Shown: piece after piece, positions 1 through 20,548 of the stretch | Layout: each line of letters starts with the position of its first letter | How positions within the stretch are numbered: the stretch's first letter is position 1 | Origin: a virus | Lineage: Duplodnaviria; Heunggongvirae; Uroviricota; Caudoviricetes | Virus record (IMG/VR): IMGVR_UViG_2872698443_000003 | Length of the DNA: 20,548 nt | Direction: 5' to 3' (one strand) | Translations under genes and position numbers: made by a program | The notes under the pieces: model-generated | What the model was told of the DNA's origin: nothing | Database searches by the model: none | Seen by the model: the letters and a program-made list of their open reading frames with translations, nothing else

Positions 1-366
1 ATGATTGATGTCTTAGGACCGGAGAAACGCAGACGGCGTACTACACAGGAAAAGATCGCTATTGTTCAGCAGAGTTTTGAACCGGGAATGACGGTCTCCC
101 TTGTTGCCCGGCAACACGGTGTGGCAGCCAGCCAGTTATTTCTCTGGCGCAAGCAATACCAGGAGGGAAGTCTTACTGCTGTGGCCGCAGGAGAGCAGGT
201 CGTTCCTGCCTCTGAACTTGCTGCTGCCATGAAGCAGATTAAAGAACTCCAGCGCCTGCTCGGCAAAAAAACGATGGAAAATGAACTCCTTAAAGAAGCC
301 GTTGAATACGGGCGTGCAAAAAAGTGGATAGCGCACGCGCCCTTATTGCCCGGGGATGGGGAGTAA
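1..366 (+). CDS. insC: IS2 transposase OrfA (InsC), 121 aa
   Basis: Track ORF 1..366; protein [30 protein letters not shown]... recognised as IS2 InsC. Confidence 0.92.
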
Positions 367-1229
367 GCTTAGTCAGCCGTTGTCTCCGGGTGTCGCGTGC
401 GCAGTTGCACGTAATTCTCAGACGAACCGATGACTGGAAAGATGGTCGCCGCAGCCGTCACTCAGATGATACGGATGTGCTTCTCCGTATACACCATGTT
501 ATCGGAGAGCTGCCCACGTATGGTTATCGTCGGGTATGGGCGCTGCTTCGCAGACAGGCCGAACTTGATGGTATGCCTGCGATCAATGCCAAACGTGTTT
601 ACCGGATCATGCGCCAGAATGCGCTGTTGCTTGAGCGAAAAACCGCTGTACCGCCATCGAAACGGGCACATACTGGCAAAGTGGCCGTGAAAGAAAGCAA
701 TCAACGATGGTGCTCTGACGGGTTCGAGTTCCGCTGTGATAACGGAGAAAAACTGCGAGTCACGTTCGCGCTGGACTGCTGTGACCGTGAGGCACTGCAC
801 TGGGCAGTCACTACGGGCGGCTTCGACAGTGAAACAGTACAGGACGTCATGCTGGGAGCGGTGGAACGCCGCTTCGGCAACGAGCTTCCGGCGTCTCCAG
901 TAGAGTGGCTGACGGATAATGGTTCATGCTACCGGGCTAATGAAACACGGCAGTTTGCCCGGATATTGGGGCTTGAACCGAAGAACACGGCGGTGCGGAG
1001 TCCGGAGAGTAACGGCATAGCAGAGAGCTTCGTGAAAACGATAAAGCGTGACTACATCAGTATCATGCCTAAACCAGACGGGTTAACGGCAGCAAAGAAC
1101 CTTGCAGAGGCGTTCGAGCATTATAACGAATGGCATCCGCATAGTGCACTGGGTTATCGCTCGCCACGGGAATATCTGCGGCAGCAGGCCAGTAATGGGT
1201 TAAGTGATAACAGGTGTCTGGAAATATAG
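324..1229 (+). CDS. insD: IS2 transposase OrfB (InsD), 301 aa, -1 frame relative to insC; OrfAB fusion expected by programmed frameshift
   Basis: Track ORF 324..1229 with DDE-type integrase core; overlaps insC at AAAAAAG 318-324. Confidence 0.92.
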
Positions 1230-1240
1230 GGGCAAATCCA

Positions 1241-1744
1241 CTGCAACGTGCCGGAATCGATTTGGCGATCTACTTTGATGATGCGCCGTCAGCGCAACTC
1301 ACTCATCACTTTCTGATGGATGAAGAAATCCTGCCAGTATGTAGCCCGGAATACGCTCAAAGACATGCTTTAACCAACACGGTAATTAACCTGTGTCACT
1401 GTACGTTGCTCCATGACAGACAGGCATGGAGCAACGACTCCGGTACGGATGAATGGCATAGTTGGGCGCAACATTATGCGGTTAATTTGCCGACATCTTC
1501 TGGAATTGGCTTTGATCGTTCTGATTTAGCTGTTATTGCCGCGATGAATCATATTGGGGTGGCGATGGGAAGAAAACGCCTGGTACAAAAAAGGCTTGCC
1601 AGTGGTGAGCTCGTCGCGCCGTTTGGCGATATGACGGTGAAATGCCATCAGCATTATTACATCACCACATTACCGGGCAGGCAGTGGCCAAAAATTGAAG
1701 CGTTTATTACCTGGCTAAGAGAACAGGTAAAAACCACTTCATAA
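1241..1744 (+). pseudogene. LysR-family transcriptional regulator, C-terminal substrate-binding portion only (about 168 codons); 5' half replaced by IS2
   Basis: Track ORF 1214..1744 begins inside the IS2 right end, so its first codons are IS-derived; no HTH N-terminus. Position next to the torI/attR end matches the K-12 dsdC neighbourhood (synteny inference, not sequence recognition). Confidence 0.6.
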
Positions 1745-1839
1745 TGAATAAAACCACGAGTTCCTGGTGTGCCTTATTCGGCCTGCTAGTTCGAATTTAA
1801 TTTACGGTTTTTATGTGGTTTTAGGGATAAACACAAGGA

Positions 1840-1854
1840 TGGTGTCCCCTGCAG
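1840..1854 (-). other. attR core: TGGTGTCCCCTGCAG, reverse complement of the 3' end of tRNA-Arg (argW)
   Basis: Match to recalled argW 3' terminus CTGCAGGGGACACCA; orientation agrees with minus-strand int at the far end; lies immediately outside torI. Confidence 0.6.
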
Positions 1855-1927
1855 ACATCTACTTGAGGCGGCATGGGATTGATTGGAATGGTGTTTTTTA
1901 GATGTGAAAAATATTTTACCCGCTATT

Positions 1928-2128
1928 TTACCCATTAGCGCGGCTTAAGAGCTTATTTTTGAATTCACAATGGTCACGATATAACCATCTTGCTCGCCCG
2001 TGGATAACTTTGGCTTTTGGCAGGTCGCCGGACTTAATCCGGTCATAGATGAAGGTTTTACCAAAGCCAGTATCAGCCATGATGAATTTCAAATCAACCA
2101 GTGAATCAGGCTGTAGTTCGTGTTGCAT
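1928..2128 (-). CDS. torI: TorI, KplE1 excisionase/recombination directionality factor and Tor response-regulator inhibitor, 66 aa
   Basis: Track ORF 1928..2128; protein MQHELQPDSLVDLKFIMADTGFGKTFIYDRIKSGDLPKAKVIHGRARWLYRDHCEFKNKLLSRANG matches E. coli K-12 TorI as recalled. Confidence 0.9.
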   Translation of the reverse strand: MQHELQPDSLVDLKFIMADTGFGKTFIYDRIKSGDLPKAKVIHGRARWLYRDHCEFKNKLLSRANG

Positions 2129-2171
2129 GAGTGCTATCTCCGAATAGGGAATCGAACCTGCAAATCAGGTA

Positions 2172-2194
2172 ATAAAAAACCGCCATCAGGCGGC
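2172..2194 (-). terminator. Rho-independent terminator (stem CCGCC/GGCGG, loop ATCA, T-run on the minus strand)
   Basis: Hairpin 2180-2193 followed on the minus strand by TTTTTTATT (plus-strand A-run 2174-2179); stop codon of the upstream small ORF lies in the loop. Confidence 0.55.
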
Positions 2195-2353
2195 TTGGTG
2201 TTCTTTCAGTTCTTCAATTCGAATATTGGTTACGTCTGCATGTGCTATCTGCGCCCATATCATCCAGTGGTCATAGCAGTCGTTGATGTTCTCCGCTTCG
2301 ATAACTCTGTTGAATGGTTCTCCATTCCATTCACCTGTGACTCGGAAGTGCAT
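2186..2353 (-). CDS. Small hypothetical protein, 55 aa (MHFRVTGEWNGEPFNRVIEAENINDCYDHWMIWAQIAHADVTNIRIEELKEHQAA), below the track's length cutoff
   Basis: Manual translation; ATG 2353 preceded by GGAG at about 8 nt; ends inside the terminator loop. Confidence 0.45.
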   Translation of the reverse strand: MHFRVTGEWNGEPFNRVIEAENINDCYDHWMIWAQIAHADVTNIRIEELKEHQAA

Positions 2354-2433
2354 TTATCATCTCCATAAAACAAAACTCGCCGTAGCGAGTTCAGATAAAA
2401 GAAATCCATCAATTGGTTAGGGTTTTTGTAATT

Positions 2434-2625
2434 CTACGAATTATGTTGTTTTTTAGCTTCAGCTTTCCATTCATCAAAGGCAGTGTCTTTGTTCATGGTG
2501 CTGATATTGATCTTACGGTCAATATCATATACACGCCACTCACCGTTAGGCCTCTCTTCGCATCTAACTAAGTATGAATTGCCATTAATATCTATGCGTC
2601 TGTCTATTTGCATGAACATTTTCAA
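2434..2625 (-). CDS. Hypothetical prophage protein, 63 aa
   Basis: Track ORF in the leftward operon, no overlap with better ORFs. Confidence 0.5.
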   Translation of the reverse strand: MKMFMQIDRRIDINGNSYLVRCEERPNGEWRVYDIDRKINISTMNKDTAFDEWKAEAKKQHNS

Positions 2626-2736
2626 TTTTCGAACCCTCTTTAATATGCATTTTTTGCTATTTCAGTAGTTTACTATTGATGAGGCGTTATTATACACACT
2701 TCATTAATGCAAGCATCTTTATGCTATGCTACTAAT

Positions 2737-3018
2737 TTAGCAATTGATATTTACCTTTATCGCGTATACCTTAACCGGTTTATCGCCGAAGTGGGGATGT
2801 GTGATTGTCTTGATTTCATATCCACCATACGGAACATCAATTCTACGGCTGGAATCGTCGCGCTTCGGATATCCCTTTGTGATAATCAGGCGGTCATACT
2901 CCCGGAACATAATTCGCTTATTCCAATAGTCATTACACAGGCGATACTCTTCCGTTTTCTCTCCTCGAATCATGGCATCGAAGTATTCACCTTTGACGGC
3001 AAGTTGCAGGTTAGCCAC
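2737..3018 (-). CDS. Hypothetical early-operon protein, 93 aa from GTG start (track ORF extends to 3087)
   Basis: GTG 3018 preceded by AGGAGG at 6 nt; the longer track start would overlap the upstream gene by 77 nt. Confidence 0.55.
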   Translation of the reverse strand: MANLQLAVKGEYFDAMIRGEKTEEYRLCNDYWNKRIMFREYDRLIITKGYPKRDDSSRRIDVPYGGYEIKTITHPHFGDKPVKVYAIKVNINC

Positions 3019-3577
3019 GGTTAACCTCCTGCGGCGGCTCTGGTAGCGGCATCCAGTGTGACGGCTCACATACCCCCTCAACACCATTCATGTAAAAGAA
3101 TTGAAATAACCCTTTACCTTTGTGAAACCCTACCATCTGCTCTTTTGTGTCTGAACAATAAACCAAAACATCTTCTTCGTTTGGCATTCGCTCACTACAG
3201 CTTATCCAACTATCCGGAGTTACCGGAGAGTTGCCCGATAGCTGGTTCAACTTGTAAGTTTGGCTTACAGGTTCGGCTTTCAGTTCTGCTATGCGCTTTT
3301 TTGCTGTTTCCAGCTCATCCAGCAGCGCCAAGACGGTAGCCGGATTGGCTGCGGCGATGAATTCAGCATTGGCCTGCTGTTCCATTTGGAAATCTTCATC
3401 GAAGCCGCTTTCAGGATGCGCTCCTTCAATTCTGCAAATGGGAAGATATCCAACAACGTCACGATGAATTAGCGCATCACCAGCATCAAGCCTCTCCTCT
3501 CCATATTCTAGCGACCACACACCACACGTTGCTTTCTCTGCCGCCTCACGCAGTGCCTGATAGTCAATCTTGCTCAC
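3011..3577 (-). CDS. Ead/Ea22-like N-terminus plus DUF551-like C-terminus, lambdoid early accessory protein, 188 aa
   Basis: Track ORF; N-terminus [24 protein letters not shown]... and C-terminal WISCSERMP...HWMPLPEPP resemble Ea22/DUF551 proteins (recalled family features). Confidence 0.6.
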   Translation of the reverse strand: MSKIDYQALREAAEKATCGVWSLEYGEERLDAGDALIHRDVVGYLPICRIEGAHPESGFDEDFQMEQQANAEFIAAANPATVLALLDELETAKKRIAELKAEPVSQTYKLNQLSGNSPVTPDSWISCSERMPNEEDVLVYCSDTKEQMVGFHKGKGLFQFFYMNGVEGVCEPSHWMPLPEPPQEVNRG

Positions 3578-4056
3578 TGGTCGCCTCCTTTGCGAAGCTG
3601 GTCGGCGAACAAACGTACACTAGACGCTTCACTGCGTAGAAACTTAACGGCATAATCAAAACCACCTCGTTCTGCGTCGTCTGCTCCGTTGTCGAGGTTA
3701 TCTGCGTACATCTCTACCCCCTGCGCCCGTACTTCAGCCAGGAAAGCATCGGTAGATGGGGTGTTAAGTGAAAAGTCCTGTCGGCCTGATTTCAGATACG
3801 CAATGGCGATCTTTGTTGCTGCGCATTCGACAGCGAATTTCTCTTTTTCAGCAGCCATCTTCGCGCACTTGGCCTCAAGGTTATCAATCGTGATTCCAGC
3901 AGAACGACACTCCCGCAACGCCGTTTCCAGTTTTGATTCAAGTTCACCGAACTTACGCACCAGATATTCAGCGTTTGTTTCGTTAACCTTTAAATCACTT
4001 GGGATGCATTTACCTTTCAGAAATCCATCCATCTCAATTAGTGACATTTGTTTCAT
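3574..4056 (-). CDS. Coiled-coil Ea22-like early protein, 160 aa from the internal ATG (track start 4074 is GTG)
   Basis: ATG 4056 overlaps the stop of the upstream 54-aa ORF in an ATGA motif; stop overlaps the next start (ATGA at 3574-3577). Confidence 0.5.
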
Positions 4057-4217
4057 TTCTTCCCACTCCGCCACATTGCATTCAGATATTTGTTGTCATT
4101 AACAGAACCGAAACTATTTCTCTTAAGCAATTCCTCTCTCGATGGCATTGGCTTTACGCGTTGGCGAATAATCATTTCTGCCGGAAGAATGCCGGGATTG
4201 TATGCAAGTCCTCTCAT
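4053..4217 (-). CDS. Small hypothetical protein, 54 aa ([54 protein letters not shown])
   Basis: Manual translation; ATGA overlaps at both ends (4214-4217 and 4053-4056); GGAGAG upstream. Confidence 0.4.
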
Positions 4218-4504
4218 GATTTACTCTCCACGAACTGGTCAACGGCCATGCTAAGTGACACACCTAAAGTATCGATATGCTGCTGAATATCCTGTAGCGT
4301 CCGCGCTTGAGATAACAGAATTTCACGGTTGCATAACTCTTTAACCAGATGCTCAAACTTGCTGTAATAACCGATACGGCTTAGTGTTTCTTTCCCTGCA
4401 TTCTCACCTTCTTTGATAATTCCTCTTTCGCTAAGAATCAGGTCGTGTTTGGTTCCGGTAATAACGTATTTGCCGAGGTCGATGTTTAGCTTCATTGTTT
4501 TCAT
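4214..4504 (-). CDS. Hypothetical protein, 96 aa from ATG 4504 (track ORF 4214..4657 has a longer, overlapping start)
   Basis: ATG 4504 preceded by GAGGAA at about 8 nt and lies 10 nt after the upstream stop. Confidence 0.5.
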
Positions 4505-4514
4505 TGTTAATTCC

Positions 4515-4811
4515 TCAGTCATTACTGATAGCGCCATAGCGTGAGCGGTAATTACGCAGGCGCGGGTCGATATATTCAGGGAAGTGGGTATATGTGGCTT
4601 TGCGGAATGGTCGGATTGATGTCTGGTAAATTCGCTCTCGTTCTTCTTTCTCTGCAAGCCATATACAGTGGCGAAATTCCTTTTCTTCTTTCGTTTCCTG
4701 CGGTAGCGACATTATCCGGTCGTAGTTTTTCCTGAATTTATCCAGCACCTCCGATACGGAATTGCCGGAACAGCGGCGCGCGTCGTCCGCACCATACAGA
4801 GGCGCTGGCAT
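4515..4811 (-). CDS. Hypothetical basic protein, 98 aa
   Basis: Track ORF; AGGAG 6 nt upstream of ATG 4811. Confidence 0.55.
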   Translation of the reverse strand: MPAPLYGADDARRCSGNSVSEVLDKFRKNYDRIMSLPQETKEEKEFRHCIWLAEKEERERIYQTSIRPFRKATYTHFPEYIDPRLRNYRSRYGAISND

Positions 4812-4824
4812 GATTTTCTCCTGA

Positions 4825-5340
4825 TTAAATTGCGTGAATAGCGTGACGAGGGAAGGGGAGGGTTACTGGCGCAAAAGGTATATCGTCGTCAAACTCCATA
4901 GGTGGTTCGCTGTGATTTACCTGCTTCTGAGGCTGCTGTTTTTGTTGCTGACCGTTATTTCGCTGAGGTGAAGACTGTTCATTGCTTCCTTGCTTGCCAC
5001 CAAGCATTTGCATGGTTCCACCAACGCCCACGATAACTTCGGTAGTGAACCGATCCTGTCCGCTTTGATCCTGCCATTTTCTTGTCCGCAATTTTCCTTC
5101 AAGATAAACCTCAGAGCCTTTTCGCAGATATTCGCTGGCAATTTCTGCCAGTTTCCCGCTCATTACCACACGGTGCCACTCCGTCTGCTCCTTTTGCTCT
5201 CCAGTTTGCTTATCACGCCATTGTTCTGACGTAGCAACTATAAGGTTTGCAAATGCCGTTCCTGATGGTGAATATCTGATTTCTGGATCATGCCCAAGGC
5301 GACCAATAATGATCACCTTATTTACGCCTCTACTTCCCAT
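4825..5340 (-). CDS. ssb: Phage single-stranded DNA-binding protein with a 15-residue extension after the canonical DDDIPF tail, 171 aa
   Basis: N-terminal OB-fold region closely matches E. coli SSB as recalled ([51 protein letters not shown]...[10 protein letters not shown]); C-terminus reads ...[24 protein letters not shown]. Confidence 0.88.
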
Positions 5341-6048
5341 TTATGCCGCCTGTTTTAGTTCGTTAACTCTGATGTTCATTACCTGAACGCATTTAGCCTG
5401 CGCATCCTCATTGCCAGCCATTAATTGCCAGTCATGCTGATAACGTTCTATGAGTTTTTTCTTGTCAGTTTCTGTTGATGCATAATCGCTGAAGTCTTTC
5501 AGGATTTGTTCGCAGTCAACCGATGGAGATTTCTGGTTGGTATTTTCTGGTGATGGTTTGTTATCTGATGCTGGGATTGCCCAGCCCGGCAGCGATGGAG
5601 GGAGCCAGTAAAATCCTGTTCCATCCTTCAGTTTTGCCCTGTGCCACCCCTGCTTTTTATCGGGAGATGTTTGTGCGAAACCTTCCTCAAGGTTATACAG
5701 ATACCGACCGATTCCCCACTGAACGGCAGCGCGCTTCATTGCACCGGAACGACCACCTTTGACGGCTTCTACCTGCGTGTTTTCAGCAGCATCCCATTTG
5801 GTTACCCATTCGGAATCAATCTTTATTGATATGCCGCATTCAACGCCGCCGTTGTTGGGAATATCGCGGTATTCATTGCGCCATCCTGCTTTGCCACAAA
5901 CATCGTCAAGGCGTTTCATGATTGCCCGGTTCGTAACATAAGCCAGCACCATAGCCCACACCTTGCCATCGCGTGTTTTACCGCTTTGCTGTATTCGCCA
6001 TTCGATATCTTCAGGGCAGAATGGCTCATCGAATTTGTTCAAATCCAT
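5341..6048 (-). CDS. Rad52/Sak-type single-strand annealing recombinase, 235 aa
   Basis: Track ORF directly upstream of and abutting ssb; motifs resembling the Rad52/22 family (recalled, not searched). Confidence 0.55.
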   Translation of the reverse strand: MDLNKFDEPFCPEDIEWRIQQSGKTRDGKVWAMVLAYVTNRAIMKRLDDVCGKAGWRNEYRDIPNNGGVECGISIKIDSEWVTKWDAAENTQVEAVKGGRSGAMKRAAVQWGIGRYLYNLEEGFAQTSPDKKQGWHRAKLKDGTGFYWLPPSLPGWAIPASDNKPSPENTNQKSPSVDCEQILKDFSDYASTETDKKKLIERYQHDWQLMAGNEDAQAKCVQVMNIRVNELKQAA

Positions 6049-6056
6049 AATTCACC

Positions 6057-6227
6057 TCAGAATGGACATGGCCCAAGGAAATAACGCTGGTTTAATACTT
6101 CGACTCGGGACAAATTAAGGCATACCCGCATTCCTTCGCGGTCACCATTATGGCGATACCAGAGAGCTTTTTGCGTGTACATGCGTCTCTGTAACTTGCT
6201 CTCCTTCACTGTGGTTGCAAGTGACAT
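6057..6227 (-). CDS. Small hypothetical ORF, 56 aa, strong SD (GGAGAT) but overlaps the 6148..6306 ORF out of frame
   Basis: Manual translation (MSLATTVKESKLQRRMYTQKALWYRHNGDREGMRVCLNLSRVEVLNQRYFLGPCPF). Confidence 0.3.
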   Translation of the reverse strand: MSLATTVKESKLQRRMYTQKALWYRHNGDREGMRVCLNLSRVEVLNQRYFLGPCPF

Positions 6228-6306
6228 GAATATCTCCTTCGTTACCGATTAATTCTTTCATCTGACGAATGAATTCTTCGTCTGACCAGTTATCTGTAAA
6301 ACTCAT
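6148..6306 (-). CDS. Small acidic hypothetical protein, 52 aa
   Basis: Manual translation; start ATG overlaps the upstream stop in ATGA at 6303-6306. Confidence 0.35.
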   Translation of the reverse strand: MSFTDNWSDEEFIRQMKELIGNEGDIHVTCNHSEGEQVTETHVHAKSSLVSP

Positions 6307-6455
6307 TTCCTGCGATACCACGGAATGTTGATCGCTGATTTCATCGCTTTATTTGCTTCAAGCCACATTTTGGAATCACCAATAAATCTGGCTATTACTG
6401 CTTTGTTCTGTGCAGCACGAAGCATCTGGTGATTAATGACTATTTCATTGCGCAT
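6303..6455 (-). CDS. Small hypothetical protein, 50 aa (MRNEIVINHQMLRAAQNKAVIARFIGDSKMWLEANKAMKSAINIPWYRRK)
   Basis: Manual translation; GGAGG 5 nt upstream of ATG 6455. Confidence 0.4.
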   Translation of the reverse strand: MRNEIVINHQMLRAAQNKAVIARFIGDSKMWLEANKAMKSAINIPWYRRK

Positions 6456-6574
6456 AACGCCTCCAGTTGTTTCTTTGCTGCTCTGATTAATTGTTTAACT
6501 CGGCGTGATAATTCAGATTCGTGCGGGTAGAAAGCGGACATGACGCCGCTACCCGCGAGCTGAAAGTGCATCAT
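6440..6574 (-). CDS. Small hypothetical protein, 44 aa from the internal ATG; the longer track ORF 6440..6679 would read through a terminator
   Basis: AAGGAG 7 nt upstream of ATG 6574; terminator 6641-6664 sits inside the longer track ORF. Confidence 0.4.
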   Translation of the reverse strand: MMHFQLAGSGVMSAFYPHESELSRRVKQLIRAAKKQLEALCAMK

Positions 6575-6640
6575 GGGTAACTCCTTATATTTGATTGCAT
6601 AACGAAAACGCCTCAAGTGAAGCGTTATTGGTATGCATAT

Positions 6641-6664
6641 AAAAAAGCCCCCACACTGGAGGGC
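6641..6664 (-). terminator. Rho-independent terminator on the minus strand
   Basis: Minus-strand RNA GCCCUCCAGUGUGGGGGC followed by UUUUUU. Confidence 0.55.
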
Positions 6665-6759
6665 AAAGAAGATTTCCAATAATCAGAACAAGTCGGCTCC
6701 TGTTTAGTTACGAGCGACATTGCTCCGTGTATTCACTCGTTGGAATGAATACACAGTGC

Positions 6760-6963
6760 TTATTCGCGAGCTTTGAGCATTGCGTCTGCAAACTTATATG
6801 CAGCGCTTGCTGCATAATTAACAGCTCCATCAGAATCATTATCGATAATCGATGGATTGCTAATCATTGCTTGCATAGCCTTTGCCGCGAAGTAATCACG
6901 TAATGTCGCATCACTTGCCATTTCTGGGCGTTTGATATCTGCTTCGTAAAACTCGCACATCAC
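6760..6963 (-). CDS. Hypothetical early protein, 67 aa
   Basis: Track ORF; start overlaps the upstream stop (ATGA at 6960-6963). Confidence 0.5.
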   Translation of the reverse strand: MMCEFYEADIKRPEMASDATLRDYFAAKAMQAMISNPSIIDNDSDGAVNYAASAAYKFADAMLKARE

Positions 6964-7256
6964 TCACCTCCCAGAGCCTTGATGATTGCTGCAAAACCTT
7001 TATTAACAGCTCCATACCATTCTGGATATGTTGTCGTTGTTCTATTTTTGGATTGCTTAAGTAATAACTGAAGTGCTTCGAGAAGGTCAGGTGCTGCCGC
7101 TATTAGATTGGCATCTTCAATGCATTGAACTTCCTCACAGATTGCAATATACGAACGCCAGCCTGCGCCATTTTCAAGAGAGTCTGCCTGGATGATTTTA
7201 ATCTCATCGCCATCCATCATTATTTCCCACTTACCTTCAGTACCTTTAAATTCCAT
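6960..7256 (-). CDS. Hypothetical early protein, 98 aa
   Basis: Track ORF in the leftward operon. Confidence 0.5.
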   Translation of the reverse strand: MEFKGTEGKWEIMMDGDEIKIIQADSLENGAGWRSYIAICEEVQCIEDANLIAAAPDLLEALQLLLKQSKNRTTTTYPEWYGAVNKGFAAIIKALGGE

Positions 7257-7276
7257 GTTAGCCTCTGTTGTTTATG

Positions 7277-7307
7277 CCAAAAATAAAGGCCACCATCAGG
7301 CAGCCTT
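7277..7307 (-). terminator. Rho-independent terminator, related in sequence to the one at 2172-2194
   Basis: Minus-strand stem of about 9 bp (two G-U pairs), loop UGAU, then UUUAUUUUUGG; stop of the 7296..7496 ORF lies in the loop. Confidence 0.5.
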
Positions 7308-7496
7308 GTTGTTCAGTTTACCAAGTTCTCTGGCAATCATTGCCGTCGTTCGTATTGCCCATTTATCGACATATTTCCCATCTTCCATTACAGGAAACAT
7401 TTCTTCAGGCTTAACCATGCATTCCGATTGCAACTTGCATCCATTGCATCGTTTGAATTGTCCACACCATTGATTCTTATCAATAGTCGTAGTCAT
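7296..7496 (-). CDS. Cys-rich small protein, 66 aa, possible zinc-binding
   Basis: Track ORF; C-x4-C-x2-C-x5-C spacing in the N-terminal half. Confidence 0.5.
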   Translation of the reverse strand: MTTTIDKNQWCGQFKRCNGCKLQSECMVKPEEMFPVMEDGKYVDKWAIRTTAMIARELGKLNNKAA

Positions 7497-7574
7497 ACGG
7501 ATAGTCCTGGTATTGTTCCATCACATCCTGCGGATGCTCTTCGAACTCTTCAAATTCTTTTTCCATATCTCACC

Positions 7575-7901
7575 TCAAATAAGTGGTTTGCTGCCTAATT
7601 TCATTTTCTGGCGACCAACACAAGTCACACCCATTTCACTGCGTGGCTTGCTGTACCATGTGCGCTGATTCTTGCGCTCAATACGTTGCAGGTTGCTTTC
7701 AATCTGTTCGTGGTATTCAGCCAGCACCGTAAGGTCTATCGGATTCAGTGCGCTTTCTACTCGTGATTTCGGTTTGCGATTCAGCGAGAGAATAGGGCGG
7801 TTAACTGGTTTTGCGCTTACCCCAACCAACAGGGGATTTGCTGCTTTCCATTGAGCCTGTTTCTCTGCGCGACGTTCGCGGCGGCGTGTTTGTGCATCCA
7901 T
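7575..7901 (-). CDS. N: Antitermination protein N (lambda-like), 108 aa from the internal ATG
   Basis: MDAQTRRRERRAEKQAQWKAANPLLVGVSAKPVNRPILSLNRKPKSRVESALNPIDLTVLAEYH... matches lambda N as recalled; the track ORF's 30 extra N-terminal codons are not part of N. Confidence 0.9.
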   Translation of the reverse strand: MDAQTRRRERRAEKQAQWKAANPLLVGVSAKPVNRPILSLNRKPKSRVESALNPIDLTVLAEYHEQIESNLQRIERKNQRTWYSKPRSEMGVTCVGRQKMKLGSKPLI

Positions 7902-8011
7902 CTGGATTCTCCTGTCAGTTAGCTTTGAGTAACGCGCCGTGATGCTTATCTCCACGGTTGCTGTCTTGCAGCTGCATTTCGCGCTACTCAAAGCCTTCTG
8001 CTTTGAATGCT

Positions 8012-8042
8012 GCCCTTCTTCAGGGCTTAATTTTTAAGAGCC
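8012..8042 (-). promoter_or_regulatory. nutL site: boxA (GCTCTTAAAAATTAA) and boxB hairpin (GCCCTGAAGAAGGGC)
   Basis: Minus-strand sequence GAGGCTCTTAAAAATTAAGCCCTGAAGAAGGGCAGC, near-identical to lambda nutL as recalled. Confidence 0.85.
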
Positions 8043-8082
8043 TCACCTTCAATGGTGGTTAGTGCGTCCTGCTGATGGCTAA

Positions 8083-8111
8083 ATAGTACGATTTGTACTT
8101 TATCGAGTCAA
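8083..8111 (-). promoter_or_regulatory. Candidate pL promoter (-35 TTGACT, 17-nt spacer, -10 TACTAT) with operator palindrome AGTAC-N5-GTACT at 8085-8099
   Basis: Read on the minus strand upstream of nutL; palindrome overlaps the spacer and -10. Confidence 0.5.
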
Positions 8112-8174
8112 TACAAAATGTTCTAAATATAATTGGTTTTTTATAACGCTTTGTATTTAATGGGTTTATATTTT

Positions 8175-8206
8175 GGAAAAAGAAAACCCGACACTAAGGT
8201 CGGGTT
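8175..8206 (-). terminator. Rho-independent terminator downstream of cI
   Basis: 8-bp stem AACCCGAC/GTCGGGTT with 6-nt loop, followed on the minus strand by TTCTTTTTCC. Confidence 0.6.
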
Positions 8207-8236
8207 ATTGTTGTGTGCTTTAGAGTGGTGAGGCTG

Positions 8237-8896
8237 TTAACTAAATGTCTCTTCAGGCCACTGGCTGGCGATAACTTTCCCTACAACGGAACAGCTATCA
8301 TTGCATGGGATCATTGGATATTGCGGGTTTAGTGGCTGTAGGAACACCTGACCGCTATCCCTGATCAGTTTCTTGAAGGTAAACTCGTCACCACCAAGTC
8401 TGGCTATGCAGAAATCACCTGGCTCAACAGCCTGCTCAGGGTCAACGAGAATTAACATCCCGTCAGGAAAGCTTGGCTTGGATCCTGTTGGCGCGGTCAT
8501 GGAATTACCTTCAACTTCAAGCCAGAACGCACAATCACTGGCTTTTTTGGTTGTGCTGACCCATCTCTCCGCATCACCTTTGGTAAAGGTTCTAAGCTCA
8601 GGCGAGAACATCCCGGCCTGAACATGAGAAAAAACAGGGTACTCATATTGTTTTTTAACGGGGGCAGATGAGTATTCGCCAACAGGTGAAAATGTACCGT
8701 CGTGGTTGAATGAGACGTTATCAATACCAAGGTATTTAAACACCACACCAATCTCGTCAAGAGATGGATGACGAGATCCGCGCAACCAGTGACCAATTCC
8801 ACCCTGCGTCATACCAAGCTCTTCAGCTAACTTCTCTTGAGTTATGCCGAGCTCTTTCATTCTGGATCTAGCCAGTTCATACCATTTCATTTTCAT
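8237..8896 (-). CDS. cI: CI-type prophage repressor: lambda-identical C-terminal dimerisation/autocleavage domain, divergent N-terminal HTH domain
   Basis: From ...[39 protein letters not shown] onward the protein matches lambda CI as recalled; N-terminus ([37 protein letters not shown]) does not. Start is ambiguous (ATG 8896, 8890 or 8932; possibly leaderless). Confidence 0.85.
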
Positions 8897-8952
8897 ACCC
8901 TTATTATTACGCTCTGTACTAAAACCATCCATGCACAAGATGTATTTTTTGT

Positions 8953-8981
8953 TTGCATTCTAAAAGTACATATCGTATTAT
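8953..8981 (+). promoter_or_regulatory. Candidate pR promoter (-35 TTGCAT, 17-nt spacer, -10 TATTAT) with operator half-palindrome AGTAC-N5-GTATT at 8965-8979
   Basis: In the 70-110 bp cI-cro divergent region; motif related to the pL-side palindrome. Confidence 0.45.
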
Positions 8982-9007
8982 TGTTTCATGGTTACTATGG
9001 AGGGCAT

Positions 9008-9223
9008 ATGAGCAACCTACGAAAATATCGAGAGTCACTGAATATCTCTCAAACAACACTTGCTAAGGCAGTTGGATGCACACAGGGAGCTATCGGACAT
9101 TGGGAATCTGGTCGTCGCTTCCCAGACCTTAAAACATGCCGTGCTCTTGTTGAGTGCCTAAACAAGTTAGGCGCAAAAGTCAGTCTTGATGACGTGTTCC
9201 CGCCGGAACACAAAGCCGCTTAA
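9008..9223 (+). CDS. cro: Cro-like HTH (XRE-type) repressor, 71 aa
   Basis: ATG 9008 with GGAGGG upstream; HTH ISQTTLAKAVGCTQGAIGHWESG; position between the operators and nutR. Track ORF 8837.. has a spurious N-terminal extension. Confidence 0.75.
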   Translation: MSNLRKYRESLNISQTTLAKAVGCTQGAIGHWESGRRFPDLKTCRALVECLNKLGAKVSLDDVFPPEHKAA

Positions 9224-9231
9224 GACATTCC

Positions 9232-9263
9232 CGCTCTTACACATCCCAGCCCTGAAAAAGGGC
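9232..9263 (+). promoter_or_regulatory. nutR site: boxA CGCTCTTA and boxB GCCCTGAAAAAGGGC
   Basis: CGCTCTTACACATCCCAGCCCTGAAAAAGGGC, near-identical to lambda nutR as recalled. Confidence 0.85.
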
Positions 9264-9342
9264 ATCAAATTAAACCACACCTATGGTGTATGCATTTATT
9301 TGCATACCTTCAATCAATTGTTATCTAAGGAAATACTTACAT

Positions 9343-9636
9343 ATGGTTCGTGCAAACAAACGCAACGAGGCTCTAAGAATCGAGAGTGCGTTGCTTAACA
9401 AAATCGCAATGCTTGGAACTGAGAAGACAGCGGAAGCTGTGGGAGTTGATAAGTCGCAGATCAGCAGGTGGAAGAGGGATTGGATTCCAAAGTTCTCAAT
9501 GCTGCTTGCTGTTCTTGAATGGGGCGTCGTCGACGACGATATGGCTCGATTGGCACGACAAGTTGCTTCGATTCTCACCAATAAAAAACGCCCGGAGGCA
9601 ACCGAGCGTTCTGAACAAATCCAGATGGAATTCTGA
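9343..9636 (+). CDS. cII: Transcriptional activator CII (lambda-like), 97 aa
   Basis: [75 protein letters not shown]... matches lambda CII as recalled; ATG at 9343. Confidence 0.9.
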
Positions 9637-9668
9637 GGTCATTACTGGATCAATCCACAGGAGTCATT

Positions 9669-9815
9669 ATGACAAAACAACTCAGTCCTTACCAGGACAA
9701 AATTCACAAACACATACTACGTGATCGCTTCCTGTCCAGCTTCAAGCAGCCTGGTCGATTCCGGGCTGAGTTGGAAAAAGTGAAGCTGATGCAGAAGGAG
9801 AAAGGTCATGAGTAA
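9669..9815 (+). CDS. Small hypothetical protein, 48 aa, between cII and the replication initiator
   Basis: Manual translation ([48 protein letters not shown]); AGGAG 6 nt upstream; overlaps the next start by 8 nt. Confidence 0.4.
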
Positions 9816-10668
9816 TCTTGCAACCGTAACACATTTAAGGCCTTCACAACGGCCTGTGGAGCGTCGTGTGGCAGAAGTTGAAGATGGTTATACCCGTCTT
9901 GCAAATGCCCTGTATGAAGAGCTTATCGGCGCAGATTTAACGAAAAATCAGAGCAAGGTTGCCCACGCCATATGCCGTAAAACATACGGCTACGGTAAAA
10001 AGATGGATCGCATTTCTGATAGTCAGTTAGCTCAAATTACCAGGCTGCCAAGACAGAAGGTAAACAAGGCCAAGAATGAGCTTATCGCGATGAAGGTTAT
10101 CCTTCGCGAAGGCCAGCAAATCGGGCCTAACAAGAACATCGAAGAATGGCAAATCGAAGGGTGTCACTACTCTGGTGATAATGTCACTGCATTGGTGACA
10201 AAAAGTGTCACCAAAACGGTGACAGCGCTGTCACCAAAACAGGGACACACAAAAGAAACTATTACAAAAGAAAAAAGAAATAATAAAAACACTATGTCCG
10301 AAAGTGTTCGGACGGAGTGTGAAAAATCATCTGACCGTCACGAAGAAACCGACAAGGCATTCGAGGAAATATTCTGGTGTGCAGGCATGCGGAAAGCCGG
10401 GAAGAAAAACGCGGCTTCGGCATTCAGAACACAGTTCAGGGAATGGCGTAAAACTACCAGGGGTACGGCAAGCGAGTTTGCCACGATGCTGGCAGAAGAC
10501 ATCGCATGCAGGAATGGTAAGCAGTTCGGATTCGACAGGTTGTTACCATCGAGCTACCTGAACGGTCAACGCTGGAACGACGAGAAGCCAGAAACTATTC
10601 AACCACAATCCAAACCATCATCCGCAATCACCGTATCGAAAACTGGCTACGTGTTTTTCGACAGGTGA
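9808..10668 (+). CDS. Replication initiator / replisome organiser (O-like), 286 aa, with origin iterons inside the gene
   Basis: Track ORF at the O position after cII; internal GTGACA/TGTCACC iterons plus AT-rich tract. Confidence 0.6.
10160..10296 (+). repeat. Candidate replication origin: iterons (GGTGACA-N5-TGTCACC, GGTGACA-N4-TGTCACC plus half-sites) followed by an AT-rich tract at 10250-10296
   Basis: Seen directly: ...GGTGACAAAAAGTGTCACCAAAACGGTGACAGCGCTGTCACCAAAACAGGGACACACAAAAGAAACTATTACAAAAGAAAAAAGAAATAATAAAAAC. Confidence 0.6.
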
Positions 10669-10671
10669 ACC

Positions 10672-10779
10672 ATGAAATCAAAAATCAAATCGCTACTGGT
10701 CGCTGGTTATAACCACGGCTGGTTAAGTATTTCGTTTGTCGATTTCTGGTTTAAAAATCTCAATCTGAGGGAATCATGA
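10672..10779 (+). CDS. Micro-ORF, 35 aa, hydrophobic (MKSKIKSLLVAGYNHGWLSISFVDFWFKNLNLRES)
   Basis: AGGTGA upstream; stop overlaps the primase-helicase start (ATGA at 10776-10779). Confidence 0.3.
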   Translation: MKSKIKSLLVAGYNHGWLSISFVDFWFKNLNLRES

Positions 10780-12656
10780 CGCCAAGTGAACTTAGCGACC
10801 TGCTTTGGGCGCAGGTTGACAGGGTGGCTCCGCACCTGTTGCCAAACGGCAAGAAAGAGGGGCATGAGTGGGTTGCCGGTAACGTCAACGGTGACAAGGG
10901 AAACAGCCTTAAGGTCAACCTTAGCGGCAAGAAAAAATGGGCTGATTTCGCTGAGGGAGACGGCGGTGACATGCTTGATTTGTGGATGGCATGTCGTGGA
11001 ATTAACCTGCATCAGGCTATGCAGGAAGCGAAAGCCTTTCTCGGAATCAAGGATGACGATCACCATTTCGATGCCAAACGTGAGAAGAAATTCTCCAGAC
11101 CTGACCGCAAGAAAATCGCCCGCTACGTTACCAGAACAGAATCCCATCTTGAGTACCTGCAATCGCGTGGCATATCGCCAGAAGTCGTAAAGCGCTACGA
11201 GGTTGTCAGCGGCAAGGTGTGGAAGGGAGAACGAGAACTTGATGCACTGGTGCTTCCGTACAAACGCGATGGTGAGTTGTTGCAGGTCAAGCGAATCAGC
11301 ACTGAGCGCCCGGACGGGAAGAAAGTCATTATGGCAGAAGGTGATTGCGAACCTTGTCTGTTCGGATGGCAGGCTCTGGACGCTGGCGTGAGGGCGGTTG
11401 TGCTTTGCGAAGGCGAAATTGATTGTATGAGCTATGCGCAATACGGCATCTCGGCGTTATCCGTGCCGTTTGGTGGAGGGAAAGGCGCTAAGCAACAGTG
11501 GATTGAGTTTGAGTACCACAACCTCGACAGGTTTGAGGAAATATTCATCTCGATGGACGTTGATGATGTTGGTCGTGAAGCCGCAAGGGAAATCGCAAGC
11601 CGACTCGGTGAACATCGTTGCCGTCTTGTTACTCTGCCGTACAAAGACATCAACGAATGCCTGATGAACGGTGTTACCGAGGATGAAATCTGGCAGTACA
11701 TCGGCACGGCATCCTACTTCGATCCTGAAGAACTCTACAGTGCGCGAGAGTTTTACCAGGACACTATCAACGCTTTCTACGGCAAGCAGCAGTATCTGTT
11801 TAATCCACCGTGGGAATCTCTGGCAGATAAATTCCAGTTCCGTGAGGCAGAGTTGACGCTGGTCAATGGTGTGAACGGTCACGGAAAAACGGAGGTTGTC
11901 GGGCATATGGCACTTGAGGCAATGCGTCAGGGTGTGAAGACGTGCATCGCGTCACTTGAGCTGAAGCCTGGTATTCTCCTTAAGCGCCTTACCCGTCAGG
12001 CGACGTGCTGCAAGATGCCGCCAGTGCTGGAAATTGACTCTGCATTTAAATTTTATGACGAAAGACTTTGGGTGTTTGGTCTGACCGGAACGGCGAAAGC
12101 CGACAGGCTGATCGAAATATTCGACTACGCTCGCCGCCGATACGGGATCCAGTTATTCATCATCGACAGCCTGATGAAATGTGGCATAGGCGACGATGAC
12201 TATAACGGGCAGAAGGCGTTTGTTGACTCGATTTGCGACTTCAAAAACAAAACAAACTCCCACGTCATTCTCGTTACTCACTCGCGAAAAGGAGACAGCG
12301 AAGAAAAACCAACCGGGAAAATGGACGTAAAAGGCTCTGGAGCGATAACAGACCTGACAGACAACCTTTTCATCATCTGGCGTAACAAGGCTCGCGAGAG
12401 AGCGTTACAGAGAGTTCAGAGTGGTGAAAAGATGTCAGAGAAGGACGAACAGCTACTGGCATCTCCGGCATCTGTTTTGATGCTTGAAAAACAACGTAAC
12501 GGCGAAGGTTGGGAAGGTGGTGTCCCGTTGTTCCTTGACGAGCAATCGCACCAGTTCCTGCAACTTGAATCAGGATCGCCATATAGCTACATCGCCAATA
12601 TGCCGAAATCGGAATATGACGAGGCGTGGCGACAGGAAAACGTGACGGAGTATTAA
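10776..12656 (+). CDS. Bifunctional primase-helicase (Toprim domain plus DnaB/RecA-like helicase core), 626 aa
   Basis: Toprim-like VVLCEGEIDCMS and ISMDVDD; Walker A NGVNGHGKT; Walker B-like LFIIDSL; occupies the lambda P position. Confidence 0.7.
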   Translation: MTPSELSDLLWAQVDRVAPHLLPNGKKEGHEWVAGNVNGDKGNSLKVNLSGKKKWADFAEGDGGDMLDLWMACRGINLHQAMQEAKAFLGIKDDDHHFDAKREKKFSRPDRKKIARYVTRTESHLEYLQSRGISPEVVKRYEVVSGKVWKGERELDALVLPYKRDGELLQVKRISTERPDGKKVIMAEGDCEPCLFGWQALDAGVRAVVLCEGEIDCMSYAQYGISALSVPFGGGKGAKQQWIEFEYHNLDRFEEIFISMDVDDVGREAAREIASRLGEHRCRLVTLPYKDINECLMNGVTEDEIWQYIGTASYFDPEELYSAREFYQDTINAFYGKQQYLFNPPWESLADKFQFREAELTLVNGVNGHGKTEVVGHMALEAMRQGVKTCIASLELKPGILLKRLTRQATCCKMPPVLEIDSAFKFYDERLWVFGLTGTAKADRLIEIFDYARRRYGIQLFIIDSLMKCGIGDDDYNGQKAFVDSICDFKNKTNSHVILVTHSRKGDSEEKPTGKMDVKGSGAITDLTDNLFIIWRNKARERALQRVQSGEKMSEKDEQLLASPASVLMLEKQRNGEGWEGGVPLFLDEQSHQFLQLESGSPYSYIANMPKSEYDEAWRQENVTEY

Positions 12657-12685
12657 ATGACCATCTACATCACTGAGCTAATAAC

Positions 12686-12717
12686 AGGCCTGCTGGTAAT
12701 CGCAGGCCTTTTTATTT
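12686..12717 (+). terminator. Rho-independent terminator after the primase-helicase
   Basis: Stem AGGCCTGC/GCAGGCCT with 8-nt loop, followed by TTTTTATTT. Confidence 0.6.
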
Positions 12718-12732
12718 GGGGGAGAGTAAATC

Positions 12733-12939
12733 GTGGCTGAGTTTATGCTCGTCGCATTCAAATGCGTTGGCGTTGGATGGATTCTTCTGACGTTTTTTAT
12801 TGTTCTGCATAGCTACATTCGTCTTGTGAATGACGGTAAAGACCCATGGTATACGTTGTTTGGCGCTGCATTTGTCTGGGTGATTATCGGTGTTATGCCT
12901 GTCGCTGTAGCAAAAATGGCGTGGCGTTTTGTGAGTTGA
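12733..12939 (+). CDS. Small membrane protein, 68 aa, two predicted transmembrane helices
   Basis: Track ORF, GTG start with GGGGGAGAG upstream; hydrophobic stretches LVAFKCVGVGWILLTFFIVL and FGAAFVWVIIGVMPVAVA. Confidence 0.5.
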   Translation: MAEFMLVAFKCVGVGWILLTFFIVLHSYIRLVNDGKDPWYTLFGAAFVWVIIGVMPVAVAKMAWRFVS

Positions 12940-12956
12940 ACTGAGGGTAAGTATCG

Positions 12957-13313
12957 ATGGACGAATCAAGAAAGCAGTTTGAGGAATACGTTGCCAAAAA
13001 ATTGAGATTACCATTCGAGATGATAACCGAGGCAAGAAATGGTGATAGGTACTTCGCATTTTCAAGCATGGATATTCGTCACTCCTTAAATGAGTGGTGG
13101 ACTTTATGGCAGGCATCGCGAGCAGCTATTGAACTGGATATCGACTGGCCAGAATCGAATGACGACTTTTGGAAAGATGGTGAAGAAGGTGCTTATGCGA
13201 TGGGTTATGAGGATGGGCGTGACAAAACGGTAATTGCAGTAATGAAAGCTATCAGAGCCGCTGGAATTAAAGAGAAGAATTTCGATGAAGCAAACAATAT
13301 TCCTCCGAACTAA
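12957..13313 (+). CDS. Hypothetical acidic protein, 118 aa, at the position lambda uses for ren
   Basis: Track ORF; GAGGGT upstream. Confidence 0.5.
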   Translation: MDESRKQFEEYVAKKLRLPFEMITEARNGDRYFAFSSMDIRHSLNEWWTLWQASRAAIELDIDWPESNDDFWKDGEEGAYAMGYEDGRDKTVIAVMKAIRAAGIKEKNFDEANNIPPN

Positions 13314-13695
13314 GCAACAACAGCAAGCCGCAATCAACGCCATCCTCGCAACACCACTCGATAAAGACAAGCCAGTCACCATCCGCATTACTGACTACAA
13401 GCGCAACCTTGACCAGAACGCAAAATTTCACGCGATGCTGGCGGATATCGCACGTCAGGTTCAATGGTGCGATAAGTGGTTAAAACCAGAACAATGGAAG
13501 GTTTTGTTGATTAGCGGTCATGCAGTGGCAACAAAGCAGGAAGCTGATGTTTTACCCGGCCTTGAAGGCGAATACGTCAACATTCGCGAAAGCAGCGCGC
13601 AGATGAGCGTGAAGCGTATGGCAAGTCTTATCGAGTACACAACAGCATGGGCTATTGGTCAGGGTGTCAGATTTACCGACAGGAGGTACGAATGA
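13285..13695 (+). CDS. ninB: NinB (Orf) recombination mediator, 136 aa
   Basis: Track ORF; similar in length and in the central ...LDQN... region to lambda NinB as recalled. Confidence 0.7.
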
Positions 13696-13868
13696 GGCGA
13701 CAGCGACGAAGTTTCACCGACATCATCTGCGAAAACTGCAAATACCTTCCAACGAAACGCTCCAGAAATAAACGCAAGCCAATCCCAAAAGAATCTGACG
13801 TAAAAACCTTCAATTACACAGCTCACCTGTGGGATATCCGGTGGCTAAGATATCGTGCGAGGAAATGA
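13692..13868 (+). CDS. ninE: NinE, 58 aa
   Basis: [58 protein letters not shown] matches lambda NinE as recalled; ATG 13692 with AGGAGG upstream; ATGA overlap with ninB. Confidence 0.85.
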
Positions 13869-14212
13869 CAATGGATTATTCACAGTTAAGTGATTTTGAA
13901 ATTAACAGAATGGTAGGAGACATAATTTTTAAAGGCCTTTGGGCAAGTAAACCGGAAACATCAGGGAATAACACCAACAAATGGTATTACGGAAATGCTG
14001 ATACAACTTTTGAGCCATTAAATCATTTGCCTGACTACTGCAATGATCCGAGCGCTTCATGGCCGATTATTGAGAAATACAGGATTTCTATCTTAGACCA
14101 GTTAACTGAATGGTGTGTGGATGCAAAAGGCGTAAGCCCAATATTTGATACCAGACCTCTCCGCGCCGCCATGATTGTCTTTCTCATGATGCAGGACGCC
14201 AATAATGCTTAG
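13865..14212 (+). CDS. Hypothetical nin-region protein, 115 aa (possibly DUF2591/NinX-like)
   Basis: ATG 13865 overlaps the ninE stop (ATGA); track ORF 13829.. has a short upstream extension. Confidence 0.5.
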
Positions 14213-14381
14213 CCCATCCCAATCCCTTCAATACCAGAAAGAAAGCGTCGAGCGGGCTTTAACGTGCGCTAACTGCGGTCAGAAGCTGCATGTGCTGGAA
14301 GTTCATGTGTGTGAGCACTGCTGCGCAGAACTGATGAGCGATCCGAATAGCTCAATGTACGAGGAAGAAGACGATGAATGA
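14205..14381 (+). CDS. ninF: NinF, 58 aa, below the track cutoff
   Basis: Manual translation [58 protein letters not shown] matches lambda NinF as recalled. Confidence 0.8.
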
Positions 14382-15096
14382 GTTAATAAATGGCAATGCC
14401 ATCAAAATGACAAGCATTGAAATCGCTGAGTTGGTGGGTAAGCGTCATGACAATGTGAAACGTACCATCGAAACGCTGGCTAAAAATGGTGTTATCCGGC
14501 TTCCTCAAATTGAGGTTTCCGAAAGAATCAATAACTTAGGGTTCAATGTTCAGTACGAGCATTACGTCTTCGAGGGCGAACAAGGTAAGCGAGACAGTAT
14601 TGTCGTTGTTGCCCAGTTGTCGCCAGAGTTCACCGCTCGCCTTGTTGACCGTTGGCGAGAGCTTGAAGAAGCTGCGGTTAATATCCCCAAAACGCTACCG
14701 GAAGCGTTGCGCCTTGCTGCTGATCTTGCTGAGCAGAAAATGCAGCTGGAAAACCAGCTCGCAATTGCCGCACCTAAAGTTGAGTTTGCCGATCGCGTTG
14801 GCGAGGCCAGCGGAATTTTGATTGGAAACTTTGCAAAGGTTGTTGGAATTGGTCCAAACAAACTGTTTGCGTGGATGCGCGATCACAAAATCCTTATTGC
14901 TTCAGGTTCCCGGCGCAATGTGCCAATGCAGGAATATATGGATCGCGGCTATTTCGCAGTGAAAGAAACAGCGGTCAACACAAATCACGGAATACAGATA
15001 TCGTTCACCACAAAAATCACCGGGCGTGGTCAACAGTGGCTGACCAGAAAGCTGCTCGATAACGGAATGCTGAAAGTAACCGGGGAGGCTGCTTAA
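14374..15096 (+). CDS. Rha-family phage regulatory protein / antirepressor (Rha-like N-terminus, KilAC/Ant-like C-terminus), 240 aa
   Basis: Track ORF; N-terminal [30 protein letters not shown] is typical of Rha proteins; family assignment from recalled features. Confidence 0.6.
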   Translation: MNELINGNAIKMTSIEIAELVGKRHDNVKRTIETLAKNGVIRLPQIEVSERINNLGFNVQYEHYVFEGEQGKRDSIVVVAQLSPEFTARLVDRWRELEEAAVNIPKTLPEALRLAADLAEQKMQLENQLAIAAPKVEFADRVGEASGILIGNFAKVVGIGPNKLFAWMRDHKILIASGSRRNVPMQEYMDRGYFAVKETAVNTNHGIQISFTTKITGRGQQWLTRKLLDNGMLKVTGEAA

Positions 15097-15386
15097 TGGC
15101 TAACCTACGCAAAGAAGCGCGCAACAGAGAATGCCAGGTACGTATTTACGGCGTATGCAATGGCAACCCTGAAACTACAGTTCTGGCACATTACCGGATG
15201 GCTGGAATTTGCGGAACGGGAATGAAACCTGACGACCTGATCGGCGCATGGGCTTGTAGCGCGTGTCACGATGAAATCGACCGACGTACCCATAATATCG
15301 ACAACAAAGACGCCAGACTTTACCACCTCGAAGGCGTGATCAGGACGCAGGCGATACTGCTGAAGGAGGGGAAGATTAAGTCATGA
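15096..15386 (+). CDS. YbcO-like (DUF1364) protein, putative nuclease, 96 aa
   Basis: Resembles DLP12 YbcO as recalled (CQVRI.GVCNGNPET.VLAH.R..G.CGTG.KP.DL...ACSACHDEIDRRTH). Confidence 0.7.
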   Translation: MANLRKEARNRECQVRIYGVCNGNPETTVLAHYRMAGICGTGMKPDDLIGAWACSACHDEIDRRTHNIDNKDARLYHLEGVIRTQAILLKEGKIKS

Positions 15387-15745
15387 ACGAATATCAGTTT
15401 GTGCTTCCATACCCGCCGTCGGTGAACACCTACTGGCGAAGACGGGGAAGCCAATACTACATCAGCGATAAAGGCCAGAAATACCGAAAAGACGTTCAGA
15501 AAATCATCCGCCAACTCAAGTTAGACATTTTCACCAAATCACGACTCCGCATCAAAGTAATCGCAGACGTTCCAGACTCCCGCCGCCGCGACCTCGATAA
15601 CATCCTGAAAGGTTTACTCGACTCACTTATCCACGCCGGATTTGCGGAAGACGACGAGCAATTCGATGACATTCGCGTAATTCGTGGCGTGAAAGTACCA
15701 GGCGGAAGGCTTGGAATAAAAATCACCGAACTGGAGAACGCATGA
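15383..15745 (+). CDS. rusA: RusA-type Holliday-junction resolvase, 120 aa
   Basis: Length and motifs (LPYPPSVN.YWR, DRRRRDLDN) match RusA as recalled. Confidence 0.8.
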   Translation: MNEYQFVLPYPPSVNTYWRRRGSQYYISDKGQKYRKDVQKIIRQLKLDIFTKSRLRIKVIADVPDSRRRDLDNILKGLLDSLIHAGFAEDDEQFDDIRVIRGVKVPGGRLGIKITELENA

Positions 15746-15930
15746 ACGCCACAATTCAAACGATACCAGAGCTTCTTATCCAGACACGAGGCAATCAGAC
15801 CGAAGTGGCGAGGATGCTTTCCTGCGCAAGAGGAACAGTGCTCAAGTACAACCGAGACAGCAAAGGTGAGCGTCACGTAATAGTTAACGGCGTCCTGATG
15901 GTCAAACAGGGCAAGAGGGGAAGACCATGA
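15742..15930 (+). CDS. ninH: NinH, 62 aa
   Basis: TIPELLIQTRGNQTEVARMLSCARGTVLKYNRDSKGERHVIVNGVLMV resembles lambda NinH as recalled. Confidence 0.75.
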   Translation: MNATIQTIPELLIQTRGNQTEVARMLSCARGTVLKYNRDSKGERHVIVNGVLMVKQGKRGRP

Positions 15931-16136
15931 GACTCGAAAGCGTAGCTAAATTTCACTCGCCAAAAAGCCCGATGATGAGCGACTCACCACGGGCCACGGC
16001 TTCTGACTCTCTTTCCGGTACTGATGTGATGGCTGCTATGGGGATGGCGCAATCACAAGCCGGATTCGGAATGGCTGCATTCTGCGGTAAGCATGAACTC
16101 AGCCAGAACGACAAACAAAAGGCTATCAACTATCTG
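15927..16136 (+). pseudogene. Q: Late antiterminator Q, N-terminal 70 codons only, interrupted by IS1
   Basis: MRLESVAKFHSPKSPMMSDSPRATASDSLSGTDVMAAMGMAQSQAGFGMAAFCGKHELSQNDKQKAINYL matches lambda Q residues 1-70 as recalled; the track ORF then reads into the IS1 end. Confidence 0.9.
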
Positions 16137-16191
16137 GGTAATGCTGCCAACTTACTGATTTAGTGTATGATGGTGTTTTTGAGGTGCTCCA

Positions 16192-16467
16192 GTGGCTTCT
16201 GTTTCTATCAGCTGTCCCTCCTGTTCAGCTACTGACGGGGTGGTGCGTAACGGCAAAAGCACCGCCGGACATCAGCGCTATCTCTGCTCTCACTGCCGTA
16301 AAACATGGCAACTGCAGTTCACTTACACCGCTTCTCAACCCGGTACGCACCAGAAAATCATTGATATGGCCATGAATGGCGTTGGATGCCGGGCAACTGC
16401 CCGCATTATGGGCGTTGGCCTCAACACGATTTTACGTCACTTAAAAAACTCAGGCCGCAGTCGGTAA
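16192..16467 (+). CDS. insA: IS1 InsA, 91 aa
   Basis: [43 protein letters not shown]... recognised. Confidence 0.95.
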
Positions 16468-16889
16468 CCTCGCGCATACAGCCGGGCAGTGACGTCATCG
16501 TCTGCGCGGAAATGGACGAACAGTGGGGCTATGTCGGGGCTAAATCGCGCCAGCGCTGGCTGTTTTACGCGTATGACAGGCTCCGGAAGACGGTTGTTGC
16601 GCACGTATTCGGTGAACGCACGATGGCGACGCTGGGGCGTCTTATGAGCCTGCTGTCACCCTTTGACGTGGTGATATGGATGACGGATGGCTGGCCGCTG
16701 TATGAATCCCGCCTGAAGGGAAAGCTGCACGTAATCAGCAAGCGATATACGCAGCGAATTGAGCGGCATAACCTGAATCTGAGGCAGCACCTGGCACGGC
16801 TGGGACGGAAGTCGCTGTCGTTCTCAAAATCGGTGGAGCTGCATGACAAAGTCATCGGGCATTATCTGAACATAAAACACTATCAATAA
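16386..16889 (+). CDS. insB: IS1 InsB' transposase reading frame, 167 aa (expressed as InsAB' by -1 frameshift)
   Basis: Track ORF matches IS1 InsB as recalled. Confidence 0.95.
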
Positions 16890-16969
16890 GTTGGAGTCAT
16901 TACCGTAATGTTGTTCTGAGAAATACTCATATTGGTTGCCTTGATCTTTTTTCATACGATAACACGCAG

Positions 16970-17728
16970 GTGCTTGTAAAAACCAATACCAATAAAATTA
17001 GCTATGGTAACTCATATGAAAAAATTAATTTCCCGGGAGTTCAGATTCATGATTTTAACGCTATGGTTGAGACTTGGACATCATCTATATCAATAGATAA
17101 TCTTGTTATAAATGGTAGTGGTAGGTTATCTAGAATATCTAACTCATTTACATTTAATACGACATCATCGGATTCTCGCGTATTTGATTTTTGGCAGTAT
17201 ACATCTGATGGAGCTGCTGTTTGTAATATTTACAGAAATGAAATTAGCTCAGATTCTCAGTTTCATCATGATGGTACAACTATAGGAGTGGTGATACCAA
17301 TAGCAAATACCGATAATAAGACACTGCGAGTTGTTATTGATAAAAATGTTTTTAAATGTCAAGGGAAAGAAGTCACATTATCTTTCATGGCTGTAAATGG
17401 GTTGCCATCTGTTCAAACTAAAATTTCCGTGAACTTGATATTGAGCTATTCTTCATCATTAGGCGTTCAAAGAGTATATTCATTCGGTGAGTTTGATATT
17501 GGTAGTTCATGGGGGTTGAAAAAATTCACATTAGCAATACCTTTTGAAGGTCTTGTGTCCGCAAGCGATGCGAATGCTTATTTATCCTTTTCGCTTCCAA
17601 AATCACAAGAAGTAAACATCATCATAGCCAATGTTAATTTATGCAAAGGAAATGTTGCTGTGCAGGGGCCGAGTGATTTAAAGGATTGGGATTTACTATC
17701 TAGATCAATTGCATACTACGGTAGTTAA
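16970..17728 (+). CDS. Low-GC Ser/Thr/Asn-rich hypothetical protein, 252 aa; possibly the C-terminal receptor-binding part of a tail fibre or another surface-interaction protein, probably 5'-truncated
   Basis: Track ORF with GTG start; the frame is open upstream into the IS1 right end (no stop from 16772 by my reading); composition resembles fibre distal domains. Function not recognised. Confidence 0.4.
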   Translation: MLVKTNTNKISYGNSYEKINFPGVQIHDFNAMVETWTSSISIDNLVINGSGRLSRISNSFTFNTTSSDSRVFDFWQYTSDGAAVCNIYRNEISSDSQFHHDGTTIGVVIPIANTDNKTLRVVIDKNVFKCQGKEVTLSFMAVNGLPSVQTKISVNLILSYSSSLGVQRVYSFGEFDIGSSWGLKKFTLAIPFEGLVSASDANAYLSFSLPKSQEVNIIIANVNLCKGNVAVQGPSDLKDWDLLSRSIAYYGS

Positions 17729-17732
17729 TATT

Positions 17733-17759
17733 CCAGCCCCGAGATAATCTCGGGGCTGG
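17733..17759. terminator. Bidirectional terminator / perfect 13-bp inverted repeat (CCAGCCCCGAGAT-A-ATCTCGGGGCTGG) between convergent genes
   Basis: Seen directly in sequence. Confidence 0.6.
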
Positions 17760-17765
17760 CATTAT

Positions 17766-19109
17766 TCATCTAACTTCTACTTTATATCGAACTCCGCGTC
17801 CAAGTAAGATAGAAATGAAAGATGACAAAATCATCAAGGCAATTAAGAACACGATGCTATCAAACATGTATGCCAAGCCTATAGGGGGAGACAGCATTAT
17901 TGCCAATGCCCTGCAATAGAAAGATGCTATGAAAGAAGAGTAGAATATATCGCTTCTTAATCTAATGTTTTTTGCTTTACATACACGACCAAGTATCCAG
18001 CCAAAAAATGCAGTCATGAATAAACCGCCGACAAAGCCAAAGTAAACATAACCAGCAAGATCAAAGTGACTTGTTGGCCCCCTTGCTACATCATCCCCAA
18101 GATACCATACCTTCCAAATCATTCTGCCAACATCATTGGCTGAGTAGTCATATCCAAGCATGTTTTGCATTATCCCATTCCCGGCTATATATCCGAATAG
18201 TTGTAGAAATGCATTTTTTACTTGCAACATGTCAATAACTGCATTTGGGAGTGAGAAGTAGTATGCGTCTCCATTTGCAAATATCCGCATGAATAACATT
18301 TCAACAACAACAGGGGCGTCCATGTAGTTTGATTTTGTATACCCTATTGCTGCTGAATTATATGATATTAGGAATAGCACATAAGCAACAAGAGATACGG
18401 ATATAATTAAAAAAACAACCGCACTTTTTATCGTTAGCCTTGGTTTACGACCTGTAAAAATATAAATTGCAATTATAGCAACTAGCAAATGCTCTAGGAG
18501 AGAAAGTTTTGCGCCTGAAACAAAAGACGCAATTATAGATATAATTATAGCTATAAGTGCTATTGATGCTCTTTTCAACCCTCTGGACTTTACTGCCATG
18601 ACAGAAAGATATCCAGTGAGCATCAGTCTTACAACATCAAGTATCCTTACGATAGCACCAAGACCTCTGTTTGCCTCAAACCTAGACTGTACAAAGGCAT
18701 CAAAAGATATACTTTTTATATATATTACCGTTAGTGATATATAAAATATTAGCAACAAATAGAATATTATTGATGAGTTTTTTTTGCATGTATTAAATAC
18801 CTTGTCAGTTGTTCCAAGTAGTCTAAATTTAGGTGTTCTATATGCCAAGTGCATAAACGAAGCCAATACAATCCAGTTTAGAATAATCATGTAGAACAAG
18901 TGATCAGGAATGTAGTTGTAATTCCATAGCATTAATACTATTGCGTAAGAAGTTCCAAATGTGAAGGTAAAATAGAAGTGTATTGGATCTATCACTCCTA
19001 CTGCCAGCTTCCTTACCGTCATGTAACATAAAACAGTTGTTACTGTAGCGTACAGTAAATACTCTGACCAATTTGAAAATATAAAATAAAAAAAGTCTAT
19101 ATCACTCAT
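17766..19109 (-). CDS. Polytopic inner-membrane protein, 447 aa, about 30% GC, Wzy/O-antigen-polymerase-like or GtrS-like; candidate lysogenic-conversion gene
   Basis: Hydrophobic segments throughout the track ORF; very low GC versus about 50% in the rest of the prophage; sits in the int-proximal slot where P22/KplE1-type phages carry O-antigen modification genes. Confidence 0.55.
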   Translation of the reverse strand: MSDIDFFYFIFSNWSEYLLYATVTTVLCYMTVRKLAVGVIDPIHFYFTFTFGTSYAIVLMLWNYNYIPDHLFYMIILNWIVLASFMHLAYRTPKFRLLGTTDKVFNTCKKNSSIIFYLLLIFYISLTVIYIKSISFDAFVQSRFEANRGLGAIVRILDVVRLMLTGYLSVMAVKSRGLKRASIALIAIIISIIASFVSGAKLSLLEHLLVAIIAIYIFTGRKPRLTIKSAVVFLIISVSLVAYVLFLISYNSAAIGYTKSNYMDAPVVVEMLFMRIFANGDAYYFSLPNAVIDMLQVKNAFLQLFGYIAGNGIMQNMLGYDYSANDVGRMIWKVWYLGDDVARGPTSHFDLAGYVYFGFVGGLFMTAFFGWILGRVCKAKNIRLRSDIFYSSFIASFYCRALAIMLSPPIGLAYMFDSIVFLIALMILSSFISILLGRGVRYKVEVR

Positions 19110-19390
19110 AGCTTTACCATACTTGCTTCATCTCACAACAAGATTCAGATTGAATTTATCACACTTTATCACTTTAATGCAGAGCTTCCCACTAACAACT
19201 TCATGAACAGAACATCTTAACAATCATAACATGCTAAAAAATTGTTTAGCATTTGACTTTGTGTACATCATGATGTAAGCGCCAAATTACATGGTTAATA
19301 ATAGACCAATTGCATGAGAAAGAAATTAGACACACAAAGCTTTGTACTGGGTTGCAAGGCTTTGTGCTATTCGATAGTTGTTAAGGTGGA

Positions 19391-20548
19391 TCACTCAGGC
19401 TTTTCATCAAGCCAGTCCGCCCACCACTGCATCATTTCTCTGCGCTTATCGAGATACTGCGCATGGTTGTAAATACCGCGCACAGATCCGCCGTTGGCAT
19501 GTGCCAGTTGCATTTCAATAGCATCAGCAGGCCATTCGTTCTCGTTCATAATCGTGCTGAATTCATGCCTGAATCCGTGACCGCTTTCCAGACCCTCATA
19601 GCCGATTTGTTTGATCACAAGCAATACCGCGTTCTCGCAGATTGGCTTCTTCTTATCGTTGCGCCCGGCAAAAACAAACTCTGAGACTGGTTTGGTGATT
19701 GAGCTTAGCGTAGTGAGAAGTTCAACCACCTGGTCTGACATCGGGACCACATGAATTTTGCGTCCCTTCATCACACTGGCGTCGATGGTGATAATCCTGT
19801 TTTCAAAATCGACGTTCTTCCATAGCATGGAACGAAGTTCTTTTGTTCTGAGGGCTGTGTAGCGTAAAACTTTGGTTGCAATGAGCGATACGATACTTCC
19901 TGAAAATGTTGCCAGTGCTTTGTTGAATGCCGGGATCTGGTCTGCAGGAAGAAACGGGAAGTTCTTCTTGCGGTATCCCTTCATGGCGTCAGCAAGGTCA
20001 GGTGCCGGGTTATATTTAGCCCTGCCGGTGACAATAGCGTAACGGAAAACCTCGCCGCATCTTCTGCGGGCTTTATTTGCTCGCTCCATTGCACCGCGAT
20101 CTTCAAATCTGCGGATTACTTCCAGCAGTTGCATCGGCTCAATATCCTGAATTTCAAGGCCGCCGATGATAGGTAAAATGTCGTCATCAAACATTTTTGC
20201 AAGTTCATTTGCATAGCCTACTGACCAGACTTGCTTCTTGTGCTCGTACCATTCCTTGTAAATCGCACTAAATGAATTGTTGTTAGACGAAGCCTTTTTC
20301 GCCTTTACCGGATCGATGCCAACCGAGATGTCTTTCCTCGCAGTCCATGCCTTATCCCTTGCTTCCTGCAAAGTCATAAGCGGATATTTTCCGACGGTCA
20401 GGATTTTCTCCTTACCGTCAATCTTGTAGCGAAGCTGCCATACCTTTTTCCCGGATACAGGAACATAAAGGTACAGGCCATTACCATCGAGAAGGCGGTA
20501 TGGTTTTTCTTTCGGCTTTGCTGCTTCAATCTGCTTAACGGTGAGCAT
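19391..20548 (-). CDS. intS: P4-family tyrosine integrase (IntS-type, argW-specific), 385 aa; start codon is the last three bases of the window
   Basis: MLTVKQIEAAKPKEKPYRLLDGNGLYLYVPVSGKKVWQLRYKIDGKEKILTVGKYPLMTLQEARDKAW... matches K-12 IntS as recalled; catalytic R..HxxR..Y region present. Confidence 0.9.
   Translation of the reverse strand: MLTVKQIEAAKPKEKPYRLLDGNGLYLYVPVSGKKVWQLRYKIDGKEKILTVGKYPLMTLQEARDKAWTARKDISVGIDPVKAKKASSNNNSFSAIYKEWYEHKKQVWSVGYANELAKMFDDDILPIIGGLEIQDIEPMQLLEVIRRFEDRGAMERANKARRRCGEVFRYAIVTGRAKYNPAPDLADAMKGYRKKNFPFLPADQIPAFNKALATFSGSIVSLIATKVLRYTALRTKELRSMLWKNVDFENRIITIDASVMKGRKIHVVPMSDQVVELLTTLSSITKPVSEFVFAGRNDKKKPICENAVLLVIKQIGYEGLESGHGFRHEFSTIMNENEWPADAIEMQLAHANGGSVRGIYNHAQYLDKRREMMQWWADWLDEKPE

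Follow-up and report, generated by a model that had tools for sequence, protein, structure and literature searches.

The stretch of DNA analyzed here, which we refer to as the window, comprises 20,548 nucleotides and begins inside an IS2 element of the IS3 family. The part of the element present, on the plus strand, extends from the orfA start codon to the tip of the right inverted repeat; the first base of the window corresponds to IS2 base 92, and the left 91 bp of the element, including the left inverted repeat, sit upstream of it. Both IS2 genes align over their full length with the respective NCBIfam models, orfA with NF006928 ('IS2 repressor TnpA', 276.4 bits, cutoff 229) and orfB with NF006918 ('IS2 transposase TnpB', 704.4 bits, cutoff 597). 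Inside the orfA/orfB overlap, an A6G slippery run (AAAAAAG) can be read at 318-324 and is the predicted -1 frameshift site for the OrfAB transposase, and in related genomes PGAP annotates a joined CDS at this place ('IS3 family transposase, programmed frameshift'). In all three complete related genomes identified (S163-2, TUM9754 and 19SZHZ886Rt), IS2 is 1331 bp long and has imperfect terminal inverted repeats, with a left end reading TAGACTGGCCCC... and a right end reading ...GGGGCAAATCCA. The right end in the window likewise reads ...GGGGCAAATCCA, with 1240 as the last base of the element, and the junction there consists of ...GGCAAATCCA followed by CTGCAACGTGCC.... All features of IS2 looked for were found, namely two ORFs, the A6G site, a length of about 1.33 kb with inverted repeats and a 5-bp target-site duplication, the left end and the left copy of the duplication being visible in the relatives only.

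The IS2 right end abuts the 3' part of a LysR-type regulator gene, dsdC, which has the same orientation as the element. This junction had been described in an earlier note, and our analysis confirms it; the 168 codons counted there include the stop codon, as 1241-1741 represents 167 sense codons and the stop is located at 1742-1744. Codon 145 is present twice in the split gene owing to the target-site duplication. The assignment to dsdC, made in the note by synteny with K-12 where torI lies next to dsdC, proved correct: the synteny is present in W3110 and the fragment aligned to both available DsdC equivalog models, TIGR02036 (E=3.7e-91, model positions 138-302 of 302) and NF007491 (E=6.8e-90). 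Its scores of 305.3 and 301.1 bits fall below the respective cutoffs of 352.4 and 316 because 145 residues are missing, the C-terminal part of the model being aligned end to end. At the DNA level, thousands of genomes have an annotated dsdC that matches the fragment with 99-100% identity, and PGAP labels the fragment 'LysR substrate-binding domain-containing protein, incomplete, missing N-terminus'. It covers positions 52-208 of 209 of the Pfam LysR_substrate model, or about three quarters of the effector-binding domain, and a domain search of the window fragment returned no helix-turn-helix (HTH) domain. The break at codon 145/146 falls within the effector-binding domain, which spans Pfam residues 99-307 in the intact protein, and not between that domain and the DNA-binding domain. 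The HTH domain (residues 18-76) is encoded on a separate upstream fragment and not in one polypeptide with the effector domain. Since an HTH domain and a complete effector domain do not occur together in one polypeptide, dsdC is a pseudogene at this locus and not a functional member of the DsdC group.

Downstream of dsdC, the chromosome gives way to a prophage. Two attR hallmarks of an argW-integrated KplE1-type prophage could be identified, a copy of the argW 3' end and torI as the first prophage gene (Table 1). Sequence identity to the empty argW site of 19SZHZ886Rt stops at 1854, and the torI product carries the same accession (WP_001163428.1) as its counterpart in K-12 W3110, a genome in which torI and dsdC are neighbors, too. 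ARAGORN did not find a tRNA in the window or in the corresponding TUM9754 locus (L005), and the argW pieces were placed by string matching. KplE1 (CPS-53) of K-12 has its dsdC 3' flank, 15-nt argW core and TorI protein in common with the window, whereas the prophage body is different, with the window parting from K-12 after about 2178. A further 16-nt match to argW, GGAATCGAACCTGCAA, is found at 2148-2163 and is identical to the stretch of argW that adjoins the 15-nt attR core without a gap. The two pieces are 293 bp apart with torI between them, and this arrangement is kept in K-12 W3110 and strain 98193, making a chance match unlikely. The 16-nt match could be the remnant of an att site that was older or longer; alternatively, torI may sit inside a tRNA-like segment that has been split.

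Table 1 Features of the window around the dsdC/IS2 junction and in the second island.
Feature	Position	Strand	Basis or remark
IS2	1..1240	+	Bases 92-1331 of the 1331-bp element; NCBIfam matches, PGAP annotation, left ends of relatives
IS2 orfA (InsA/TnpA, 121 aa)	1..366	+	NF006928 match, positions 1-121 of 121
IS2 orfB (301 aa)	324..1229	+	NF006918 match
IS2 right inverted repeat, 41 bp	1200..1240	+	Outer element end, abuts dsdC; sequence reading and comparison of both ends
Target-site duplication CTGCA, right copy	1241..1245	+	Left copy upstream of the window, adjoining the IS2 left end
dsdC 3' part, pseudogene fragment	1241..1744	+	Codons 145-311 and stop; DsdC model matches, PGAP
attR core, last 15 nt of tRNA-Arg argW (TGGTGTCCCCTGCAG)	1840..1854	-	Chromosome/prophage boundary
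torI, excisionase (recombination directionality factor) of KplE1-type prophage	1928..2128	-	First prophage gene; unaffected by the insertion
Hypothetical gene (second island)	16970-17728	+	
O-antigen polymerase-like gene (second island)	17766-19109	-	
Second intS integrase (second island)	19391-20548	-	

A megablast search with window positions 1100-2200 against 5,426 complete E. coli genomes revealed the full IS2/dsdC/torI arrangement in two of them, S163-2 (pangolin, Guangzhou) and TUM9754 (Japan). A junction-specific query consisting of 27 nt of IS2 and the dsdC 3' half added a third complete genome, 19SZHZ886Rt (human faeces, Shenzhen). Further, an exact-protein look-up of the 176-aa ORF of the window returned TUM9754 and, in addition, three draft assemblies in which the junction is the same. 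The gene order upstream of IS2 is the same in all three complete genomes: evgSA, emrKY, dsdA, dsdX and a divergently oriented dsdC 5' fragment, annotated directly before IS2 as a 441-bp pseudogene ('LysR family transcriptional regulator, missing C-terminus'). Codons 1-145 of dsdC are thus located immediately upstream of IS2 in S163-2, TUM9754 and 19SZHZ886Rt, where the left junction consists of ...AACGTCAATCTGCA followed by TAGACTGGCCCC.... The 5-bp direct repeat CTGCA flanks the element on both sides in the related genomes (left, ...AATCTGCA followed by TAGACTGG; right, ...AATCCA followed by CTGCAACG), with only the right copy being visible in the window. In silico removal of IS2 together with one CTGCA restored a 936-bp ORF encoding a 311-aa product, identical to the annotated DsdC of strain 98193 (WP_001300996.1) and differing from it at the nucleotide level by two synonymous changes. 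Both dsdC halves are annotated by PGAP as pseudogene fragments.

The presence of codons 1-145, the CTGCA repeat on both sides and the restorable ORF point to simple transposition into codon 146 and not to a deletion. The earlier statement that IS2 had removed the 5' half of the regulator gene is therefore not supported; the 5' half goes unseen in the window because the window begins inside IS2, at the orfA start codon. We assign a probability of about 0.9 to the reading that a simple IS2 insertion splits dsdC, with the upstream structure of the source genome deduced from its near-identical relatives. One IS2 copy would have entered chromosomal dsdC at codon 146, in the same orientation, generating the 5-bp CTGCA duplication and splitting the gene into a 5' piece just outside the window and the 3' piece at its left end. 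The 5' piece would consist of codons 1-145, to which IS2 adds five residues and a stop, and neither piece should be able to act as a D-serine-responsive LysR activator. The insertion would then have been inherited in a small clonal lineage, independently of the prophage at the neighboring argW.

An IS2-associated deletion in the genome of the window itself, which would have taken away the dsdC 5' half and perhaps further parts of the dsd locus, has a small outside chance of being correct. The window starts inside IS2, so that its own upstream sequence is hidden from view, and this genome does carry another IS-mediated deletion, of 29,263 bp between direct IS1A copies relative to TUM9754. However, codons 1-145, the 5-bp duplication, dsdX and dsdA are kept in all three complete genomes that share this junction, and outside the IS1A deletion every base of the window agrees with TUM9754 (100% over both 1-16904 and 16905-20548). 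A mis-join at a repeated IS element during assembly is a further conceivable origin of the IS2/dsdC junction, given that IS2 is multicopy in these genomes (a query with 141 bp of IS2 returned 12-14 places per genome). We regard such an artefact as exceedingly improbable, as six independent assemblies, three complete and three draft, that come from different laboratories and hosts contain the identical junction, and the matching CTGCA is present on the far side of IS2.

The genomes sharing the simple insertion are very closely related. Over 4.7-10.8 kb, the flanks upstream of IS2 differ by 0-1 SNP among the three complete genomes, which are therefore considered one lineage, and their IS2 copies differ at 0-1 positions. 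Between the window and S163-2, a single difference is found in the first 14,200 bases. The source of the window is best placed as a fourth member of this lineage, whose isolates come from Japan and China, from humans and one pangolin. The lineage differs in what occupies argW. In 19SZHZ886Rt the site is empty and tRNA-Arg follows 95 bp after the dsdC stop, one draft with the junction carries the second argW island only, without this prophage, TUM9754 and S163-2 carry a complete prophage and the second island, and the window carries a prophage shortened by an IS1 deletion. The earlier note had located the disrupted regulator gene beside attR. The adjacency itself is real but, since the IS2 insertion is common to all of these argW states, including the empty site and the prophage-free draft, it is incidental to the event.

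Could the split gene still yield a product, or could the insertion serve a regulatory role? The earlier note had suggested that a C-terminal DsdC fragment might be made by read-through from IS2, based on an ORF that starts inside the element. Such an ORF, starting at GTG 1214, does run in frame into dsdC. However, in-frame TGA (1205) and TAA (1208) codons directly precede this start, and IS2 orfB, whose stop is located at 1227-1229, is read in a frame different from that of dsdC, so that no fusion with an IS2 protein is possible. No Shine-Dalgarno-like motif is found in the 20 nt upstream of any of the candidate starts GTG 1214, TTG 1262 and ATG 1316, no promoter could be identified, and the fragment lacks positions 1-51 of the effector-domain model, its first quarter. 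Production of a C-terminal fragment via read-through is consequently considered unlikely on these sequence features. A hairpin resembling a terminator at 1249-1267 is weak (3 GC pairs) and part of the native dsdC coding sequence, and was judged not meaningful.

More broadly, IS2 might drive the C-terminal fragment or downstream DNA, by read-through or from a fusion promoter. IS2 can form fusion promoters by way of an outward-facing -35 element in the right inverted repeat, ampC being one example (Jaurin & Normark 1983, cited in PMC9330008). Yet no sigma-70-like promoter site was found in positions 1-2400, compared with 2.6 expected from shuffled sequences, and the fusion-promoter idea thus finds no backing at this locus. 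The flank hexamers at 16-18 bp spacing, CTGCAA, TGCAAC and GCAACG, are poor -10 matches when read by eye, the last 150 bp of IS2 alone did not show detectable promoter activity in a reporter study (PMC12095673), and nothing is located downstream of dsdC on the plus strand before attR. In a second version of the regulatory explanation, the N-terminal fragment would serve as a D-serine-blind DNA-binding protein. The upstream fragment would be 150 aa long, with 145 native residues followed by HRLAP and a stop, and retains the HTH domain as well as the native promoter and start codon. It is more likely to be made than the C-terminal one, and could conceivably still bind DNA, although this is speculation. 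Taken with the in-frame ORF on its side and the stop codons, the differing orfB frame, the missing Shine-Dalgarno motifs and the truncated effector domain against it, a regulatory role of the insertion in either form is very improbable. Similarly slim is the chance that dsdC::IS2 was selected and does not reflect neutral decay, either because loss of DsdC is advantageous in the gut or because the 150-aa HTH/linker/effector-stub fragment persists, binds DNA irrespective of D-serine and changes how DsdC targets are expressed. For some E. coli, a role of DsdC as global regulator has been described (PMC9659370).

With dsdC split by IS2, the consequences for D-serine metabolism can be considered. 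DsdC is essential for dsdXA induction and D-serine catabolism, and an NMEC mutant without both of its dsdC copies does not grow on D-serine, while either copy supplied in trans rescues growth (PMC9659370; PMC4366372). The dsdC 3' half matches a single place in each of the three complete genomes; no second copy of dsdC and no plasmid match were found in them. Together with the split gene, this probably leaves the D-serine locus without its activator, as the earlier note had anticipated, and an intact regulator elsewhere, whose existence would have contradicted this view, was searched for and not encountered in the three complete genomes. Both dsdX and dsdA are annotated as intact in these genomes, with the 5' dsdC fragment divergent from them; the DsdX protein has the same accession as in K-12 W3110, and the 217 bp between dsdC and dsdX show no difference from K-12 W3110. 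It is therefore expected from gene content that dsdXA is non-inducible and D-serine use lost in this lineage. The intact dsdXA genes would stay at basal expression, and the strain could then neither use nor detoxify D-serine. Some D-serine tolerance might still come from basal dsdXA expression, or from a constitutive promoter mutation elsewhere. The analysis thus predicts a lineage unable to induce D-serine catabolism despite intact dsdX and dsdA, a trait that precise excision of IS2 could bring back.

Inactivation or absence of dsdC is not unusual in E. coli. Any dsdC sequence was detected in 2734 of the 5426 complete genomes, with 2696 containing at least 80% of dsdC in one place. These counts agree with the published, approximately even split of dsdCXA carriage and the hypervariable nature of the argW-dsdCXA region (PMC4366372). 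Natural loss of dsdC or dsdCX in this region through replacement by the csc sucrose locus, in EHEC and many others, is described in PMC4366372 (citing Moritz & Welch 2006 and Jahreis 2002), and the expected outcome is the same, namely no DsdC and no D-serine-inducible catabolism. In contrast to the csc replacement, the event described here is a potentially reversible IS insertion in which dsdX, dsdA and both dsdC halves are kept. An IS-split dsdC is also found in the complete genome of E. coli NCTC9008 (NZ_LR134236.1, 1447055-1448766), but there the gene is interrupted by an IS1A-family element, presumably through an independent event. IS insertions in dsdC therefore seem to recur at a low rate. 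Compared with IS2-mediated gene inactivation in E. coli generally, element size, orfA/orfB organization with the A6G site, inverted repeats, 5-bp duplication and a disrupted CDS are all alike and the mechanism is no different, only the target, dsdC codon 146, being peculiar to this lineage. With about half of the complete E. coli genomes being devoid of dsdC, dsdC::IS2 is an ordinary, already annotated IS pseudogene, a routine case confined to a small lineage that adds nothing new, and its significance beyond strain annotation is small. It does provide a caution for the interpretation of bounded stretches of sequence, in that a gene half seemingly missing beside an IS element at the edge is usually located on the other side of the element.

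The remainder of the window is occupied by the prophage and a second island. Positions 2165-9900 represent a lambdoid, P22-like early region, unlike K-12 KplE1 beyond about 2178. It encodes an anti-RecBCD protein, SSB, a Rad52-family recombinase, Kil, Ral, N and a LexA-family repressor as well as Cro-like and CII proteins and a replication O-like protein followed by a toprim helicase-primase. An IS1A element at 16137-16904 (region 15927-17327) interrupts the gene for the prophage Q antiterminator, and in TUM9754 the IS1A copy in Q is associated with a 9-bp target duplication (AACTATCTG). The right flank of IS1A in the window corresponds to the flank of a second direct IS1A copy located 29,263 bp further on in TUM9754, the result of a deletion of this length through IS1-IS1 recombination. 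What was lost comprises the 3' part of Q, the lysis genes and the entire set of virion genes, together with the prophage intS and the junction between prophage and island. Given that Q is split and the late genes are deleted, the prophage is a defective remnant. The resulting junction between truncated Q, IS1 and the island (16904/16905) is absent from complete RefSeq E. coli genomes, where the best coverage is 85%.

Positions 16905-20548 represent the second argW island, arranged in tandem to the prophage. In TUM9754, the island integrase is followed by an intact tRNA-Arg argW, and the window consequently spans nearly the whole dsdC-argW variable region. The prophage/second-island junction of TUM9754 (L005, 45001-45024), deleted in the window, contains 24 nt of the argW 3' end (TGGTGTCCCCTGCAGGAATCGAAA...) and no complete tRNA, consistent with successive integrations at argW.

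Follow-up and report, generated by a model that had tools for sequence, protein, structure and literature searches.

In Escherichia coli K-12 the argW-dsdC site is occupied by KplE1 (CPS-53), a defective prophage of 10.2 kb that carries no repressor and is not SOS-inducible (PMC2951348). Plasmid-supplied TorI is sufficient for its excision in vivo with the chromosomal IntS, and the excision is highly sensitive to IntS dosage (PMC2951348). The recombination module of argW phages is reported to be highly conserved and interchangeable, both KplE1 and HK620 substrates being used (PMC2951348, PMC3509656). Viable lambdoid phages of the same site, such as HK620, Sf6, CUS-3, N7 and HK633, measure 38-42 kb and possess an intact Q gene as well as lysis, packaging and virion genes. 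Lambda dv plasmids and the defective lambda prophages of recombineering are deletion derivatives that keep immunity, O-type replication and pL functions, and on derepression they can replicate or kill the host without making particles. Phage-inducible islands (PICIs) have their own att sites, exclusive genes, a helper-dependent and SOS-independent induction through AlpA, and a functional cos (PMC6092414).

The stretch of DNA analysed here (20,548 bp, hereafter the window) shares with KplE1 the argW-dsdC site, the 16-nt core, an identical TorI, a 99% identical IntS and a nearly identical attR. Both elements are defective, and in both intS faces attL and torI lies at the far end; excision is experimentally established for KplE1 and predicted here. 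The homology to K-12 KplE1 is, however, confined to the two ends, dsdC'-attR-torI (1241-2178) and intS (19314-20548). KplE1 carries gtr and tail-fibre remnants, whereas the element in the window still has recombination genes, a replicon and a complete module for immunity and antitermination (cI/cro/N). We conclude that it is very probably an 18.9-kb chimeric defective prophage, generated by a single IS1A × IS1A recombination within tandem argW prophages, for which excision and replication are still plausible, with an abortive outcome. The original prediction had described a compact element with int, torI, cI/cro, N and both nut sites, an origin, a primase-helicase, SSB and an annealing protein, and all of these are present at or near the positions proposed.

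Element ends and excision module

The right boundary of the element, adjoining dsdC, is the 16-nt attR core ATGGTGTCCCCTGCAG (1839-1854), which is the reverse complement of the 16-nt KplE1 core CTGCAGGGGACACCAT (PMC2951348). The host dsdC is disrupted by an IS3-family insertion. The attR region at 1817-1950 is the counterpart of the 135-bp substrate of in vitro KplE1 excision (primer positions from PMC3509656), and it differs from K-12 by four substitutions within the aligned stretch and by one further change in the primer region beyond the alignment (cattagc here, cattggc in K-12). The distance from the attR core to the intS start codon (20548) is 18.7 kb, positions 1840-20548 comprising 18,709 bp. 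The window ends at this codon, so that attL lies outside it and the second copy of the core is seen only in a sister genome; assuming that attL is placed as it is there, the core-to-core size is 18,870 bp. The attL and the intS promoter are known only from sister genomes, and the attL of TUM9754 differs from that of K-12 at 6 positions. The predicted attP is 249 bp, as long as that of phage N7, with 7 mismatches between the two (97% identity).

TorI, the recombination directionality factor (excisionase), is encoded by the last gene of the leftward operon (1928-2128, minus strand; RefSeq name on identical DNA), 73 bp from the attR core and at the opposite element end to int, and is identical to K-12 TorI in 66 of 66 residues. 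The 385-aa IntS (19391-20548, minus strand) has the Pfam arm-binding, central and catalytic domains and shares 381 of 385 residues with K-12 IntS, none of the four changes falling at R234, H324, R327, H350 or Y360. With the boundary core, a three-domain IntS and TorI at the far end, the module is of the KplE1/HK620 argW type. It also resembles that of the viable argW phages, with 98-99% integrase identity (among them the isolated temperate phages CUS-3, N7, HK633 and Sf6), the same torI-proximal gene order, and a lambdoid pL-N-nut and pR-O layout; the intact Q, lysis, packaging and virion genes of these phages are, in contrast, all missing from the element.

Deletion between two IS1 copies

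Positions 1-16904 of the window occur at 100% identity in E. coli TUM9754 and S163-2, and positions 16905-20548 are 100% identical to a TUM9754 stretch located 29,263 bp further along the same chromosome. The sole overlap of the two TUM9754 matches is a 768-bp IS1, and, apart from the absence of exactly 29,263 bp, the window is the TUM9754-type locus without a single substitution over its 20.5 kb. In TUM9754 and S163-2 the locus reads dsdC, attR, torI, early region, Q::IS1, lysis genes, myovirus-type virion genes, intS#1 and a middle att, followed by a recombinase, IS1, a tailspike fragment, wzy, intS#2 and attL/argW. The interval that is missing from the window holds Q', holin, endolysin, Rz, terS, terL, portal, capsid, sheath, tube, baseplate and fibre genes, intS#1 and the middle att. 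An origin by deletion, which had been suggested for the element, is thus defined exactly as a 29,263-bp IS1 × IS1 event.

Both TUM9754 IS1 copies lie on the same strand. The copy in Q is flanked by a 9-bp target duplication, AACTATCTG; the second (copy B) has no target duplication and bears the scar of an earlier rearrangement. The 768-bp IS1A of the window (16137-16904, plus strand) is a recombinant: on the left it has the flank of the Q::IS1 copy, on the right that of the second one. No target duplication is found at its flanks, and it marks the deletion scar; it carries the copy-A allele at a SNP at 16622, which places the crossover within 16623-16904. A third relative, the closed genome DETEC-P61, has a different IS1 deletion, in which the complementary half of the same locus is gone. 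The Q'-IS1-tailspike' junction itself was found in 0 of 5,426 complete E. coli genomes, a set that does not include the source genome.

From these matches, the element combines the early half of one phage, a lambdoid of 42 kb, with an integrase end that comes from an older P22-like remnant. Since the window is the TUM9754 locus minus the interval between the IS1 copies, intS is a gene of the P22-like remnant, whereas torI, cI and the replicon were supplied by another phage. Judged by sequence, int and torI thus derive from two different prophages, and the early-region phage's own integrase (IntS#1) has been deleted. IntS#2, the integrase that remains, departs from IntS#1 in 9 of its 385 residues, and 5 of 249 positions differ for the P' arm. 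The rest of the older remnant consists of a C-terminal fragment of a P22-type tailspike (16905-17728, ORF 16970-17728, plus strand; weak phrog_4492 tail fibre match), the intact gene for which (737 aa) is found in FDAARGOS_1248, and of its cargo, a Wzy-like O-antigen polymerase (17766-19109, minus strand; RefSeq name, phrog_14022) that matches TIGR04370 at 44.3 bits (cut-off 40).

Early region and predicted induction

The early region is lambdoid, with divergent cI and cro, N together with nutL and nutR, and an O gene with internal iterons accompanied by a helicase gene. The cI repressor (8237-8932, minus strand), with HTH and Peptidase_S24 domains, is identical to that of phage vB_EcoP-720R6 in 231 of 231 residues, and its Ala-Gly site and GNSM and FKKL (Ser/Lys) motifs point to a LexA-like, SOS-cleavable type. 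The cro gene (9008-9223, plus strand) is also 100% identical to its vB_EcoP-720R6 counterpart, and cII follows at 9343-9636 (plus strand). A candidate OR/pR region (8906-8981, plus strand) and a candidate pL with two AGTAC-N5-GTACT-type operators (8083-8124, minus strand) are consensus matches only. The lambda-type N antiterminator (7575-7901, minus strand; Pfam N36, E 1.5e-26) is 99% identical to N of phage mEp043. Its lambda-type sites are nutL (8012-8042, minus strand; boxB GCCCTGAAGAAGGGC at 8012-8026, boxA GGCTCTTAA at 8034-8042), identical in the isolated phage vB_EcoP-720R6, and nutR (9232-9263, plus strand; boxA CGCTCTTA at 9232, boxB GCCCTGAAAAAGGGC at 9249).

On the minus strand, the leftward genes include ral (antirestriction, 7296-7496), cIII (6440-6574), kil (6303-6455), a Rad52/Rad22-type single-strand annealing protein (5341-6048; Pfam Rad52_Rad22, E 5.6e-25), the single-stranded DNA-binding protein SSB (4825-5340; Pfam SSB, E 1.4e-37) and the anti-RecBCD gene abc2 (4515-4811; phrog_656, E 2.3e-56). 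An accessory block at 2186-4495 comprises a phrog_676 ORF, ASCH, ead/Ea22-like, a 160-aa hypothetical, DUF2737 and DUF5405, and within it lies an unannotated 63-aa ORF (2434-2625). Terminator-like hairpins occur on this strand at 7286-7307, 6647-6664, 2373-2392 and, just upstream of torI, 2177-2196; given this last one, torI would need N-antiterminated readthrough from pL.

On the plus strand, the O-type replication initiator (9808-10668; Pfam Phage_rep_O, E 1.1e-37) is 100% identical to that of vB_EcoP-720R6 and 99.65% identical to that of mEp043. The origin (10162-10300) has four 19-nt iterons, TGTCAC-N7-GTGACA (10162-10247), followed by an A-rich tract of 75% A+T. The primase-helicase (10776-12656; Toprim and DnaB-like ATPase, phrog_239) is 99.84% identical to mEp043 gp55 over its full length; Pfam Toprim_2 and AAA_25 score above their cut-offs and DnaB_C below (23.8 vs 27 bits). 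The nin region (13285-15930; ninB, ninE, ninX, ninF, a KilAC/Ant antirepressor, ybcO, rusA and ninH) is intact, and no pseudogene was flagged by PGAP between torI and ninH on identical DNA. The next gene, Q, is a stub of its first 70 codons (15927-16136), IS1 cutting after codon 70 of a gene that in mEp043 has 207. Of the nin and Q remnants originally proposed, that of Q therefore stands and that of nin does not. Where early-region genes have counterparts in two isolated phages, identity to these is mostly 82-100%, and it reaches 97-100% for the O, primase-helicase, N, cI, cro and nin genes against mEp043, vB_EcoP-720R6 and Sf101. Unlike the element, mEp043 and vB_EcoP-720R6 have another integrase and excisionase (SfX-like according to the mEp043 record) and complete late regions.

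Comparison with isolated phages and with the K-12 KplE1 module, for which excision is experimentally known, shows the modules needed for excision and replication to be intact, and the earlier suggestion that the element may still excise and replicate is borne out to the extent that both steps are plausible after SOS induction. Judged by sequence, the remaining genes amount to a complete early programme that responds to SOS. By analogy with lambda, HK620 and KplE1, pL and pR would become accessible once CI is cleaved under stimulation by RecA, and N acting at nutL and nutR would allow terminators to be read through. Leftward readthrough would then express kil, the recombination genes and, last, torI, and rightward readthrough cro, cII, O and the primase-helicase. 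TorI, IHF and IntS, the last expressed from a promoter of its own that overlaps attL, would recombine attL with attR into an 18.9-kb circle; its replication by O and the primase-helicase would start at the iterons within the O gene. The window contains no lysis, terminase or structural gene. Since Q is broken and lysis, packaging and virion genes and a cos or pac site are absent, induction would be abortive: the element would be lost, or the host would stop growing and be killed through Kil and runaway replication, and no particles and no specific transfer would be expected. In this it would resemble the lambda dv plasmids and defective lambda prophages. Those, however, are laboratory deletions of lambda, whereas our element arose naturally, via IS1, and retains int, the excisionase and att sites.

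It is also conceivable, if unlikely, that the deletion remnant is real but inert, neither excising nor replicating, owing to a non-cognate IntS#2 that works poorly with attR and TorI, to an altered intS or attL beyond the window, to IS1 polarity or to host factors. The integrase does come from a different element, 9 residues away from IntS#1, the attL does lie beyond the window, and KplE1 excision depends strongly on IntS dosage (PMC2951348). Against this, IntS#2 is nearer to the experimentally active K-12 IntS (4 differences) than IntS#1 is (5), the recombination module is reported to be interchangeable among argW phages (PMC2951348, PMC3509656), and isolated phages have replication and regulatory genes with 99.6-100% identity to those of the element.

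Assembly, satellites and the compact form

If the source strain carried the full TUM9754-type locus, the compact form could have been produced by an assembler that joined the two IS1 copies. The join does fall exactly inside a 768-bp repeat of which a genome has dozens of copies (in TUM9754 the queries match at 38-40 places), both flanks are 100% identical to TUM9754, and no complete genome searched has the compact form. We nevertheless regard such an artefact as very unlikely: with dozens of IS1 copies to choose from, a chance mis-join would seldom pair correctly oriented neighbours, a true IS1-mediated deletion is present at the same locus in the closed genome of DETEC-P61, of the same lineage, and IS1 copy B, which has no target duplication, attests to an earlier rearrangement.

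Accepting a real deletion, one may speculate that it created a nascent mobile element in one step, an 18.9-kb circle that is excised on SOS, replicates or persists in the manner of a lambda dv plasmid and could be moved by superinfecting lambdoid phages. Transfer could occur by generalised transduction, or by Rad52-type recombination via the long stretches that the element and these phages have in common. We give this scenario hardly any credence; if true, the window would be a snapshot of the birth of a satellite-like element from tandem prophages.

Finally, the suggestion in the original prediction of a helper-dependent satellite or phage-inducible island, kept because a helper lambdoid phage induces and packages it, is extremely improbable. 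An integrase, an excisionase, an initiator with its origin and a primase-helicase form a set that satellites also need, and about 19 kb without virion genes is within their size range; E. coli PICIs such as EcCICFT073 likewise combine a comparable size class, int, a primase-type replication gene and an origin with a lack of virion genes. Yet one deletion, with zero other differences, separates the element from a full-length prophage locus, its early genes largely match those of isolated phages, and its junction is a singleton when set against 5,426 complete E. coli genomes, so that neither island-exclusive genes nor a compact organisation recurring across genomes was found. Its att site, argW, is that of the ordinary phages HK620, Sf6, N7 (PMC2951348) and CUS-3, not one of its own. 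No AlpA is annotated, and SOS-independent induction (AlpA/Stl) is not indicated, the sole repressor being an apparently autocleavable CI, one that an isolated phage has in identical form, rather than a helper-sensing regulator. The parental terS region has been deleted, and no packaging or satellite-specific genes (terS, a capsid-remodelling gene, Rpp/Ppi) are found in the window annotation, nor, with 1-3 mismatches allowed, any cos motif of lambda or P2/P4 or pac motif of P22. The element thus departs from most of the PICI features in PMC6092414. A P4-like satellite is not indicated either, as the capsid-size genes Psu, Delta and Sid and an alpha primase are not annotated on identical DNA and no P2/P4 cos occurs at up to 3 mismatches.

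The chimeric deletion prophage that we favour has several implications. Three sister genomes preserve the state before the deletion and one of them an alternative state after it, which makes it possible to follow, at single-base level, how IS1 eroded a prophage pair. A single crossover was enough to produce a chimera whose integrase and excisionase, although from different phages, nonetheless make up a matched module of the KplE1/HK620 type. The case cautions annotators against taking a compact int-to-xis element that has a replicon as evidence of a satellite. For the host, it means that the chromosome carries what, by sequence, is an SOS-inducible kil and replication cassette, together with a phage-derived Wzy-like O-antigen polymerase.

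Deletion between two IS1 copies

The window covers the argW-dsdC interval of the E. coli chromosome, in an orientation reversed relative to K-12. The attR core, ATGGTGTCCCCTGCAG (1839-1854), matches the 16-nt KplE1 core of the literature (PMC2951348) when read on the opposite strand. At its other side the window stops with the intS start codon, which leaves attL and argW outside it; the stretch from 1840 to 20548 measures 18,709 bp. A tRNA scan of the window found no tRNA gene, and an Rfam scan of its whole length returned no family at threshold. Next to attR, an IS3-family element with transposase ORFs at 1-1229 interrupts dsdC, whose product activates the use of D-serine; homology to K-12 dsdC restarts at 1241 and the 3' part of the gene ends at 1744.

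When 5,426 complete E. coli genomes were searched, positions 1-16904 of the window were found at 100% identity in two, TUM9754 and S163-2. The match takes in the IS3-family insertion in dsdC, which both genomes share, and the 768-bp IS1 (16137-16904) that cuts the antiterminator gene Q after codon 70. In TUM9754 this IS1 is followed by the remaining part of Q, the holin, endolysin and Rz genes, then by terS, terL, portal and capsid genes, a myovirus-type tail and baseplate, an acyltransferase gene, dinI and a first intS. Beyond that lie a middle att site, a recombinase gene and another IS1A in the same orientation as the first; the bases that come next are exactly those of window 16905-20548, which hold a fragment of a tailspike gene, the gene for a Wzy-like O-antigen polymerase and a second intS gene, and argW follows. 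By direct comparison, the window equals the TUM9754 locus minus 29,263 bp, with no other difference. The original prediction that the element arose by deletion is thus demonstrated in the form of an IS1-bounded loss.

The IS1 in Q of TUM9754 is flanked by a 9-bp target duplication, AACTATCTG, while the IS1 of the window has its left flank from the Q copy and its right flank from the second copy. The two copies differ at position 16622 only, where the window carries the first-copy allele, placing the crossover within 16623-16904. Swapped flanks and such an allele pattern are the hallmark of homologous recombination between repeats in direct orientation. The resulting Q'-IS1-tailspike' junction occurs in none of the 5,426 complete genomes, and it sits inside a repeat with dozens of copies, as a mis-assembly would. 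A true deletion is nevertheless much more likely, because this locus carries real IS1 deletions in the closed genome of a relative, DETEC-P61. There (NZ_CP116152.1, 41697-49501), a different and complementary IS1 deletion removed dsdC, attR, torI, the entire early region and the head genes, and left the baseplate and fibre genes, the integrase of the early-region phage (IntS#1) and the older remnant. The second IS1 of TUM9754 (29320-30087 of the compared locus, abutting window 16905) lacks a target duplication and cuts the tailspike gene short, and therefore an earlier IS1 rearrangement preceded that of the window. IS1 erodes the argW locus in several directions in this lineage, and the window is one outcome. 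Matches in many genomes with IS1 directly beside intS (H33 and similar) were set aside as other IS1 insertions at the locus with a different junction.

Two source phages and their genes

The element is a chimera. A lambdoid phage of about 42 kb with a contractile tail supplied the early region together with torI and attR, whereas the integrase, the polymerase and a 252-aa ORF derive from the older remnant, that of a P22-like phage. This ORF encodes the C-terminal end of a tailspike that has 737 aa in FDAARGOS_1248, where its gene is intact, and the retained IntS differs from the deleted IntS#1 at 9 residues. The polymerase (447 aa; 17766-19109, minus strand) adjoins intS and matches the oligosaccharide repeat-unit family TIGR04370 slightly over cut-off; it is probably serotype-modifying cargo of the P22-like remnant. 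Pfam was blank for both the 252-aa and the 447-aa protein, which were identified by NCBIfam, PHROGs and the relative with the intact gene. K-12 KplE1 has homology to the element only at the two ends, so the label "KplE1-type" fits the recombination module alone.

The components listed in the original prediction are all present in the window by domain, motif or homology evidence. As for its lambda-like nin and Q remnants, Q is indeed interrupted, but the nin region is intact. Within nin lies a Rha/KilAC antirepressor gene of the Ant family (14374-15096, plus strand). The early region further encodes Abc2 (4515-4811), SSB (4825-5340) and a Rad52-type annealase (5341-6048). Adjoining the latter is a 56-aa ORF (6057-6227, minus strand) that matches phrog_1723, labelled "recombinase" (E 9.4e-36), and is without annotation in the sister genome. 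A 63-aa ORF (2434-2625, minus strand) aligns along its entire length with phrog_16329 (E 8.5e-49) and was left uncalled by PGAP on identical DNA. It lies in an AT-rich gap of 380 bp, is preceded by a promoter-like sequence and accompanied by a terminator-like hairpin (2373-2392), and looks like a moron. Two other short ORFs carry only the C-terminal part of a family, phrog_2201 (6760-6960, minus strand; positions 156-215 of 226) and phrog_343 (13068-13313, plus strand; positions 68-132 of 135), and look like scars of mosaic junctions in the early region. A 134-aa ORF (12712-13116, minus strand) has no PHROG match, overlaps two annotated plus-strand phage ORFs and was taken as spurious.

Tandem prophages appear to be a recurrent state of argW. 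The middle att of TUM9754 (27990-28025 of the compared locus), between its tandem prophages, has 24 nt in common with argW, compared with 16-17 nt for the attR of the window; this middle site has its P' arm from one phage and its P arm from the other and hence resembles an attP. In SCAID URN1-2021, a 17-kb interval between attR and intS (H7) suggested another compact element; it was rejected, as the annotation places intS beside torI at the junction of tandem prophages and shows a complete phage beyond it. In that locus (3037-4644) intS adjoins torI across att, with a tailspike gene upstream and the complete phage downstream.

Excision and replication

In K-12, KplE1 excision was shown experimentally, plasmid-borne TorI being sufficient with chromosomal IntS (PMC2951348), and the same recombination module is common to HK620, Sf6 and CUS-3 (PMC2951348, PMC3509656). 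Judged by sequence, the module of the element is essentially the one that excises in K-12. The TorI protein (1928-2128) is identical to that of K-12; the 385-aa tyrosine integrase IntS (19391-20548, minus strand), with arm-binding, central and catalytic domains, is identical at 381 of 385 residues, the four changes leaving the catalytic R, H-x-x-R, H and Y residues untouched. Isolated temperate phages carry integrases 98-99% identical to it. The attR departs from that of K-12 by four substitutions over an aligned stretch that spans the region used as in vitro substrate. With attL and the intS promoter lying beyond the window, the attL arm was taken from the sister genome; the attP predicted in this way is 249 bp long, as is that of the isolated phage N7, from which it differs by 7 mismatches, and 5 positions differ from the parental phage's own attP.

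For replication, an O-type initiator gene (9808-10668) contains four TGTCAC-N7-GTGACA iterons (10162-10247) followed by a 75% A+T tract. The 626-aa primase-helicase (10776-12656), with Toprim and DnaB-like ATPase domains, belongs to the PHROG primase/helicase family; Toprim_2 and AAA_25 score above their Pfam cut-offs and DnaB_C slightly under its own. Phage mEp043 has 99.65% identical O, 99.84% identical primase-helicase and 99% identical N, and phage vB_EcoP-720R6 has 100% identical cI, cro and O and identical nut sites. On identical DNA, PGAP called no pseudogene between torI and ninH. It is therefore plausible that the element is competent for both excision and replication.

The repressor CI (8237-8932) has HTH and S24 peptidase domains with the Ala-Gly site and the Ser and Lys motifs; cro, cII and cIII were also found. 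N (7575-7901) matches the lambda N arginine-rich peptide family, and nutR (9232-9263) and nutL (8012-8042, minus strand) are of the lambda type with boxA and boxB. The nutL boxA (8034-8042, minus strand) reads GGCTCTTAA, where lambda has CGCTCTTAA; this variant is presumably functional, because the isolated phage vB_EcoP-720R6 has the same one. The genes from N to torI all share the minus strand and are interspersed with terminator-like hairpins, one of which immediately precedes torI. Transcription from pL, antiterminated by N and set off by cleavage of CI, would therefore be the sole route to torI; the promoter and operator assignments are predictions by consensus match. Silencing of torI is reportedly Rho-dependent, according to Menouni et al. 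in 2013. The main functional difference from K-12 KplE1 lies in the repressor, which the element has and KplE1, not being SOS-inducible, lacks (PMC2951348).

Fate on induction

The further suggestion that the element is a helper-dependent satellite or inducible island is not supported. Phage-inducible islands are defined by island-specific att sites, genes exclusive to islands, induction that depends on a helper but not on SOS, and specific packaging (PMC6092414), whereas here ordinary phages integrate at the same site, early-region genes with a counterpart in two isolated phages mostly reach 82-100% identity to it, and the repressor is a LexA-like CI. Annotation and domain evidence revealed no terS, capsid-remodelling gene, AlpA or P4-type gene in the window, and the parental terS region falls inside the deletion. 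A motif search that covered lambda cos, P2/P4 cos and P22 pac gave no match within 1-3 mismatches.

Given these differences from satellites and the lack of packaging functions, induction should be abortive. The induced element would form a replicating circle or replicate in situ, with expression of Kil, and then either be lost or kill the cell, yielding no particles. Transfer could occur only by generalised transduction or by recombination with an incoming lambdoid phage. The antirepressor, if expressed, could inactivate the repressors of other resident prophages. The element is a defective lambdoid prophage of a well-known kind, with a KplE1/HK620 recombination module and made by IS-mediated deletion, and it illustrates neatly how prophages decay and their modules are shuffled.

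Follow-up and report, generated by a model that had tools for sequence, protein, structure and literature searches.

A 2026 study reported that gp27 of phage HK446, named Oad2, inhibits the P2 OLD nuclease. HK446 Oad2 binds directly to the P2 OLD tetramer, blocks its activation and rescues OLD toxicity, and Oad2 alone was reported to be sufficient for this effect. Oad2 is related to EaE and is sometimes fused to EaD/Ea22. Additionally, Gp33 was reported to be the trigger of OLD, and the allele from HK75 was reported to be unable to inhibit P2 OLD (bioRxiv 10.64898/2026.07.10.737580). Abc2 of P22 is a RecC-binding protein that redirects RecBCD to the recombinase of the phage, and Pro68 of Abc2 is the residue engaged by the host protein PpiB (PMC9836394). 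Proteins of the Ea22 family carry a variable C-terminal domain, of which DUF551 is the "V2" variant, and members of this family bias development towards lysogeny (PMC10834534).

Here we analyze a stretch of 20,548 nucleotides of viral DNA (IMG/VR record IMGVR_UViG_2872698443_000003; the window), with a focus on the eight open reading frames that lie between ssb and torI on the minus strand. A close arrangement is that of HK446, where gp30-gp29-gp28-gp27 (bioRxiv 10.64898/2026.07.10.737580) correspond in order and in their 4-nt overlaps to abc2, the DUF5405 gene, the DUF2737 gene and a gene for a 160-aa protein in the window, with identities of 98% (Abc2, gp30), 97% (DUF5405) and 100% (DUF2737, gp28) for the first three. 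In both phages a Gp33 homologue is encoded upstream in the same operon. The two phages differ in what follows, as gp27 of HK446 is followed by the excisionase-like gp26, whereas in the window an Ea22-DUF551 gene, an ASCH-like gene, orf63 and orf55 come before torI. They also differ in the recombinase module, which consists of a Rad52-like protein and SSB in the window and of Erf and gp31 in HK446.

The regions hkaD-hkaJ of HK620 and gp19-gp25 of Sf6, from P22-like phages with an argW/torI-type site, share with the window a 100% identical torI, the pL-distal position and the style of the junctions, and have "boundary sequences" annotated at matching places. Both phages encode an Abc2 of 97% identity, the hkaH and hkaI products of HK620 are 78% and 96% identical to the 160-aa and DUF2737 proteins, and Sf6 gp24 is the DUF5405 gene. 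HK620 lacks the DUF5405, ASCH-like and orf63 genes, and in Sf6 the ASCH slot is occupied by a Lar-like gene and the slot of the 160-aa gene by an unrelated gene, gp22. The ea region of P22 (eaC to abc2) has similar overlapping junctions, with 92% identity for Abc2 and 74% for DUF2737 (orf56). EaE of P22 shares a TPxTDAFLAE motif with the 160-aa protein at only ~35% identity, and the C-terminus of P22 EaA is a DUF551 domain (40%). P22 has abc1 upstream of abc2 and lacks the DUF5405, ASCH-like, orf63 and orf55 genes. [quoted passage not shown] The lambda genes orf60a, orf63, orf61, orf73 and ea8.5 have no counterpart in the window, and the orf63 of the window is unrelated to that of lambda.

Setting and gene families of the accessory string

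The window comes from a P22/HK620-like prophage (HK620/Sf6 type, Lederbergvirus-like) of E. coli that adjoins dsdC. A prophage in NZ_CP058709 matches the region at 100%, and N, ral, kil, the Rad52-like gene, ssb and torI are annotated around it. All eight ORFs named in the preliminary description were found where it had placed them (Table 1), and its assignment of the string to the early-left (pL/N) operon was supported by the positions of N and the repressor gene, all of them on the minus strand. The segment from 2186 to 4811 is probably the non-essential accessory tail of the pL operon, a string of swappable cassettes in a prophage of the HK620/Sf6 type. Once the prophage is induced or a cell is infected, N-antiterminated transcription from pL would continue through the recombination genes into the accessory string and past tL4. 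The Q-like antiterminator gene of the prophage is split by an IS1 element, so the prophage may be defective and the accessory genes perhaps rarely used.

Sensitive homology searches of each ORF, as the preliminary description had suggested, matched all eight to PHROG families at E <= 1e-30. Four have Pfam matches above the curated cut-off (Abc2, DUF5405, DUF2737 and Ead_Ea22 plus DUF551), and six of the eight can be placed in named families (Abc2, the two Pfam DUFs, Ea22 "V2", the ASCH fold and lambda Orf55). These results overturn the earlier view that only an Ea22/DUF551-like pair had any family resemblance, and this "pair" is in fact two domains of one protein. The expectation of host-takeover or anti-defence content was broadly right, as abc2 is the anti-RecBCD gene of P22 and the 160-aa gene is a homologue of the Oad2 gene in the same slot. 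The region is already known in the sense that its sequence and its gene families are present in RefSeq, in PHROGs and in the literature; it is an ordinary segment except for two genes, one already known to hijack RecBCD and one related to an anti-defence gene that was described only recently. A scan of positions 1700-5400 against Rfam (E <= 1) found no RNA family, nine proteins gave zero matches to NCBIfam, and sequence searches of the PDB with the DUF5405, 160-aa, Ea22-DUF551, ASCH-like and orf63 proteins gave none that was significant. A PADLOC search gave no meaningful match, the sole marginal one (E 0.0015) being between a coiled-coil stretch of the 160-aa protein and a DRT model.

Table 1. 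Positions of the genes, junctions and signals discussed in the text.
Feature	Position	Strand	Basis and remarks
Repressor gene	8237-8932	-	RefSeq annotation
N	7575-7901	-	RefSeq annotation
HK446/HK75 Gp33 homologue	6148-6306	-	Unannotated; outside the string, same operon; start overlaps kil stop as ATGA
ssb	4825-5340		Upstream bound of the eight-ORF string
abc2, anti-RecBCD protein 2, 98 aa	4515-4811	-	PF11043, phrog_656, PDB 8b1t/8b1u
DUF5405 gene, 96 aa	4214-4504 (PGAP start 4495)	-	Like P2 Orf83, Sf6 gp24, HK446 gp29
ATGA stop/start overlap, DUF5405 to DUF2737	4214-4217	-	Direct reading
DUF2737 gene, 54 aa	4053-4217	-	hkaI, HK97 gp38, P22 orf56
ATGA stop/start overlap, DUF2737 to Oad2-family gene	4053-4056	-	Direct reading; also in HK446, HK620
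Oad2/EaE/hkaH-family gene, 160 aa	3574-4056	-	Conserved ends, variable cassettes
Variable cassette V1 (aa 71-98)	3763-3844	-	Oad2-family gene alignment
Variable cassette V2 (aa 114-149)	3611-3719	-	Common to HK75 and HK620 alleles; differs from Oad2
GTGA overlap, Oad2-family gene to Ea22-like gene	3574-3577	-	Direct reading; AAGGAGG ahead
Ea22-like N-terminal/coiled-coil plus DUF551 C-terminal domain, 188 aa	3011-3577	-	Pfam; "Ea22 V2" architecture
8-nt GTGGCTAA overlap, Ea22-DUF551 to ASCH-like gene	3011-3018	-	Direct reading; AGGAGG ahead
ASCH-like gene (GTG start), PUA-like beta-barrel protein of 93 aa	2737-3018	-	Fold and motif
AT-rich 329-bp insert with orf63	2408-2736	-	Rare; GC 34-37%
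orf63, small gene, 61-63 aa	2434-2625	-	phrog_16329 at 1e-47; unannotated by PGAP
tL4 intrinsic terminator	2373-2392	-	Terminator scan; same sequence annotated t-L4 in 434, HK022
orf55, 55 aa	2186-2353	-	Lambda/434 Orf55; phrog_676 at 7e-40
Hairpin and U-tract terminator past orf55	2177-2196	-	Fold -13 kcal/mol, z -3.6
torI	1928-2128		Downstream bound of the eight-ORF string

Overlap junctions and cassette structure

The four overlap junctions given in the preliminary description read in the sequence as it had described them, and four stop/start overlaps in a row are not random. The claim that overlaps link all eight ORFs holds for five of them (the DUF5405, DUF2737, 160-aa, Ea22-DUF551 and ASCH-like genes), whereas abc2, orf63 and orf55 are separated from their neighbors by 10-383 nt, and two of these gaps contain terminators. 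The abc2 stop lies 10 nt from the DUF5405 start (19 nt with the PGAP start), 111 nt separate the ASCH-like gene from orf63, which follows it inside the AT-rich insert, and orf55 lies 80 nt downstream of orf63, past tL4. The type of overlap junction recurs in HK620, Sf6, 720R6, P22 and HK446, even with different flanking genes, and the 8-nt overlap between the Ea22-DUF551 and ASCH-like genes is identical in 720R6. Of the same-strand neighbors annotated by RefSeq across the window, 17 pairs overlap; eight of these overlaps are exactly 4 nt long, and five of the eight lie outside the string, in the nin region and the lysis genes. Stop/start overlaps are thus the norm across this prophage and are not special to the accessory string.

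Translational coupling, which had been considered likely, is compatible with the overlaps for at most five genes, but each gene has a Shine-Dalgarno sequence of its own at its start, and folding of the overlap junctions revealed no occluding RNA structure, the folds being unremarkable (z -0.8 to +1.3). Strict coupling is therefore only a possibility. Obligatory coupling through the unmasking of RNA hairpins was considered and is unsupported by these z-scores, which together with the individual Shine-Dalgarno sequences favor reinitiation or independent initiation over the unmasking of structure. The overlaps of 4-8 nt would permit compact translation of the five genes by termination and reinitiation.

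DNA homology to other phages stops at the gene junctions. Hence the region is built as a mosaic of swappable cassettes, with transcription from pL. Homology to HK620 and P22 ends at 4218 and resumes at 4501, which makes the DUF5405 gene a precise cassette, while homology to Sf6 ends at 3576, and position 2408, where the orf63 insert begins, precedes tL4 closely in the order of transcription. The overlaps coincide with these breakpoints and may mark module boundaries for mosaic recombination, with the genes behaving as independent, horizontally swappable cassettes. This exact gene combination, over at least 80% of the length, was found in only 3 of 5,426 E. coli genomes.

Of the 5,426 E. coli genomes, 27-30 carry the orf63 insert, as does a single phage record, and its gene is never annotated. 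The close family of orf63 is nearly clonal; more distant relatives of 60-62 aa (49% and 36% identity) keep the pattern FMQIDR..G..VR..E.P.G.W..D. A reading of the orf63 product as a half-repeat of a CVNH lectin (phmmer E 8.6e-5) was set aside as a weak lead, since hhalign gave a probability of 26% and Pfam gave no match. A TATAAT seen by eye was likewise rejected as the insert's own promoter, since it is accompanied by neither a usable -35 box nor a usable extended -10. The tL4 sequence that follows is present in 2,219 of the 5,426 genomes. Orf55, which is 100% identical over 55 aa to lambda NP_597778, lies between tL4 and the excisionase gene, with tL4 upstream as in 434 and HK022. A purely computational model makes it a modulator of RNA polymerase that resembles T7 Gp2 (PMC8614690). 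The terminator past orf55 lies within the conserved torI-proximal boundary sequence, and the HK620 version of this sequence also holds a pI/cII site.

Proteins of the accessory string

Abc2 was identified by PF11043 (E 4e-61, 203.6 bits against a cut-off of 25) and by its match to PDB 8b1t/8b1u (E 1.8e-55), the solved structure being that of P22 Abc2, which it matches over the full length. Pro68 is kept (SIRP68F in the window and AIRP68F in P22). From its identity to the P22 protein, the window Abc2 would be expected to bind RecC and redirect RecBCD to the phage recombinase. The DUF5405 protein (PF17399, 23.7 bits against a cut-off of 21.6; phrog_154 at 1e-31) is 96-97% identical to its counterparts in Sf6, 720R6 and HK446. 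Its PHROG label, "replication initiation protein", has nothing in its support and is taken to be an inherited annotation. The DUF2737 protein matches PF10930 at 4e-30. Orf55, DUF5405, DUF2737 and orf63 represent genuine genes.

The 160-aa protein is 51% identical to HK446 gp27 (BLASTP, E 6e-55) and matches phrog_614 at 2e-50; more than 7,500 database clusters belong to its family. Its gene occupies the same genomic slot as in HK446, three genes past abc2 and directly after the DUF2737 gene with an ATGA overlap. The N-terminal 70 residues are ~97% identical to HK446 Oad2, and a QLRKGGxQ motif and one 14-residue motif are also common to the two proteins; the overall identity is only 51% because the V1 and V2 cassettes differ. 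At V1 the invariant flanks of the alignment enclose at least seven inserts, unrelated to one another and of variable length, and the DNA homology to HK446 ends at 3845, the edge of V1. V2 is flanked by conserved islands at 3720-3762 and 3545-3610. The AF2 model is all-helical and of low confidence (pLDDT 60). In addition, phrog_368 matches the 160-aa and Ea22-like proteins alike, in agreement with the reported Oad2-Ea22 fusions.

The nearest tested allele is that of HK75, which is 77% identical to the window protein and 54% identical to Oad2. As the HK75 allele is reportedly inactive, activity of the window allele against P2 OLD itself is doubtful and an anti-defence role is an extrapolation. 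With the same N-terminal 70 residues but other cassettes, the window allele would most likely neutralize an OLD-like or another RecBCD-guarding defence with a different specificity. The Gp33 homologue in the operon has 88% identity over 52 aa (tblastn).

The Ea22-DUF551 protein combines an Ead_Ea22 region (PF13935, 3e-23, 83.2 bits against a cut-off of 27, residues 2-102) with a DUF551 domain (PF04448, 4.5e-19, 69.5 bits against a cut-off of 22, residues 123-183). Compared directly with lambda Ea22, it gave no match at E < 0.01; the two have in common only an N-terminal region at the level of Pfam, and the C-terminal domain of the window protein is DUF551. It is a coiled-coil protein of the Ea22 family, which is known as tetrameric and pro-lysogenic.

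The 93-aa protein has a beta-barrel ASCH fold and the GxKxxExR motif, the octapeptide defined for ASCH proteins (PMC6803910). The motif residues G19, K21, E24 and R26, together with Y12, are invariant in 33 homologues, and the motif sits between a predicted helix (H10-17) and a strand (E23-27), in the alpha1-beta2 region. The Pfam ASCH profile (PF04266) gave 15.7 bits, below the cut-off of 21.2, and neither a PDB profile search nor hhalign against YqfB gave a match. The protein is thus called ASCH-like on the agreement of fold and motif, with the sequence matches being sub-threshold. Activity (ac4C amidohydrolase or RNA binding) has been reported for GKTR-type and GKER-type ASCH proteins, with no phage member among those tested (bioRxiv 10.64898/2026.02.27.708502). 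Fold and motif suggest a modified nucleotide or RNA as the probable target of the window protein, which would bind or deacylate it.

Alternative readings and significance

The five overlap-linked genes could encode the subunits of one multi-protein machine whose stoichiometry is fixed by the overlaps. The four consecutive overlaps and the junction types kept in relatives would fit such a machine, but the genes occur independently of one another: HK620 and P22 lack DUF5405, the Oad2 gene of HK446 is the last before the excisionase-like gp26 with no Ea22-like or ASCH gene after it, and the corresponding slots of Sf6 hold a Lar-like gene and another gene. The reported sufficiency of Oad2 alone and the equal frequency of overlaps among the unrelated nin and lysis genes argue against it as well, and a single machine is highly improbable. 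A "moron" expressed in the lysogen, or a prophage defence that protects the host in place of a counter-defence of the phage, is likewise a very unlikely reading of the region as a whole or of just the AT-rich orf63 insert. The rarity and low GC of the orf63 module, the terminator behind it and the preference of Ea22-family proteins for lysogeny are in favor of this reading. On the other hand, the promoter scan found no sigma-70-like promoter upstream of orf63 on the minus strand, the PADLOC search yielded only the marginal coiled-coil match, and the genes are all co-oriented with pL downstream of N.

A role in the lysis-lysogeny decision, like that of lambda Ea22, in place of an action on host immunity is an unlikely but reasoned alternative for the 160-aa and Ea22-DUF551 proteins. 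Both contain modules of the Ea22 family (phrog_368), Oad2-EaD/Ea22 fusions have been reported, Ea22 is documented as pro-lysogenic, and the HK75 allele is inactive against OLD. However, Oad2 binds OLD directly and rescues its toxicity, and the hypervariability of the cassettes is more in keeping with an arms race than with a regulatory target that is conserved. A more elaborate proposal, which we regard as quite unlikely, is that the Oad2-family protein is a programmable anti-defence scaffold in which the constant ends oligomerize and V1 and V2 set the OLD-like or RecBCD-guarding ATPase-nuclease that is targeted. The rare V1 allele of the window would then act against a defence other than P2 OLD, and the ASCH-like protein would be a second counter-measure that acts on host tRNA modification (for example by removal of N4-acetylcytidine) against tRNA-cleaving immunity.

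The preferred reading is that of a string of swappable accessory cassettes. In it, a recombination module that is prone to trigger defences (the Gp33-like protein and Abc2) and fast-evolving counter-measures (the Oad2-family allele) are packed in one antiterminated operon. The cassette structure of the Oad2 family, together with the active HK446 and inactive HK75 alleles, provides a natural allelic series for mapping the residues that determine specificity.

Gene content and prophage setting

All eight of the minus-strand ORFs described between ssb and torI are present, and each matches a PHROG (E <= 1e-30), so that the view that only an Ea22/DUF551-like pair resembles known families is incorrect. 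Ea22 and DUF551 are two domains of one protein, a combination known as the "Ea22 V2" architecture, and Ea22 proteins are tetrameric and pro-lysogenic (PMC10834534). Abc2 is 92% identical to P22 Abc2 and retains Pro68; binding to RecC has been established by others for a close homologue (PMC9836394). The DUF2737 protein is 100% identical to HK446 gp28, as is Orf55 to the lambda copy, for which a role as a T7 Gp2-like RNA polymerase binder is an in silico model only (PMC8614690). The DUF5405 gene begins at an ATG at 4495 (93 aa) according to PGAP and, in the HK446 and Sf6 annotations, at 4504, an ATG in the same frame (96 aa). The latter looks like the better start because a GAGGA overlapping the abc2 stop codon lies 7 nt before it.

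Features of the string and its surroundings
Feature	Coordinates	Strand	Remarks
repressor	8237-8932	-	upstream of string
N (antiterminator)	7575-7901	-	upstream of string
abc2	4515-4811	-	PF11043 (4e-61); PDB 8b1t (1.8e-55)
DUF5405 gene	4214-4504	-	counterpart of Sf6 gp24, HK446 gp29; P2 Orf83 type
overlap junction	4214-4217	-	ATGA
DUF2737 gene	4053-4217	-	counterpart of hkaI, HK97 gp38, P22 orf56
overlap junction	4053-4056	-	ATGA
160-aa protein gene	3574-4056	-	helical; EaE/hkaH family
V1 cassette	3763-3844		within 160-aa gene
V2 cassette	3611-3719		within 160-aa gene
overlap junction	3574-3577	-	GTGA
Ea22-DUF551 gene	3011-3577	-	Ead_Ea22 N-terminal/coiled-coil region, DUF551 C-terminal domain
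overlap junction	3011-3018	-	GTGGCTAA
ASCH-like gene	2737-3018	-	fold model and motif
orf63 insert	2408-2736		AT-rich, 329 bp, between ASCH-like gene and tL4
orf63	2434-2625	-	small gene within insert
tL4 terminator	2373-2392	-	orf55 located behind it
orf55	2186-2353	-	lambda/434 Orf55
hairpin at orf55 end	2177-2196	-	second strong hairpin, z -3.6

The ASCH-like protein has an AF2 model with a pLDDT of 88, weak Foldseek agreement with the ASCH fold, and a GxKxxExR ASCH signature (G19, K21, E24, R26) that, together with Y12, is invariant across 33 homologues; sequence-profile evidence for membership, taken alone, is sub-threshold. Removal of ac4C from tRNA has been reported for GKTR-type and GKER-type ASCH proteins, none of them from a phage (bioRxiv 10.64898/2026.02.27.708502), and the protein may act in nucleic-acid modification. 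Additionally, a 168-aa phage protein in BFVD labelled "restriction alleviation protein" has its fold (E 4e-6), and a Lar-like gene occupies its slot in Sf6; as a lead to restriction alleviation these are a hint only.

The window is matched at 100% identity in E. coli S163-2 (NZ_CP058709). Just beyond the prophage's torI end, a LysR-type gene is interrupted by an IS3-family element (1-1744, plus strand); with dsdX and dsdA as neighbours, this gene is presumably dsdC. Lambdoid sequence begins at torI (1928-2128), where the DNA is 98% identical to that of HK620 and Sf6, both classed as Lederbergvirus, and the TorI proteins are 100% identical. Because the minus-strand string follows the repressor, N, ral, kil, a Rad52-like annealase and ssb, its assignment to the early-left operon is borne out, and N-dependent read-through from pL would reach it. 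An IS1A insertion splits a Q-like late antiterminator gene (15927-17327, plus strand), and late gene expression from the prophage is probably defective.

Overlaps and possible translational coupling

The four overlap junctions read as the preliminary description gave them and join only five of the eight genes. A gap of 10 nt (19 nt with the PGAP start) separates abc2 from the DUF5405 gene, orf63 begins 111 nt past the ASCH-like gene within an insert of 34-37% GC, and orf55 is set off by its terminator. Same-strand gene pairs overlap 17 times in the whole prophage, eight by exactly 4 nt (five of these in the nin and lysis genes); stop/start overlaps are thus the norm here. The same style is found in HK620, Sf6, 720R6, P22 and HK446, even with different flanking genes, and is selected rather than accidental.

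Every downstream start at these junctions has its own Shine-Dalgarno sequence, the strongest being those of the two GTG starts (AAGGAGG and AGGAGG). The proposed coupling is plausible but unproven as termination-reinitiation, which would occur at the stop/start overlaps. Coupling by structure unmasking is unsupported, as RNA near the junctions shows no unusual folding (z -0.8 to +1.3).

Cassette structure

Family identities, synteny, junctions, terminators and cassette structure were all established in this analysis. The breakpoints in homology to reference phages lie at, or adjoin, the gene junctions. Homology to HK620 and P22 ends at 4218 and returns at 4501, which makes the DUF5405 gene a precise cassette. 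The match to Sf6 ends at 3576, and that to 720R6, which shares the ASCH gene, returns at 2746, 9 nt past the stop of this gene (2737). Some part of the string occurs in 3,760 of 5,426 E. coli genomes and at least 80% of the combination in only 3. In Sf6, a 51-nt remnant of window 2984-3034 (locus L004, 1924-1974; 96% identical), comprising the DUF551-end/ASCH-start junction, lies downstream of the Lar-like gene and resembles a scar left by replacement of the cassette in the ASCH slot.

The orf63 insert directly adjoins tL4, the annotated t-L4 of phages 434 and HK022, whose sequence is present in 2,219 of the 5,426 genomes. The insert itself is rare (27-30 of 5,426, ~0.5% of complete genomes, and one phage record), and orf63 is never annotated where it occurs. 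Because relatives of 60-62 aa (49% and 36% identity) retain a clear motif, orf63 is probably a real small gene. Residues 4-38 of its product bear a weak likeness to a CVNH half-repeat (hhalign probability 26%).

The Oad2-family protein and a Gp33 homologue

The 160-aa protein is a member of a very large family found in prophages (>7,500 clusters). Across it, residues 1-70 and 99-160 are near-invariant and flank a centre of variable sequence and length, of which at least seven unrelated versions exist. HK446 has the same gene order (abc2, DUF5405, DUF2737, gp27) and overlaps, and its DNA is 96% identical from abc2 to codon 70 of the 160-aa gene, ending at 3845. Homology returns only at 3720-3762 (a 43-nt motif) and 3545-3610 (the 3' end of the gene and the junction), and the gaps left between define the cassettes V1 and V2. 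HK446 lacks an Ea22-like gene after gp27. It retains the first ~29 nt of Ea22 coding sequence (locus L014, 5480-5508; window 3545-3573), which correspond to the Sf6 "boundary sequence" bsq3 and are 86% conserved in lambda.

A preprint (bioRxiv 10.64898/2026.07.10.737580, dated July 2026) reports that HK446 gp27 (Oad2) binds the P2 OLD nuclease and prevents its activation, which is triggered by RecBCD inhibitors and also by HK75/HK446 Gp33. Oad2 is there described as kin to P22 EaE and at times fused to EaD/Ea22, in agreement with which phrog_368 matches both the 160-aa protein and its Ea22-like neighbour. An HK75 homologue 54% identical to Oad2, a value that we also obtained, did not inhibit OLD in that study. 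The window protein is 51% identical to Oad2 (E 6e-55) and 77% identical to the HK75 allele, and would be an anti-defence protein of altered specificity.

An ORF without PGAP annotation (6148-6306, minus strand) shares 88% identity with HK446 Gp33 over 52 aa, and an ATGA (6303-6306) combines its ATG with the stop codon of kil. As HK446 Gp33 is a reported P2 OLD trigger and putative RecBCD manipulator (bioRxiv 10.64898/2026.07.10.737580), a homologue of a reported trigger and an inhibitor-family member share one operon.

With its P22-like abc2 and Oad2-family member, the region was correctly read, in general, as an accessory and anti-defence hotspot; the original observation is largely real, if over-extended. 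The string is already known and holds no surprise for a specialist, and its main value is that it adds a further natural allele to the series of Oad2 cassettes.

Follow-up and report, generated by a model that had tools for sequence, protein, structure and literature searches.

Two Similar Gene-End Hairpins, Predicted Terminators at Mosaic Joints, in the Early-Left Operon of a Lambdoid Prophage

Introduction

When two short segments of one phage operon share a hairpin, a loop and the placement of a stop codon, are they copies of a single element, interchangeable joints through which gene modules are reshuffled, or separate elements built alike? The question is raised by two loci, here called A and B, in a 20,548-nucleotide stretch of DNA (the window; IMG/VR record IMGVR_UViG_2872698443_000003). 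A preliminary description, made from the letters of the window, had proposed a duplicated module boundary, possibly a recombination linker between gene modules, and had named two comparisons that bear on the proposal: a pairwise alignment of the two loci and a search of related prophages for the shared motif at module junctions. Both are reported here, together with a comparison of the pair with other phage terminators.

Results

The prophage and its early-left operon

The window contains an E. coli prophage of the Sf6/HK620/KplE1 lambdoid type, which occupies it from position 1839 onward. Positions 1-1838 are host DNA, in which the LysR-type regulator gene dsdC (C-terminal part, 1214-1744) is broken by an IS3-family element on the plus strand (orfA, 1-366; orfB, 324-1229). 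The prophage end, placed at ~1839 by homology to the Sf6 attP core, fits an insertion at the argW-dsdC site. On the minus strand is the early-left (pL) operon, with N, ral, accessory genes, cIII, kil, erf, ssb, abc2, an ea22-like gene, orf55 and, as the xis equivalent, torI. The immunity region begins at about 8100-9300; beyond it, replication and nin genes are on the plus strand. An IS1 (insA/insB, 16192-16889) sits inside the gene for antiterminator Q; after it come a 252-aa C-terminal fragment of a tail fibre or tailspike (16970-17728), a 447-aa ORF of no assigned function on the minus strand (phrog_14022, 17766-19109) and intS. In strain TUM9754, which is 100% identical over window positions 1-16904, Q resumes past IS1 and lysis and terminase genes follow. 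The window thus looks like a defective prophage of ~18.7 kb, with an IS1-associated loss of all late genes.

A terminator scan returned 35 terminator-like sites in the window, and a comparison of the whole window with Rfam at gathering thresholds returned no family. One strong terminator-like hairpin, GCTCGGTTGCCTCCGGGCGTTTTTTATT, lies at 9585-9612 on the minus strand, antisense to the cII region; it has no match in Rfam at the gathering threshold, and we take it to resemble the λ oop RNA terminator.

Hairpins at the ends of orf55 and ral

Element A (2171..2196, minus strand), a terminator predicted from the sequence, the terminator scan and the fold, reads AAGCCGCC-TGAT-GGCGGTTT from 2196 to 2177, followed by TTTATT. 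In the RNA, the stem AAGCCGCC/GGCGGUUU has eight pairs, with five G-C pairs at the core, and closes on a UGAU tetraloop at 2188..2185; directly 3' of the stem is the U-rich stretch UUUUUUAUU, with the U-tract at 2179..2174 and then AUU. Element B (7277..7307, minus strand), predicted on the same grounds and from its conservation, reads AAGGCTGCC-TGAT-GGTGGCCTT from 7307 to 7286, followed by TATTTTT. Its stem, AAGGCUGCC/GGUGGCCUU, has nine pairs (five G-C and two G-U) around a UGAU tetraloop at 7298..7295, with the U-rich tract UAUUUUUGG directly 3' of it. Both fold as predicted, A with -13.0 kcal/mol (z = -2.5) and B with -15.2 kcal/mol. The shared segments are therefore present as first described, apart from the strand, genes and terminators alike being read on the minus strand; the hairpins with a stop codon in the common loop are borne out as well.

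The gene that ends in A, on the minus strand at 2186..2353, encodes 55 amino acids ending ...EELKEHQAA and is the homologue of λ orf55 (lambdap35, NP_597778), the λ DNA being nearly identical. The protein belongs to phrog_676 (E = 7e-40), is labelled hypothetical by PGAP and gave no family in Pfam; Orf55 has been modelled, and phage 933W is reported to retain only part of orf55, near xis (PMC8614690). The UGA stop of orf55 (2188..2186) lies within the loop of A, and the final two sense codons, GCC GCC, are the 5' arm of the terminator. At B the arrangement is the same: ral, identified by Pfam (PF11058, E = 2e-48, full length), λ alignment and PGAP, runs on the minus strand at 7296..7496 and encodes the 66-aa antirestriction protein Ral, which ends ...GKLNNKAA; its final codons, AAG GCT GCC, are the 5' arm of B, and its UGA (7298..7296) lies in the loop. 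The Ala-Ala ends noted at the outset are thus real. A GC-rich stem-loop with a U-tract, at a gene end and on the transcribed strand, is accordingly found at both loci.

Directly downstream of A is a putative pI-type promoter (2144..2171, minus strand), assigned by homology to Sf6/HK620 annotation: the Sf6 feature 'pI; possible integrase expression promoter' (L001 1806-1833) maps there through a 97.5% alignment. Next comes the torI-type excisionase (xis) gene (1928..2128, minus strand; Sf6p18, PGAP 'response regulator inhibitor TorI'). In λ, ...GAACACCAAGCCGCCTGATGGCGGTTTTTT lies between orf55 and xis and is followed directly by the cII-box-like TTGCGTGTAATTGC, which we take to be the cII box of pI. 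The ATG overlapping the orf55 stop (TGATG) was considered as the start of a further ORF and rejected, since it is not in the xis frame and opens no ORF of at least 40 aa. Another terminator-like hairpin, GAACTCGCTACGGCGAGTTT followed by TGTTTTAT, is found at 2373-2392 on the minus strand, just upstream of the orf55 ribosome-binding site, so that orf55 is bracketed by hairpins, this one and that at 2177-2196. The stretch 2356-2407 is also kept in Sf6, there upstream of the unrelated gene 19. Downstream of B lies a conserved spacer, GGCATAAACAACAGA (7262..7276, minus strand), delimited by downstream variants and breakpoints; it is common to several different downstream modules before they diverge and brings the B boundary block to ~50 nt. 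It is followed by a 98-aa ORF of no assigned function (phrog_1273, 6960..7256, minus strand), one of at least seven alternative modules at this place.

Occurrence and annotation in other phages

Both elements are present in λ, A at the orf55/xis junction and B at the ral/ea10 junction. The 67-nt block 2171-2237 recurs at 95-100% identity in 168 GenBank phage records, among them λ, HK022, 933W, VT2-Sakai, P22, ST64T, CUS-3 and Sf6, and the B block in 162. Two records annotate the sequence of A. The HK140 record (JQ086370, 22739-22761) labels it 'rho-independent terminator', and, as in the window, the lambdap35 homologue overlaps it with its 3' end; in P22-pbi (AF527608, 23398-23418) the hairpin is 't'I, 3'-end of aI RNA', on the opposite strand; these copies are 98-100% identical to A over 63-65 nt. 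In P22 the element follows a non-coding orf55 remnant and lies between eaG and eaC, the window having torI-type xis downstream instead. Neither A nor B has a name in the λ record or in the literature searched, where the named terminators tL2/tL3 and tL4 gave nothing relevant. The tL2a hairpin (GCCCTCCAGTGTGAGGGCGATTTTTT) is distinct from both, and an identification of A or B with it was rejected; its homologue sits at window 6647-6664 and is labelled tL2A in the Sf6 record.

The P22-pbi feature (L123 1538-1558) corresponds to window 2177-2196; the antisense 'aI RNA' that it is said to terminate in that record, and the terminator as such, yielded nothing relevant in a literature search. On the plus strand of the window the A hairpin is followed by the T-rich CTTGGTGTTCTTTCAGTT. 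Judging from the sequence, A may be active in both directions, which could explain why ~45 nt of the orf55 end are kept in phages without orf55.

The stems of A and B variants, inspected by eye, are nearly invariant and carry one-sided changes only, some of which keep the pair (G-U to G-C, U-G to U-A) and others break it. λ itself has two G-to-A changes in its ral-end hairpin (AAAGCTGCC...AGTGGCC; L002 6565-6620, λ 34064-34119); its predicted stem is lost, with -6 kcal/mol, worse than shuffles, and most relatives are intact. The B terminator is therefore dispensable in at least one phage, and the two stem-breaking substitutions may be the reason why the λ copy was never named. In kind, and partly by annotation, A and B are already known: they are known terminators at boundary sequences of a known type.

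How similar A and B are

The degenerate 15-mer GCYGCCTGATGGYGG occurs in the window only at A and B, even when two mismatches are allowed, against 0.10 occurrences expected from shuffles. Local alignment of 2160-2360 with 7270-7500 gave a score of 30 (shuffles 18.2 +/- 2.5), which one of 1000 shuffles reached, and A scored 31 against the commoner ral allele (shuffles 17-18 +/- 2.3); B is the best match of A within the window. The aligned stretch, of ~35-49 nt, consists of AGAACA.CAA, the stem, the loop and TTTATT, that is, of an A-rich flank, a hairpin and a U-tract. The 15-nt cores share 13 positions, the longest exact run is 9 nt and the overall match is gapped. With the hairpins removed no similarity is left, in the coding parts (p = 0.32) or in the downstream parts (p = 0.34), and BLASTP of Orf55 against Ral detects no homology (E = 0.9). 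In a repeat search of the whole window the A/B pair is absent from the best 20 direct repeats, which include many chance pairs of 24-31 nt at 65-80% identity.

A comparison with shuffled sequence takes no account of what terminators have in common. We therefore assembled a terminator-aware background of 195 terminator families from ~2.7 Mb of mostly lambdoid phage DNA, clustered by family, and left out those carrying the A/B motif, so that 183 were compared. Six of the 183 (3.3%) match A at least as well as B1, the hairpin allele of B at ral, and 12 come within 2 points; once two non-independent families are dropped, ~2% match A as well as B does. One such partner of A is expected by chance about as often as not, and with 35 terminator-like sites in the window and a background of 2-3% a partner as similar as B is unremarkable. 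The proposed alignment thus has a double outcome: the similarity is confined to the terminator, and it is real and above random sequence, yet not above what two intrinsic terminators show anyway.

These figures bear on the possibility of a true duplication, in which an ancestral terminator cassette, a portable unit of gene end and terminator, was copied elsewhere in the pL operon and A and B have since diverged. In its favour, the match is improbable against shuffled sequence (~1e-3) and B is the best partner of A in the window; the two also agree in loop, stop position and reading frame, and they lie on one strand of one operon. Yet outside ~35 nt nothing of A aligns with B, and unrelated terminators equal the match at the frequency just given. 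The GCYGCC-TGAT-GGYGG design, a GCC GCC TGA hairpin with a U-tract, moreover ends unrelated genes on other phage contigs (L096, L073, L037 and L029), and L085 has the same type of gene-ending hairpin with an AAA* end. Alleles at one locus (B1 and B2, A1 and A2; described below) also differ more in the inner stem and loop than A1 does from B1, so that hairpin similarity does not track descent; with A2 found at A and B2 at B, different hairpins fill the same place, and the hairpin sequence marks neither position nor descent. Copying of a single cassette is thus improbable, and of the 'duplicated module boundary' the duplication is not supported, the similarity being that of the terminator only. 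The boundary stands, as the joints at A and B show.

Mosaic joints at A and B

When the window was compared with 67 IMG/VR loci, homology around A broke off in 44 of them at 2171-2175, where the U-tract ends, and in 19 at 2233-2237, which is 47-51 nt into orf55. The last 41 nt of orf55 (2197..2237, minus strand) are thus co-inherited with the terminator, as Sf6 homology and the breakpoints indicate, and together with 2171-2196 they make up a block of 63-67 nt that is 95-100% identical even in phages without orf55. In Sf6, P22 and some IMG/VR contigs the block contains a non-coding orf55 remnant; homology to Sf6 extends as far as 2237, precisely where the stop codon of Sf6 gene 19 abuts the remnant. 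In all, A is found in at least five different upstream and at least four different downstream contexts. Upstream there is either intact orf55 or the remnant, preceded by at least four sequences including Sf6 gene 19 and P22 eaG; the U-tract is followed by at least four unrelated continuations, namely λ xis with pI, torI-type xis and two others. The torI module can also be preceded by another hairpin allele, A2 (CCGCA-TCAA-TGCGG), which shares with the window only GCGGTTTTTT and what follows. In its longer form (GCCGCA-TCAA-TGCGG + TTTTTT), upstream of CCTGATTTGCAGGTTCGATTCC, A2 is found at ~30 of 120 torI-type xis modules (loci L221-L297), attached to a different upstream gene; a few further copies have degenerate versions of the hairpin (CGCCGTCATAGAGCGTATTTTT).

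At B, breakpoints fall at 7264 in 16 loci and at 7276-7279 in nine. An unrelated 83-aa ORF (phrog_2471) that takes the place of ral keeps the last 14 nt before the stop, together with the terminator, and ends ...NKAA. The sister allele B2 (AGGCCG-CATAGT-CGGCCT), where both partners of one pair have changed and now form a T-T mismatch, shares with B1 the U-tract and the GGCATAAAC flank. It follows seven further unrelated ORF families, each joined at most 1 nt from the stem base: in two, translation continues as far as the loop TAG, giving ...EAA or ...KAA at the C-terminus, three use a stop created at the stem base (TAGGCC, TGAGGCC), and the other two end earlier. B and B2 together are preceded by at least nine unrelated ORF families and followed by at least seven downstream contexts. 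At A and at B alike, then, a conserved short sequence has non-homologous flanks on both sides, and each is a real mosaic joint, or module boundary, in lambdoid phages.

The slot between N and terminator B (window 7308-7575 region) is highly variable and holds ral or one of at least eight other unrelated ORF families (loci L007, L010, L041, L128-L131 and L145), with ORFs of 60-230 aa to which PHROGs and Pfam, where tested, assign no function. Such variability makes the slot, downstream of N and upstream of B, a candidate hotspot of accessory or anti-defence genes and a reasonable place to look for the latter.

It could be argued from these joints that the shared sequence is a recombination linker in the sense of Susskind and Botstein or of Clark, one of several short homologous border sequences through which homologous recombination would reshuffle modules, including between A and B. 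Each block is indeed conserved, with alternative modules on both sides and breakpoints clustered at its edges, and the Sf6 record has 'bsq' boundary sequences, a concept cited in PMC3029335, beside A (bsq2, L001 1593-1833, which abuts A and ends at its U-tract) and over the tL2A terminator (bsq4). However, a gapped match of ~35 nt, with cores alike at 13 of 15 positions and no exact run beyond 9 nt, is far too little for efficient homologous exchange, and no flanking module is common to the two loci. The search of related phages pointed the same way. Each block does lie at module junctions, but among at least 127 motif matches in IMG/VR there was no A/B hybrid hairpin and no ral-to-xis deletion joint, and among the matches listed every ral end has the B1 core and every orf55 end the A1 core. 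Mixed cores (GCT...GGC, GCC...GGT) do occur in IMG/VR, and were rejected as products of A/B exchange, being in unrelated, often high-GC contexts without a U-tract, or at other genes. Selection for intact genes alone would, besides, put surviving joints at gene ends. With no common flank and no hybrid among the matches listed, A and B are not shown to be one linker, and that the shared sequence serves as a recombination linker is decidedly improbable.

The Ala-Ala ends

The shared Ala-Ala is not independent evidence of kinship, since both proteins owe it to translation of one and the same stem sequence, GCY GCC. An ORF running into the stem would find a stop only in the A/U-containing loop, GCY GCC then being Ala-Ala, and in the other frames translation would go on past the entire terminator; a preference for the Ala-Ala frame follows from its being the only one in which the hairpin offers a stop. 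The ssrA tag has LAA at its end, and Orf55, Ral and the 83-aa, 207-aa and 107-aa ORFs all end -AA in the same stem frame. It is nevertheless very improbable that Ala-Ala was favoured by selection on the proteins themselves, for instance for a weak ssrA-like degradation signal on any gene docked in frame. The position of the stop already accounts for the frame preference; another five ORF families at the terminator of the B locus end ahead of the stem or at its base and lack an AA end; variant ends (-VA, -AE, -DE, -SA) occur; and the antepenultimate residues are polar (K, Q, E).

Discussion

The analysis leads us to regard A and B, with considerable confidence, as separate intrinsic (Rho-independent) terminators of the pL operon, each overlapping the end of a small accessory gene. 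Their resemblance reflects a shared terminator design (A-rich flank, GC stem, stop-holding tetraloop, U-tract) and not demonstrable common descent. Termination at the two sites is predicted, with the GenBank annotation of A in HK140 and P22 as support. RNA polymerase without N modification would stop at A and B, which would insulate the downstream modules, and the N-modified enzyme coming from pL would read through both. If unmodified polymerase terminates there, xis/torI and the genes below ral would be expressed from pL only after N. In λ, xis and int show N-dependent expression from pL, and torI and intS are regulated separately in this phage group (PMC2951348).

The position of the stop codons suggests a further property. 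Since the stop is inside the hairpin and the release point lies only ~10-17 nt beyond, a ribosome that reaches the end of orf55 or ral should mask the stem, so that transcripts with tightly coupled translation should be terminated less efficiently. A stop within about 20 nt of a terminator hairpin is reported to lower termination through ribosome interference (10.64898/2026.07.06.736697).

As to the mosaicism, one could envision the hairpin as the fixed piece at a gene-swapping site, with incoming genes attached either at its 5' edge or within the old gene, a few codons from the end. Whether the hairpins do more than border the joints that survive selection is another matter. The precision of the joints, with seven ORF families at most 1 nt from the stem base of B2 and many A joints at the end of the U-tract, hints at recombinogenic hairpins, and candidate routes would be annealing of short homologies inside the conserved terminator block of 45-67 nt, by recombinases of the Red/Erf type, or else a break or a template switch at the palindrome. 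We nevertheless consider it rather unlikely that the hairpins are the physical sites at which the joints formed.

The reading of A and B as separate terminators has little weight for new biology and will be of use mainly in annotation. Two unnamed, widely conserved pL terminators can be marked, one after orf55, upstream of pI and xis, and one after ral. In several small phage proteins the Ala-Ala end can be recognized as read-through of a terminator stem, and similarity between two terminators is best judged against other terminators and not against shuffled sequence. One point may concern specialists, namely the precise abutment of unrelated genes on the hairpin base, with the modest chance just considered.

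Among known systems, the arrangement recalls the morons, reportedly described by Juhala, Hendrix and co-workers in 2000 as accessory genes with a promoter and terminator of their own, inserted between phage genes. As in morons, small accessory genes of unassigned or defence-related function each come with a terminator, orf55 being bracketed by hairpins. Unlike morons, it is the terminator here that is constant and the gene that is exchanged, and no dedicated promoter was found. A second parallel is with the 'bsq' boundary sequences at mosaic joints of HK620/Sf6-type phages, reportedly described by Clark et al. (2001, J Mol Biol 311:657) and Casjens et al. (2004, J Mol Biol 339:379). We use 'bsq' in the sense of the Sf6 GenBank features and of PMC3029335, which cites the concept; so understood, A and B are like them in being short and conserved, with unrelated flanks and a position at gene borders. 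The Sf6 record annotates neither A nor B as bsq, and none of its bsq features covers the ral end; its bsq4 does, like A and B, include a terminator.

A third parallel is with terminators of λ. Its pL operon has the intrinsic terminators tL1, tL2a-d, tL3 and tI, through which N-modified RNA polymerase reads. A and B are like them in having a GC-rich hairpin with a U-tract on the leftward strand of an N-antiterminated early operon, and both elements occur at the homologous places in λ. λ differs from the window in that its own copy of B is crippled by two substitutions. From the usual terminators of E. coli, where most termination points lie 25-75 nt after the stop codon (PMC12207403), A and B differ in having the stop in the loop and the termination point ~10-17 nt past it. 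Two annotated copies of A itself are also known: t'I of P22-pbi (AF527608) is the same sequence, there read from the opposite strand and ending an antisense RNA, and the terminator of HK140 (JQ086370) is again the same sequence and likewise overlaps the end of a lambdap35 homologue.

What the first reader, a model, noticed from the sequence alone, without database searches (positions are those of the whole stretch)
4825..4899. Phage SSB with a 15-residue extension past the DDDIPF tip
In canonical SSB the C-terminal ...DDDIPF is the docking site for partner proteins and needs the free terminal Phe. Here the codon after Phe is GCG rather than a stop, and the ORF continues as [15 protein letters not shown] until TAA at 4825, ending 13 nt before the next gene's start codon. 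An extension like this would be expected to mask the tip, which could be a way to sequester or redirect host SSB partners, or it may be a recent stop-codon loss.
Basis: partly seen in the sequence, partly recalled or inferred. Interest (0 to 1): 0.55.

Follow-up and report, generated by a model that had tools for sequence, protein, structure and literature searches.

The report
Conserved cap on phage SSB tip
This phage's single-stranded-DNA-binding protein carries 15 extra residues after the normally terminal docking peptide; the same conserved extension occurs on at least four SSB types in phages of enteric bacteria, so it is a real and apparently undescribed feature that probably blocks the usual host-partner docking.

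Summary
The minus-strand ORF 5340..4825 is a 171-aa SSB ending ...[24 protein letters not shown].

It is not a sequencing error or a recent stop-codon loss. The same 15-residue extension follows the tip in 134 of 150 protein clusters related to this SSB. It is always exactly 15 residues, with consensus [AS]P[VI][GT]L[PQ][FY]P[RK]H.[IV][HY].[IL]-COOH. It also occurs on three other SSB cores. All credible genome hits are in Enterobacterales, and 460 of 5426 complete E. coli genomes carry this stretch.

Synonymous codons vary freely while the residues are kept (pN/pS 0.37), and the DNA holds no promoter, terminator or RNA structure. Selection therefore acts on the peptide.

In Sf6-like relatives an HNH homing endonuclease gene sits exactly between the Phe and Ala codons. 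It gives SSB a stop after IPF and reads into the cap codons itself. This explains the "uncapped" relatives.

Published work shows that one extra glycine on E. coli SSB abolishes chi and DnaG binding, so masking of the tip is well grounded but untested here. What the conserved cap binds is unknown. I found no literature on it.

The parts
4825..5340 (-). ssb gene: 171-aa phage SSB plus stop codon
   Evidence: ORF list. Pfam PF00436 at E=1.4e-37. 59% identity to E. coli SSB, with the alignment ending at F156. Annotated as SSB in phage ECP1.
5026..5325 (-). OB-fold ssDNA-binding domain (residues 6-105)
   Evidence: Pfam match covers residues 6-105. AlphaFold2 models strands 8-103 with block pLDDT 66-86. 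pN/pS 0.19.
4909..5025 (-). Q/P-rich disordered linker (residues 106-144)
   Evidence: pLDDT below 50 from residue 106 onward. Variable in length and sequence in alignment A1. pN/pS 0.53.
4873..4908 (-). Canonical acidic SSB tip [12 protein letters not shown] (residues 145-156); here internal, not C-terminal
   Evidence: Sequence. P155 and F156 are invariant in A1. pN/pS 0.12 among capped genes.
4828..4872 (-). 15-residue cap [15 protein letters not shown] (residues 157-171), the extension in the finding
   Evidence: Conserved motif of fixed length, with L5 and H10 invariant in 51 distinct tails. Codon table shows synonymous variation. pN/pS 0.37 and pS 0.73.
4872..4873 (-). Tip|cap boundary: the point where an HNH homing endonuclease gene is inserted in Sf6, N7, IME10, CurroJimenez and Huey. 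This window carries the HEG-free allele.
   Evidence: HEG+ alleles read ..CCN TTY [TAA/TAG ... HNH ... GAC GAG] GCA/GAA CCA GTA.. Four alleles keep the Ala codon.
4825..4827 (-). TAA stop of ssb, 13 nt before the abc2 start
5341..6048 (-). Upstream Rad52-like single-strand annealing protein (context)
   Evidence: Pfam PF04098 at E=5.6e-25.
4515..4811 (-). Downstream abc2 anti-RecBCD gene (context)
   Evidence: Pfam PF11043 at E=4.1e-61.

Best explanation
The extension is a genuine, evolutionarily conserved 15-residue C-terminal 'cap' carried by many SSBs of phages and prophages of Enterobacterales. It is a disordered linear peptide. It turns the canonical ...DDDIPF-COOH tip into an internal sequence and gives the protein a new hydrophobic C-terminus (...H-x-I-[H/Y]-x-[I/L]-COOH). 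Shown here: the cap exists, it is under protein-level purifying selection, it travels together with the tip between unrelated SSB cores, and it is independent of the neighbouring recombinase and of abc2. Inferred from published work on E. coli SSB+Gly: while the cap is attached, the Phe carboxylate is not free, so the phage SSB should not dock into the SSB-Ct pockets of host proteins such as chi, DnaG and, by analogy, Exo I, RecQ and PriA. Further inference: one extra residue would be enough to block docking, yet 15 specific residues are conserved, so the cap is most likely itself a docking peptide. Its partner would be host-encoded or universal among these phages, because the flanking phage genes differ. 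This would divert phage-SSB-coated ssDNA, the substrate of the adjacent annealing protein, away from host nucleases and helicases. The relatives whose SSB stops after IPF mostly result from an HNH homing endonuclease gene inserted exactly at the tip|cap boundary. That gene supplies a stop codon for SSB and uses the cap codons as its own 3' end.
For: Spread and fixed length:
- 115 of 120 and 19 of 30 related protein clusters end tip + 15 residues. One E. coli cluster has 1030 members.
- 25 of 25 hits of a degenerate DNA pattern in species-representative genomes are tip + cap. All are Enterobacterales apart from one record labelled Chryseobacterium, which is probably mislabelled.
- 460 of 5426 complete E. 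coli genomes carry this stretch (cap plus flanking ssb and abc2 sequence).

Selection on the peptide:
- The codon table shows synonymous changes at most cap positions between E. coli, Klebsiella, Proteus, Providencia, Tatumella and a metagenomic phage.
- pN/pS is 0.37 for the cap, 0.53 for the linker and 0.19 for the OB fold. Synonymous divergence in the cap (0.73) equals that of the rest of the gene.
- The cap DNA has no promoter, terminator, Rfam hit or RNA structure (z = +1.27).

Modularity:
- The cap occurs on a host-like PF00436 core, a divergent PF00436 core, a core with no Pfam hit in RecT-gp157-SSB modules of ~48-kb phages (22 of 85 clusters), and a ~245-aa PHROG 743 SSB.
- Capped SSBs follow Rad52-like, ERF or RecT+YqaJ genes, with or without abc2.

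Disorder:
- AlphaFold2 gives pLDDT below 50 for residues 106-171.

Masking precedent:
- E. coli SSB+Gly has no measurable affinity for chi (PMC3045619) or for DnaG (PMC3632105).

HEG origin of uncapped alleles:
-.
Against: There is no biochemical or genetic test of the cap, and no partner has been identified. The tip under the cap is still strongly conserved (pN/pS 0.12; [IV]PF kept in essentially all capped proteins; one IMG/VR allele reads TPF). That is unexpected if the tip were permanently useless. It fits better with a composite tip+cap motif, a tip function that needs no free carboxylate, or removal of the cap. Uncapped alleles exist in the same gene neighbourhoods and in cultured phages such as Sf6, N7 and IME10, so the cap is dispensable for growth. 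SSB+Gly still complements an ssb deletion, with slow growth, so loss of pocket docking is not absolute in vivo. The cap's pN/pS is higher than that of the tip or the OB fold.
Confidence: 0.6

Rival explanations
1. Recent stop-codon loss or sequencing error: an ordinary SSB whose stop after Phe was lost, reading into non-coding DNA.
For: The open frame of 15 codons is not improbable by chance. Close relatives such as Sf6, S135 and Huey do stop right after IPF.
Against: Identical sequence occurs in independent records. The extension is present with the same length and motif across Enterobacterales and on four SSB cores. Synonymous substitutions occur while the residues are preserved.
Confidence: 0.01
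2. Deletion scar: the tail belongs natively to the HNH endonuclease gene found between ssb and abc2 in Sf6-like phages, and an in-frame deletion of that gene fused its last 14 codons to ssb.
For: The HNH proteins of Sf6, CurroJimenez and Huey end ...[18 protein letters not shown], identical to the cap. One cluster (P0104) combines the HEG-linked tip DDSDIPF with a cap, as expected after precise HEG loss or recombination.
Against: HNH homologues elsewhere end about 15 residues earlier. The nearest, Pectobacterium phage DU_PP_IV, ends ...DPVY* where Sf6 has ...KPIY. PHROG 2340 covers only HNH residues 1-143, and tblastn alignments mostly end at residues 134-143. Caps occur in Proteus, Providencia, Tatumella and ~48-kb phages that have no such HNH nearby. 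Four HNH alleles retain the SSB Ala codon at the junction (..PDE-A-PVTL). Two different HNH N-terminal halves share the same junction.
Confidence: 0.03
3. The 45 nt are conserved as DNA or RNA (a homing-endonuclease target, a translational-coupling signal or a regulatory signal for the downstream gene), and the peptide is an irrelevant by-product.
For: Within E. coli phages the 45 nt are nearly identical (63 of 80 IMG/VR copies share one sequence). A homing endonuclease does act at this spot.
Against: Between genera most third positions differ while the residues are kept, and synonymous divergence in the cap equals the gene average. Downstream genes differ (abc2, an exonuclease, unknown ORFs). 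No promoter, terminator or stable RNA fold was found. The cap always ends in frame after exactly 15 codons.
Confidence: 0.04
4. Pro-peptide: the cap is a removable blocking group. A host or phage protease cuts after Phe156 and releases a canonical DDDIPF-COOH tip at the right time or place.
For: This explains why the tip, including IPF, stays under strong purifying selection beneath the cap (pN/pS 0.12). It also explains why the junction residues F|AP and the cap length are so constant.
Against: No protease is known for this. No precedent exists for SSB. Nothing in the neighbourhood encodes a candidate that is always present. A conserved Pro at P2' is not a typical cleavage context.
Confidence: 0.12
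5. Degron: the hydrophobic/His-rich C-terminus targets the phage SSB to a host protease (ClpXP or Lon type C-terminal tags) to limit its level.
For: Only a resemblance recalled from memory. C-terminal degrons end in small or hydrophobic residues (ssrA ...LAA, MuA ...KKAI, SulA ...NLYH), and the cap ends ...HAIHAI or ...HAIYVI with an invariant hydrophobic last residue.
Against: Conservation extends over all 15 residues, including the N-terminal AP[VI][GT]L[PQ][FY] part, which is longer than known C-terminal tags.
Confidence: 0.1

Closest known systems
Bacterial SSB (E. coli type, PF00436) with the C-terminal SSB-Ct tip DDDIPF
   Same: Same OB fold (59% identity overall to E. coli SSB), same disordered Q/P-rich linker, and the same acidic tip sequence EPPM[DE]FDDDIPF.
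   Different: The tip is not at the C-terminus. Fifteen conserved residues follow the Phe, so the free alpha-carboxylate used by all characterised SSB-Ct binding pockets is absent.
Engineered E. coli SSB+Gly (Naue et al., PMC3045619 and PMC3632105)
   Same: An SSB whose terminal Phe is followed by extra residue(s). In vitro it loses binding to chi and DnaG.
   Different: SSB+Gly is a laboratory construct with one arbitrary residue. Here nature maintains a specific 15-residue peptide, which implies a function beyond mere blocking.
Phage SSBs whose own C-terminal tail recruits the cognate recombinase (HK620 SSB NDYPPF with Sak4, PMC5928155; T7 gp2.5 acidic tail)
   Same: A phage-encoded SSB placed next to a single-strand annealing protein, with a C-terminal peptide as the interaction code.
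   Different: Those tails are still acidic and end in a free Phe.
Free-standing HNH homing endonuclease genes (PHROG 2340; I-KsaII-like) inserted in conserved phage genes
   Same: The Sf6 gp26 type gene shows presence/absence polymorphism between near-identical flanks. It sits at the most conserved DNA of the target gene, and linked target-site changes are seen (tip DDSDIPF in all 34 HEG+ alleles). Homologues lie next to ssb in Vibrio phages.
   Different: It is not present in this window, which carries the empty allele. Unusually, the HNH ORF has no stop of its own and borrows the last 14-15 codons of the host gene.

Membership tests
Bacterial/phage homotetrameric SSB (PF00436) | OB-fold ssDNA-binding domain matching the family profile | tested here: met
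   PF00436 at E=1.4e-37 over residues 6-105. TIGR00621 at 179 bits against a cutoff of 54. PDB SSBs match at E=1e-63. The AF2 model shows the strands and helix of the OB fold.
Bacterial/phage homotetrameric SSB (PF00436) | Disordered linker followed by an acidic tip ...D-F-D-D-D-I-P-F | tested here: met
   Residues 106-144 have low pLDDT and are Q/P-rich. Residues 145-156 read [12 protein letters not shown].
Bacterial/phage homotetrameric SSB (PF00436) | The tip Phe is the C-terminal residue (free alpha-carboxylate for SSB-Ct pockets) | tested here: not met
   Fifteen residues follow F156. All SSB profiles and E. coli SSB end at residue 156.
Bacterial/phage homotetrameric SSB (PF00436) | Tetramer formation and ssDNA binding | not testable with these tools
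   Inferred only from the close similarity of the OB domain to E. coli SSB (59% identity over the whole protein).
Capped phage SSB (group proposed here) | Exactly 15 residues after [IV]PF matching [AS]P[VIFL][GT]L[PQ][FYH]xxHx[IVM][HY]x[IL]-COOH | tested here: met
   The window cap [15 protein letters not shown] fits every position.
Remnant of an HNH homing endonuclease gene (Sf6 gp26 type, PHROG 2340) | Tail sequence native to the HNH family | tested here: not met
   The family profile and nearest homologues end before the tail. The tail occurs where no HNH gene is present.
Beta-clamp-binding motif (QL[SD]LF / QLxLxL) | Hydrophobic-x-L-x-aromatic/hydrophobic hexapeptide, usually starting with Gln, that binds the clamp cleft | tested here: inconclusive
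   P[VI][GT]L[PQ][FY] has the x-hydrophobic-x-L-x-aromatic spacing, but the Gln position is an invariant Pro. The comparison with Hda QLSLPL and Pol III alpha QVELEF is from memory. No binding or complex prediction was possible.

The most novel reading that the evidence does not exclude
The cap is a second, phage-specific 'SSB-Ct code'. It is a portable 15-residue docking peptide that phages of Enterobacterales append to otherwise host-like or unrelated SSBs. It switches off recruitment of host SSB-interacting proteins (Exo I, RecQ, RecJ, chi, DnaG, PriA) and at the same time recruits a different, still unknown partner. That partner could be the beta clamp, via the P-hydrophobic-x-L-x-aromatic element, or a protease or other factor that regulates uncapping. 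Homing endonucleases targeting the tip|cap junction toggle phages between capped and uncapped states.
Probability: 0.4. Interest if true: 0.8.

Novelty: new variant of a known kind. Interest (0 to 1): 0.62.

Why it matters
The free C-terminal Phe of SSB is treated as a near-universal rule for how bacterial genome-maintenance proteins find ssDNA, and it is being pursued as an antibiotic target and a recombineering design rule. A large natural family of phage SSBs keeps the tip but buries it under a conserved cap. These SSBs are present in about 8% of complete E. coli genomes and in cultured phages such as ECP1, HK75, mEpX2 and CP-1639. They would provide a natural experiment on what the tip does when it cannot dock. 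They may point to a new interaction partner or regulatory step. They also have practical consequences for choosing phage SSB/annealase pairs for recombineering and for understanding how phage SSBs are told apart from host SSB. The tests are simple: peptide binding, C-terminal mass spectrometry, and a stop codon placed after Phe156. The homing-endonuclease polymorphism at the tip|cap junction is also a clean example of a mobile gene borrowing its host gene's 3' end.

Tried and rejected
- Sequencing error or stop-codon loss: rejected, because identical and homologous copies exist everywhere.
- Tail native to the HNH gene (deletion scar): rejected on HNH family ends, the PDE-A junctions and the taxonomic spread.
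- DNA/RNA-level element: no promoter, terminator, Rfam hit or stable fold, and normal synonymous divergence.
- Folded add-on domain: AlphaFold2 with a 49-sequence alignment leaves residues 106-171 disordered. I therefore ran no fold search.
- Link to one recombinase or to abc2: rejected, because capped SSBs follow Rad52-like, ERF and RecT/YqaJ genes, with or without abc2.
- The same motif on other proteins: a six-frame regex scan of 1.24 Mb of held loci found it only after SSB tips, after the inserted HNH, and in one rearranged copy.
- Resemblance to solved structures: no PDB chain matches the cap.
- Literature: searches for the peptide, for C-terminal extensions of phage or prophage SSBs, and papers on defence systems that sense phage SSB (Retron-Eco8, DARNA, Hna) found nothing on this cap.
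- phmmer of the last 34 residues against 1.84 billion representatives returned only 11 hits, mostly fragments, because full-length capped SSBs are merged into clusters represented by other SSBs. It was useful only for revealing other SSB cores.

Full report
**1. The observation**

On the minus strand an ORF runs from ATG 5340 to TAA 4827-4825 and encodes 171 residues.
- Residues 6-105 match Pfam SSB PF00436 at E=1.4e-37.
- The protein is 59% identical to E. coli SSB, and that alignment ends at Phe156 = E. coli Phe178, the host protein's last residue.
- NCBIfam SSB profiles also end at residue 156.
- After the Phe codon (4875-4873) comes GCG, and the frame continues as [15 protein letters not shown] to the stop.
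- Thirteen nt separate the stop from the ATG of abc2 at 4811. Pfam Anti-RecBCD_p2 matches abc2 at E=4e-61.
- The upstream gene (6048..5341) is a Rad52-like annealing protein.

The stretch is 100% identical to Escherichia phage ECP1 and to an E. coli chromosome. It is therefore not a local sequencing error.

**2. The extension is common, of fixed length and conserved**

A protein search with the SSB returned 120 clusters, of which 115 end tip + 15 residues. They come from E. coli (one cluster with 1030 members), Klebsiella, Citrobacter, Enterobacter and Salmonella.

A second search from the most divergent hit added Phytobacter, Tatumella, Providencia and Proteus. Of its 30 new clusters, 19 are capped.

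The extension is always exactly 15 residues.
- Consensus: [AS]-P-[VI]-[GT]-L-[PQ]-[FYH]-[PS]-[RK]-H-x-[IV]-[HY]-x-[IL]-COOH.
- Leu5 and His10 are invariant in 51 distinct tails.

A degenerate DNA pattern for tip + cap, scanned over one genome per bacterial and archaeal species, gave 25 hits.
- Every hit is preceded by an acidic ...D-D-[IV]PF tip.
- All lie in Enterobacterales: Providencia, Proteus, Moellerella, Tatumella, Pantoea, a Symbiopectobacterium plasmid, Buttiauxella, Kluyvera, Lelliottia, Atlantibacter, Trabulsiella, Apirhabdus, Citrobacter, Enterobacter, Pseudescherichia and Escherichia.
- One further record is labelled Chryseobacterium and is probably mislabelled.

In complete E. 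coli genomes, 460 of 5426 carry this stretch, that is, the cap with its flanking ssb and abc2 sequence.

**3. Selection acts on the peptide, not on the DNA**

A codon table for seven divergent capped genes shows synonymous differences at most cap positions while the residues are kept. Examples are Ala GCG/GCA/GCC/GCT, Pro CCA/CCT/CCG, Leu CTC/CTG/CTT, Arg CGT/CGC and His CAC/CAT.

Nei-Gojobori proportions pooled over all pairs:

| Region | pN/pS |
|---|---|
| OB fold | 0.19 |
| Linker | 0.53 |
| Tip | 0.12 |
| Cap | 0.37 |

- Synonymous divergence in the cap is 0.73, against 0.78 in the OB fold, so there is no extra DNA-level constraint.
- Synonymous sites are near saturation, so these ratios are compressed.
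- The cap DNA has no promoter-like or terminator-like site on its strand, no Rfam match, and no RNA structure beyond shuffled controls (z = +1.27).
- The downstream gene varies: abc2, a 3'-5' exonuclease, or unknown ORFs.

**4. The cap is a module that goes with SSB tips, not with one SSB core or one partner gene**

Capped SSBs lie in several gene neighbourhoods:
- Directly after Rad52-like genes in E. coli, Klebsiella, Tatumella and a metagenomic phage.
- After an ERF gene in Proteus.
- After RecT + YqaJ in Providencia.
- abc2 is often absent.

A phmmer search with the last 34 residues against 1.84 billion representatives found the tip + cap on other cores. In all, at least four distinct SSB cores carry the same 15-residue cap:
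- **Host-like PF00436 core:** the one in this window.
- **P0161 type:** no Pfam hit, PHROG 44 only. It sits in RecT - Sipho_Gp157 - SSB modules of ~48-kb phages, and 22 of its 85 clusters are capped with ...DDIPF-APFGLQYSSHAIHSL-like tails.
- **PHROG 743 type:** a ~245-aa SSB.
- **Divergent PF00436 core:** 153 aa, starting 'MAINIITISGNVGKD'.

In 1.24 Mb of fetched loci the motif occurs only after SSB tips (112 times), after the inserted HNH gene described below (26 times), and in one rearranged copy.

AlphaFold2 with a 49-sequence alignment models the OB fold but leaves residues 106-171 at pLDDT below 50. The cap therefore behaves as a short linear motif in a disordered tail. No PDB chain resembles it.

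**5. Why some close relatives stop after IPF: a homing endonuclease at the tip|cap boundary**

In Sf6, N7, IME10, CurroJimenez and Huey the SSB ends ...IPF*. It is followed by an HNH endonuclease gene whose product ends ...[22 protein letters not shown], which is the cap.

The tail is not native to that HNH family:
- The nearest homologue, Pectobacterium phage DU_PP_IV, ends ...DPVY* where Sf6 has ...KPIY.
- PHROG 2340 covers only HNH residues 1-143.
- tblastn alignments to more than 500 phage homologues mostly end at residues 134-143. These homologues include the intron-encoded I-KsaII of Staphylococcus phages.

The junction fixes the insertion point:
- Four HNH alleles still carry the SSB Ala codon at the junction (...YPDE-A-PVTL).
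- This places the insertion exactly between the Phe and Ala codons, window 4873|4872.
- The element brings a stop codon for SSB, a short spacer and an HNH ORF without its own stop.

Frequencies in a less biased sample:
- I chose the 80 nearest IMG/VR relatives by OB domain alone.
- 43 are capped, and 34 are uncapped with the HNH + cap downstream.
- 2 are uncapped with no cap within 900 nt, and 1 is truncated.
- All 34 HEG-bearing alleles carry an altered tip, DDSDIPF, as expected for a target-site change that protects against self-cleavage.

Other observations:
- Homologous HNH genes also sit beside ssb in Vibrio phages.
- In one of these, D288, the tip-coding sequence is interrupted.
- Uncapped alleles without any HNH gene also exist. 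L149 lacks precisely the 45 nt, in the same SSB - exonuclease arrangement as capped phages.

The window therefore holds the HEG-free, capped allele. The direction of change is capped gene to HEG insertion, not the reverse.

**6. How it most likely works**

Shown here:
- The cap is a conserved, selected, portable C-terminal peptide.
- The tip beneath it is also still conserved.

Established elsewhere:
- All characterised SSB-Ct pockets hold the terminal Phe side chain and its alpha-carboxylate.
- E. coli SSB with one extra Gly has no measurable affinity for chi (PMC3045619).
- The same construct does not bind DnaG (PMC3632105). It still complements, with slow growth.

Inference:
- While the cap is attached, this SSB should not dock into host SSB-Ct pockets.
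- ssDNA coated by it, the substrate of the neighbouring annealing protein, would then not recruit Exo I, RecQ, RecJ, PriA or chi in the normal way.
- One residue is enough to block docking, yet 15 specific residues with an invariant hydrophobic C-terminus are maintained. The cap probably also binds something.
- The flanking phage genes vary, and the cap is confined to phages of Enterobacterales. The partner is therefore more likely a host protein, or the SSB/ssDNA complex itself, than a particular phage recombinase.

Sub-hypotheses I could not test:
- A clamp-binding-like element. P[VI][GT]L[PQ][FY] has the spacing of QLxLxL-type motifs but lacks the Gln. This is recalled from memory.
- A removable pro-peptide. 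This would explain the conserved tip and the constant F|AP junction.
- A C-terminal degron.

A precedent for a phage SSB tail acting as the code for its partner is HK620 SSB, whose last six residues are needed to stimulate Sak4 (PMC5928155).

**7. Comparison with known families, and novelty**

The protein is an SSB by fold, linker and tip. It fails one defining feature of the canonical family, the free terminal Phe.

I found no paper that mentions the cap. Database annotation calls these proteins plain SSB. The only trace is a note in the Sf6 record that gene 26 shares 14 contiguous residues with an 'E. coli SSB'.

I rate it a new variant of a known kind. It is common in sequence data but apparently unrecognised. 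It is of real interest to SSB and phage-recombination specialists because it contradicts the expectation of a free tip and is easy to test.

My confidence by claim:

| Claim | Confidence |
|---|---|
| The cap is a genuine, selected feature | about 0.9 |
| It blocks canonical docking | about 0.75 |
| It is a docking motif for a distinct partner | about 0.4-0.5 |

Noticed in passing
L008 (Vibrio phage D288, OZ195845.1) about 1081-1120, with the HNH gene at 1189-1626: The ssb gene ends ...DFDDDRS*, and the next bases read GAC ATC CCG TTC TAA (DIPF*). A 9-nt insert, CGGTCTTAG, splits the tip-coding sequence. An HNH homologue (53% identical to Sf6 gp26) lies just downstream. This looks like a homing-site disruption that truncates the SSB tip.
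   Followed up: partly
L002 (Sf6) 2044-2523 versus L010 (Huey) 1338-1805: Two HNH genes with unrelated N-terminal halves (MKICSRCHQQ... versus MITCKKCGEN...) share the same C-terminal half and the same junction with the ssb cap. This suggests recombination within the endonuclease gene at this site.
   Followed up: no
IMG/VR loci L153-L232; L002 about 2010-2034: Every HEG-bearing allele (34 of 34) has the tip DDSDIPF, with an extra Ser codon, and different codon usage (GATATTCCGTTC, host-ssb-like) from HEG-free alleles (GATATACCTTTT). This is probably a co-converted immunity polymorphism. One protein cluster (P0104) combines DDSDIPF with a cap.
   Followed up: partly
L009 (Salmonella phage S135) 1388-1885; L012 (103203_sal5) 2194-2586: A different HNH_3/NUMOD-type endonuclease gene follows ssb in Salmonella phages. 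Homology to the window breaks exactly after the Phe codon (query position 528 = window 4873). The end of the tip is therefore a recurrent mosaic and insertion boundary.
   Followed up: partly
P0152 (120 aa, from the representative search): A chimeric ORF joins an Ead/Ea22-like N-terminus to the SSB linker + tip + cap. This is probably a rearranged prophage remnant.
   Followed up: no
L256 (CACSKA010000001.1, labelled Chryseobacterium sp. 18061) 3149-3202: An 800-kb contig labelled Chryseobacterium carries an enterobacterial-type capped SSB identical in its tail to the E. coli form. The assembly is probably mislabelled or contaminated.
   Followed up: no
L254 (Symbiopectobacterium purcellii plasmid, CP189880.1) 7927-7980: A capped SSB (...DFEDDIPFAPITLPFPNHAIHAL) lies on a 147-kb plasmid, so the cap is not confined to integrated prophages or phage genomes. 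Eight of the E. coli matches were also on plasmids.
   Followed up: no
window 1-20548: Only the ssb region is identical to ECP1. The rest of the window is a mosaic of lambdoid/P22-like early regions (best matches vB_EcoP-720R6, N7, HK633 and Sf101 at 96-98% over 31-46% of the window). Phage homology starts near 1839-2171, next to an integrase, which suggests an integrated prophage.
   Followed up: partly
window 4214-4657 (- strand): The mechanical ORF (TTG start) overlaps the 3' end of abc2 by about 140 nt and has a weak DUF5405 match (E=1.9e-4). In ECP1 this stretch is annotated as two shorter genes (a DUF2737 protein and a hypothetical protein), so the long ORF is probably not the real gene model.
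   Followed up: no

Follow-up and report, generated by a model that had tools for sequence, protein, structure and literature searches.

Locus organization

The window, a 20,548-nucleotide stretch of viral DNA (IMG/VR record IMGVR_UViG_2872698443_000003, class Caudoviricetes), carries four small open reading frames (ORFs) of 44 to 56 amino acids on its minus strand, between two terminators and a recombinase gene. The features, in the 5' to 3' direction of that strand, are as follows:

6637..6664, minus strand: intrinsic terminator of the tL2A type, stem GCCCTCCAGTGTGGGGGC followed by a T-run (in the terminator scan, 6664-6647 plus the T-run)
6597..6626, minus strand: second intrinsic terminator, of the tL2B type, stem AACGCTTCACTTGAGGCGTT followed by a T-rich tail (in the scan, 6626-6607)
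6574..6440, minus strand: 44-aa ORF, assigned to cIII; Shine-Dalgarno (SD) sequence AAGGAG at 6586-6581, ATG at 6574
6455..6303, minus strand: 50-aa ORF, assigned to kil; SD GGAGG at 6464-6460, 16-nt overlap with the 44-aa ORF
6306..6148, minus strand: ORF-B, 52 aa; its own ATG and the TGA of kil overlap as ATGA
6247..6294, minus strand: conserved core of ORF-B, codons 5-20, DNWSDEEFIRQMKELI, delimited by pN/pS and third-position excess
6148..6227, minus strand: 80-nt out-of-frame overlap of the ORF-B tail with the N-terminal 27 codons of ORF-A
6227..6057, minus strand: ORF-A, 56 aa; SD GAAGGAG at 6240-6234, inside ORF-B
5341..6048, minus strand: Rad52/Rad22-family single-strand annealing protein, 235 aa (PF04098, E=5.6e-25)
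4825..5340, minus strand: phage SSB, 171 aa (PF00436, E=1.4e-37)
4515..4811, minus strand: Abc2 anti-RecBCD protein (PF11043, E=4.1e-61)

An earlier note, made from the letters alone, had described four small ORFs with good ribosome-binding sites or ATGA coupling, lying between an internal terminator and a Rad52-like gene. All of this was borne out: the four ORFs are present on the minus strand where they had been placed, each has a strong SD or an ATGA, and the terminator scan and the PF04098 match agree with the described position, which is that of the small genes of a pL operon. Chance ORFs were ruled out, as all four match curated or phage protein families with E values from 2.6e-13 to 2.3e-41. 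HK75, Sf6 and HK620 have an annotated terminator at the position homologous to the tL2A-type site, HK75 and HK620 have a second one, and the pair goes by the names tL2A/tL2B in HK75, HK620 and Sf6; all four ORFs are downstream of both.

The neighboring genes identified by Pfam are cI, N, Ral, the Rad52/Rad22-family annealing protein, SSB and Abc2, and the gene order (N, ral, ..., terminator, cIII, kil, ..., recombinase) is that of pL. The locus is the pL operon of a lambdoid prophage with a recombination module of the 'HK75-type', a class comprising an anti-RecBCD protein, an SSB and an annealing protein, without a nuclease (PMC12315714). The C-terminal ~55 amino acids of the Rad52-like protein match P22 Erf (a P22-Erf-type C-terminal domain), and its ATG, at 6048, is preceded by the ORF-A stop at a distance of 8 nt. 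Positions 6040-6600 match a prophage of E. coli S163-2 at 100% identity, 1116 of 5426 complete E. coli genomes contain similar sequence, and positions 5341-6700 share 95-99% identity with phages ECP1, mEp235, mEpX2, HK75 and Sf6. The locus is in this sense ordinary, consisting of early-left-operon genes of a lambda-like E. coli prophage, and all four small genes are already annotated in close relatives: cIII and kil are textbook genes, and annotation of ORF-A and ORF-B dates back to the genome papers on HK97, HK620 and Sf6. A search of 6040-6320 for a structured RNA or riboswitch returned none (fold z=-0.21; Rfam gave only a sub-threshold miRNA match), and the search for an internal promoter gave a single 9/12 match, at 6300-6273, the region being poorer in such sites than shuffled sequence would predict.

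cIII and kil

The 44-aa ORF matches Pfam PF08134 at E=2e-30 (104.7 bits against a gathering cut-off of 25) over all 37 profile positions, and also matches phrog_550; its homologues are annotated as CIII in mEp235, HK97 and Sf6 (gp32). Its score against PF02061, the lambda/P22-type Lambda_CIII family, is 12.4 bits and falls below the cut-off of 25.7. By these profile matches, the gene is cIII of the HK022/HK97 sequence type and not of the lambda type. The 50-aa ORF matches PF06301 (Lambda_Kil) at E=1.7e-20 (72.6 bits, cut-off 27.6) over the full 31-position profile and phrog_2055 at E=4.8e-35. Homologues are annotated as kil in mEp235, Sf6 (gp31), HK75 and HK97, and the PGAP label is 'host cell division inhibitory peptide Kil'. 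Within the pL operon the ORF is flanked by cIII and the recombination genes, and it is under strong purifying selection, with a nonsynonymous to synonymous polymorphism ratio of 0.20 among close relatives. On sequence and position, it is identified as kil.

Nothing material distinguishes this pair from known systems with a lambda-type Kil and an HK022/HK97-type CIII: the gene order (terminator, cIII, kil, recombination genes) is the same, and the 16-nt overlap of cIII and kil is identical in HK97, mEp235 and Sf6. The cIII product is presumed to inhibit the host FtsH protease, stabilizing CII, and the kil product is presumed to be a host cell-division (FtsZ) inhibitor that blocks assembly of the FtsZ ring. 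The statement in the earlier note that none of kil, cIII and gam is recognizable here holds for gam, which is absent, and fails for kil (PF06301) and cIII (PF08134), both of which score far above their cut-offs.

ORF-A

ORF-A matches phrog_1723 (E=9.4e-36, 56 of 58 profile positions) and is 100% identical to Sf6 gp29. HkaM of phage HK620 matches the same family (E=3.6e-33), and by this shared profile ORF-A is a member of the HK620 HkaM family. The two proteins are alike in length (56-62 aa), in a G-[DN] turn, in a C-terminus of the form ...F-[LI]-x(3-6)-PF, and in a stop codon 8 nt before the recombinase ATG, but their identity is only ~32%. They differ also in setting: hkaM is ATGA-coupled directly to kil and followed by Sak4 in HK620, whereas ORF-A starts inside ORF-B and is followed by the Rad52-like recombinase. 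Homologues at 62-100% identity keep the 56-aa length, and remoter members of 59-62 aa retain the same pattern. It is a small family, with 22 representatives at E<=0.001 in a set of 1.84 billion, and its C-terminus is Pro-Phe in 225 of 228 homologues, with P55 and F56 invariant in one alignment (A6).

AlphaFold2 modeled ORF-A as a two-helix hairpin (residues 7-26 and 30-51, pLDDT 92) with a non-helical C-terminal tail, and the protein is strongly basic, with a net charge read from the sequence of about +6 to +7. Comparison of the model with PDB folds gave generic helical hairpins only (best E=0.6), a profile search of PDB sequences found nothing, and Pfam and NCBIfam hold no family for either ORF-A or ORF-B. 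ORF-A was considered as a Kil paralogue, since a 'GD' turn and a helix hairpin are common to both, and this was rejected at an hhalign probability of 0.6%. A literature search for HkaM, gp42.1 or the PHROG identifiers returned nothing beyond PMC5928155.

ORF-A is under purifying selection as a coding sequence. Across diverged members pN/pS is 0.36 overall (Nei-Gojobori). Over the C-terminal 14 codons, the window and another locus, L085, differ by six synonymous and two conservative changes, and it is therefore the protein, rather than a translation-initiation region for the recombinase, that is conserved there. ORF-A also occurs without ORF-B. With an SD of its own, it follows a 70-nt non-coding gap (L085), an unrelated 331-aa gene (L086), a cIII-like gene directly (L087) or non-coding spacers (L105 and L106); elsewhere it is ATGA-coupled to an upstream gene, which is kil in HK620 and Huey and a 49-aa ORF in Erwinia phage Eho59.

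Linkage to recombination genes was scanned in loci fetched by similarity to the ORF-A family and not to recombinases (228 members, 55 distinct proteins). All 225 loci that include downstream sequence have a recombinase as the next gene, beginning 1-13 nt (usually 8 or 10 nt) after ORF-A. These are 75 Rad52-like proteins, 73 HK620-type Sak4 ATPases, 49 P22/HK97-type Erf proteins, 14 of a second ERF type, and 14 AAA_24 ATPases of 290 aa (types checked in Pfam), giving five types from three Pfam families. This is strong guilt by association with recombination, irrespective of the recombinase fold. Being an obligatory upstream neighbor of five recombinase types, ORF-A is a well-defined candidate accessory factor for phage recombination, and its family is a candidate accessory possibly for recombineering systems too; this linkage is one point of residual value in an otherwise ordinary locus. 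In HK620, sak4 and ssb by themselves were as active in oligonucleotide recombineering as the whole module with hkaM (PMC5928155), and HkaM is thus dispensable for that reaction; this only experimental datum argues against a role of the family in oligonucleotide annealing itself. The PHROG label 'recombinase' on phrog_1723 is implausible for a 56-aa hairpin and is misleading on both the ORF-A and the ORF-B families, which is also worth recording. As a separate observation, the recombinases behind ORF-A have three unrelated folds, and all of them face SSB-coated ssDNA.

ORF-B and the overlap

ORF-B belongs to phrog_2123 (E=2.3e-41), equals Sf6 gp30 and HK022 gp42, and is strongly acidic (net about -7, read from the sequence). 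Diverged homologues at 35-63% identity were found in Enterobacter phage vB_Ecl_MII_001, a Pseudocitrobacter prophage, Salmonella phage SPN9CC and several metagenomic contigs, and, among the loci compared, in L092, L100, L107, L108, L089 and others. Their start is always ATGA- or GTGA-coupled to, or abuts, the stop of an upstream gene (kil or a cIII-like gene), and they always read into ORF-A in a frame other than its own, with a constant offset between the two; any of the five recombinase types can follow the pair. The tail is variable, giving total lengths of 52 to 72 aa. AlphaFold2, given a shallow alignment, produced a poor model (pLDDT 60), in which residues 9-20 form a helix and the rest is of low confidence.

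The evidence for ORF-B is thinner, and conservation is confined to its N-terminal part, where the pattern is D-x-W-[STD]-[DE]-[DES]-x-[FW]-[IV]-R-x-M-x-[DEK]-[LIM]-[ILT]. In codons 5-20, pN/pS is 0.39-0.40 in the ORF's own frame vs 1.0-1.8 in the other two frames, and minimal changes are distributed over the three codon positions as 13:8:24 (P=0.0003, column shuffling) and, in a second set, 10:11:23 (P=0.003), an excess at third positions. This core is the only part of ORF-B under protein-level selection. Polymorphism among near-identical relatives comprises 2 synonymous and 10 non-synonymous changes (ratio ~1) and one natural nonsense allele. The 80 viral loci picked at 100% ORF-A identity were used only for polymorphism in ORF-B and kil, because that selection makes them unfit for comparing constraint between ORF-A and ORF-B.

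The overlap of 6057..6227 and 6148..6306 by about 80 nt in different frames, as the earlier note had it, is exact (6148-6227), with the frame of ORF-A at +1 relative to that of ORF-B. Within it, pN/pS is 0.30-0.33 in the ORF-A frame, and 0.17-0.27 in the unique part of ORF-A in the same loci. In the ORF-B frame it is 1.5-1.7, like a non-coding frame. ORF-A therefore dominates the shared stretch, and the ORF-B tail is without protein-level constraint and simply runs on into ORF-A. An open ORF-B frame inside ORF-A was discarded as evidence for ORF-B; it is uninformative, because the frame is also open, for 37-42 codons, in four of seven ORF-A genes that have no ORF-B. According to the earlier note, one at least of the two is probably spurious. 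Each shows coding-type selection in its unique part, and diverged phages with different recombinases preserve this out-of-frame overlap; both findings speak against that suggestion, and both members of the pair are apparently real genes as judged from these comparisons. Such a pair has residual value in its own right, as it is mostly uncalled by RefSeq PGAP in the genomes inspected (ORF-B in one of three, ORF-A in none of three).

A rather unlikely alternative is that only ORF-A is functional, the translation of ORF-B serving as a device that couples kil or cIII to the ORF-A start, or marking a conserved mosaic junction, and its peptide having no function. The unconstrained tail, the shallow polymorphism ratio of ~1 with a natural nonsense allele, and the chance opening of the frame in genes without ORF-B all fit this reading, as does the encoding of the ORF-A SD (GAAGGAG) by the 3' end of the core, where it is read as E-G. 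So does the distribution of the module. The same N-terminal segment of ORF-B (63 nt) borders very different downstream genes at the junctions seen in SEN22, HK140, Kapi1 and others (in SEN22 and HK140 as a 35-aa ORF overlapping a different gene upstream of ExoVIII or RecT), and many HkaM-type phages dispense with ORF-B, their kil being ATGA-coupled directly to hkaM. A pure coupler, however, needs no conserved amino-acid sequence, and the core has its low pN/pS, third-position excess and conservative replacements across homologues that are 44-63% identical. The geometry is also poor for termination-reinitiation, with the ORF-B stop 80 nt past the ORF-A start. The most fitting description of ORF-B is a genuine small gene with an acidic helix of ~20 residues as its functional part.

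The two ORFs could also be one gene, in which programmed +1 frameshifting within the overlap gives an 82-aa B-A fusion in some ribosomes; we regard this as extremely improbable. The frame relation is exactly +1, an A5 run here (GCAAAAAGC) would permit +1 slippage of tRNA-Lys, and natural fusions exist. In HK97, the same DNA segment with the same kil-ATGA start carries a 1-nt difference that joins the N-terminus of ORF-B in frame to the C-terminal two thirds of ORF-A, giving the 83-aa gp42.1; gp42 is an internal start in the gp42.1 frame, and the separate 56-aa ORF-A is disrupted. Several 81-82-aa fusions with differing junctions are also in the databases. The fusions are nevertheless rare, each known from 1-4 member sequences where the separate ORFs have hundreds, and their junctions are scattered, as sporadic 1-nt deletions or errors in sequencing would make them. 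Conservation is lacking for the A5 run, the sole slippery run in the window: most relatives have GCAGAAAGC, which gives E46. No stimulatory RNA structure was found (the fold z of -0.21 applies here also, and Rfam gave none), and ORF-A has its own start, with SD and ATG conserved, and in many phages is found without ORF-B. The rare B-A fusions are what single-nucleotide deletions anywhere in the 80-nt stop-free overlap would give.

ORF-B can be compared with P22 Arf, a protein that aids recombination and is not essential (PMC12315714). In P22 the gene order is kil, arf, erf, and ORF-B occupies the same slot (kil, small acidic ORF, recombinase module). The sizes are similar (47 aa for Arf, 52 for ORF-B), and close to the N-terminus both Arf (MQHEFSDEEFIALISPEIEEEVEQQ...) and ORF-B carry the motif [FW]-S-D-E-E-F-I, after which comes an acidic stretch. 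ORF-B has no counterpart to the conserved C-terminal half of Arf (QQINLAAERQNP..WDEFAGYYS), and Arf overlaps erf by ATGA, whereas ORF-B overlaps ORF-A by 80 nt. One database source names a 90%-identical relative of ORF-B 'accessory recombination function protein'. Five of seven ORF-B variants match the Arf family phrog_2445 weakly and in the same register, through no more than the N-terminal 22-24 residues (the window protein at E=0.045, diverged homologues at 0.0008-0.04); hhalign gave a probability of 19% (P=0.0012), and the Pfam Arf family (PF17585) had no ORF-B match at E<=1. ORF-B is possibly Arf-like, in position, size, charge and one short motif; the similarity is not significant and homology is not established.

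Possible roles in recombination

The reading that we consider probable is that four real, translationally linked small genes follow tL2, namely cIII, kil, ORF-B and ORF-A, and that the last two are accessories of recombination. ORF-B would supply a small acidic peptide whose selected part is the N-terminal helix of ~20 residues (DNWSDEEFIRQMKELI), and ORF-A a basic hairpin of two helices whose ...Pro-Phe C-terminus is free and flexible, from a gene joined at 8 nt to the recombinase gene. As accessories in the sense of P22 Arf, a role suggested by linkage only, the two would act on something common to all recombinases, for example SSB-coated single-stranded DNA or a host factor. Because they are found with unrelated recombinases, they probably act on such a shared target and not on one recombinase fold.

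It is very unlikely that ORF-A and ORF-B are instead unrecognized replacements for Gam, inhibiting RecBCD or another host nuclease. They do sit in the recombination module, are small and charged (ORF-A basic, ORF-B acidic), and ORF-A accompanies any recombinase type, as a factor aimed at the host would. But abc2 is already in the operon, as it is in Sf6, mEp235, HK75, HK97 and HK620, and neither ORF has any likeness in sequence or fold to Gam, Abc2 or other known inhibitors; searches of Pfam, PHROGs and NCBIfam gave no similarity to Gam among the four ORFs. RecBCD inhibition in this operon comes from the P22-type Abc2 (4515..4811), a functional analogue of lambda Gam, and not from these ORFs.

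For the preferred accessory role, one specific mechanism can be offered as a long shot. The ORF-A/HkaM family might be a mimic or competitor of the C-terminal tip of SSB, with the acidic core of ORF-B or Arf as a second piece. The ...x-Pro-Phe-COOH end of ORF-A resembles those of E. coli SSB (...DDDIPF) and HK620 SSB (...NDYPPF), a resemblance only, and the acidic cores read DFDDEEFI in the Arf-family consensus and WSDEEFI in ORF-B. Phage recombinases depend on the C-terminal tip of SSB (PMC5928155; 10.1101/2020.04.14.041095), and the last six residues of HK620 SSB are required for Sak4 loading (PMC5928155). If this were true, ORF-A and ORF-B would work as a pair of accessories independent of the recombinase, gating access to SSB-coated DNA or blocking host enzymes that interact with SSB, and the same mechanism would extend to P22 Arf as well.

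ORF-B (52 aa) and ORF-A (56 aa), the small overlapping genes upstream of the Rad52-like recombinase, are joined in frame in some relatives. Two features of relatives are considered here:

L110 (the HK97 locus), 1205..1456, HK97 gp42.1, an in-frame fusion of ORF-B and ORF-A
L090 (SEN22) and L091 (HK140), 1301..1408, a 35-aa ORF corresponding to the ORF-B N-terminal module (MSFTDNWSDEEFIRQM...)

The N-terminus of HK97 gp42.1 derives from ORF-B and is joined in frame to the C-terminal part of ORF-A as a result of a 1-nt difference inside the ORF-B/ORF-A overlap, and the separate ORF-A reading frame is broken in HK97, a viable phage. Fusions of 81-82 aa with other junctions are present, though rare, in metagenomic and genome data (proteins P0001, P0005, P0021, P0023, P0024, P0027, P0031, and P0069). 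In some ORF-B alleles of Salmonella and E. coli (P0036 and P0053), in-frame tandem duplication within the conserved ORF-B core (homologous to 6247..6294 of the window) gives two or three copies of a 7-codon unit (EFIRQMK). In SEN22 and HK140 the 35-aa ORF follows a cIII-like gene with ATGA coupling, and its overlap of 23 nt is with a 103-aa gene located before ExoVIII or RecT; the N-terminal module of ORF-B is therefore independent of ORF-A.

Several existing labels for genes of this region are misleading. PHROGs names both phrog_1723 (ORF-A) and phrog_2123 (ORF-B) "recombinase", which is implausible for proteins of 52-56 aa, and this label has propagated to RefSeq phage records. In the GenBank record of ECP1, "cIII protein" is the label on the ORF-A region, and the true cIII appears as a "hypothetical protein" in PGAP annotation.

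Elsewhere in the window lie four further features:

6760..6963, minus strand, small gene, 67 aa, phrog_2201 (function unknown)
6960..7256, minus strand, small gene, 98 aa, phrog_1273 (function unknown)
5341..5505, minus strand, Rad52-like protein, C-terminal ~55 aa, matching P22 Erf
4825..5340, minus strand, phage SSB with an extended C-terminus, from comparison with relatives

The two small genes lie between ral and the terminators, and a Pfam search with their products found no family match, the only matches being to PHROGs. From sequence comparison, the recombinase gene contains a mosaic joint: its C-terminal domain (EQILKDFSDYASTETDKKKLIERYQHDWQL...NELKQAA) is near-verbatim in P22 Erf, whereas the ERF-family annealing domain of Erf is unrelated to the Rad52-family domain of the window. 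The SSB has the canonical tip (...MEFDDDIPF) followed by 15 extra residues, an extension common to mEp235, HK75, and the relative loci L085, L086, and L108. Because the ssb product of Sf6 ends at ...DIPF, with gp26 as the next gene, and given the C-terminal end of gp26 (14 residues) as compared with the extension, the window-type ssb looks like an in-frame deletion joining ssb to the final codons of a gp26-like gene. Such a fusion would bury the normally free IPF terminus of SSB.

Follow-up and report, generated by a model that had tools for sequence, protein, structure and literature searches.

On the minus strand of the viral sequence analysed here (a stretch of 20,548 nt, referred to below as the window), the two small open reading frames (ORFs) that follow the antiterminator gene N were identified, with near certainty, as orf28 (28 aa) and ral (66 aa). 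Together they are the orf28-ral module of the lambdoid early-left (pL) operon, a locus which is already known, and the Ral copy is a textbook anti-restriction gene from which itself nothing new was learned. The smaller ORF is a gene without an assigned role in the best-studied phage, skipped by most annotation pipelines and at least as conserved as Ral. From the comparison of its homologues we conclude that orf28 is a genuine coding gene, its amino-acid sequence showing the marks of purifying selection, and that it is very probably translated and selected as a peptide. As an overall account we lean, on balance, toward the known ral gene being accompanied by a disordered acidic orf28 peptide, which would act in trans and be co-translated with Ral.

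Organization of the orf28-ral module

The genes of the operon follow one another on the minus strand in the order N, orf28, ral, and then cIII and kil, and related loci have the same order. N lies at 7575..7901 (minus strand; Pfam PF11438 N36, E 1.5e-26), its TGA stop codon was read from the sequence at 7577..7575 (minus strand), and it shares 94% DNA identity with lambda N up to window position 7600. Directly behind it, the Shine-Dalgarno (SD) sequence of orf28, GAGGTGAG, was read at 7576..7569 (minus strand), where the first-pass annotation had already seen it; its GAGG core lies 6 nt 5' of the orf28 ATG, and the final two nucleotides of the N stop TGA form part of it. By PHROG and the lambda annotation, orf28 (lambdap47, PHROG 16060; 7566..7480, minus strand) encodes an acidic peptide of 28 aa, MEKEFEEFEEHPQDVMEQYQDYPYDYDY. 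The ral gene (7496..7296, minus strand; ATG start, 66 aa; Pfam PF11058, PHROG 1055) has an AGGA Shine-Dalgarno at 7508..7505 (minus strand), within orf28 codons Q20-D21 and 8 nt 5' of the ral ATG. The coordinates originally given for the two ORFs were exact. The acidic ORF had been placed between N and the 66-aa gene; it does lie 3' of N, but its last 17 nt (7496..7480) overlap the ral start in a different frame.

A putative terminator-like hairpin with a T tract was found by a consensus scan at 7276..7307 (minus strand). Its stem of 9 bp (7307..7286) overlaps the ral stop codon and is followed by the T tract, and the hairpin is weaker in lambda. When lambda was compared with the window by blastn, the region appeared as one 328-nt block of 96% identity (7264..7591, minus strand), with homology lost at both ends. 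This mobile module common to lambda holds an N 3'-end relic, the Shine-Dalgarno, orf28, ral and the hairpin.

In lambda and P22, an oppositely oriented sieB lies between N and orf28, whereas in this window, HK544 and Sf101 the orf28-ral region directly follows N. Both lambda and P22 retain an N-type 3'-end relic just 5' of orf28. The arrangement suggests that sieB was inserted into an ancestral N-orf28 junction. On the other side of the module, beyond the ral hairpin, the window differs from lambda by an insert of 504 bp that contains two ORFs, of 98 and 67 aa, and lies between the hairpin and a 96.8% match to the lambda PreS/LPR1 sRNA region (window 6759..6636). The lambda region so matched was reported as encoding the PreS/LPR1 sRNA (PMC12197685). 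Rfam returned no family over the whole window.

Among 5426 complete E. coli genomes, 1244 (23%) carry the module. PGAP names Ral in those genomes, and the rows that we inspected held no feature clearly matching orf28. Most phage and bacterial genome annotations omit orf28.

Ral and its cysteine motif

The window Ral matches PF11058 (Antirestriction protein Ral) with 162.1 bits over positions 1-66 of 66, the curated cut-off of the family being 25 bits, and it also matches PHROG 1055. It is 98.5% identical to lambda Ral, which has the same 66 aa, the same place 3' of N in the pL operon and the same overlap with orf28, and it differs from it by one substitution near the C-terminus, Q62L. Previous studies established that Ral turns the maintenance methyltransferase of the type IA enzyme EcoKI into a de novo enzyme which protects unmodified phage DNA, and that it acts through the HsdM N-terminal domain (PMC3874165, PMC12707154). 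Restriction alleviation was reported for both lambda Ral and HK544 Ral (PMC3874165, PMC12707154, 10.1101/2023.04.06.535777), and in a CRISPRi study of lambda ral was conditionally essential on hosts with hsdRMS (PMC10695390). We infer from its 98% identity to lambda Ral that the window protein alleviates restriction and enhances type IA modification. The first-pass annotation had suggested a host-factor mimic or inhibitor; the protein is indeed known to act on a host factor, EcoKI, but Ral is an allosteric activator of modification, neither a mimic nor a simple inhibitor.

The Ral family is small, with 81 clusters among 5.8 billion proteins and, in a profile search, 39 representatives among 1.84 billion proteins. 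Enterobacterales were the source of every named Ral match and of every diverged ral locus. The matches in other taxa are near-identical lambda DNA, and many of the non-enterobacterial assemblies with such matches represent lambda contamination at about 1x coverage. In a scan of a genome collection for Ral, contaminating lambda DNA in unrelated assemblies made up almost all of the matches.

The four cysteines pointed out in the first-pass annotation are present as C11, C17, C20 and C26 (C-x5-C-x2-C-x5-C). The motif was intact in 124 of 125 loci, the sole exception being Sf101 (C26Y), and it was kept in the most distant relatives (P0114-P0118), with the last spacer changed to x6 in P0123. Such near-invariant cysteines in a cytoplasmic protein of 66 aa make a metal site plausible, and, on conservation only, the four residues most likely hold a structural metal ion, zinc or iron-sulfur. 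The C-x2-C-x5-C part of the motif has the spacing of WhiB-like iron-sulfur proteins. We found no metal data on Ral in the literature searched; the invariant motif suggests a metal centre in a well-known anti-restriction protein.

The spacing had been described at first as zinc-ribbon-like, a description that the analysis did not support. A zinc-ribbon Ral would agree with four cysteines within 16 residues that are kept in 124 of the 125 loci and in the most distant relatives, but a zinc ribbon consists of two CxxC or CxxH knuckles on beta-hairpins joined by a linker, and Ral has one CxxC only, in a spacing that does not form two such knuckles. In the AlphaFold2 model (mean pLDDT 67), only a beta-hairpin (36-43) and a helix (45-65) are folded, while residues 11-26 form a low-confidence coil or short helix, with no hairpin knuckles. 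Moreover, PF11058 was the only Pfam match and no zinc-ribbon family was hit, Foldseek of the model against the PDB gave nothing below E = 3, and an HMM search of PDB sequences found no Ral relative. We therefore regard a zinc ribbon as very improbable.

Coding selection on orf28

The orf28 peptide matches PHROG 16060, a family of unknown function, over positions 1-28 of 28 (E 1.6e-18). The lambda record NC_001416 annotates the same gene (lambdap47, NP_040623.1; lambda 34357..34271) with an identical 17-nt overlap with ral; the lambda peptide is the same as that of the window except for E3K, and the two share the Shine-Dalgarno, the frame relation and the ral overlap.

Such a short ORF could be a chance frame, its DNA being kept for ral or for signals on the opposite strand. 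This would be in keeping with its omission from most genome annotations, with the overlap of its last third with the Shine-Dalgarno and start of ral, and with the 187 ORFs of 20-40 aa in the window, by which a 28-codon ORF alone is not beyond chance. Among these 187 ORFs, orf28 is the most acidic, with 39% D+E vs 19% for the next (11 D/E among 28 residues, net charge -10).

We gathered ral loci from phage records, IMG/VR and assemblies. In all lineages examined except two, a homologue of orf28 with a start codon and an SD-like run stood before ral and overlapped it. Among these lineages are phages of Escherichia, Shigella and Salmonella, loci that bear the labels Cronobacter, Kluyvera, Providencia, Proteus, a Pantoea-related lineage and Erwinia, and uncultured viral contigs of greater divergence. 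An SD-like purine run stood 5' of the orf28 start in each of the 13 diverged loci inspected, and the overlap with ral, 17 nt in the window, was 8-17 nt in the other lineages. Length differences of orf28 were whole-codon indels, and residues E7, F8, H11, P12, D14, M16, Y19, Q20 and D21 were invariant. The peptide is often better conserved than Ral (86% vs 54% in L128, 81% vs 49% in L129).

Substitution patterns were computed on a 13-codon ungapped core (FEEHPQDVMEQYQ) that is clear of other known elements, using 19 distinct DNA sequences. The variable columns at codon positions 1, 2 and 3 numbered 5, 4 and 11, and pS was 0.88 and pN 0.14. The resulting pN/pS was 0.16 for the orf28 frame, whereas the two remaining sense frames gave 3.5 and 1.9; Ral had a pN/pS of 0.21 over the same loci. 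Two of the antisense frames over the core had ratios >1. The third had a ratio of 0.25 and contained 15 stop codons, and its low value is expected because its wobble positions coincide with those of orf28. The orf28 frame is the only one both low in pN/pS and open throughout all sequences. An antisense ORF at 7428..7598 (plus strand) was considered as the source of the conservation and rejected, the wobble sites of orf28 being its second codon positions.

With regard to RNA signals, CAGGA(C/T), which holds the ral Shine-Dalgarno, was invariant in a 12-locus alignment, and RNAalifold found no conserved structure at the orf28-ral junction (-3.75 kcal/mol). Since fusions of 89 aa exist, programmed frameshifting from orf28 into ral was considered; the idea was dropped because the fusion allele has lost 1 nt in CAGGAC and a slippery site is absent.

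The clustering of changes at third codon positions and the ratio of 0.16 away from other known elements, the in-frame indels in the only low-ratio frame open in all sequences, and the conserved start codon and Shine-Dalgarno at a junction with no conserved RNA structure all stand against a chance frame, which is extremely improbable and may be considered essentially excluded. The initial view that the acidic ORF was worth treating as a gene thus gained comparative support.

Candidate roles of orf28 and likeness to known systems

In the literature searched we found no paper assigning a function to orf28, and its knock-down by CRISPRi in lambda produced no plaque phenotype, the gene being non-essential for plaques (PMC10695390). 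In phage records, the orf28 DNA (its non-overlapping 79 nt) was found in 117 and Ral (tblastn) in 120. Such near one-to-one co-occurrence, together with the overlap of the genes and the opposite charges of their products (-10 for the peptide and mildly basic for Ral, counted from the sequence), would fit a peptide that is a partner of Ral, namely a chaperone, a stoichiometric subunit or a timing antagonist, with the coupling fixing the ratio of the two. We consider such a partnership improbable. When HK544 Ral (AFH20603.1, 66 aa) was the sole gene expressed, from an inducible promoter, it was active against EcoKI in MG1655 (10.1101/2023.04.06.535777), and therefore Ral blocks EcoKI alone and does not need orf28. 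Furthermore, two lineages have Ral without orf28. In Citrobacter-type loci (L117, L118 and L122), an unrelated 66-aa ORF replaces orf28 behind the same SD junction (CCACTTATTTAGAGGTGAG) and ends in ATGA on the ral start, and in L125, which has a distant Ral, a DUF905 protein overlaps the ral start likewise by ATGA. Since the ral start is overlapped even where orf28 is absent, Ral seems to be habitually coupled in translation to an upstream ORF, with orf28 as an exchangeable cassette. In addition, one and the same orf28 sequence accompanies Ral of the lambda type and Ral of the P22 type, which are mutually only about 75% identical; this lack of co-variation argues against tight co-evolution of both products. 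AlphaFold2 on a natural orf28-Ral fusion (P0011) predicted the peptide without secondary structure (pLDDT 50-58), as would suit a disordered acidic and aromatic motif, and showed no docking of it on Ral, which is a weak test.

We tentatively favour a trans-acting main role of orf28, to which we give slightly less than an even chance. By published work, Ral makes the methyltransferase of type IA enzymes such as EcoKI quickly modify unmethylated phage DNA, so that the incoming genome escapes cleavage. In the window, orf28 is translationally coupled on both sides, with the N stop in its Shine-Dalgarno and the ral start 17 nt inside its 3' end, so that a single pass of the ribosome would yield N, orf28 and Ral. 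In the mechanism that we propose, the peptide would be a short linear motif that is disordered, strongly acidic and aromatic, and it may bind a conserved host protein, or another phage protein, at a surface that is basic or binds nucleic acids. Seen in this way, orf28 would be a separate accessory or counter-defence function travelling with ral, not a subunit needed by Ral, and the delivery of ribosomes to the ral start would be its secondary cis effect. The position of the N stop in the orf28 Shine-Dalgarno, of the ral start in orf28 and of the first terminator-like hairpin only after ral suggests that the immediate-early transcript could yield N, orf28 and Ral in this window; in lambda, there is presumably a terminator between N and ral. 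Our preference for a peptide that acts in trans comes from the early-left operon being rich in small inhibitors of host proteins (cIII, Kil, Gam).

A tandem query of three orf28 variants, which reaches only proteins sharing 5-residue words, returned only Enterobacterales read-in ORFs and fusion artefacts and no host protein that carries the motif, and orf28 had no match in Pfam or PADLOC. That the peptide and Ral form a two-part counter-defence module, with the peptide targeting a conserved host nucleic-acid-binding or basic groove, is possible and somewhat doubtful. Candidate targets are speculative: a component of restriction or of another defence system, or an SSB-tail client, given the likeness of M-E-x-Y-x-D-Y-P-Y to the SSB tip. 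Indeed, M-E-Q-Y-Q-D-Y-P-Y of orf28 resembles M-E-F-D-D-D-I-P-F of the window's own SSB. The peptide does not have the full form of the SSB C-terminal tip itself, which is defined by an acidic run, a D-hydrophobic-P-aromatic motif at the extreme C-terminus and a free carboxylate; in orf28, 1-4 residues trail the motif, and some homologues have R or Q in place of P23. In the prophage SSB the canonical tip (MEFDDDIPF) is internal and is followed by 15 extra residues. If orf28 is a trans effector, it would be a very small new phage anti-host peptide, among the smallest phage anti-host effectors, which lambda and roughly one in four E. coli genomes carry, and its action might explain why it travels jointly with ral.

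Against the trans-acting peptide stand the missing plaque phenotype of the knock-down and the failure of the tandem query to find the motif in a host protein; moreover, ral is overlapped by some upstream ORF even without orf28, which fits cis coupling equally, and the acidic N-terminus of orf28 resembles sequences known to perturb translating ribosomes. The main rival is that orf28 is a cis-acting leader, in which the act of translation, and not the product, sets the amount of Ral, either through termination and reinitiation at the overlapped ral start or through occlusion of the ral Shine-Dalgarno and AUG. The acidic MEEEFEEFEE stretch could abort or pause elongation, by intrinsic ribosome destabilisation (IRD) or by EttA-dependent pausing, and Ral output or the access of Rho would then track Mg2+ or the energy state, in the manner of the MgtL leader. 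In every lineage with orf28, its 3' end extends 8-17 nt past the beginning of ral, the ORFs that stand in its place keep an ATGA overlap, and a ribosome ending orf28 sits on the ral Shine-Dalgarno (AGGA, 7508..7505) and AUG. Residues 2-7 include 4-5 D/E among the six (4 of 6 in the window, 5 of 6 in most homologues), so that orf28 shows the enrichment of D/E/P in the six residues after the initiator Met by which IRD-prone N-termini were searched (10.1101/2021.02.02.429294). EttA was reported to rescue ribosomes paused at acidic residues among the first 30 aa and in this way to control mgtL and mgtA (PMC11282234). Nascent-peptide regulators are also conserved at the amino-acid level. However, the best-conserved part of orf28 is its C-terminal half (H-P-x-D-x-M-x-x-Y-Q-D-Y), and the acidic run varies in length; RNAalifold gave no conserved mRNA structure around the junction; a conserved, well-spaced AGGA belongs to ral itself; Ral is functional when a foreign promoter drives it alone; and orf28 resembles a cassette that can be swapped for others at a common SD junction. 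We thus judge a purely cis-acting leader unlikely, if less so than a Ral partner, and regard it as a serious rival; if it is one, orf28 would illustrate in a phage how an acidic nascent chain exerts control.

Compared with known systems, Lar/RalR of the Rac prophage, which we take to be unrelated to Ral in sequence, was absent from the Ral-family matches. It is likewise named for the alleviation of EcoKI restriction, and it is the toxin in a type I toxin-antitoxin pair, with a reported activity as a non-specific DNase (PMC4041452). Leaders of the MgtL type share with orf28 a short ORF that is rich in D/E right after the initiator Met and lies immediately upstream of, and coupled to, a regulated gene. 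As differences from MgtL, RNAalifold detected no switchable RNA structure for orf28, and the residues most conserved in orf28 are not those of the acidic run.

Ocr and ArdA, of >100 aa each, have a fold by which they imitate a length of B-DNA. The orf28 peptide resembles T7 Ocr and ArdA in being very acidic, phage- or plasmid-borne, early, and genetically tied to escape from type I restriction (PMC3874165), and it has the strong negative charge of these DNA mimics. In contrast to them, it has 28 aa, is predicted to be disordered (pLDDT 50-58) and has no predicted secondary structure; the folded scaffold of these mimics, whose carboxylates match B-DNA geometry across a dozen bp or more, is absent from the prediction. 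T4 Stp is a 26-aa peptide which acts on a type IC restriction enzyme and is not acidic. It was listed as a known control gene (10.1101/2023.04.06.535777) and, although it shares no sequence similarity with orf28, Stp provides a precedent for a phage peptide of <30 aa that acts on type I restriction-modification.

Apparent coupling of ral to an upstream gene

In the window, the gene of the 66-aa restriction-alleviation protein Ral (7296..7496, minus strand) starts within the 3' end of orf28, which encodes a 28-aa acidic peptide (7480..7566, minus strand). We found that orf28 was replaced by another ORF in two Ral lineages: an unrelated 66-aa ORF (MAKITFGFC...) occupied its place at 1304..1504 of the ral loci L117, L118 and L122 and had no match in PHROG, and a DUF905 protein occupied it at 339..608 of L125. 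Both substitutes end in ATGA on the ral start. Translation of Ral appears in every case to be coupled to that of an upstream gene. Natural orf28-ral fusion proteins were present in public data (database entries P0001, corresponding to L124 601..870, P0011 and P0006). The P0001 fusion, 89 aa long and in a cluster with 76 member sequences, arose by a 1-nt deletion in CAGGAC, the conserved orf28 stretch containing the Shine-Dalgarno sequence of ral, which was damaged as well; this fusion may represent a true allele or an assembly error that recurs.

Natural variation and apparent host range of Ral

The fourth conserved cysteine of Ral was replaced by tyrosine (C26Y) in phage Sf101 (L003) and in a few database clusters (P0004, P0006, P0018), and this natural variant would offer a ready-made test of the need for the Cys motif. 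Genome contig matches (L004-L019, L021, L022, L024, L025, L027) also contained Ral 95-100% identical to that of lambda in assemblies labelled Pseudoxanthomonas, Nocardioides, Shewanella, Paenibacillus, Bradyrhizobium and others. These contigs were short, with a coverage of about 1 according to their names, and the matches look like lambda DNA contamination and not a wide host range.

Downstream region of ral and other window genes

A terminator-like hairpin (7286..7307, minus strand) overlaps the ral stop codon; the lambda version is weaker, with two stem positions mismatched. With N immediately before orf28-ral, no other intrinsic terminator-like site would lie between pL and this hairpin in the window phage, so that ral expression might not depend on N antitermination. 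Between the hairpin and a block matching the lambda ral-ea10 intergenic region at 96.8% (6636..6759, minus strand) lies a 504-bp insert relative to lambda (6760..7263, minus strand) with two ORFs, one of 98 aa (PHROG 1273, homologous to UDP0110 from a published accessory-gene library) and one of 67 aa (PHROG 2201-like). The ea10 gene itself is missing. The Hfq-dependent sRNA PreS/LPR1 was reported to be encoded in the lambda intergenic region (PMC12197685); no Rfam model matched the insert or the adjoining lambda-like block (6636..7263).

The prophage SSB (4825..5340, minus strand) has the canonical C-terminal tip sequence, but internally, with 15 further residues after it. Partner binding by SSB normally needs a free C-terminal Phe, so this protein is possibly a variant SSB or a product of read-through. 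At the left end, an IS-type rve transposase adjoining a truncated LysR-type gene (324..1744, plus strand) has the appearance of host DNA or of an insertion. At the right end, a 447-aa ORF (17766..19109, minus strand) without Pfam or PADLOC match is followed by a tyrosine integrase (19391..20548, minus strand) running past the window edge.

The N-orf28 junction in lambda and P22

In lambda and P22, sieB separates N from orf28, and the approximately 25 nt before orf28 read GCAATCCACTATTT[A/G]AG[G/A]TGA. When the junctions were compared (L001 2480..2530 and L028 1060..1113 versus window 7599..7567), this stretch still resembled GCAAACCACTTATTTGAGGTGA, the 3'-terminal part of the window-type N gene. 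Such resemblance points to an ancestral N-orf28 junction, which appears to be the site where sieB was inserted.

Follow-up and report, generated by a model that had tools for sequence, protein, structure and literature searches.

Positions 8237–9007 of a 20,548-nucleotide viral DNA record (IMGVR_UViG_2872698443_000003; the whole stretch is referred to here as the window) contain a repressor gene whose product resembles lambda CI closely in its C-terminal part and hardly at all in its DNA-binding part. The locus raises the question of whether this element exchanged its immunity specificity inside cI, and so carries a new type of phage immunity, or whether its chimeric repressor belongs to a type and a junction that are already known. 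A sequence-only reading had proposed a mosaic immunity region, on the strength of a lambda-like repressor tail, a foreign helix-turn-helix, palindromes unlike the lambda operators, and lambda-like flanks. All four of these observations are confirmed here with small corrections. In our assessment the region very probably serves as immunity module in a defective lambdoid Escherichia coli prophage and belongs to the VT2-Sakai/Nil2/Stx2-II type, with a mosaic CI whose HTH_3 head would read A(G/T)TAC-N5-GTA(C/T)T, which arose by recombination in the linker, and with a genetic switch operating as set out below.

Architecture of the repressor gene

The cI gene lies on the minus strand, with its stop codon at 8237–8239 and two candidate start codons, ATG at 8896 (219 residues, MKMKWYEL...) and ATG at 8890 (217 residues, MKW...). 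A Shine-Dalgarno sequence, AAGGG (8898–8902), is located 7 nt upstream of the second ATG, and the record for phage Nil2 uses the start equivalent to 8890. Longer open reading frames, from TTG 8938 or from the RefSeq start at 8932, enter the operators and are probably over-extended. The span 8237–9007 that had been assigned to the repressor thus takes in cI together with OR; cI itself ends at 8896 or 8890.

The product has two parts. The 5′ part of the gene (8648–8896, minus strand; residues 1–83) encodes an HTH_3 DNA-binding head of the VT2-Sakai type and a short linker, and the 3′ part (8237–8647, minus strand; residues 84–219) encodes a lambda-type linker, the cleavage site, and an S24 protease/oligomerization module; the corresponding Pfam domains are HTH_3 at residues 11–58 (E = 8.3e-11) and Peptidase_S24 at residues 87–209 (E = 8.9e-29). 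The match to lambda CI, previously put at about 130 C-terminal residues, holds: residues 84–219 (...ETFS) align without gaps to Tyr101–Gly236 of lambda CI, with 133 of 136 positions identical (98%) and only three substitutions (S139C, E217D, and G236S), and the shared stretch includes the cooperativity surface. Ala94-Gly95 aligns with the lambda cleavage site Ala111-Gly112, and Ser132 and Lys175 with the catalytic pair Ser149/Lys192; an HTH head and an S24 tail with both cleavage site and Ser/Lys pair place the protein among the LexA/S24-type phage CI repressors. In the PDB, the tail matches lambda structures (3bdn, 8gmu, 2ho0).

The head is as different from that of lambda as had been claimed. 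It is an HTH_3 domain that a global alignment (made through the identical protein P0001) places at 19% identity to its lambda counterpart, and the best local match to lambda found by tblastn covers 29 residues of the helix-turn-helix. In lambda CI, E34 and D38 are the positive-control residues; these positions align with E21 and E25 of the window head.

A recombination joint in the linker

Nucleotide homology between the window and lambda is confined to four blocks, corresponding to N, the nutL region, the 3′ part of cI, and nutR-cII. Within cI, the homologous block covers 8243–8647, is 94.3% identical to lambda 37233–37637, and ends 6 nt before the cI stop. At its other edge, base-by-base alignment shows identity rising from noise to 94% within a single codon, at 8647 (TAT-GAG-TAC-CCT, Tyr84); beyond this point, a forced alignment of the head yields approximately 43%, equivalent to noise. 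The block contains 22 synonymous and 3 nonsynonymous differences (dS 0.31, dN 0.009, dN/dS 0.03). Because gradual divergence cannot yield a step to 94% identity at these values of dS and dN, the step indicates a recombination joint inside cI, which bears out the proposed mosaic repressor with lambda-like flanks.

It might still be argued that both parts of the gene have a common history, in which selection for new immunity drove rapid change in the head and constraint kept the tail constant; the very low dN/dS of the tail would suit such a history, as would the observation that heads are generally less conserved than tails across the repressor family. The step change in nucleotide identity contradicts this, however: a tail with a dS of only 0.31 adjoins a head without detectable nucleotide homology, the change falls within one codon, and OR, cro, and OL cannot be aligned with lambda while nutL and nutR are 97% identical to it. 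We therefore reject divergence without recombination, to which we would give next to no credence, in favor of a recombination joint.

In lambda CI, the DNA-binding domain comprises residues 1–92 and the C-terminal domain residues 132–236. The joint in the window repressor falls within the linker, with the DNA-binding domain on one side and the cleavage-site/protease module on the other, at the position that forms the N-terminus of the solved lambda fragments 101–229 and 101–236 (2ho0, 2hnf, 8gmu). A survey of head and tail combinations among 5.8 billion proteins, in which a lambda-type tail was defined by at least 80% amino acid identity, recovered such tails on at least five head classes; all of these classes meet the tail at the motif (Q/E)(Y/F)(E/D)YP(V/L)F, which precedes the Ala-Gly cleavage site by 10 residues. 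Heads of the window type (at least 80% amino acid identity) are also found on tails that are only 58–64% identical (P0028, P0029), and in one E. coli protein (P0106) the tail itself contains another joint. On this comparative evidence, the junction is a standard module boundary, a recurrent joint of the repressor family as opposed to an event of the window's prophage. The linker motif as a recurrent recombination joint of at least five head classes is one perspective that the present analysis adds; the other is how often the window head, compared with that of lambda, partners the lambda-type tail in E. coli (see below).

Extent of the immunity substitution

The flanks of the substituted region are lambda-like, in agreement with the sequence-only reading, which had described N, nutL, nutR, and cII in these terms; the blocks concerned are 93.9–96.9% identical to lambda at the nucleotide level. 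To the left, a lambda-type N antiterminator gene occupies 7575–7901 on the minus strand (Pfam N36, E = 1.5e-26; annotated as such by RefSeq in an identical prophage), and the segment 7600–7927 is 93.9% identical to lambda. It is followed by the nutL block (7989–8077, minus strand; 96.6% identical to lambda 35496–35583), with a boxB hairpin at 8012–8026 and boxA at 8034–8042. The block stops 8 bp before lambda OL1, and its right edge forms the left boundary of the immunity substitution. The boxA of nutL carries a C-to-G change (transcribed strand) at 8042 relative to lambda; boxB of nutL and both boxA and boxB of nutR are identical to lambda.

The right flank (9230–9676, plus strand) is 96.9% identical to lambda 38247–38693. 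It begins just after the cro stop, where the substitution ends on the right, and runs just past the cII stop; it contains nutR (boxA 9232–9239 and boxB 9249–9263, plus strand) and cII (9343–9636, plus strand; Pfam Phage_CII, E = 2.5e-48). A motif search located the CII-binding sequence TTGC-N6-TTGC of pRE at 9352–9365 on the minus strand. Between 8078 and 8242, no lambda homology was found, and rexA and rexB are absent; in their place, directly after cI, an intrinsic terminator hairpin with an 8-bp stem, five GC pairs, and a T-run is located at 8185–8206 (minus strand).

Within the substitution, cro (9008–9223, plus strand) encodes a 71-residue protein of the HTH_3 type (Pfam HTH_3, E = 1.4e-12), which matches PDB entry 28tn_A (E = 2.4e-16). 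Cro does not belong to the lambda Cro family; a tblastn search with it gave no match to lambda cro. It shares 35% identity with the CI head (E = 5e-13), and the recognition helices of the two proteins are nearly equal (TQGAIGHW in Cro and TQGGIGHW in CI), which fits competition for the same operators.

Putative operators and promoters

Six short sites with partial or perfect dyad symmetry flank cI. On the left, OL1 (8085–8099) reads AGTAC-GATTT-GTACT (AGTACGATTTGTACT), with perfect palindromic half-sites that are conserved in four relatives around a variable central 5 bp; OL2 (8110–8124) reads AATAC-AAAAT-GTTCT, with two mismatches and half-sites kept in the four relatives; and the OL3 candidate (8143–8157), ATAAC-GCTTT-GTATT, is the weakest match, with three mismatches. 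On the right, OR3 (8906–8920) reads ATTAC-GCTCT-GTACT and OR1 (8965–8979) AGTAC-ATATC-GTATT (AGTACATATCGTATT), both kept in six relatives. OR2 (8932–8946), TGCAC-AAGAT-GTATT, has a weak left half-site and three mismatches yet is invariant among the relatives in its half-sites; the centers found there are AAGAT, AATGT, AGTTT, ACGAT, and AGGTT. The palindromes AGTAC-N5-GTACT and AGTAC-N5-GTATT that had been reported in place of lambda operators correspond to OL1 and OR1.

A comparative footprint of the cI-cro spacer was drawn by aligning the window with five relatives, namely VT2-Sakai, Stx1 phage, and three sequences from metagenomes, the repressors of these last three being 82–84% identical. 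Across OR the half-sites are invariant or nearly so, with OR3 reducing to ATTAC-N5-GTAYT, and variation falls in the 5-bp centers and the spacers; the same pattern of conservation holds for OL1 and OL2 across the five sequences compared at pL. OL3 is seen only in the window and Stx1 phage and was not detected in three more distant relatives. The pattern AKTAC-N5-GTAYT occurs without mismatch at only three places in the 20.5-kb window, namely OL1, OR3, and OR1, while AGTAC-N5-GTACT with up to two mismatches has 10 matches, compared with 4.5 ± 1.7 in shuffled sequences, none of which reached 10. An inverted-repeat finder applied to OL and OR picked up nothing beyond a T-rich repeat and the pairing of OL1 with OL2 and missed the short operators, for which pattern searches and the comparative footprint were used instead.

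None of the lambda, 434, or P22 operator consensus sequences was found in OL or OR, and the 434 and P22 patterns did not exceed chance expectation; for lambda, no site resembling its 17-bp operator (TATCACCGCCAGTGGTA) was present with up to four mismatches to the 17-mer or up to two to the half-site pattern. The six sites coincide with the six operators annotated as "putative" in GenBank record AP005153. Symmetry, position, conservation, and this annotation together suggest that they are operators, and we treat them as putative ones.

Promoters were predicted around these sites. For pL (minus strand), a consensus scan (9 of 12 positions) gives a −35 element TTGACT at 8106–8111 and a −10 element TACTAT at 8083–8088, separated by 17 nt and overlapped by OL1 and OL2; its function is predicted from this match. 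For pR (plus strand), the predicted elements are TTGCAT (8953–8958) and TATTAT (8976–8981), also with a 17-nt spacer, although the scan returned the neighboring register (TTTGCA, 18-nt spacer); OR1 overlaps the spacer and −10 element. The pRM prediction (minus strand) follows from geometry, with a −10 element AATAAT at 8903–8908 and a −35 element TGGATG at 8926–8931, the latter equal to the −35 annotated in AP005153 and lying in a block conserved in six relatives. As in lambda, 42–43 bp separate the center of OR2 from the cI start, here the ATG at 8896. By analogy, a weak pRM abutting OR2 may start its mRNA near 8896, giving a leaderless transcript as in lambda.

The layout of the sites departs from that of lambda in its distances. 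The centers of OR1 and OR2 are 33 bp apart in the window and 32–34 bp apart in the relatives, as compared with 24 bp in lambda, and the distance from OL to OR is approximately 0.9 kb as compared with 2.4 kb; the spacing of OR3 and OR2 is constant at 26 bp, and that of OL1 and OL2 is 25–26 bp. With this OR1-OR2 spacing, the shared tail does not by itself justify assuming that the two operators are bound with the pairwise cooperativity known from lambda. A lambda tail working over a variable 32–34 bp raises a question about cooperativity itself.

Immunity specificity and known relatives

Comparison of head and Cro identifies the immunity type. The CI head is 96.4% identical at the amino acid level to those of Stx1 phage and Nil2 and 95.2% identical to that of VT2-Sakai, and Cro is 98.6% identical over all 71 residues in VT2-Sakai, Stx1 phage, and Nil2. 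These heads exceed the 92% identity that PMC2629481 applies as a minimum when predicting the same repressor specificity. The same cI architecture and junction occur in VT2-Sakai, Nil2, the Morioka Stx1-converting phage, Stx2 phage II, 1717, and 2851 (NC_000902, AJ413274, AP005153, AP005154), and the same immunity type additionally in the PA-series Stx2a phages. In Stx phages of this type, the CI tail is 97.8% identical in amino acids and the cI-OR-cro segment 93% identical in nucleotides to the window, with the same pRM −35 element. The half-sites of VT2-Sakai and Stx1 phage agree with those of the window at five of six operators, the exception being the left half of OL3 (ATAAC in the window but ACAAC in these phages), and all other operator differences are confined to the 5-bp centers and the spacers. 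The surroundings differ more: the Stx phages have an HK97-like N and HK022-like cII and O, whereas N, nutL, nutR, and cII of the window are of the lambda type; extra ORFs spanning approximately 1.2 kb separate OL from cI in these phages, where the window has only the terminator; and their OL is 79% identical to that of the window, with OR2 and OR1 32 bp instead of 33 bp apart.

The closest relatives are viable phages. Dewey, Louie, vB_EcoP-720R6, vB_EcoP-683R2, and phi458 are 98–99% identical in nucleotides to the window over 7950–9300; Dewey and Louie are P22-like members of Lederbergvirus (genome announcement, PMC12243541), and the CI and Cro products of Dewey are 100% identical to those of the window, with lambda-type N and cII also shared. 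These five phages differ from the window in their replication genes and in being viable, whereas the window prophage is disrupted by insertion sequences. Given the similarity of heads and Cro proteins, the window type is predicted to be homoimmune with VT2-Sakai, Nil2, phi458, Dewey, and Louie.

More distant heads belong to the same family but probably read other sites. The Salmonella phages epsilon34, g341c, and SPN9CC (approximately 55% amino acid identity) and L (54%) combine heads of this family with protease tails of the lambda family; at 54–55%, these heads fall short of what the 92% rule requires for a shared specificity. The operator proposed for epsilon34, WTACRAWWTGTAT (PMC2629481), shares a TAC-N5-GTA core with the window sites, though as a pattern it matches only OR1 in the window, with one mismatch. 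Comparison with the 434, P22, and HK022 immunity proteins, which had been suggested as a check, produced no counterpart for head or Cro (for 434, the head only was compared): tblastn found no match for either in the HK022 and P22 genomes (E > 0.1), the P22 tail being only 47% identical, and PDB structures of the repressor heads from 434 and P22 show no significant similarity to the CI head (E = 0.27–0.44).

With lambda, the window shares the layout of the switch (three operators per side, divergent pRM and pR, CII/pRE, and N/nut) but differs in the head, the operators, the fold family of Cro, and the presence of rexA and rexB in lambda. It falls outside imm-lambda in its head (compared with lambda CI residues 1–92), its operators, and its Cro, and its specificity is thus predicted to be heteroimmune to lambda at the level of DNA binding.

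Earlier work already covers the repressor type and its occurrence in Shiga-toxin phages, together with the lambda-like C-terminus and the putative operators. As summarized in PMC10742460, Fattah et al. [quoted passage not shown] The CI of Clade I Stx phages is 61% identical overall to lambda CI (PMC8951638), a figure consistent with the head and tail pattern seen here, though the window CI is not assigned to Clade I on this figure alone. Prediction of heteroimmunity to lambda is complicated by cross-immunity between VT2-Sakai and lambda, which Fattah et al. (2000) reportedly claimed (as cited in PMC10742460), if that claim is true. The novelty implied by the sequence-only reading does not survive these comparisons, the immunity type being known and the junction lying at a standard boundary. 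Discovery value is correspondingly small, as the type is present in GenBank annotations and the literature and the region represents an ordinary prophage on/off switch, albeit one whose immunity type controls the induction of many Stx2 prophages.

Distribution and age of the fusion

Among 5426 complete E. coli genomes, the nonlambda part of the region (8640–9230) occurs at 816 places in 786 genomes, approximately one genome in seven; carriers include CFT073, Nissle 1917, E2348/69, and many O157:H7 strains. Lambda's own head with OR and cro occurs at 636 places in 620 of the complete genomes, and the lambda-type tail at 1428 places in 1207, with up to three copies per genome. As the 816 and 636 places of the two heads compare with 1428 for the tail, the lambda-type tail in E. 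coli is carried almost entirely by the window head and the lambda head, and the window head, with more places, is its more frequent partner. Judging from these totals, both head types appear to co-reside in roughly 175–200 complete genomes. The same joint is additionally present in more than 60 phage records.

Divergence among the modules bears on the age of the fusion. The tails of the window, lambda, and Stx1 phage are mutually 92.0–93.7% identical in nucleotides; for the heads, the window and Stx1 phage reach 95.1%. Measured against lambda, the window tail is thus at no shorter distance than the Stx phage tail, implying either that the fusion is old or that tails keep recombining. In more distant relatives, considered with regard to the direction of exchange, tails are approximately 80–86% identical in amino acids to both the lambda and the window type and so favor neither as the recipient.

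These data bear on the possibility of a recent hybrid specific to this prophage, in which the window element itself acquired a lambda tail or a foreign head and with it a new immunity type. The sharp breakpoint in cI, together with lambda-like N, nutL, nutR, and cII in the same window, is what such an event would leave behind. However, an identical joint recurs across the phage records and genome places counted above, the three tails are equidistant, and head and tail diverge jointly in distant relatives (head 79–90%, tail 79–85%). A prophage-specific origin is consequently very improbable, already contradicted by the shared joint and the equidistant tails, and we reject it; the equidistant tails indicate instead that the fusion did not arise in the window. 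Of the earlier proposal that specificity was swapped inside cI, the location stands, as the joint is indeed within the gene, but the event was very probably neither recent nor specific to this phage, given the same joint at 816 places.

State of the prophage

Over positions 1–16904, the window matches the chromosomes of E. coli TUM9754 and S163-2 with 100% identity. A LysR gene fragment and an IS3-family element occupy the left end, IS1 cuts Q short at 16136, and a tyrosine integrase gene (19391–20548, minus strand) is displaced to the right of this IS1. The window represents a defective prophage that insertion sequences have interrupted. A scan of the whole window against Rfam at gathering thresholds returned no family, and a tRNA scan of the window returned none.

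Such decay invites the view that cI is an inactive relic, its frame intact and nothing left for it to repress; the truncated Q, the IS3 element and LysR fragment at the left, and the displaced integrase are all in keeping with this. However, the genes cI, cro, N, and cII, the replication genes, both pL and pR, and all six operators have remained intact; across cI, cro, and OR, the viable phages Dewey and vB_EcoP-720R6 differ from the window by approximately 1% or less; and unrepressed pL and pR would be harmful (through kil and replication), which favors continued repression. We consider a relic unlikely, and expression of cI in this defective prophage likely.

Predicted operation of the switch

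By analogy with lambda, CI dimers would occupy OR1 together with OL1 and OL2 and shut off pR and pL; CI bound at OR2, which abuts the −35 element of pRM, would probably stimulate pRM, and OR3 would permit negative autoregulation of that promoter. The lambda-type tail would supply dimerization, tetramer contacts, the cleavage site, and the Ser/Lys active site. Because the tail module is 98% identical to lambda residues 101–236, RecA-triggered self-cleavage resembling that of lambda is expected, such that activated RecA would bring about CI self-cleavage and induction. The 71-residue Cro is predicted to compete with CI at the same operators, establishment would proceed through lambda-type CII and pRE, and antitermination would depend on lambda-type N acting at nutL and nutR. 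The mosaic itself arose by recombination in the linker, at a joint that recurs in the family.

The combination of a shared tail with distinct heads suggests a further, more speculative consequence. Mixed dimers or tetramers of lambda CI and window-type CI are conceivable because the two heteroimmune repressors share a nearly identical dimerization and tetramerization tail and appear to co-reside; they might couple co-resident switches and so produce partial cross-immunity, negative dominance, or co-induction. We regard such coupling as unlikely. This possible cross-talk through the shared tail and the operator layout, with OR1 and OR2 33 bp apart, pose reasonable if modest experimental questions. 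If mixed oligomers do form, they could explain the VT2-Sakai/lambda cross-immunity attributed to Fattah et al. (2000) in PMC10742460.

Spacing of the putative operators, cro and nut sites

The putative operators of the window, OL1 and OL2 at pL and OR3, OR2, and OR1 at pR/pRM, are spaced differently from those of lambda, although the repressor tail (the lambda-type 3' part of cI, 8237-8647) is the same. In the cI-cro spacer, the centres of OR2 and OR1 (8932-8979) lie 33 bp apart, and among the close relatives compared across this region (L001, L005, L006, L007, and L009) this distance is 32-34 bp; OR3-OR2 spacing is constant at 26 bp in the window and these relatives, and OL1-OL2 spacing is 25-26 bp. 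The lambda spacings are 24 bp (OR2-OR1) and 23 bp. In the window, OR2 does not overlap the predicted -35 element of pR.

The cro product (9008-9223) matches PDB 28tn_A, an 82-aa entry labelled "lambda repressor-like protein", over residues 1-69 (E 2.4e-16); a solved structure therefore exists for a fairly close Cro homologue. The nutL boxA departs from lambda at 8042: on the transcribed strand it reads GGCTCTTAA, whereas its lambda counterpart reads CGCTCTTAA; boxB of nutL and both boxA and boxB of nutR are identical to those of lambda.

Other repressors and co-residence

The reference record of VT2-Sakai (L005, NC_000902) carries an in-frame stop within the helix-turn-helix of its cI frame (about 3440-3470), so that the GMTQGG of the window is replaced by GMT*GG, and the gene is annotated as two fragments for this reason. 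In P0106, an E. coli repressor recovered by protein-database search, the head (the DNA-binding part) is of a third, unrelated type; its tail has the same sequence as that of lambda throughout the second half but differs in the cleavage-site region, which points to a further recombination joint within the tail.

Among 5426 complete E. coli genomes, the VT2-Sakai-type head found in the window (8648-8896, minus strand) is present in 786, the lambda head in 620, and the lambda-type tail in 1207. These totals imply that both repressor types, with near-identical tails, occur together in roughly 175-200 genomes, as compared with about 90 expected if they were carried independently. Clonal sampling, for example of O157:H7, may account for this excess. 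A KilAC-domain antirepressor gene in the nin region of the window prophage (14374-15096) represents a possible RecA-independent route for inactivating the repressor of its own or a co-resident prophage.

Prophage ends

The prophage is rearranged and defective, as seen at 1-1744 and 15927-20548. At the left end, 1-1229 encodes an IS3-family transposase and 1220-1744 is a fragment of a LysR gene. Antiterminator Q is cut off at 16136 by an IS1 (16192-16889). To the right of this element lie two ORFs with no Pfam match, one on the plus strand (16970-17728) and one on the minus strand (17766-19109), as well as a tyrosine integrase, also on the minus strand (19391-20548). The 100% identity of the window to E. 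coli TUM9754 and S163-2 stops at 16904.

Follow-up and report, generated by a model that had tools for sequence, protein, structure and literature searches.

A putative ori-lambda-type replication origin with TGTCAC iterons inside the initiator gene of a lambdoid prophage

The locus raised the question of whether a group of repeated half-sites inside a phage coding sequence serves as an origin of DNA replication and, if so, what the repeat unit is and which protein reads it. The half-sites, TGTCAC and GTGACA, are densely clustered at 10162-10247 of a stretch of 20,548 nucleotides (IMG/VR record IMGVR_UViG_2872698443_000003; the whole stretch is called the window here), within the open reading frame of a replication initiator. 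In phage lambda, the O protein binds four repeats of roughly 20 bp located midway in gene O; P22 carries four other repeats in its gene 18, and the proteins of the O family vary along with the origin specificity (PMC8022706). In lambda, two O proteins bind each iteron, which has 18-bp hyphenated inverted symmetry, and next to the iterons lies an AT-rich region of 39 bp that unwinds readily (PMC6022878; PMC7466680).

From the comparisons described below it was concluded that vegetative replication of a lambdoid prophage (P22/HK620-like, mosaic) very probably starts from the region 10162-10320, an origin of the ori-lambda type placed midway in the initiator gene, where the linker is encoded. The original prediction had seen an ori-lambda-like arrangement with a different iteron sequence in this O-like gene. 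Homology and comparison with other phages supported that reading (through the alignment with lambda and ES18, the spacing, the AT tract and the palindrome to its right), but not the register in which the repeats had been read.

Genomic setting and the repeat unit

The window is a mosaic. The best matches were the P22/HK620-like coliphages vB_EcoP-720R6, N7, HK633, Sf101 and mEp043, with 96-98% identity across a third to half of the window length. The initiator gene sits in a lambdoid early-right operon of the order cI-cro-cII-O, and by megablast its DNA was 98-99% identical, over the full length, to the gene for 'replication protein O' of Sf101, mEp043, SEN22 and vB_EcoP-720R6. A scan of the window against Rfam at the gathering thresholds gave no match. 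The features are collected in Table 1.

Table 1. Features of the replication region and its surroundings (window coordinates)
Feature	Position	Strand	Codon phase	Remarks
cI-like repressor	8237-8938	minus		HTH_3 + Peptidase_S24
cII homologue	9283-9636
O-like replication initiator gene, 286 aa	9808-10668	plus		Pfam PF04492 Phage_rep_O, E = 1.1e-37, aa 20-114
N-terminal winged-helix domain, presumed iteron-binding part (coding sequence)	9808-10158	plus		AlphaFold2 model
Iteron 1, TGTCACTACTCTGGTGATA	10162-10180		0	aligns with lambda ITN1
Iteron 2, TGTCACTGCATTGGTGACA	10182-10200		2	starts 20 bp past iteron 1, as lambda ITN1 to ITN2
Iteron 3, TGTCACCAAAACGGTGACA	10206-10224		2	inverted repeat; starts 24 bp past iteron 2, as in lambda
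Iteron 4, TGTCACCAAAACAGGGACA	10229-10247		1	starts 23 bp past iteron 3, as in lambda
A-strand-biased AT-rich tract, presumed DNA-unwinding element	10248-10293			GC 0.22, low stability, near-identity to the lambda AT-rich region
Imperfect palindrome ACACTATGTCCGAA / TTCGGACGGAGTGT	10289-10320			14-nt arms, 86% complementary; abuts the AT tract on the right
ES18-type C-terminal domain, presumed primase-helicase contact (coding sequence)	10300-10668	plus		93-95% DNA identity to ES18, epsilon34, g341c
T7 gp4 / Twinkle-family primase-helicase gene, 626 aa	10776-12656	plus		Pfam Toprim_2, AAA_25, DnaB_C
NinB	13285-13695

The density of the half-sites was compared with chance. Six exact TGTCAC/GTGACA hexamers were counted inside 90 bp, with 16 in the entire 20.5-kb window, and in none of 2000 first-order Markov simulations of the window were more than three reached in a 90-bp stretch. 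The cluster thus far exceeds chance.

All elements that had been described from the letters were found in place, namely the two perfect palindromes GGTGACAAAAAGTGTCACC (10194-10212) and GGTGACAGCGCTGTCACC (10218-10235), additional half-sites (TGTCAC at 10162 and 10182, GGTGAT at 10174, AGGGACA at 10241) and an A-rich tract (38 of the 58 nt in 10236-10293 are A; GC 0.22 over 10250-10299), and all of them lie within the initiator coding sequence (Phage_rep_O, E = 1e-37). The repeat unit, GGTGACA-N4/5-TGTCACC, was off by half a unit, as it spans the right arm of one iteron and the left arm of the next. Judging by the alignments, the conserved unit is a 19-bp dyad, TGTCAC-N7-GTGACA, present in four copies, because both the 20/24/23-bp spacing and a three-way alignment of the window, lambda and ES18 place each such unit on a lambda iteron. 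Lambda ITN1-4 are annotated at 39034, 39054, 39078 and 39101, which gives the same start-to-start distances, each of about two helical turns. Iteron 3 is the best copy, a perfect 7-5-7 palindrome TGTCACC-AAAAC-GGTGACA. The right arms are degenerate in iteron 1 (GGTGATA) and iteron 4 (AGGGACA), and in the latter the arm merges into the conserved CACAAAAGA that begins the AT tract. The iterons begin at codon 119, downstream of the PF04492 match and between the N-terminal DNA-binding and the C-terminal domains; the same placement follows from aligning the protein to lambda O and ES18 gp59.

Recognition of the GGTGACA palindromes by the initiator, with three units and two orphan half-sites, has in its favor that both palindromes are perfect and that, in the window alone, they are better than iterons 1, 2 and 4 of the N7 register. 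However, the internal gap of these palindromes varies, whereas the centre of TGTCAC-N7-GTGACA was 7 bp long in 25 of 25 iterons from homologues of E. coli, Cronobacter, Yersinia, Serratia (where a fourth iteron is masked by Ns), Klebsiella and Proteus. It is the gaps between the iterons that vary, being 1, 5 and 4 bp in the window and -1, 1, 5, 5 and 4 bp in a six-iteron Klebsiella relative. Moreover, the array opens with TGTCAC and closes with a GTGACA-like arm (GGGACA), which leaves two half-sites unpaired in the GGTGACA register. The N7 register instead superimposes on the annotated lambda ITN1-4, with two O proteins per iteron (PMC6022878), and it is kept in the iteron types of P22, HK97, phi80, Hafnia and Erwinia. 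Reading by GGTGACA units was therefore considered very unlikely, and the four 19-bp dyads are used below.

The AT tract follows iteron 4 directly. By nearest-neighbour free energy, only two 40-mers of the 20.5-kb window are less stable than its segment 10255-10294, which thus ranks in the top 0.2%. The tract start, ACACAAAAGA, closes the array in every arm type except phi80, which has a looser version. The palindrome at the right edge of the tract is common to the window and ES18. At the equivalent position, lambda carries a palindrome with 12-nt arms (863-890 of the lambda locus L003, corresponding to lambda 39162-39189), and Proteus vB_BPM-V3, which has another C-terminal module, carries a different, GC-rich one. 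Both this palindrome and the fourth iteron had been overlooked in the original prediction.

Selection on the repeats and their pairing with the initiator

The repeats could also be a by-product of a repeated peptide, a VTK-rich linker, and have no role as DNA. The encoded linker does look repetitive. Nevertheless, the four copies are read in three codon phases (Table 1), iterons 1-4 being translated as CHYSGD, VTALVT, VTKTVT and LSPKQGH, and therefore it is the DNA that is repeated rather than the peptide. Furthermore, in-frame deletions in the iteron-coding part of lambda O leave the O protein active (PMC6022878), so the peptide itself is weakly constrained.

To assay conservation, the genes from E. 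coli, Cronobacter, Yersinia and Proteus, whose N-domains are 69-88% identical, were aligned by codon; the counts thus describe only four related sequences. Invariant nucleotides made up 43/48 in the iteron arms, 10/28 in the iteron centres and 177/339 in the N-domain. At third codon positions the invariant fractions were 14/16, 3/10 and 21/113, respectively (Fisher tests: arms versus N-domain, p = 1e-7; arms versus centres, p = 1e-6). Hence, synonymous positions of the arms are held constant to a degree not seen in the otherwise well-conserved N-domain, while the centres vary freely, and an origin of the repeats in the peptide was regarded as almost certainly wrong. The array switches between conserved and variable sequence every 6-7 bp, which rules out recent recombination as the source of the pattern.

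The N-terminal domain of the initiator is 53% identical to that of lambda O. An AlphaFold2 model of residues 1-117 was built from 24 aligned homologues, with a mean pLDDT of 70 and values of 86-94 over residues 70-110; residues 1-33 were unmodelled. The modelled helices 46-58, 71-78 and 82-94 and a beta hairpin at 98-107 correspond to a winged-helix layout, in which the recognition helix is predicted to be residues 82-94. The best fold matches in the PDB were all winged-helix regulators (CRP/FNR, MarR), although the matches were weak (E about 3e-3, TM 0.45-0.54). A sequence search of the PDB found no solved structure of an O protein.

The diversity of initiators was collected by tblastn against named phages and by a protein homologue search together with the encoding contigs; the latter yielded mostly truncated proteins, many of which stop within or just past the iteron region. 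In the named phages, at least seven arm types were found, each paired with its own version of the helix at residues 80-95 (Table 2). As far as the sequences and the model allow, the iteron arms co-vary with the predicted recognition helix across at least seven initiator types. Between TGTCAC and its nearest neighbours there are one or two differences in the arm bases and two to four in the helix residues. Of these neighbours, TGTCTC has the changes K84N and N90K relative to the window type, and TGTTAC or TGTATC has Q83S, V85A and K87I. Taken together, the codon phases, the invariance of third positions and the co-variation of arms and recognition helix point to selection on the DNA.

Table 2. 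Iteron arm types and the predicted recognition helices (helix 3) that occur with them
Helix 3	Iteron arms	Found in
window type	TGTCAC	window, Cronobacter, Yersinia enterocolitica, Serratia, Proteus vB_BPM-V3
LSRQNVNKAKKEL	TGTCTCC..GAGACA	Hafnia Pocitis76, E. coli CurroJimenez
ISRSKANIAKN(E/Q)L	TGTTACC..GGTAACA	Erwinia phiEt88, Midgardsormr38
ISRSKANIAKNEL	TGTATCC..GGAACA	Citrobacter Omnitron
LPVKRCNEAKLEL	TCCCTC..GAGGGA	lambda, ES18
xKCSxAK	TTTACC..GGTAAA	P22, PhiR26_1
HHTHVCxAK (HK97-type)	TTAGCC..GGCTAA	mEp213, Yersinia 21.09
LSDTHVSDALKSL	TTCCCG..CGGGAA	phi80

The TGTCAC iteron class was found across Escherichia/Shigella, Salmonella, Cronobacter, Yersinia, Serratia, Klebsiella and Proteus. 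We tentatively proposed, with the chances slightly below even, that the TGTCAC-N7-GTGACA iteron and its recognition helix constitute an undescribed replication-specificity class of lambdoid phages. If this is true, the natural series of arms and helices could reveal a base-by-residue recognition code for the O-family initiators, and it could predict cross-activation of, or interference between, the origins of co-resident prophages.

Module exchange and the helicase partner

The C-terminal half of the initiator has other relatives than the N-domain. It matched phrog_33384 and phrog_270 ('replication initiation protein'), and the 35-aa ORF of the replication module matched phrog_21848. The primase-helicase matched phrog_239 ('DNA primase/helicase', E = 2.5e-171) and the T7 gp4 structures 5ikn, 6n7i and 1q57 (E about 1e-23), and its protein was 94% identical to ES18 gp61. 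Thus, the window has the ES18-type gene order, in which the C-terminal domain is followed by a short ORF and then by a primase-helicase like gp61. A lambda-type O-P module was not: the gene downstream encodes a Toprim plus DnaB-like primase-helicase, and the C-terminal half of the initiator is unlike that of lambda O. The ES18-type module, an O homologue with a helicase, has been discussed for epsilon34 (PMC2629481). No biochemical study of such an O and primase-helicase module was found in the accessible literature.

The megablast matches of the initiator gene divided along the same line. The PhiR12 series matched in the N-terminal part only (gene positions 1-473), and ES18, epsilon34, g341c, several Stx2a phages and others matched in the C-terminal part only (from gene position 428 or 477). 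The junctions in the window lie at about 10235, in the centre of iteron 4, and at about 10280-10284, at the end of the AT tract; the homology to ES18 picks up again at the centre of iteron 4 and continues at 93-95% DNA identity over 10235-10668. The AT tract doubles as the recombination joint of the N- and C-terminal modules. In PhiR12_1, an N-domain and iterons of the window type are joined to a lambda-type C-terminus, which is followed by P and Ren.

The linkage was assayed further by scanning IMG/VR with the N-domain. Eighty loci were recovered, all about 100% identical and hence informative for linkage and not for conservation. An ES18-type C-terminus was followed by the primase-helicase in 73 of them, and in 4 more the locus ended after this C-terminus, before the next gene; the other 3 carried a lambda-type C-terminus and P. 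Mixed combinations of C-terminus and partner were absent among the 80 loci. More distant members of the TGTCAC class have other neighbours, namely a DnaB-type helicase in Proteus vB_BPM-V3 and a DnaC/IstB-like gene in a Serratia prophage. ES18 itself has a 94% identical primase-helicase and yet lambda-type TCCCTC iterons. These data indicate that the iterons travel with the N-domain, and the C-terminal domain travels with the helicase partner.

The same data bear on the possibility that the repeats are bound by the primase-helicase, or by another regulator, rather than by the O-like protein. The downstream gene is a primase-helicase fusion. The alpha protein of phage P4 recognizes the repeats of its own origin, and those repeats, TGTTCACC, slightly resemble TGTCACC. 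In ES18, however, the iterons are of the lambda type in spite of the 94% identity of gp61, and TGTCAC iterons occur without any primase-helicase, beside P (PhiR12_1 and the three IMG/VR loci), the DnaB-type helicase or the DnaC/IstB-like gene. They accompany the O N-domain in all cases. Since the iterons follow the N-domain and the C-terminus follows the partner, recognition of the repeats by the primase-helicase in the manner of P4 alpha was excluded, and binding by any protein other than the O-like initiator was judged extremely improbable.

A different possibility is that replication starts elsewhere, the array being an inactive relic or a mere recombination joint, or its palindromes being antisense terminators. 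The AT tract is indeed a mosaic junction, the gene is interrupted within iteron 3 in some prophages, and in a promoter and terminator scan the palindromes scored as terminator-like hairpins of the minus strand. The terminator reading was rejected, as such scores are a side effect of a dyad combined with A/T runs. As for a relic or a joint, the identical array is present in the viable phages Sf101, mEp043, SEN22 and vB_EcoP-720R6, the conservation of its arms between genera extends to synonymous sites, and the exact spacing of lambda is retained; a recombination joint, moreover, needs no four phased dyads that track a recognition helix. A start of replication elsewhere was accordingly considered a marginal prospect, and the array was taken as the probable origin.

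We proposed the following sequence of events at this origin. Dimers of the N-terminal winged-helix domain of the initiator would bind the four 19-bp dyad iterons, and the nucleoprotein complex so formed, equivalent to the O-some of lambda, would distort the DNA so that the AT tract opens. The C-terminal domain would then recruit the phage's own T7 gp4-like primase-helicase, replacing the P-DnaB route of lambda. We infer the binding of the iterons and the unwinding of the AT tract from the conservation data and the homology to lambda. The least secure step is the recruitment of the primase-helicase by the C-terminal domain, which is suggested by gene linkage. If the phage delivers its own primase-helicase in this way, host DnaB, DnaC and DnaG may therefore be dispensable.

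Occurrence and comparison with known origins

Among 5426 complete E. coli genomes, the 241-bp origin segment (10100-10340) was matched in 182, and at least 80% of its length is present in 173. An origin annotation was absent from the four examined records with this iteron class, those of Sf101, mEp043, vB_EcoP-720R6 and PhiR12_1, and the Sf101 paper makes no mention of an origin or iterons. In the searchable literature, to which older subscription papers and the ES18 paper did not belong, the exact iteron strings gave only unrelated primer matches, and no experiments on this allele were found.

The arrangement is textbook for lambdoid phages, and the iteron spelling is a new specificity variant. 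The practical value of the result lies mainly in annotation, as a probable origin is placed in the replication module of Sf101, mEp043, SEN22, vB_EcoP-720R6 and the PhiR12 series; in addition, the correct repeat unit is supplied for binding and replicon work. The two-domain design of O-type initiators is exemplified by the graded series of arms and helices and by a single origin-recognition module that re-pairs freely with helicase partners of four kinds; the origin of the window leaves the understanding of this design unchanged.

The closest known system is ori-lambda. The two origins occupy the same place in homologous PF04492 genes, and both have four 19-bp dyad iterons with identical 20/24/23-bp spacing. 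In the three-way alignment with ES18 they match column by column, so that the iterons coincide and so do the AT tracts. The centre of the best iteron copy, CAAAAC, is identical (lambda TCCCTC-AAAAC-GAGGGA), the AT tracts are nearly so, and a palindrome stands on the right in both. The differences concern the arms (TGTCAC/GTGACA in the window, TCCCTC/GAGGGA in lambda), the N-domain, which at 53% identity carries another predicted recognition helix, and the C-terminal half of the initiator, which is unrelated to that of lambda O and is accompanied by a primase-helicase where lambda has P.

The module of ES18 (gp59-gp61; also in epsilon34 and g341c) shares with the window the C-terminal half, the palindrome, the 35-aa ORF and the primase-helicase. 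In contrast, its N-domain and iterons are of the lambda type, whereas the window carries another specificity module, joined to the shared part within iteron 4 and the AT tract. In both ES18 gp59 (AY736146) and P22 gene 18, the GenBank records mark a rep_origin at the homologous position.

P22 gene 18, HK97/mEp213, phi80 and PhiR26_1 likewise have four or five 19-bp dyad repeats in the O homologue, followed by an AT tract. They differ from the window in having their own arms and recognition helices, with one arm sequence for each class. Their partners differ as well, being a DnaB-type helicase in the P22 and HK97 types and P in PhiR26_1 and phi80 (gene 14). The origins of the Stx phages 933W and P27, with six iterons, resemble the TGTCAC class in that the number of iterons varies within a specificity class, as it does in the Klebsiella relative with six TGTCAC iterons (PMC7466680). 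The Stx phages studied, however, have lambda-like iterons and O-P modules, and the window has four iterons.

Opening of the AT tract and exchange of partner genes

Among the O-type loci examined, the AT tract, the presumed unwinding element, was found to start with ACACAAAAGA(A/C)A in nearly every specificity class, including the lambda, P22, HK97-type, Hafnia and Erwinia classes as well as that of the window. The T-K residues that never vary in the linker were encoded by this motif, and the recombination joints between the modules coincided with it. The origin-recognition module, composed of the N-domain and the TGTCAC iterons, was adjoined by four kinds of partner gene: that of a T7 gp4-like primase-helicase in the window, lambda P in PhiR12_1, that of a DnaB-type helicase in Proteus vB_BPM-V3 and that of a DnaC/IstB-like ATPase in the Serratia prophage (Table).

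Table. Positions of the features and the loci compared
Feature	Locus	Position	Strand	Remark
Hairpin	window	9585-9612	minus	terminator-like, strong; 11 pairs then T run
48-aa ORF	window	9669-9815	+	8-nt overlap with initiator start
ACACAAAAGA(A/C)A	window	10245-10256		
ACACAAAAGA(A/C)A	L091, L092, L093, L094			
35-aa ORF	window	10672-10779	+	between initiator and primase-helicase
Partner gene	window	10776-12656		
Partner gene	L090			PhiR12_1
Partner gene	L084			Proteus vB_BPM-V3
Partner gene	L098			Serratia prophage
Six iterons	L100	1873-2000		Klebsiella prophage, protein P0023
Interrupted O allele	L103	2501-2962		protein P0001

Small ORFs flanking the initiator

The 48-aa ORF, similar to HK97 gp53 and ES18 gp58, was kept upstream of many O genes, and its homologues in related loci were DUF2740 proteins. 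The family is labeled as 'tail protein' in PHROGs, which looks like a misnomer because of the position of the ORF. The 35-aa ORF, the counterpart of ES18 gp60, matched phrog_21848 (E = 4e-26) and appears to be a conserved component of the ES18-type module.

Variation of the iterons and the cII hairpin

The O allele of P0001, a protein with 84 member sequences, was interrupted within iteron 3 at the junction ...TGTCACCAAAACGG|TAGACTGGCCCCCTGAATCTCCAGAC..., and the contig ended ~60 nt further on. The inserted end looks like that of an insertion sequence, possibly IS2. Therefore, many E. coli prophages may carry an inactivated initiator and origin.

The Klebsiella prophage contained six TGTCAC-N7-GTGACA iterons, compared with four in the window, two of them overlapping by one base, and the helix of its initiator was slightly altered (LPRQKVNVAKKELLSM). 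Origins with six iterons are likewise found in Stx phages.

The Rfam gathering scan across the window returned zero families. The hairpin was located at the 3' end of cII, the same place as the terminator of the oop antisense RNA of lambda and P22.

Follow-up and report, generated by a model that had tools for sequence, protein, structure and literature searches.

An ES18-type replication module with a conserved 35-aa gene, followed by a NinA/tR2 junction, in a lambdoid prophage of Escherichia coli

Overall organization of the module

The region analysed here is best explained, with a probability of about 0.8, as a DNA-replication module of the ES18 type in a lambdoid (P22-like) E. coli prophage, followed by a generic lambdoid NinA/tR2 junction. 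It lies in a stretch of 20,548 nucleotides (IMG/VR record IMGVR_UViG_2872698443_000003), hereafter the window, and its features are collected in Table 1. Within the early-right operon, an O-like initiator gene with iterons is followed by a gp60-like 35-aa ORF and then by a gp61-like primase-helicase gene. This gene order is shared, at 97–99% DNA identity, with vB_EcoP-720R6, Sf101, mEp043 and the Stx2 phages Min27 and Phi24B, and, at 88–90%, with SEN22, ES18 and epsilon34. The module is present in 286 of 5,426 complete E. coli genomes. Lambdoid modules of the type "O homologue plus nonhomologous primase-helicase" have been described (Casjens-group papers, PMC10307801, PMC2629481), and the replication module, the micro-ORFs and the terminator have all been annotated previously in related phages. 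Taken as a whole, the module matters little beyond housekeeping, its components being catalogued and NinA/tR2 having a direct experimental literature.

Table 1. Features of the replication module and the junction downstream of it (positions in the window)
Feature	Position	Strand	Evidence
Lambda O-like replication initiator, 286 aa	9808..10668	+	Pfam Phage_rep_O 1.1e-37; NCBIfam phage_O_Nterm 1.6e-30; ES18 gp59 homolog
Origin within the O-like gene	10162..10290		Four 19-bp iterons and A-rich tract (repeat search, sequence)
3′ end of the initiator gene, coding for the C-terminal tail	10609..10665	+	Co-inherited with the micro-ORF and the primase-helicase
Conserved 35-aa micro-protein gene (ES18 gp60 / epsilon34 gp51 / phrog_21848)	10672..10779	+	phrog_21848 E=4.4e-26
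T7 gp4/Twinkle-type bifunctional primase-helicase, 626 aa (ES18 gp61 homolog)	10776..12656	+	Pfam, PDB, PHROGs
NinA ORF, 27 aa (MTIYITELITGLLVIAGLFIWGRVNRG)	12657..12740	+	phrog_5907 E=1.3e-18; stop overlapping the GTG of the downstream ORF
Conserved lambdoid junction cassette, 70 nt (NinA 5′ codons, tR2 and the GGGGGAGAG Shine-Dalgarno sequence for the next gene)	12657..12726	+	Alignment
tR2 intrinsic terminator (predicted here)	12686..12717	+	Terminator scan; fold
Very hydrophobic 68-aa ORF (phrog_1165)	12733..12939	+	phrog_1165 5.2e-39; GRAVY 1.23

Genes 59-60-61 of ES18 are the closest described parallel, alike in gene order and homologous in sequence (88% nucleotide identity). They comprise an O-like initiator with an internal iteron origin, the 35-aa gp60 ("function unknown") overlapping the start of gp61, and the 626-aa gp61 itself, a primase/helicase annotated as "similar to T7 gene 4". 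Further counterparts are epsilon34 genes 50-52, the corresponding genes of Sf101, mEp043 and SEN22, and the "O" and "P" of Phi24B/Min27. ES18 and epsilon34 differ from the window in carrying a 92-aa gene (gp62/gp53) between the primase-helicase and NinA. Besides this gene and an intein in the P-loop of the primase-helicase of Min27-type Stx phages, which is absent from the window, there are essentially no other differences from the ES18-type relatives.

In common with the lambda O/P system, the module has an O-type initiator, an origin inside the initiator's own gene, a second replication gene translationally coupled downstream and a place in the operon after cII and before the nin region. Lambda P, however, is a helicase loader and commandeers host DnaB, whereas the window instead encodes a self-contained primase-helicase unlike P, together with the additional 35-aa gene. 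The prophage itself is probably defective, its Q being interrupted by IS1, and the module is possibly idle in this genome.

Initiator, origin and C-terminal tail

The four iterons, of the form TGTCAC-N7-GGTGACA, occupy positions 10162–10180, 10182–10200, 10206–10224 and 10229–10247, and are followed by the A-rich tract at 10248–10290. In ES18 the equivalent position carries a rep_origin annotation, "similar to lambda ori", and in epsilon34 it is marked as a binding site of the gene 50 protein. The initiator would presumably bind these iterons.

Phages S107 and SI8 have an unrelated initiator (of the "primosomal protein I" or HTH type) that ends in an identical C-terminal tail, and their nucleotide homology to the window starts again at about 10609–10615. 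The tail is thus co-inherited with the helicase even in phages that have exchanged the remainder of the initiator, and this co-inheritance is the one ground on which we propose that the tail may dock, and so recruit, the phage's own primase-helicase. Such recruitment would replace the route through lambda P, host DnaB and DnaG. A Rosetta-stone fusion joining the C-terminus of the initiator to the micro-protein also exists (P0125); it belongs to a decayed prophage with a fragmented primase-helicase and was set aside as too weak.

The primase-helicase

The first-pass annotation had placed a Toprim/DnaB-type primase-helicase in the position of lambda P, and the domain searches bear this out, returning Toprim and SF4 domains downstream of the O-like initiator. 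Toprim_2 (3.2e-12) scores 47.1 bits against a cut-off of 22.1, and AAA_25 (2.1e-6) scores 28.0 bits against a cut-off of 27; DnaB_C (3.3e-5), at 23.8 bits, is under its 27-bit cut-off. Among known structures, T7 gp4 (5ikn, 2.8e-23) aligns continuously over residues 192–539 and Twinkle (8e2l) matches at 6e-14, while the family assignment is phrog_239 "DNA primase/helicase" (2.5e-171). By comparison, neither the 626-aa nor the 35-aa protein matches the lambda P family in Pfam, PHROGs or NCBIfam. The label "P" in the Phi24B and Min27 records is positional only.

As in T7 gp4 and Twinkle, a Toprim primase domain is fused to a RecA-type SF4 helicase with the acidic residues and Walker A/B motifs kept, at an identity of only about 25%. 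In the Toprim motifs EGEID, DVD and KDINE, residues E212, D261, D263 and D291 align with T7 E157, D207, D209 and D237, and they are invariant across the family alignment. Walker A reads GVNGHGKT and Walker B FIIDSL. The allele is intein-free; in relatives that have the intein, it interrupts the Walker A loop after residue 371 (GVNGHGK|T). An AlphaFold2 monomer model from a 12-sequence alignment has a pLDDT of 58, with low confidence in the helicase half. The setting is also different from that of T7: the window protein belongs to a lambdoid system that depends on an initiator and iterons and uses host DNA polymerase, whereas the T7 system uses a phage polymerase.

The N-terminal domain differs from that of T7 gp4 and resembles that of metazoan Twinkle in being devoid of zinc ligands. 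Instead of a zinc-binding Cys4 set, there is a single cysteine (C73) in the first 100 residues, and where some distant relatives have cysteines (EWC…K.C…WCDF) the window protein has V, N and A. The ligands are missing throughout the Enterobacterales clade, and some distant relatives keep three cysteines. The missing zinc domain is not fatal to SF4 membership, because Twinkle is also without one. Since zinc ligands are needed for template recognition in T7 gp4, their loss means that primase activity is not assured. Could the protein then be a helicase only, its primase half being without activity, as in metazoan Twinkle, and priming left to host DnaG? The ligand distribution is in keeping with this, as are a weak alignment of the N-terminal domain with the zinc-binding region of DnaG (TIGR01391, residues 26–143) that lacks the Cys4/CHC2 ligands, and Lys519 in place of the finger residue Arg522 of T7 gp4. 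However, the Toprim catalytic acidic residues are all present, and their invariance in the family argues for a selected catalytic site. We consider a helicase-only protein rather unlikely.

Gene junctions and the 35-aa gene

In the ORF list, the frames of 35, 626 and 27 codons have the coordinates of Table 1 and all start with ATG. The stop codon of the O-like gene (TGA, 10666–10668) is contained in an AGGTGA Shine-Dalgarno sequence (10663–10668) located 3 nt ahead of the ATG of the 35-aa ORF. This ORF ends in an ATGA overlap with the start of the primase-helicase, as had been noted from the sequence, and the overlap was confirmed at 10776–10779, with the Shine-Dalgarno sequence GAGGG at 10767–10771. 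At the other end, the TAA of the primase-helicase (12654–12656) directly abuts the next ATG (12657), for which GGAG at 12647–12650 is the Shine-Dalgarno sequence. Both micro-ORFs are thus laid out for translational coupling, and the three replication genes are linked in a chain, through a Shine-Dalgarno sequence overlapping the upstream stop and then through the ATGA overlap. With 92 ORFs of 20 aa or more in 5.5 kb, chance could by itself produce frames as short as the two micro-ORFs, and only the comparative data give them meaning.

It might be supposed that both micro-ORFs are by-products of this coupling, which ribosomes merely cross on the way to the next start, their peptides being functionless and their sequences irrelevant. 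The start and stop codons of both are indeed interlocked with their neighbours, ATGA chaining is known among the genes of the nin region (PMC8022706), the final codons of the 35-aa ORF serve as the Shine-Dalgarno sequence of the primase-helicase (CTGAGGG), and neither peptide has a known domain in Pfam or NCBIfam. The evolution of the 35-aa ORF speaks otherwise. Its pN/pS is 0.40 in frame but 0.97 and 1.63 when the frame is shifted, and the entropy of its codon positions (0.88/0.55/1.24 for positions 1, 2 and 3) falls in the order 3, 1, 2, as under purifying selection on amino acids. Only this frame stays open, in 31 of 32 unique sequences, and its length is exactly 35 codons in 118 of the 120 copies on viral contigs. 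Residues G12, G16, K6 and L9 are invariant despite saturated synonymous sites. The ORF also stays intact where an HNH endonuclease gene has been inserted at its junction with the primase-helicase. Moreover, the spacer ORF is absent in distant relatives, so that coupling itself needs none. For these reasons, and for those concerning NinA given below, we regard it as very unlikely that both peptides are by-products. Judged from its pattern of substitution, the 35-aa ORF is a real protein-coding gene under purifying selection.

Conservation of this segment could also have come from its RNA, if an mRNA structure hid the ribosome-binding site of the primase-helicase until ribosomes finishing the O gene opened it, the 35-aa ORF being incidental. 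The segment 10650–10830 does fold with z = -3.9 as a single sequence, by way of a long helix pairing the region of the O stop and micro-ORF ribosome-binding site with the 3′ end of the micro-ORF and the primase-helicase Shine-Dalgarno sequence. However, only relatives of about 92% identity or more are predicted to form this helix; the epsilon34/Min27 type and every more distant copy have a different fold, and RNAalifold on 29 sequences gives 2 pairs at -0.6 kcal/mol with no covariation. As a family-wide cause of the conservation, an RNA fold is largely refuted by this want of conservation, and the RNA explanation as such is extremely improbable. An overlapping or antisense gene was also discarded, no other frame being open, including the 244-aa minus-strand ORF at 10707–11441.

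Assignment of the protein to phrog_21848 covers positions 1–34 of 35, and the gene has the family's position directly upstream of the primase-helicase. The consensus is MKSxIKxLLIAGYNHGLLSxxFVxxWFxKLxLRxx. The peptide had been described as hydrophobic, which it is not: its GRAVY is -0.01, its best 19-residue window reaches 0.92 and it contains five K/R residues. A single-sequence AlphaFold2 model gives one helix and nothing else. No match was found in Pfam, NCBIfam, PADLOC or PDB, the PDB profile search and PADLOC giving chance-level matches only for the micro-proteins. The protein has three true hits among 1.84 billion protein database representatives and is left unannotated by PGAP; no literature specific to ES18 gp60 or to the Phi24B replication proteins was found.

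The association of the gene with the primase-helicase is close. In the 115 testable copies on viral contigs, the primase-helicase lies downstream in all but one, down to 59% identity, and directly abuts the 35-aa ORF in 109. Among genome loci, 36 of 49 have the ORF with its conserved motif, including loci whose helicase is only 59–61% identical. Five loci in Xenorhabdus and Providencia, with primase-helicases 68–70% identical, are without an intact copy, which makes the role of an obligatory subunit impossible. What, then, does the protein do? Its role we purely infer: it may be an accessory factor of primase-helicase recruitment or assembly, proposed to be helpful yet dispensable because a few lineages have deleted it. 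In a bolder version, which we think unlikely, initiation would be by a "lambda-O plus T7-gp4" hybrid, with the 35-aa protein as its dedicated micro-subunit. Example roles under such a reading are a helical adaptor joining the initiator tail to the primase-helicase, or an aid to ring assembly or opening at the origin. If it were true, the protein would be the smallest known helicase-loading cofactor, systematically missed by standard annotation (PGAP and most gene callers). Hundreds of prophages in E. coli, Salmonella and Shigella carry the gene, Stx2 phages among them. Being real, selected and almost always beside the primase-helicase, yet unannotated, the gene makes an easy and well-defined target for studies of self-encoded primase-helicase loading.

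The NinA/tR2 junction

The second micro-ORF had been described as a hydrophobic frame that begins at TAAATG and runs through a terminator hairpin. This is accurate: the junction is as described, the peptide has a GRAVY of 1.14 (best window 2.04) and the hairpin spans 12686–12709. It had also been paired with the 35-aa ORF as flanking the primase-helicase, and here the comparison tells against the first-pass annotation, since the frame belongs to a generic NinA/tR2 cassette that follows many unrelated genes and has nothing specific to the primase-helicase. It is annotated as ninA in P22, Sf101 and Lahn1, and equals ES18 gp63 and epsilon34 gp54. The cassette is 98.6% identical to lambda (J02459, 40567–40636) and 92.9% to P22, and about 416 phage records contain it, downstream of genes as unrelated as ren (lambda), gene 12 (P22), dnaB-type helicases and P genes.

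The predicted tR2 consists of an 8-bp stem (12686–12693 with 12702–12709, six G-C pairs), an 8-nt loop (12694–12701) and a U-tract (12710–12717), with TTTTATTT directly 3′ of the hairpin. In the alignment, hairpin and U-tract are identical to those of lambda; a "tR2 terminator" is annotated in Lahn1 and a "terminator... similar to phage lambda" in P22. Lambda and P22 have the same hairpin, U-tract and downstream Shine-Dalgarno sequence, and their NinA start likewise interlocks with the stop of the preceding gene. The difference is confined to the final five codons (…RVNRG against …RGKS), since it is the 68-aa hydrophobic ORF, and not ninB, that follows in the window.

As in lambda, NinA is here a short ORF with its own Shine-Dalgarno sequence that ends on the next start (GTGGCTGA). 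The whole architecture, with a start at the upstream stop, is alike in 129 copies. At least eight unrelated upstream contexts supply a Shine-Dalgarno sequence 6–9 nt ahead of the NinA ATG, and the NinA stop always overlaps the next start.

Lambda tR2 is suppressed by N-modified RNA polymerase. By analogy, tR2 of the window would end non-antiterminated early-right transcripts ahead of the nin genes, and would be overridden by the product of the N homologue gene (7575–7901). The NinA frame, spanning from the stop of the upstream gene to the start codon of the downstream gene with tR2 inside it, would on read-through transcripts carry ribosomes over the hairpin to the next gene. Lambda tR2 terminates transcription, and translation of NinA cuts its efficiency by only about 10% (PMC4824070); according to the same paper, the lambda NinA start site is active and "not weak". 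Whether the two peptides were regulators or by-products had initially been left undecided. The lambda NinA start being active and the 35-aa ORF a selected gene, this question is answered in part; a regulatory role for either peptide is conjectural.

NinA may nevertheless be kept only through its DNA and RNA, that is, as a terminator, its 29-nt spacer and a junction for recombination between modules, with a hydrophobic peptide that is translated but functionless. In 139 of 172 copies, not even the synonymous sites of the hairpin and U-tract vary, homology to most phages begins exactly at the ATG and ends at 12726, and NinA has a C-terminus of variable sequence and length. Furthermore, an alternative hairpin of other sequence at the same place changes the peptide and keeps the terminator, and five copies have the hairpin without the NinA 5′ part. 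If conservation were of this kind, the hydrophobicity would be a side effect of the G+C stem and U-tract (GLLVIAGLF). Against this, the 5′ codons of NinA show a synonymous bias (in codons 2–10, seven synonymous against five conservative replacement types), Shine-Dalgarno sequences have been supplied independently and recurrently, and a variant without any hairpin still encodes a clean transmembrane-like peptide, of 34 aa. The codon bias and the hairpin-less form also count against NinA as a by-product of coupling. Together, the bias, the independent Shine-Dalgarno sequences and the 34-aa form suggest that the peptide matters too, and NinA, a small transmembrane-like peptide, appears to be under selection as well. 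Conservation through DNA and RNA only is quite possible all the same, at somewhat less than even odds. The natural variants, with the tR2 hairpin, with an alternative hairpin or with none, are a ready series with which to part terminator function from peptide function.

The GTG start of the 68-aa ORF, at its overlap with the NinA stop, opens the first nin-region gene in this phage, and PGAP annotates the ORF in the E. coli prophage that matches the window.

Organization of the replication region

The O-like initiator gene is followed by three consecutive ORFs of 35, 626 and 27 amino acids, whose coordinates and junctions agree with those in the first-pass annotation, where the region was read as a primase-helicase gene flanked by translationally coupled micro-ORFs. 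The O-like gene stops at TGA (10666-10668), within an AGGTGA Shine-Dalgarno (SD) sequence that is placed 3 nt ahead of the ATG of the 35-aa ORF, and the stop of the latter is joined to the primase-helicase start by an ATGA overlap (10776-10779), with an SD sequence, GAGGG, at 10767-10771. The primase-helicase stop, TAA, runs without a gap into the ATG of the 27-aa ORF (12657), which has GGAG 6 nt upstream. According to terminator scan and folding, the 27-aa ORF contains a hairpin of 8 bp (6 G-C) and TTTTATTT. Both short peptides had been described as hydrophobic, which is correct for the 27-aa peptide (GRAVY 1.14) but not for the 35-aa one (GRAVY -0.01). Since 92 ORFs of at least 20 aa occur in 5.5 kb, which is the chance background for short ORFs, comparative data are needed to give the micro-ORFs meaning.

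Coordinates of features in the window, unless another record is named
Feature	Position	Strand	Basis or remark
IS3-family transposase gene	1-1229		left end
N	7575-7901	minus	S163-2 prophage match
O-like initiator gene	9808-10668
Origin, four 19-bp iterons (plus A-rich tract)	10162-10247		repeat search, sequence
35-aa ORF	10672-10779	plus	ORF listing
Antisense 244-aa ORF	10707-11441	minus
626-aa ORF	10776-12656	plus	ORF listing
27-aa ORF (NinA)	12657-12740	plus	ORF listing
NinA/tR2 cassette	12657-12726		70 nt
Hairpin in NinA	12686-12709		terminator scan, fold
68-aa ORF	12733-12939		phrog_1165
Second terminator-like hairpin	12769-12794		inside 68-aa ORF
Q-like gene broken by IS1A	16137-16904		compared with S163-2 prophage
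Primase-helicase locus with the 342-aa insertion, Min27	1880-4788		record L005

Up to position 16904 the window is identical to a prophage of E. coli S163-2 except for a single mismatch at 848. The gene layout is lambdoid: besides N, there are a LexA-family repressor, cro, cII and a DUF2740 gene, then the O-like gene and the toprim protein, followed by a nin region (ninB, ninE, ninX, ninF, rusA, ninH) and later by the Q antiterminator gene, lysis genes and terminase. The prophage is probably defective, given that IS1A interrupts the Q-like late-gene antiterminator gene and that the left end carries an IS3-family transposase gene. Of 5426 complete E. coli genomes, 286 contain at least 80% of the stretch 10600-12760, which served as the query.

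By nucleotide comparison, the O-like gene, the 35-aa ORF and the primase-helicase gene are shared by many phages, with identities to the window of 97-99% in vB_EcoP-720R6, Sf101, mEp043 and the Stx2 phages Min27, Phi24B and F403, 89.7% in SEN22, and 88% in ES18 and epsilon34. In ES18 the O-like product, gp59, is annotated with a 'lambda-like ori', the 35-aa product is gp60 ('function unknown'), and the primase-helicase is gp61 ('putative primase/helicase; similar to T7 gene 4'). A distant O homologue combined with a nonhomologous ES18-like primase-helicase is a standard type of lambdoid replication module (PMC10307801; PMC2629481). The module and its micro-ORFs are already known and annotated in related phages, and the remaining value of the region is the 35-aa protein.

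The primase-helicase

The earlier assignment of the large protein as a primase-helicase is borne out by domain search and by alignment with T7 gp4. Pfam returned Toprim_2 (3.2e-12) and AAA_25 (2.1e-6), with DnaB_C (3.3e-5) slightly below the cut-off, and PHROGs returned 'DNA primase/helicase' (2.5e-171). The closest solved structures are T7 gp4 (5ikn, 2.8e-23, over residues 192-539) and human Twinkle (8e2l, 6e-14). Both Walker motifs (A and B) and the acidic residues of the Toprim domain have aligned counterparts in T7 gp4 and do not vary within the family. Taken together, these matches and motifs indicate a primase-helicase of the T7 gp4/Twinkle type with a putative primase half. The N-terminal 100 residues (10776-11075) weakly resemble the DnaG zinc-binding region; they contain no zinc-ligand cysteines, which are absent throughout the Enterobacterales clade, and three Cys are retained in some alpha- and gammaproteobacterial relatives (EWC…K.C…WCDF). 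Where T7 gp4 has its arginine finger, R522, the window protein has Lys519.

A 342-aa insertion in the Walker A loop (GHGK/ACPL…ATHN/TEVV) is present in Min27/Phi24B-type Stx2 phages and in a Cronobacter homolog. It contains LAGLIDADG-like motifs and has Ala as its first residue, and at its C-terminal junction HN is followed by Thr. The corresponding site in the window is empty (~11886-11891, after residue 371). The C-terminus of the Min27 primase-helicase is split by a frameshift into 'P' and 'ORF31'.

The 35-aa ORF is conserved as a protein

Of 49 genomic loci with a gene for a primase-helicase relative, 36 have the 35-aa ORF ahead of the helicase gene, among them loci of Serratia, Rahnella and Pantoea with only 59-61% identity in the helicase; the ORF follows the motif MKSxIKxLLIAGYNHGLLSxxFVxxWFxKLxLRxx. 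Its stop touches the helicase start in every one of the 36 (ATGA or TGATG/TAATG). The 32 unique nucleotide versions give a pN/pS of 0.40 in frame and of 0.97 and 1.63 in the shifted frames, with a codon-position entropy of 0.88/0.55/1.24; the frame is the sole open one in 31 of the 32, the exception being an endosymbiont pseudogene, and an SD-like word lies upstream in 29. Scanning viral contigs with degenerate codons yielded 120 copies with 38 distinct peptides. Of these copies, 118 have exactly 35 codons, and the ORF directly adjoins the primase-helicase N-terminus in 109 of the 115 testable copies. Among the six exceptions are four in which a free-standing HNH endonuclease gene sits exactly at the ATGA junction, with the micro-ORF still intact.

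A conserved RNA structure was considered as the cause of this conservation and rejected, since the strong fold detected here (z = -3.9) is lineage-specific and shows neither conservation nor covariation. With RNA structure excluded, the selection on the frame, its openness, the linkage and the HNH cases indicate that the 35-aa ORF is a real gene conserved at the protein level.

The fold itself (10650-10778) is a long helix pairing the O stop and the micro-ORF ribosome-binding site with the primase-helicase SD, and is confined to close relatives (at least ~92% identical), where it could add a lineage-specific translational coupling. The HNH homing-endonuclease gene (~165 aa, junction ATGATG…; viral contigs L226, L311, L221 and L300) has entered in at least three different sequence backgrounds, and the primase-helicase gains a new start. 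A 244-aa antisense ORF overlaps the primase-helicase 5' end and the micro-ORF 3' end; each of the three antisense frames over the micro-ORF is open in at most 8 of the 32 homologs, which makes a chance ORF the most likely reading.

The 35-aa protein matches phrog_21848 (4.4e-26). It has no match in Pfam, NCBIfam, PADLOC or PDB, is absent from the PGAP annotation of the matching E. coli prophage, and, in a set of 1.84 billion protein cluster representatives, has only three true relatives. Prediction gives a helical protein in which an invariant G12…G16 (GYNHG) segment has an amphipathic stretch on each side.

The initiator tail and a possible role of the 35-aa protein

In phages S107 and SI8, a wholly different initiator carries the same 17-residue C-terminal tail as the O-like protein. 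The identity extends to the nucleotide level (10609-10665), homology resuming ~60 nt before the micro-ORF. This places a recombination junction inside the initiator gene and indicates that the inherited unit consists of initiator tail, micro-ORF and primase-helicase. The S107/SI8 initiators are of the 'primosomal protein I'/HTH type (L009, 850-1560; L010, 922-1554). Where the primase-helicase is a distant relative, the neighbouring initiator terminates in …[A/E/Q]G[V/A][I/L], directly against the start of the helicase.

In lambda, the C-terminus of O binds P. By analogy, we propose that the initiator tail would recruit the primase-helicase, with the 35-aa protein as an accessory to this recruitment. 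An intact copy of the 35-aa ORF is absent at four Xenorhabdus loci and one Providencia locus among the 49, and relatives of the primase-helicase at 48% identity or less have no 35-aa ORF, the initiator gene directly abutting the helicase gene. The 35-aa protein is therefore not indispensable.

The NinA/tR2 cassette

Both micro-ORFs of the proposed flanking pair exist at the claimed junctions, but they are unrelated elements, both already annotated: the 35-aa ORF is a conserved, gp60-like micro-protein linked to the primase-helicase, whereas the 27-aa ORF is the generic lambdoid NinA/tR2 junction. The cassette occurs in about 416 phage records, after whatever replication gene precedes it. It lies right after ren in lambda (40567-40636, 98.6% identical), is found also in 434, H-19B, VT1-Sakai and HK022, and is 92.9% identical in P22. 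ninA is annotated in P22, Sf101, Lahn1, ES18 (gp63) and epsilon34 (gp54), with the terminator tR2 annotated within it in P22 and Lahn1, and in ES18 and epsilon34 a 92-aa gene intervenes between it and the primase-helicase gene. Judged from these varied neighbours, NinA is not tied to the primase-helicase.

A translation experiment of the kind called for in the first-pass annotation has in effect been done for NinA, since Li et al. (NAR 2015; PMC4824070) used the near-identical natural lambda sequence. In that sequence the NinA initiation site, located 30 bp ahead of tR2, 'is not weak': expression of an upstream reporter fell by half under non-stop translation from this site and recovered when the RBS or AUG was mutated, and NinA translation reduced tR2 efficiency by only about 10% (PMC4824070). 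For NinA these authors cite Kröger & Hobom 1982 and a lambda ribosome-profiling study (PMC4824070).

In 129 hairpin-anchored copies, NinA codons 2-10 show 7 synonymous against 5 conservative replacement types, and at least eight unrelated upstream contexts each provide an SD 6-9 nt ahead of the ATG. The ORF, with a mode of 26-27 aa and variable last few residues, always ends on the start of the next gene. Anchoring on the 5' codons gave 172 copies, of which 165 had a full ORF that allowed them to be classed: the tR2 hairpin is present in 147 (invariant including synonymous sites in 139 of these), 10 have a hairpin of other sequence (AGGGGCTATTTACACAGTAGCCC) with a U-tract/T-run (-12 kcal/mol) and an altered peptide, and 7 have no hairpin (-1.6 kcal/mol), yet their 34-aa peptide is still transmembrane-like. 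Given the hairpin invariance, the synonymous bias and the hairpin-less hydrophobic variant, both the terminator and the peptide appear to be selected.

tR2 would stop transcripts lacking N-antitermination ahead of the nin genes, and on read-through transcripts NinA translation would take ribosomes past the hairpin, from the stop of the upstream gene to the start codon that comes next. The spacer in the cassette is constant at 29 nt; in the PMC4824070 model, tR2 is suppressed by a ribosome that terminates within roughly 27 nt, and the spacer would set the upstream stop just outside this range.

The NinA variants with an alternative hairpin or none share the start MTIYITEL (viral contigs L095, L165, L267 and L301, and L257, L268, L298, L328, L335 and L337), and five further tR2 hairpin copies are without any NinA 5' codons. 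In the window the tR2 cassette feeds, instead of ninB, the very hydrophobic 68-aa ORF (GRAVY 1.23), whose GTG start overlaps the NinA stop and which contains the second terminator-like hairpin.
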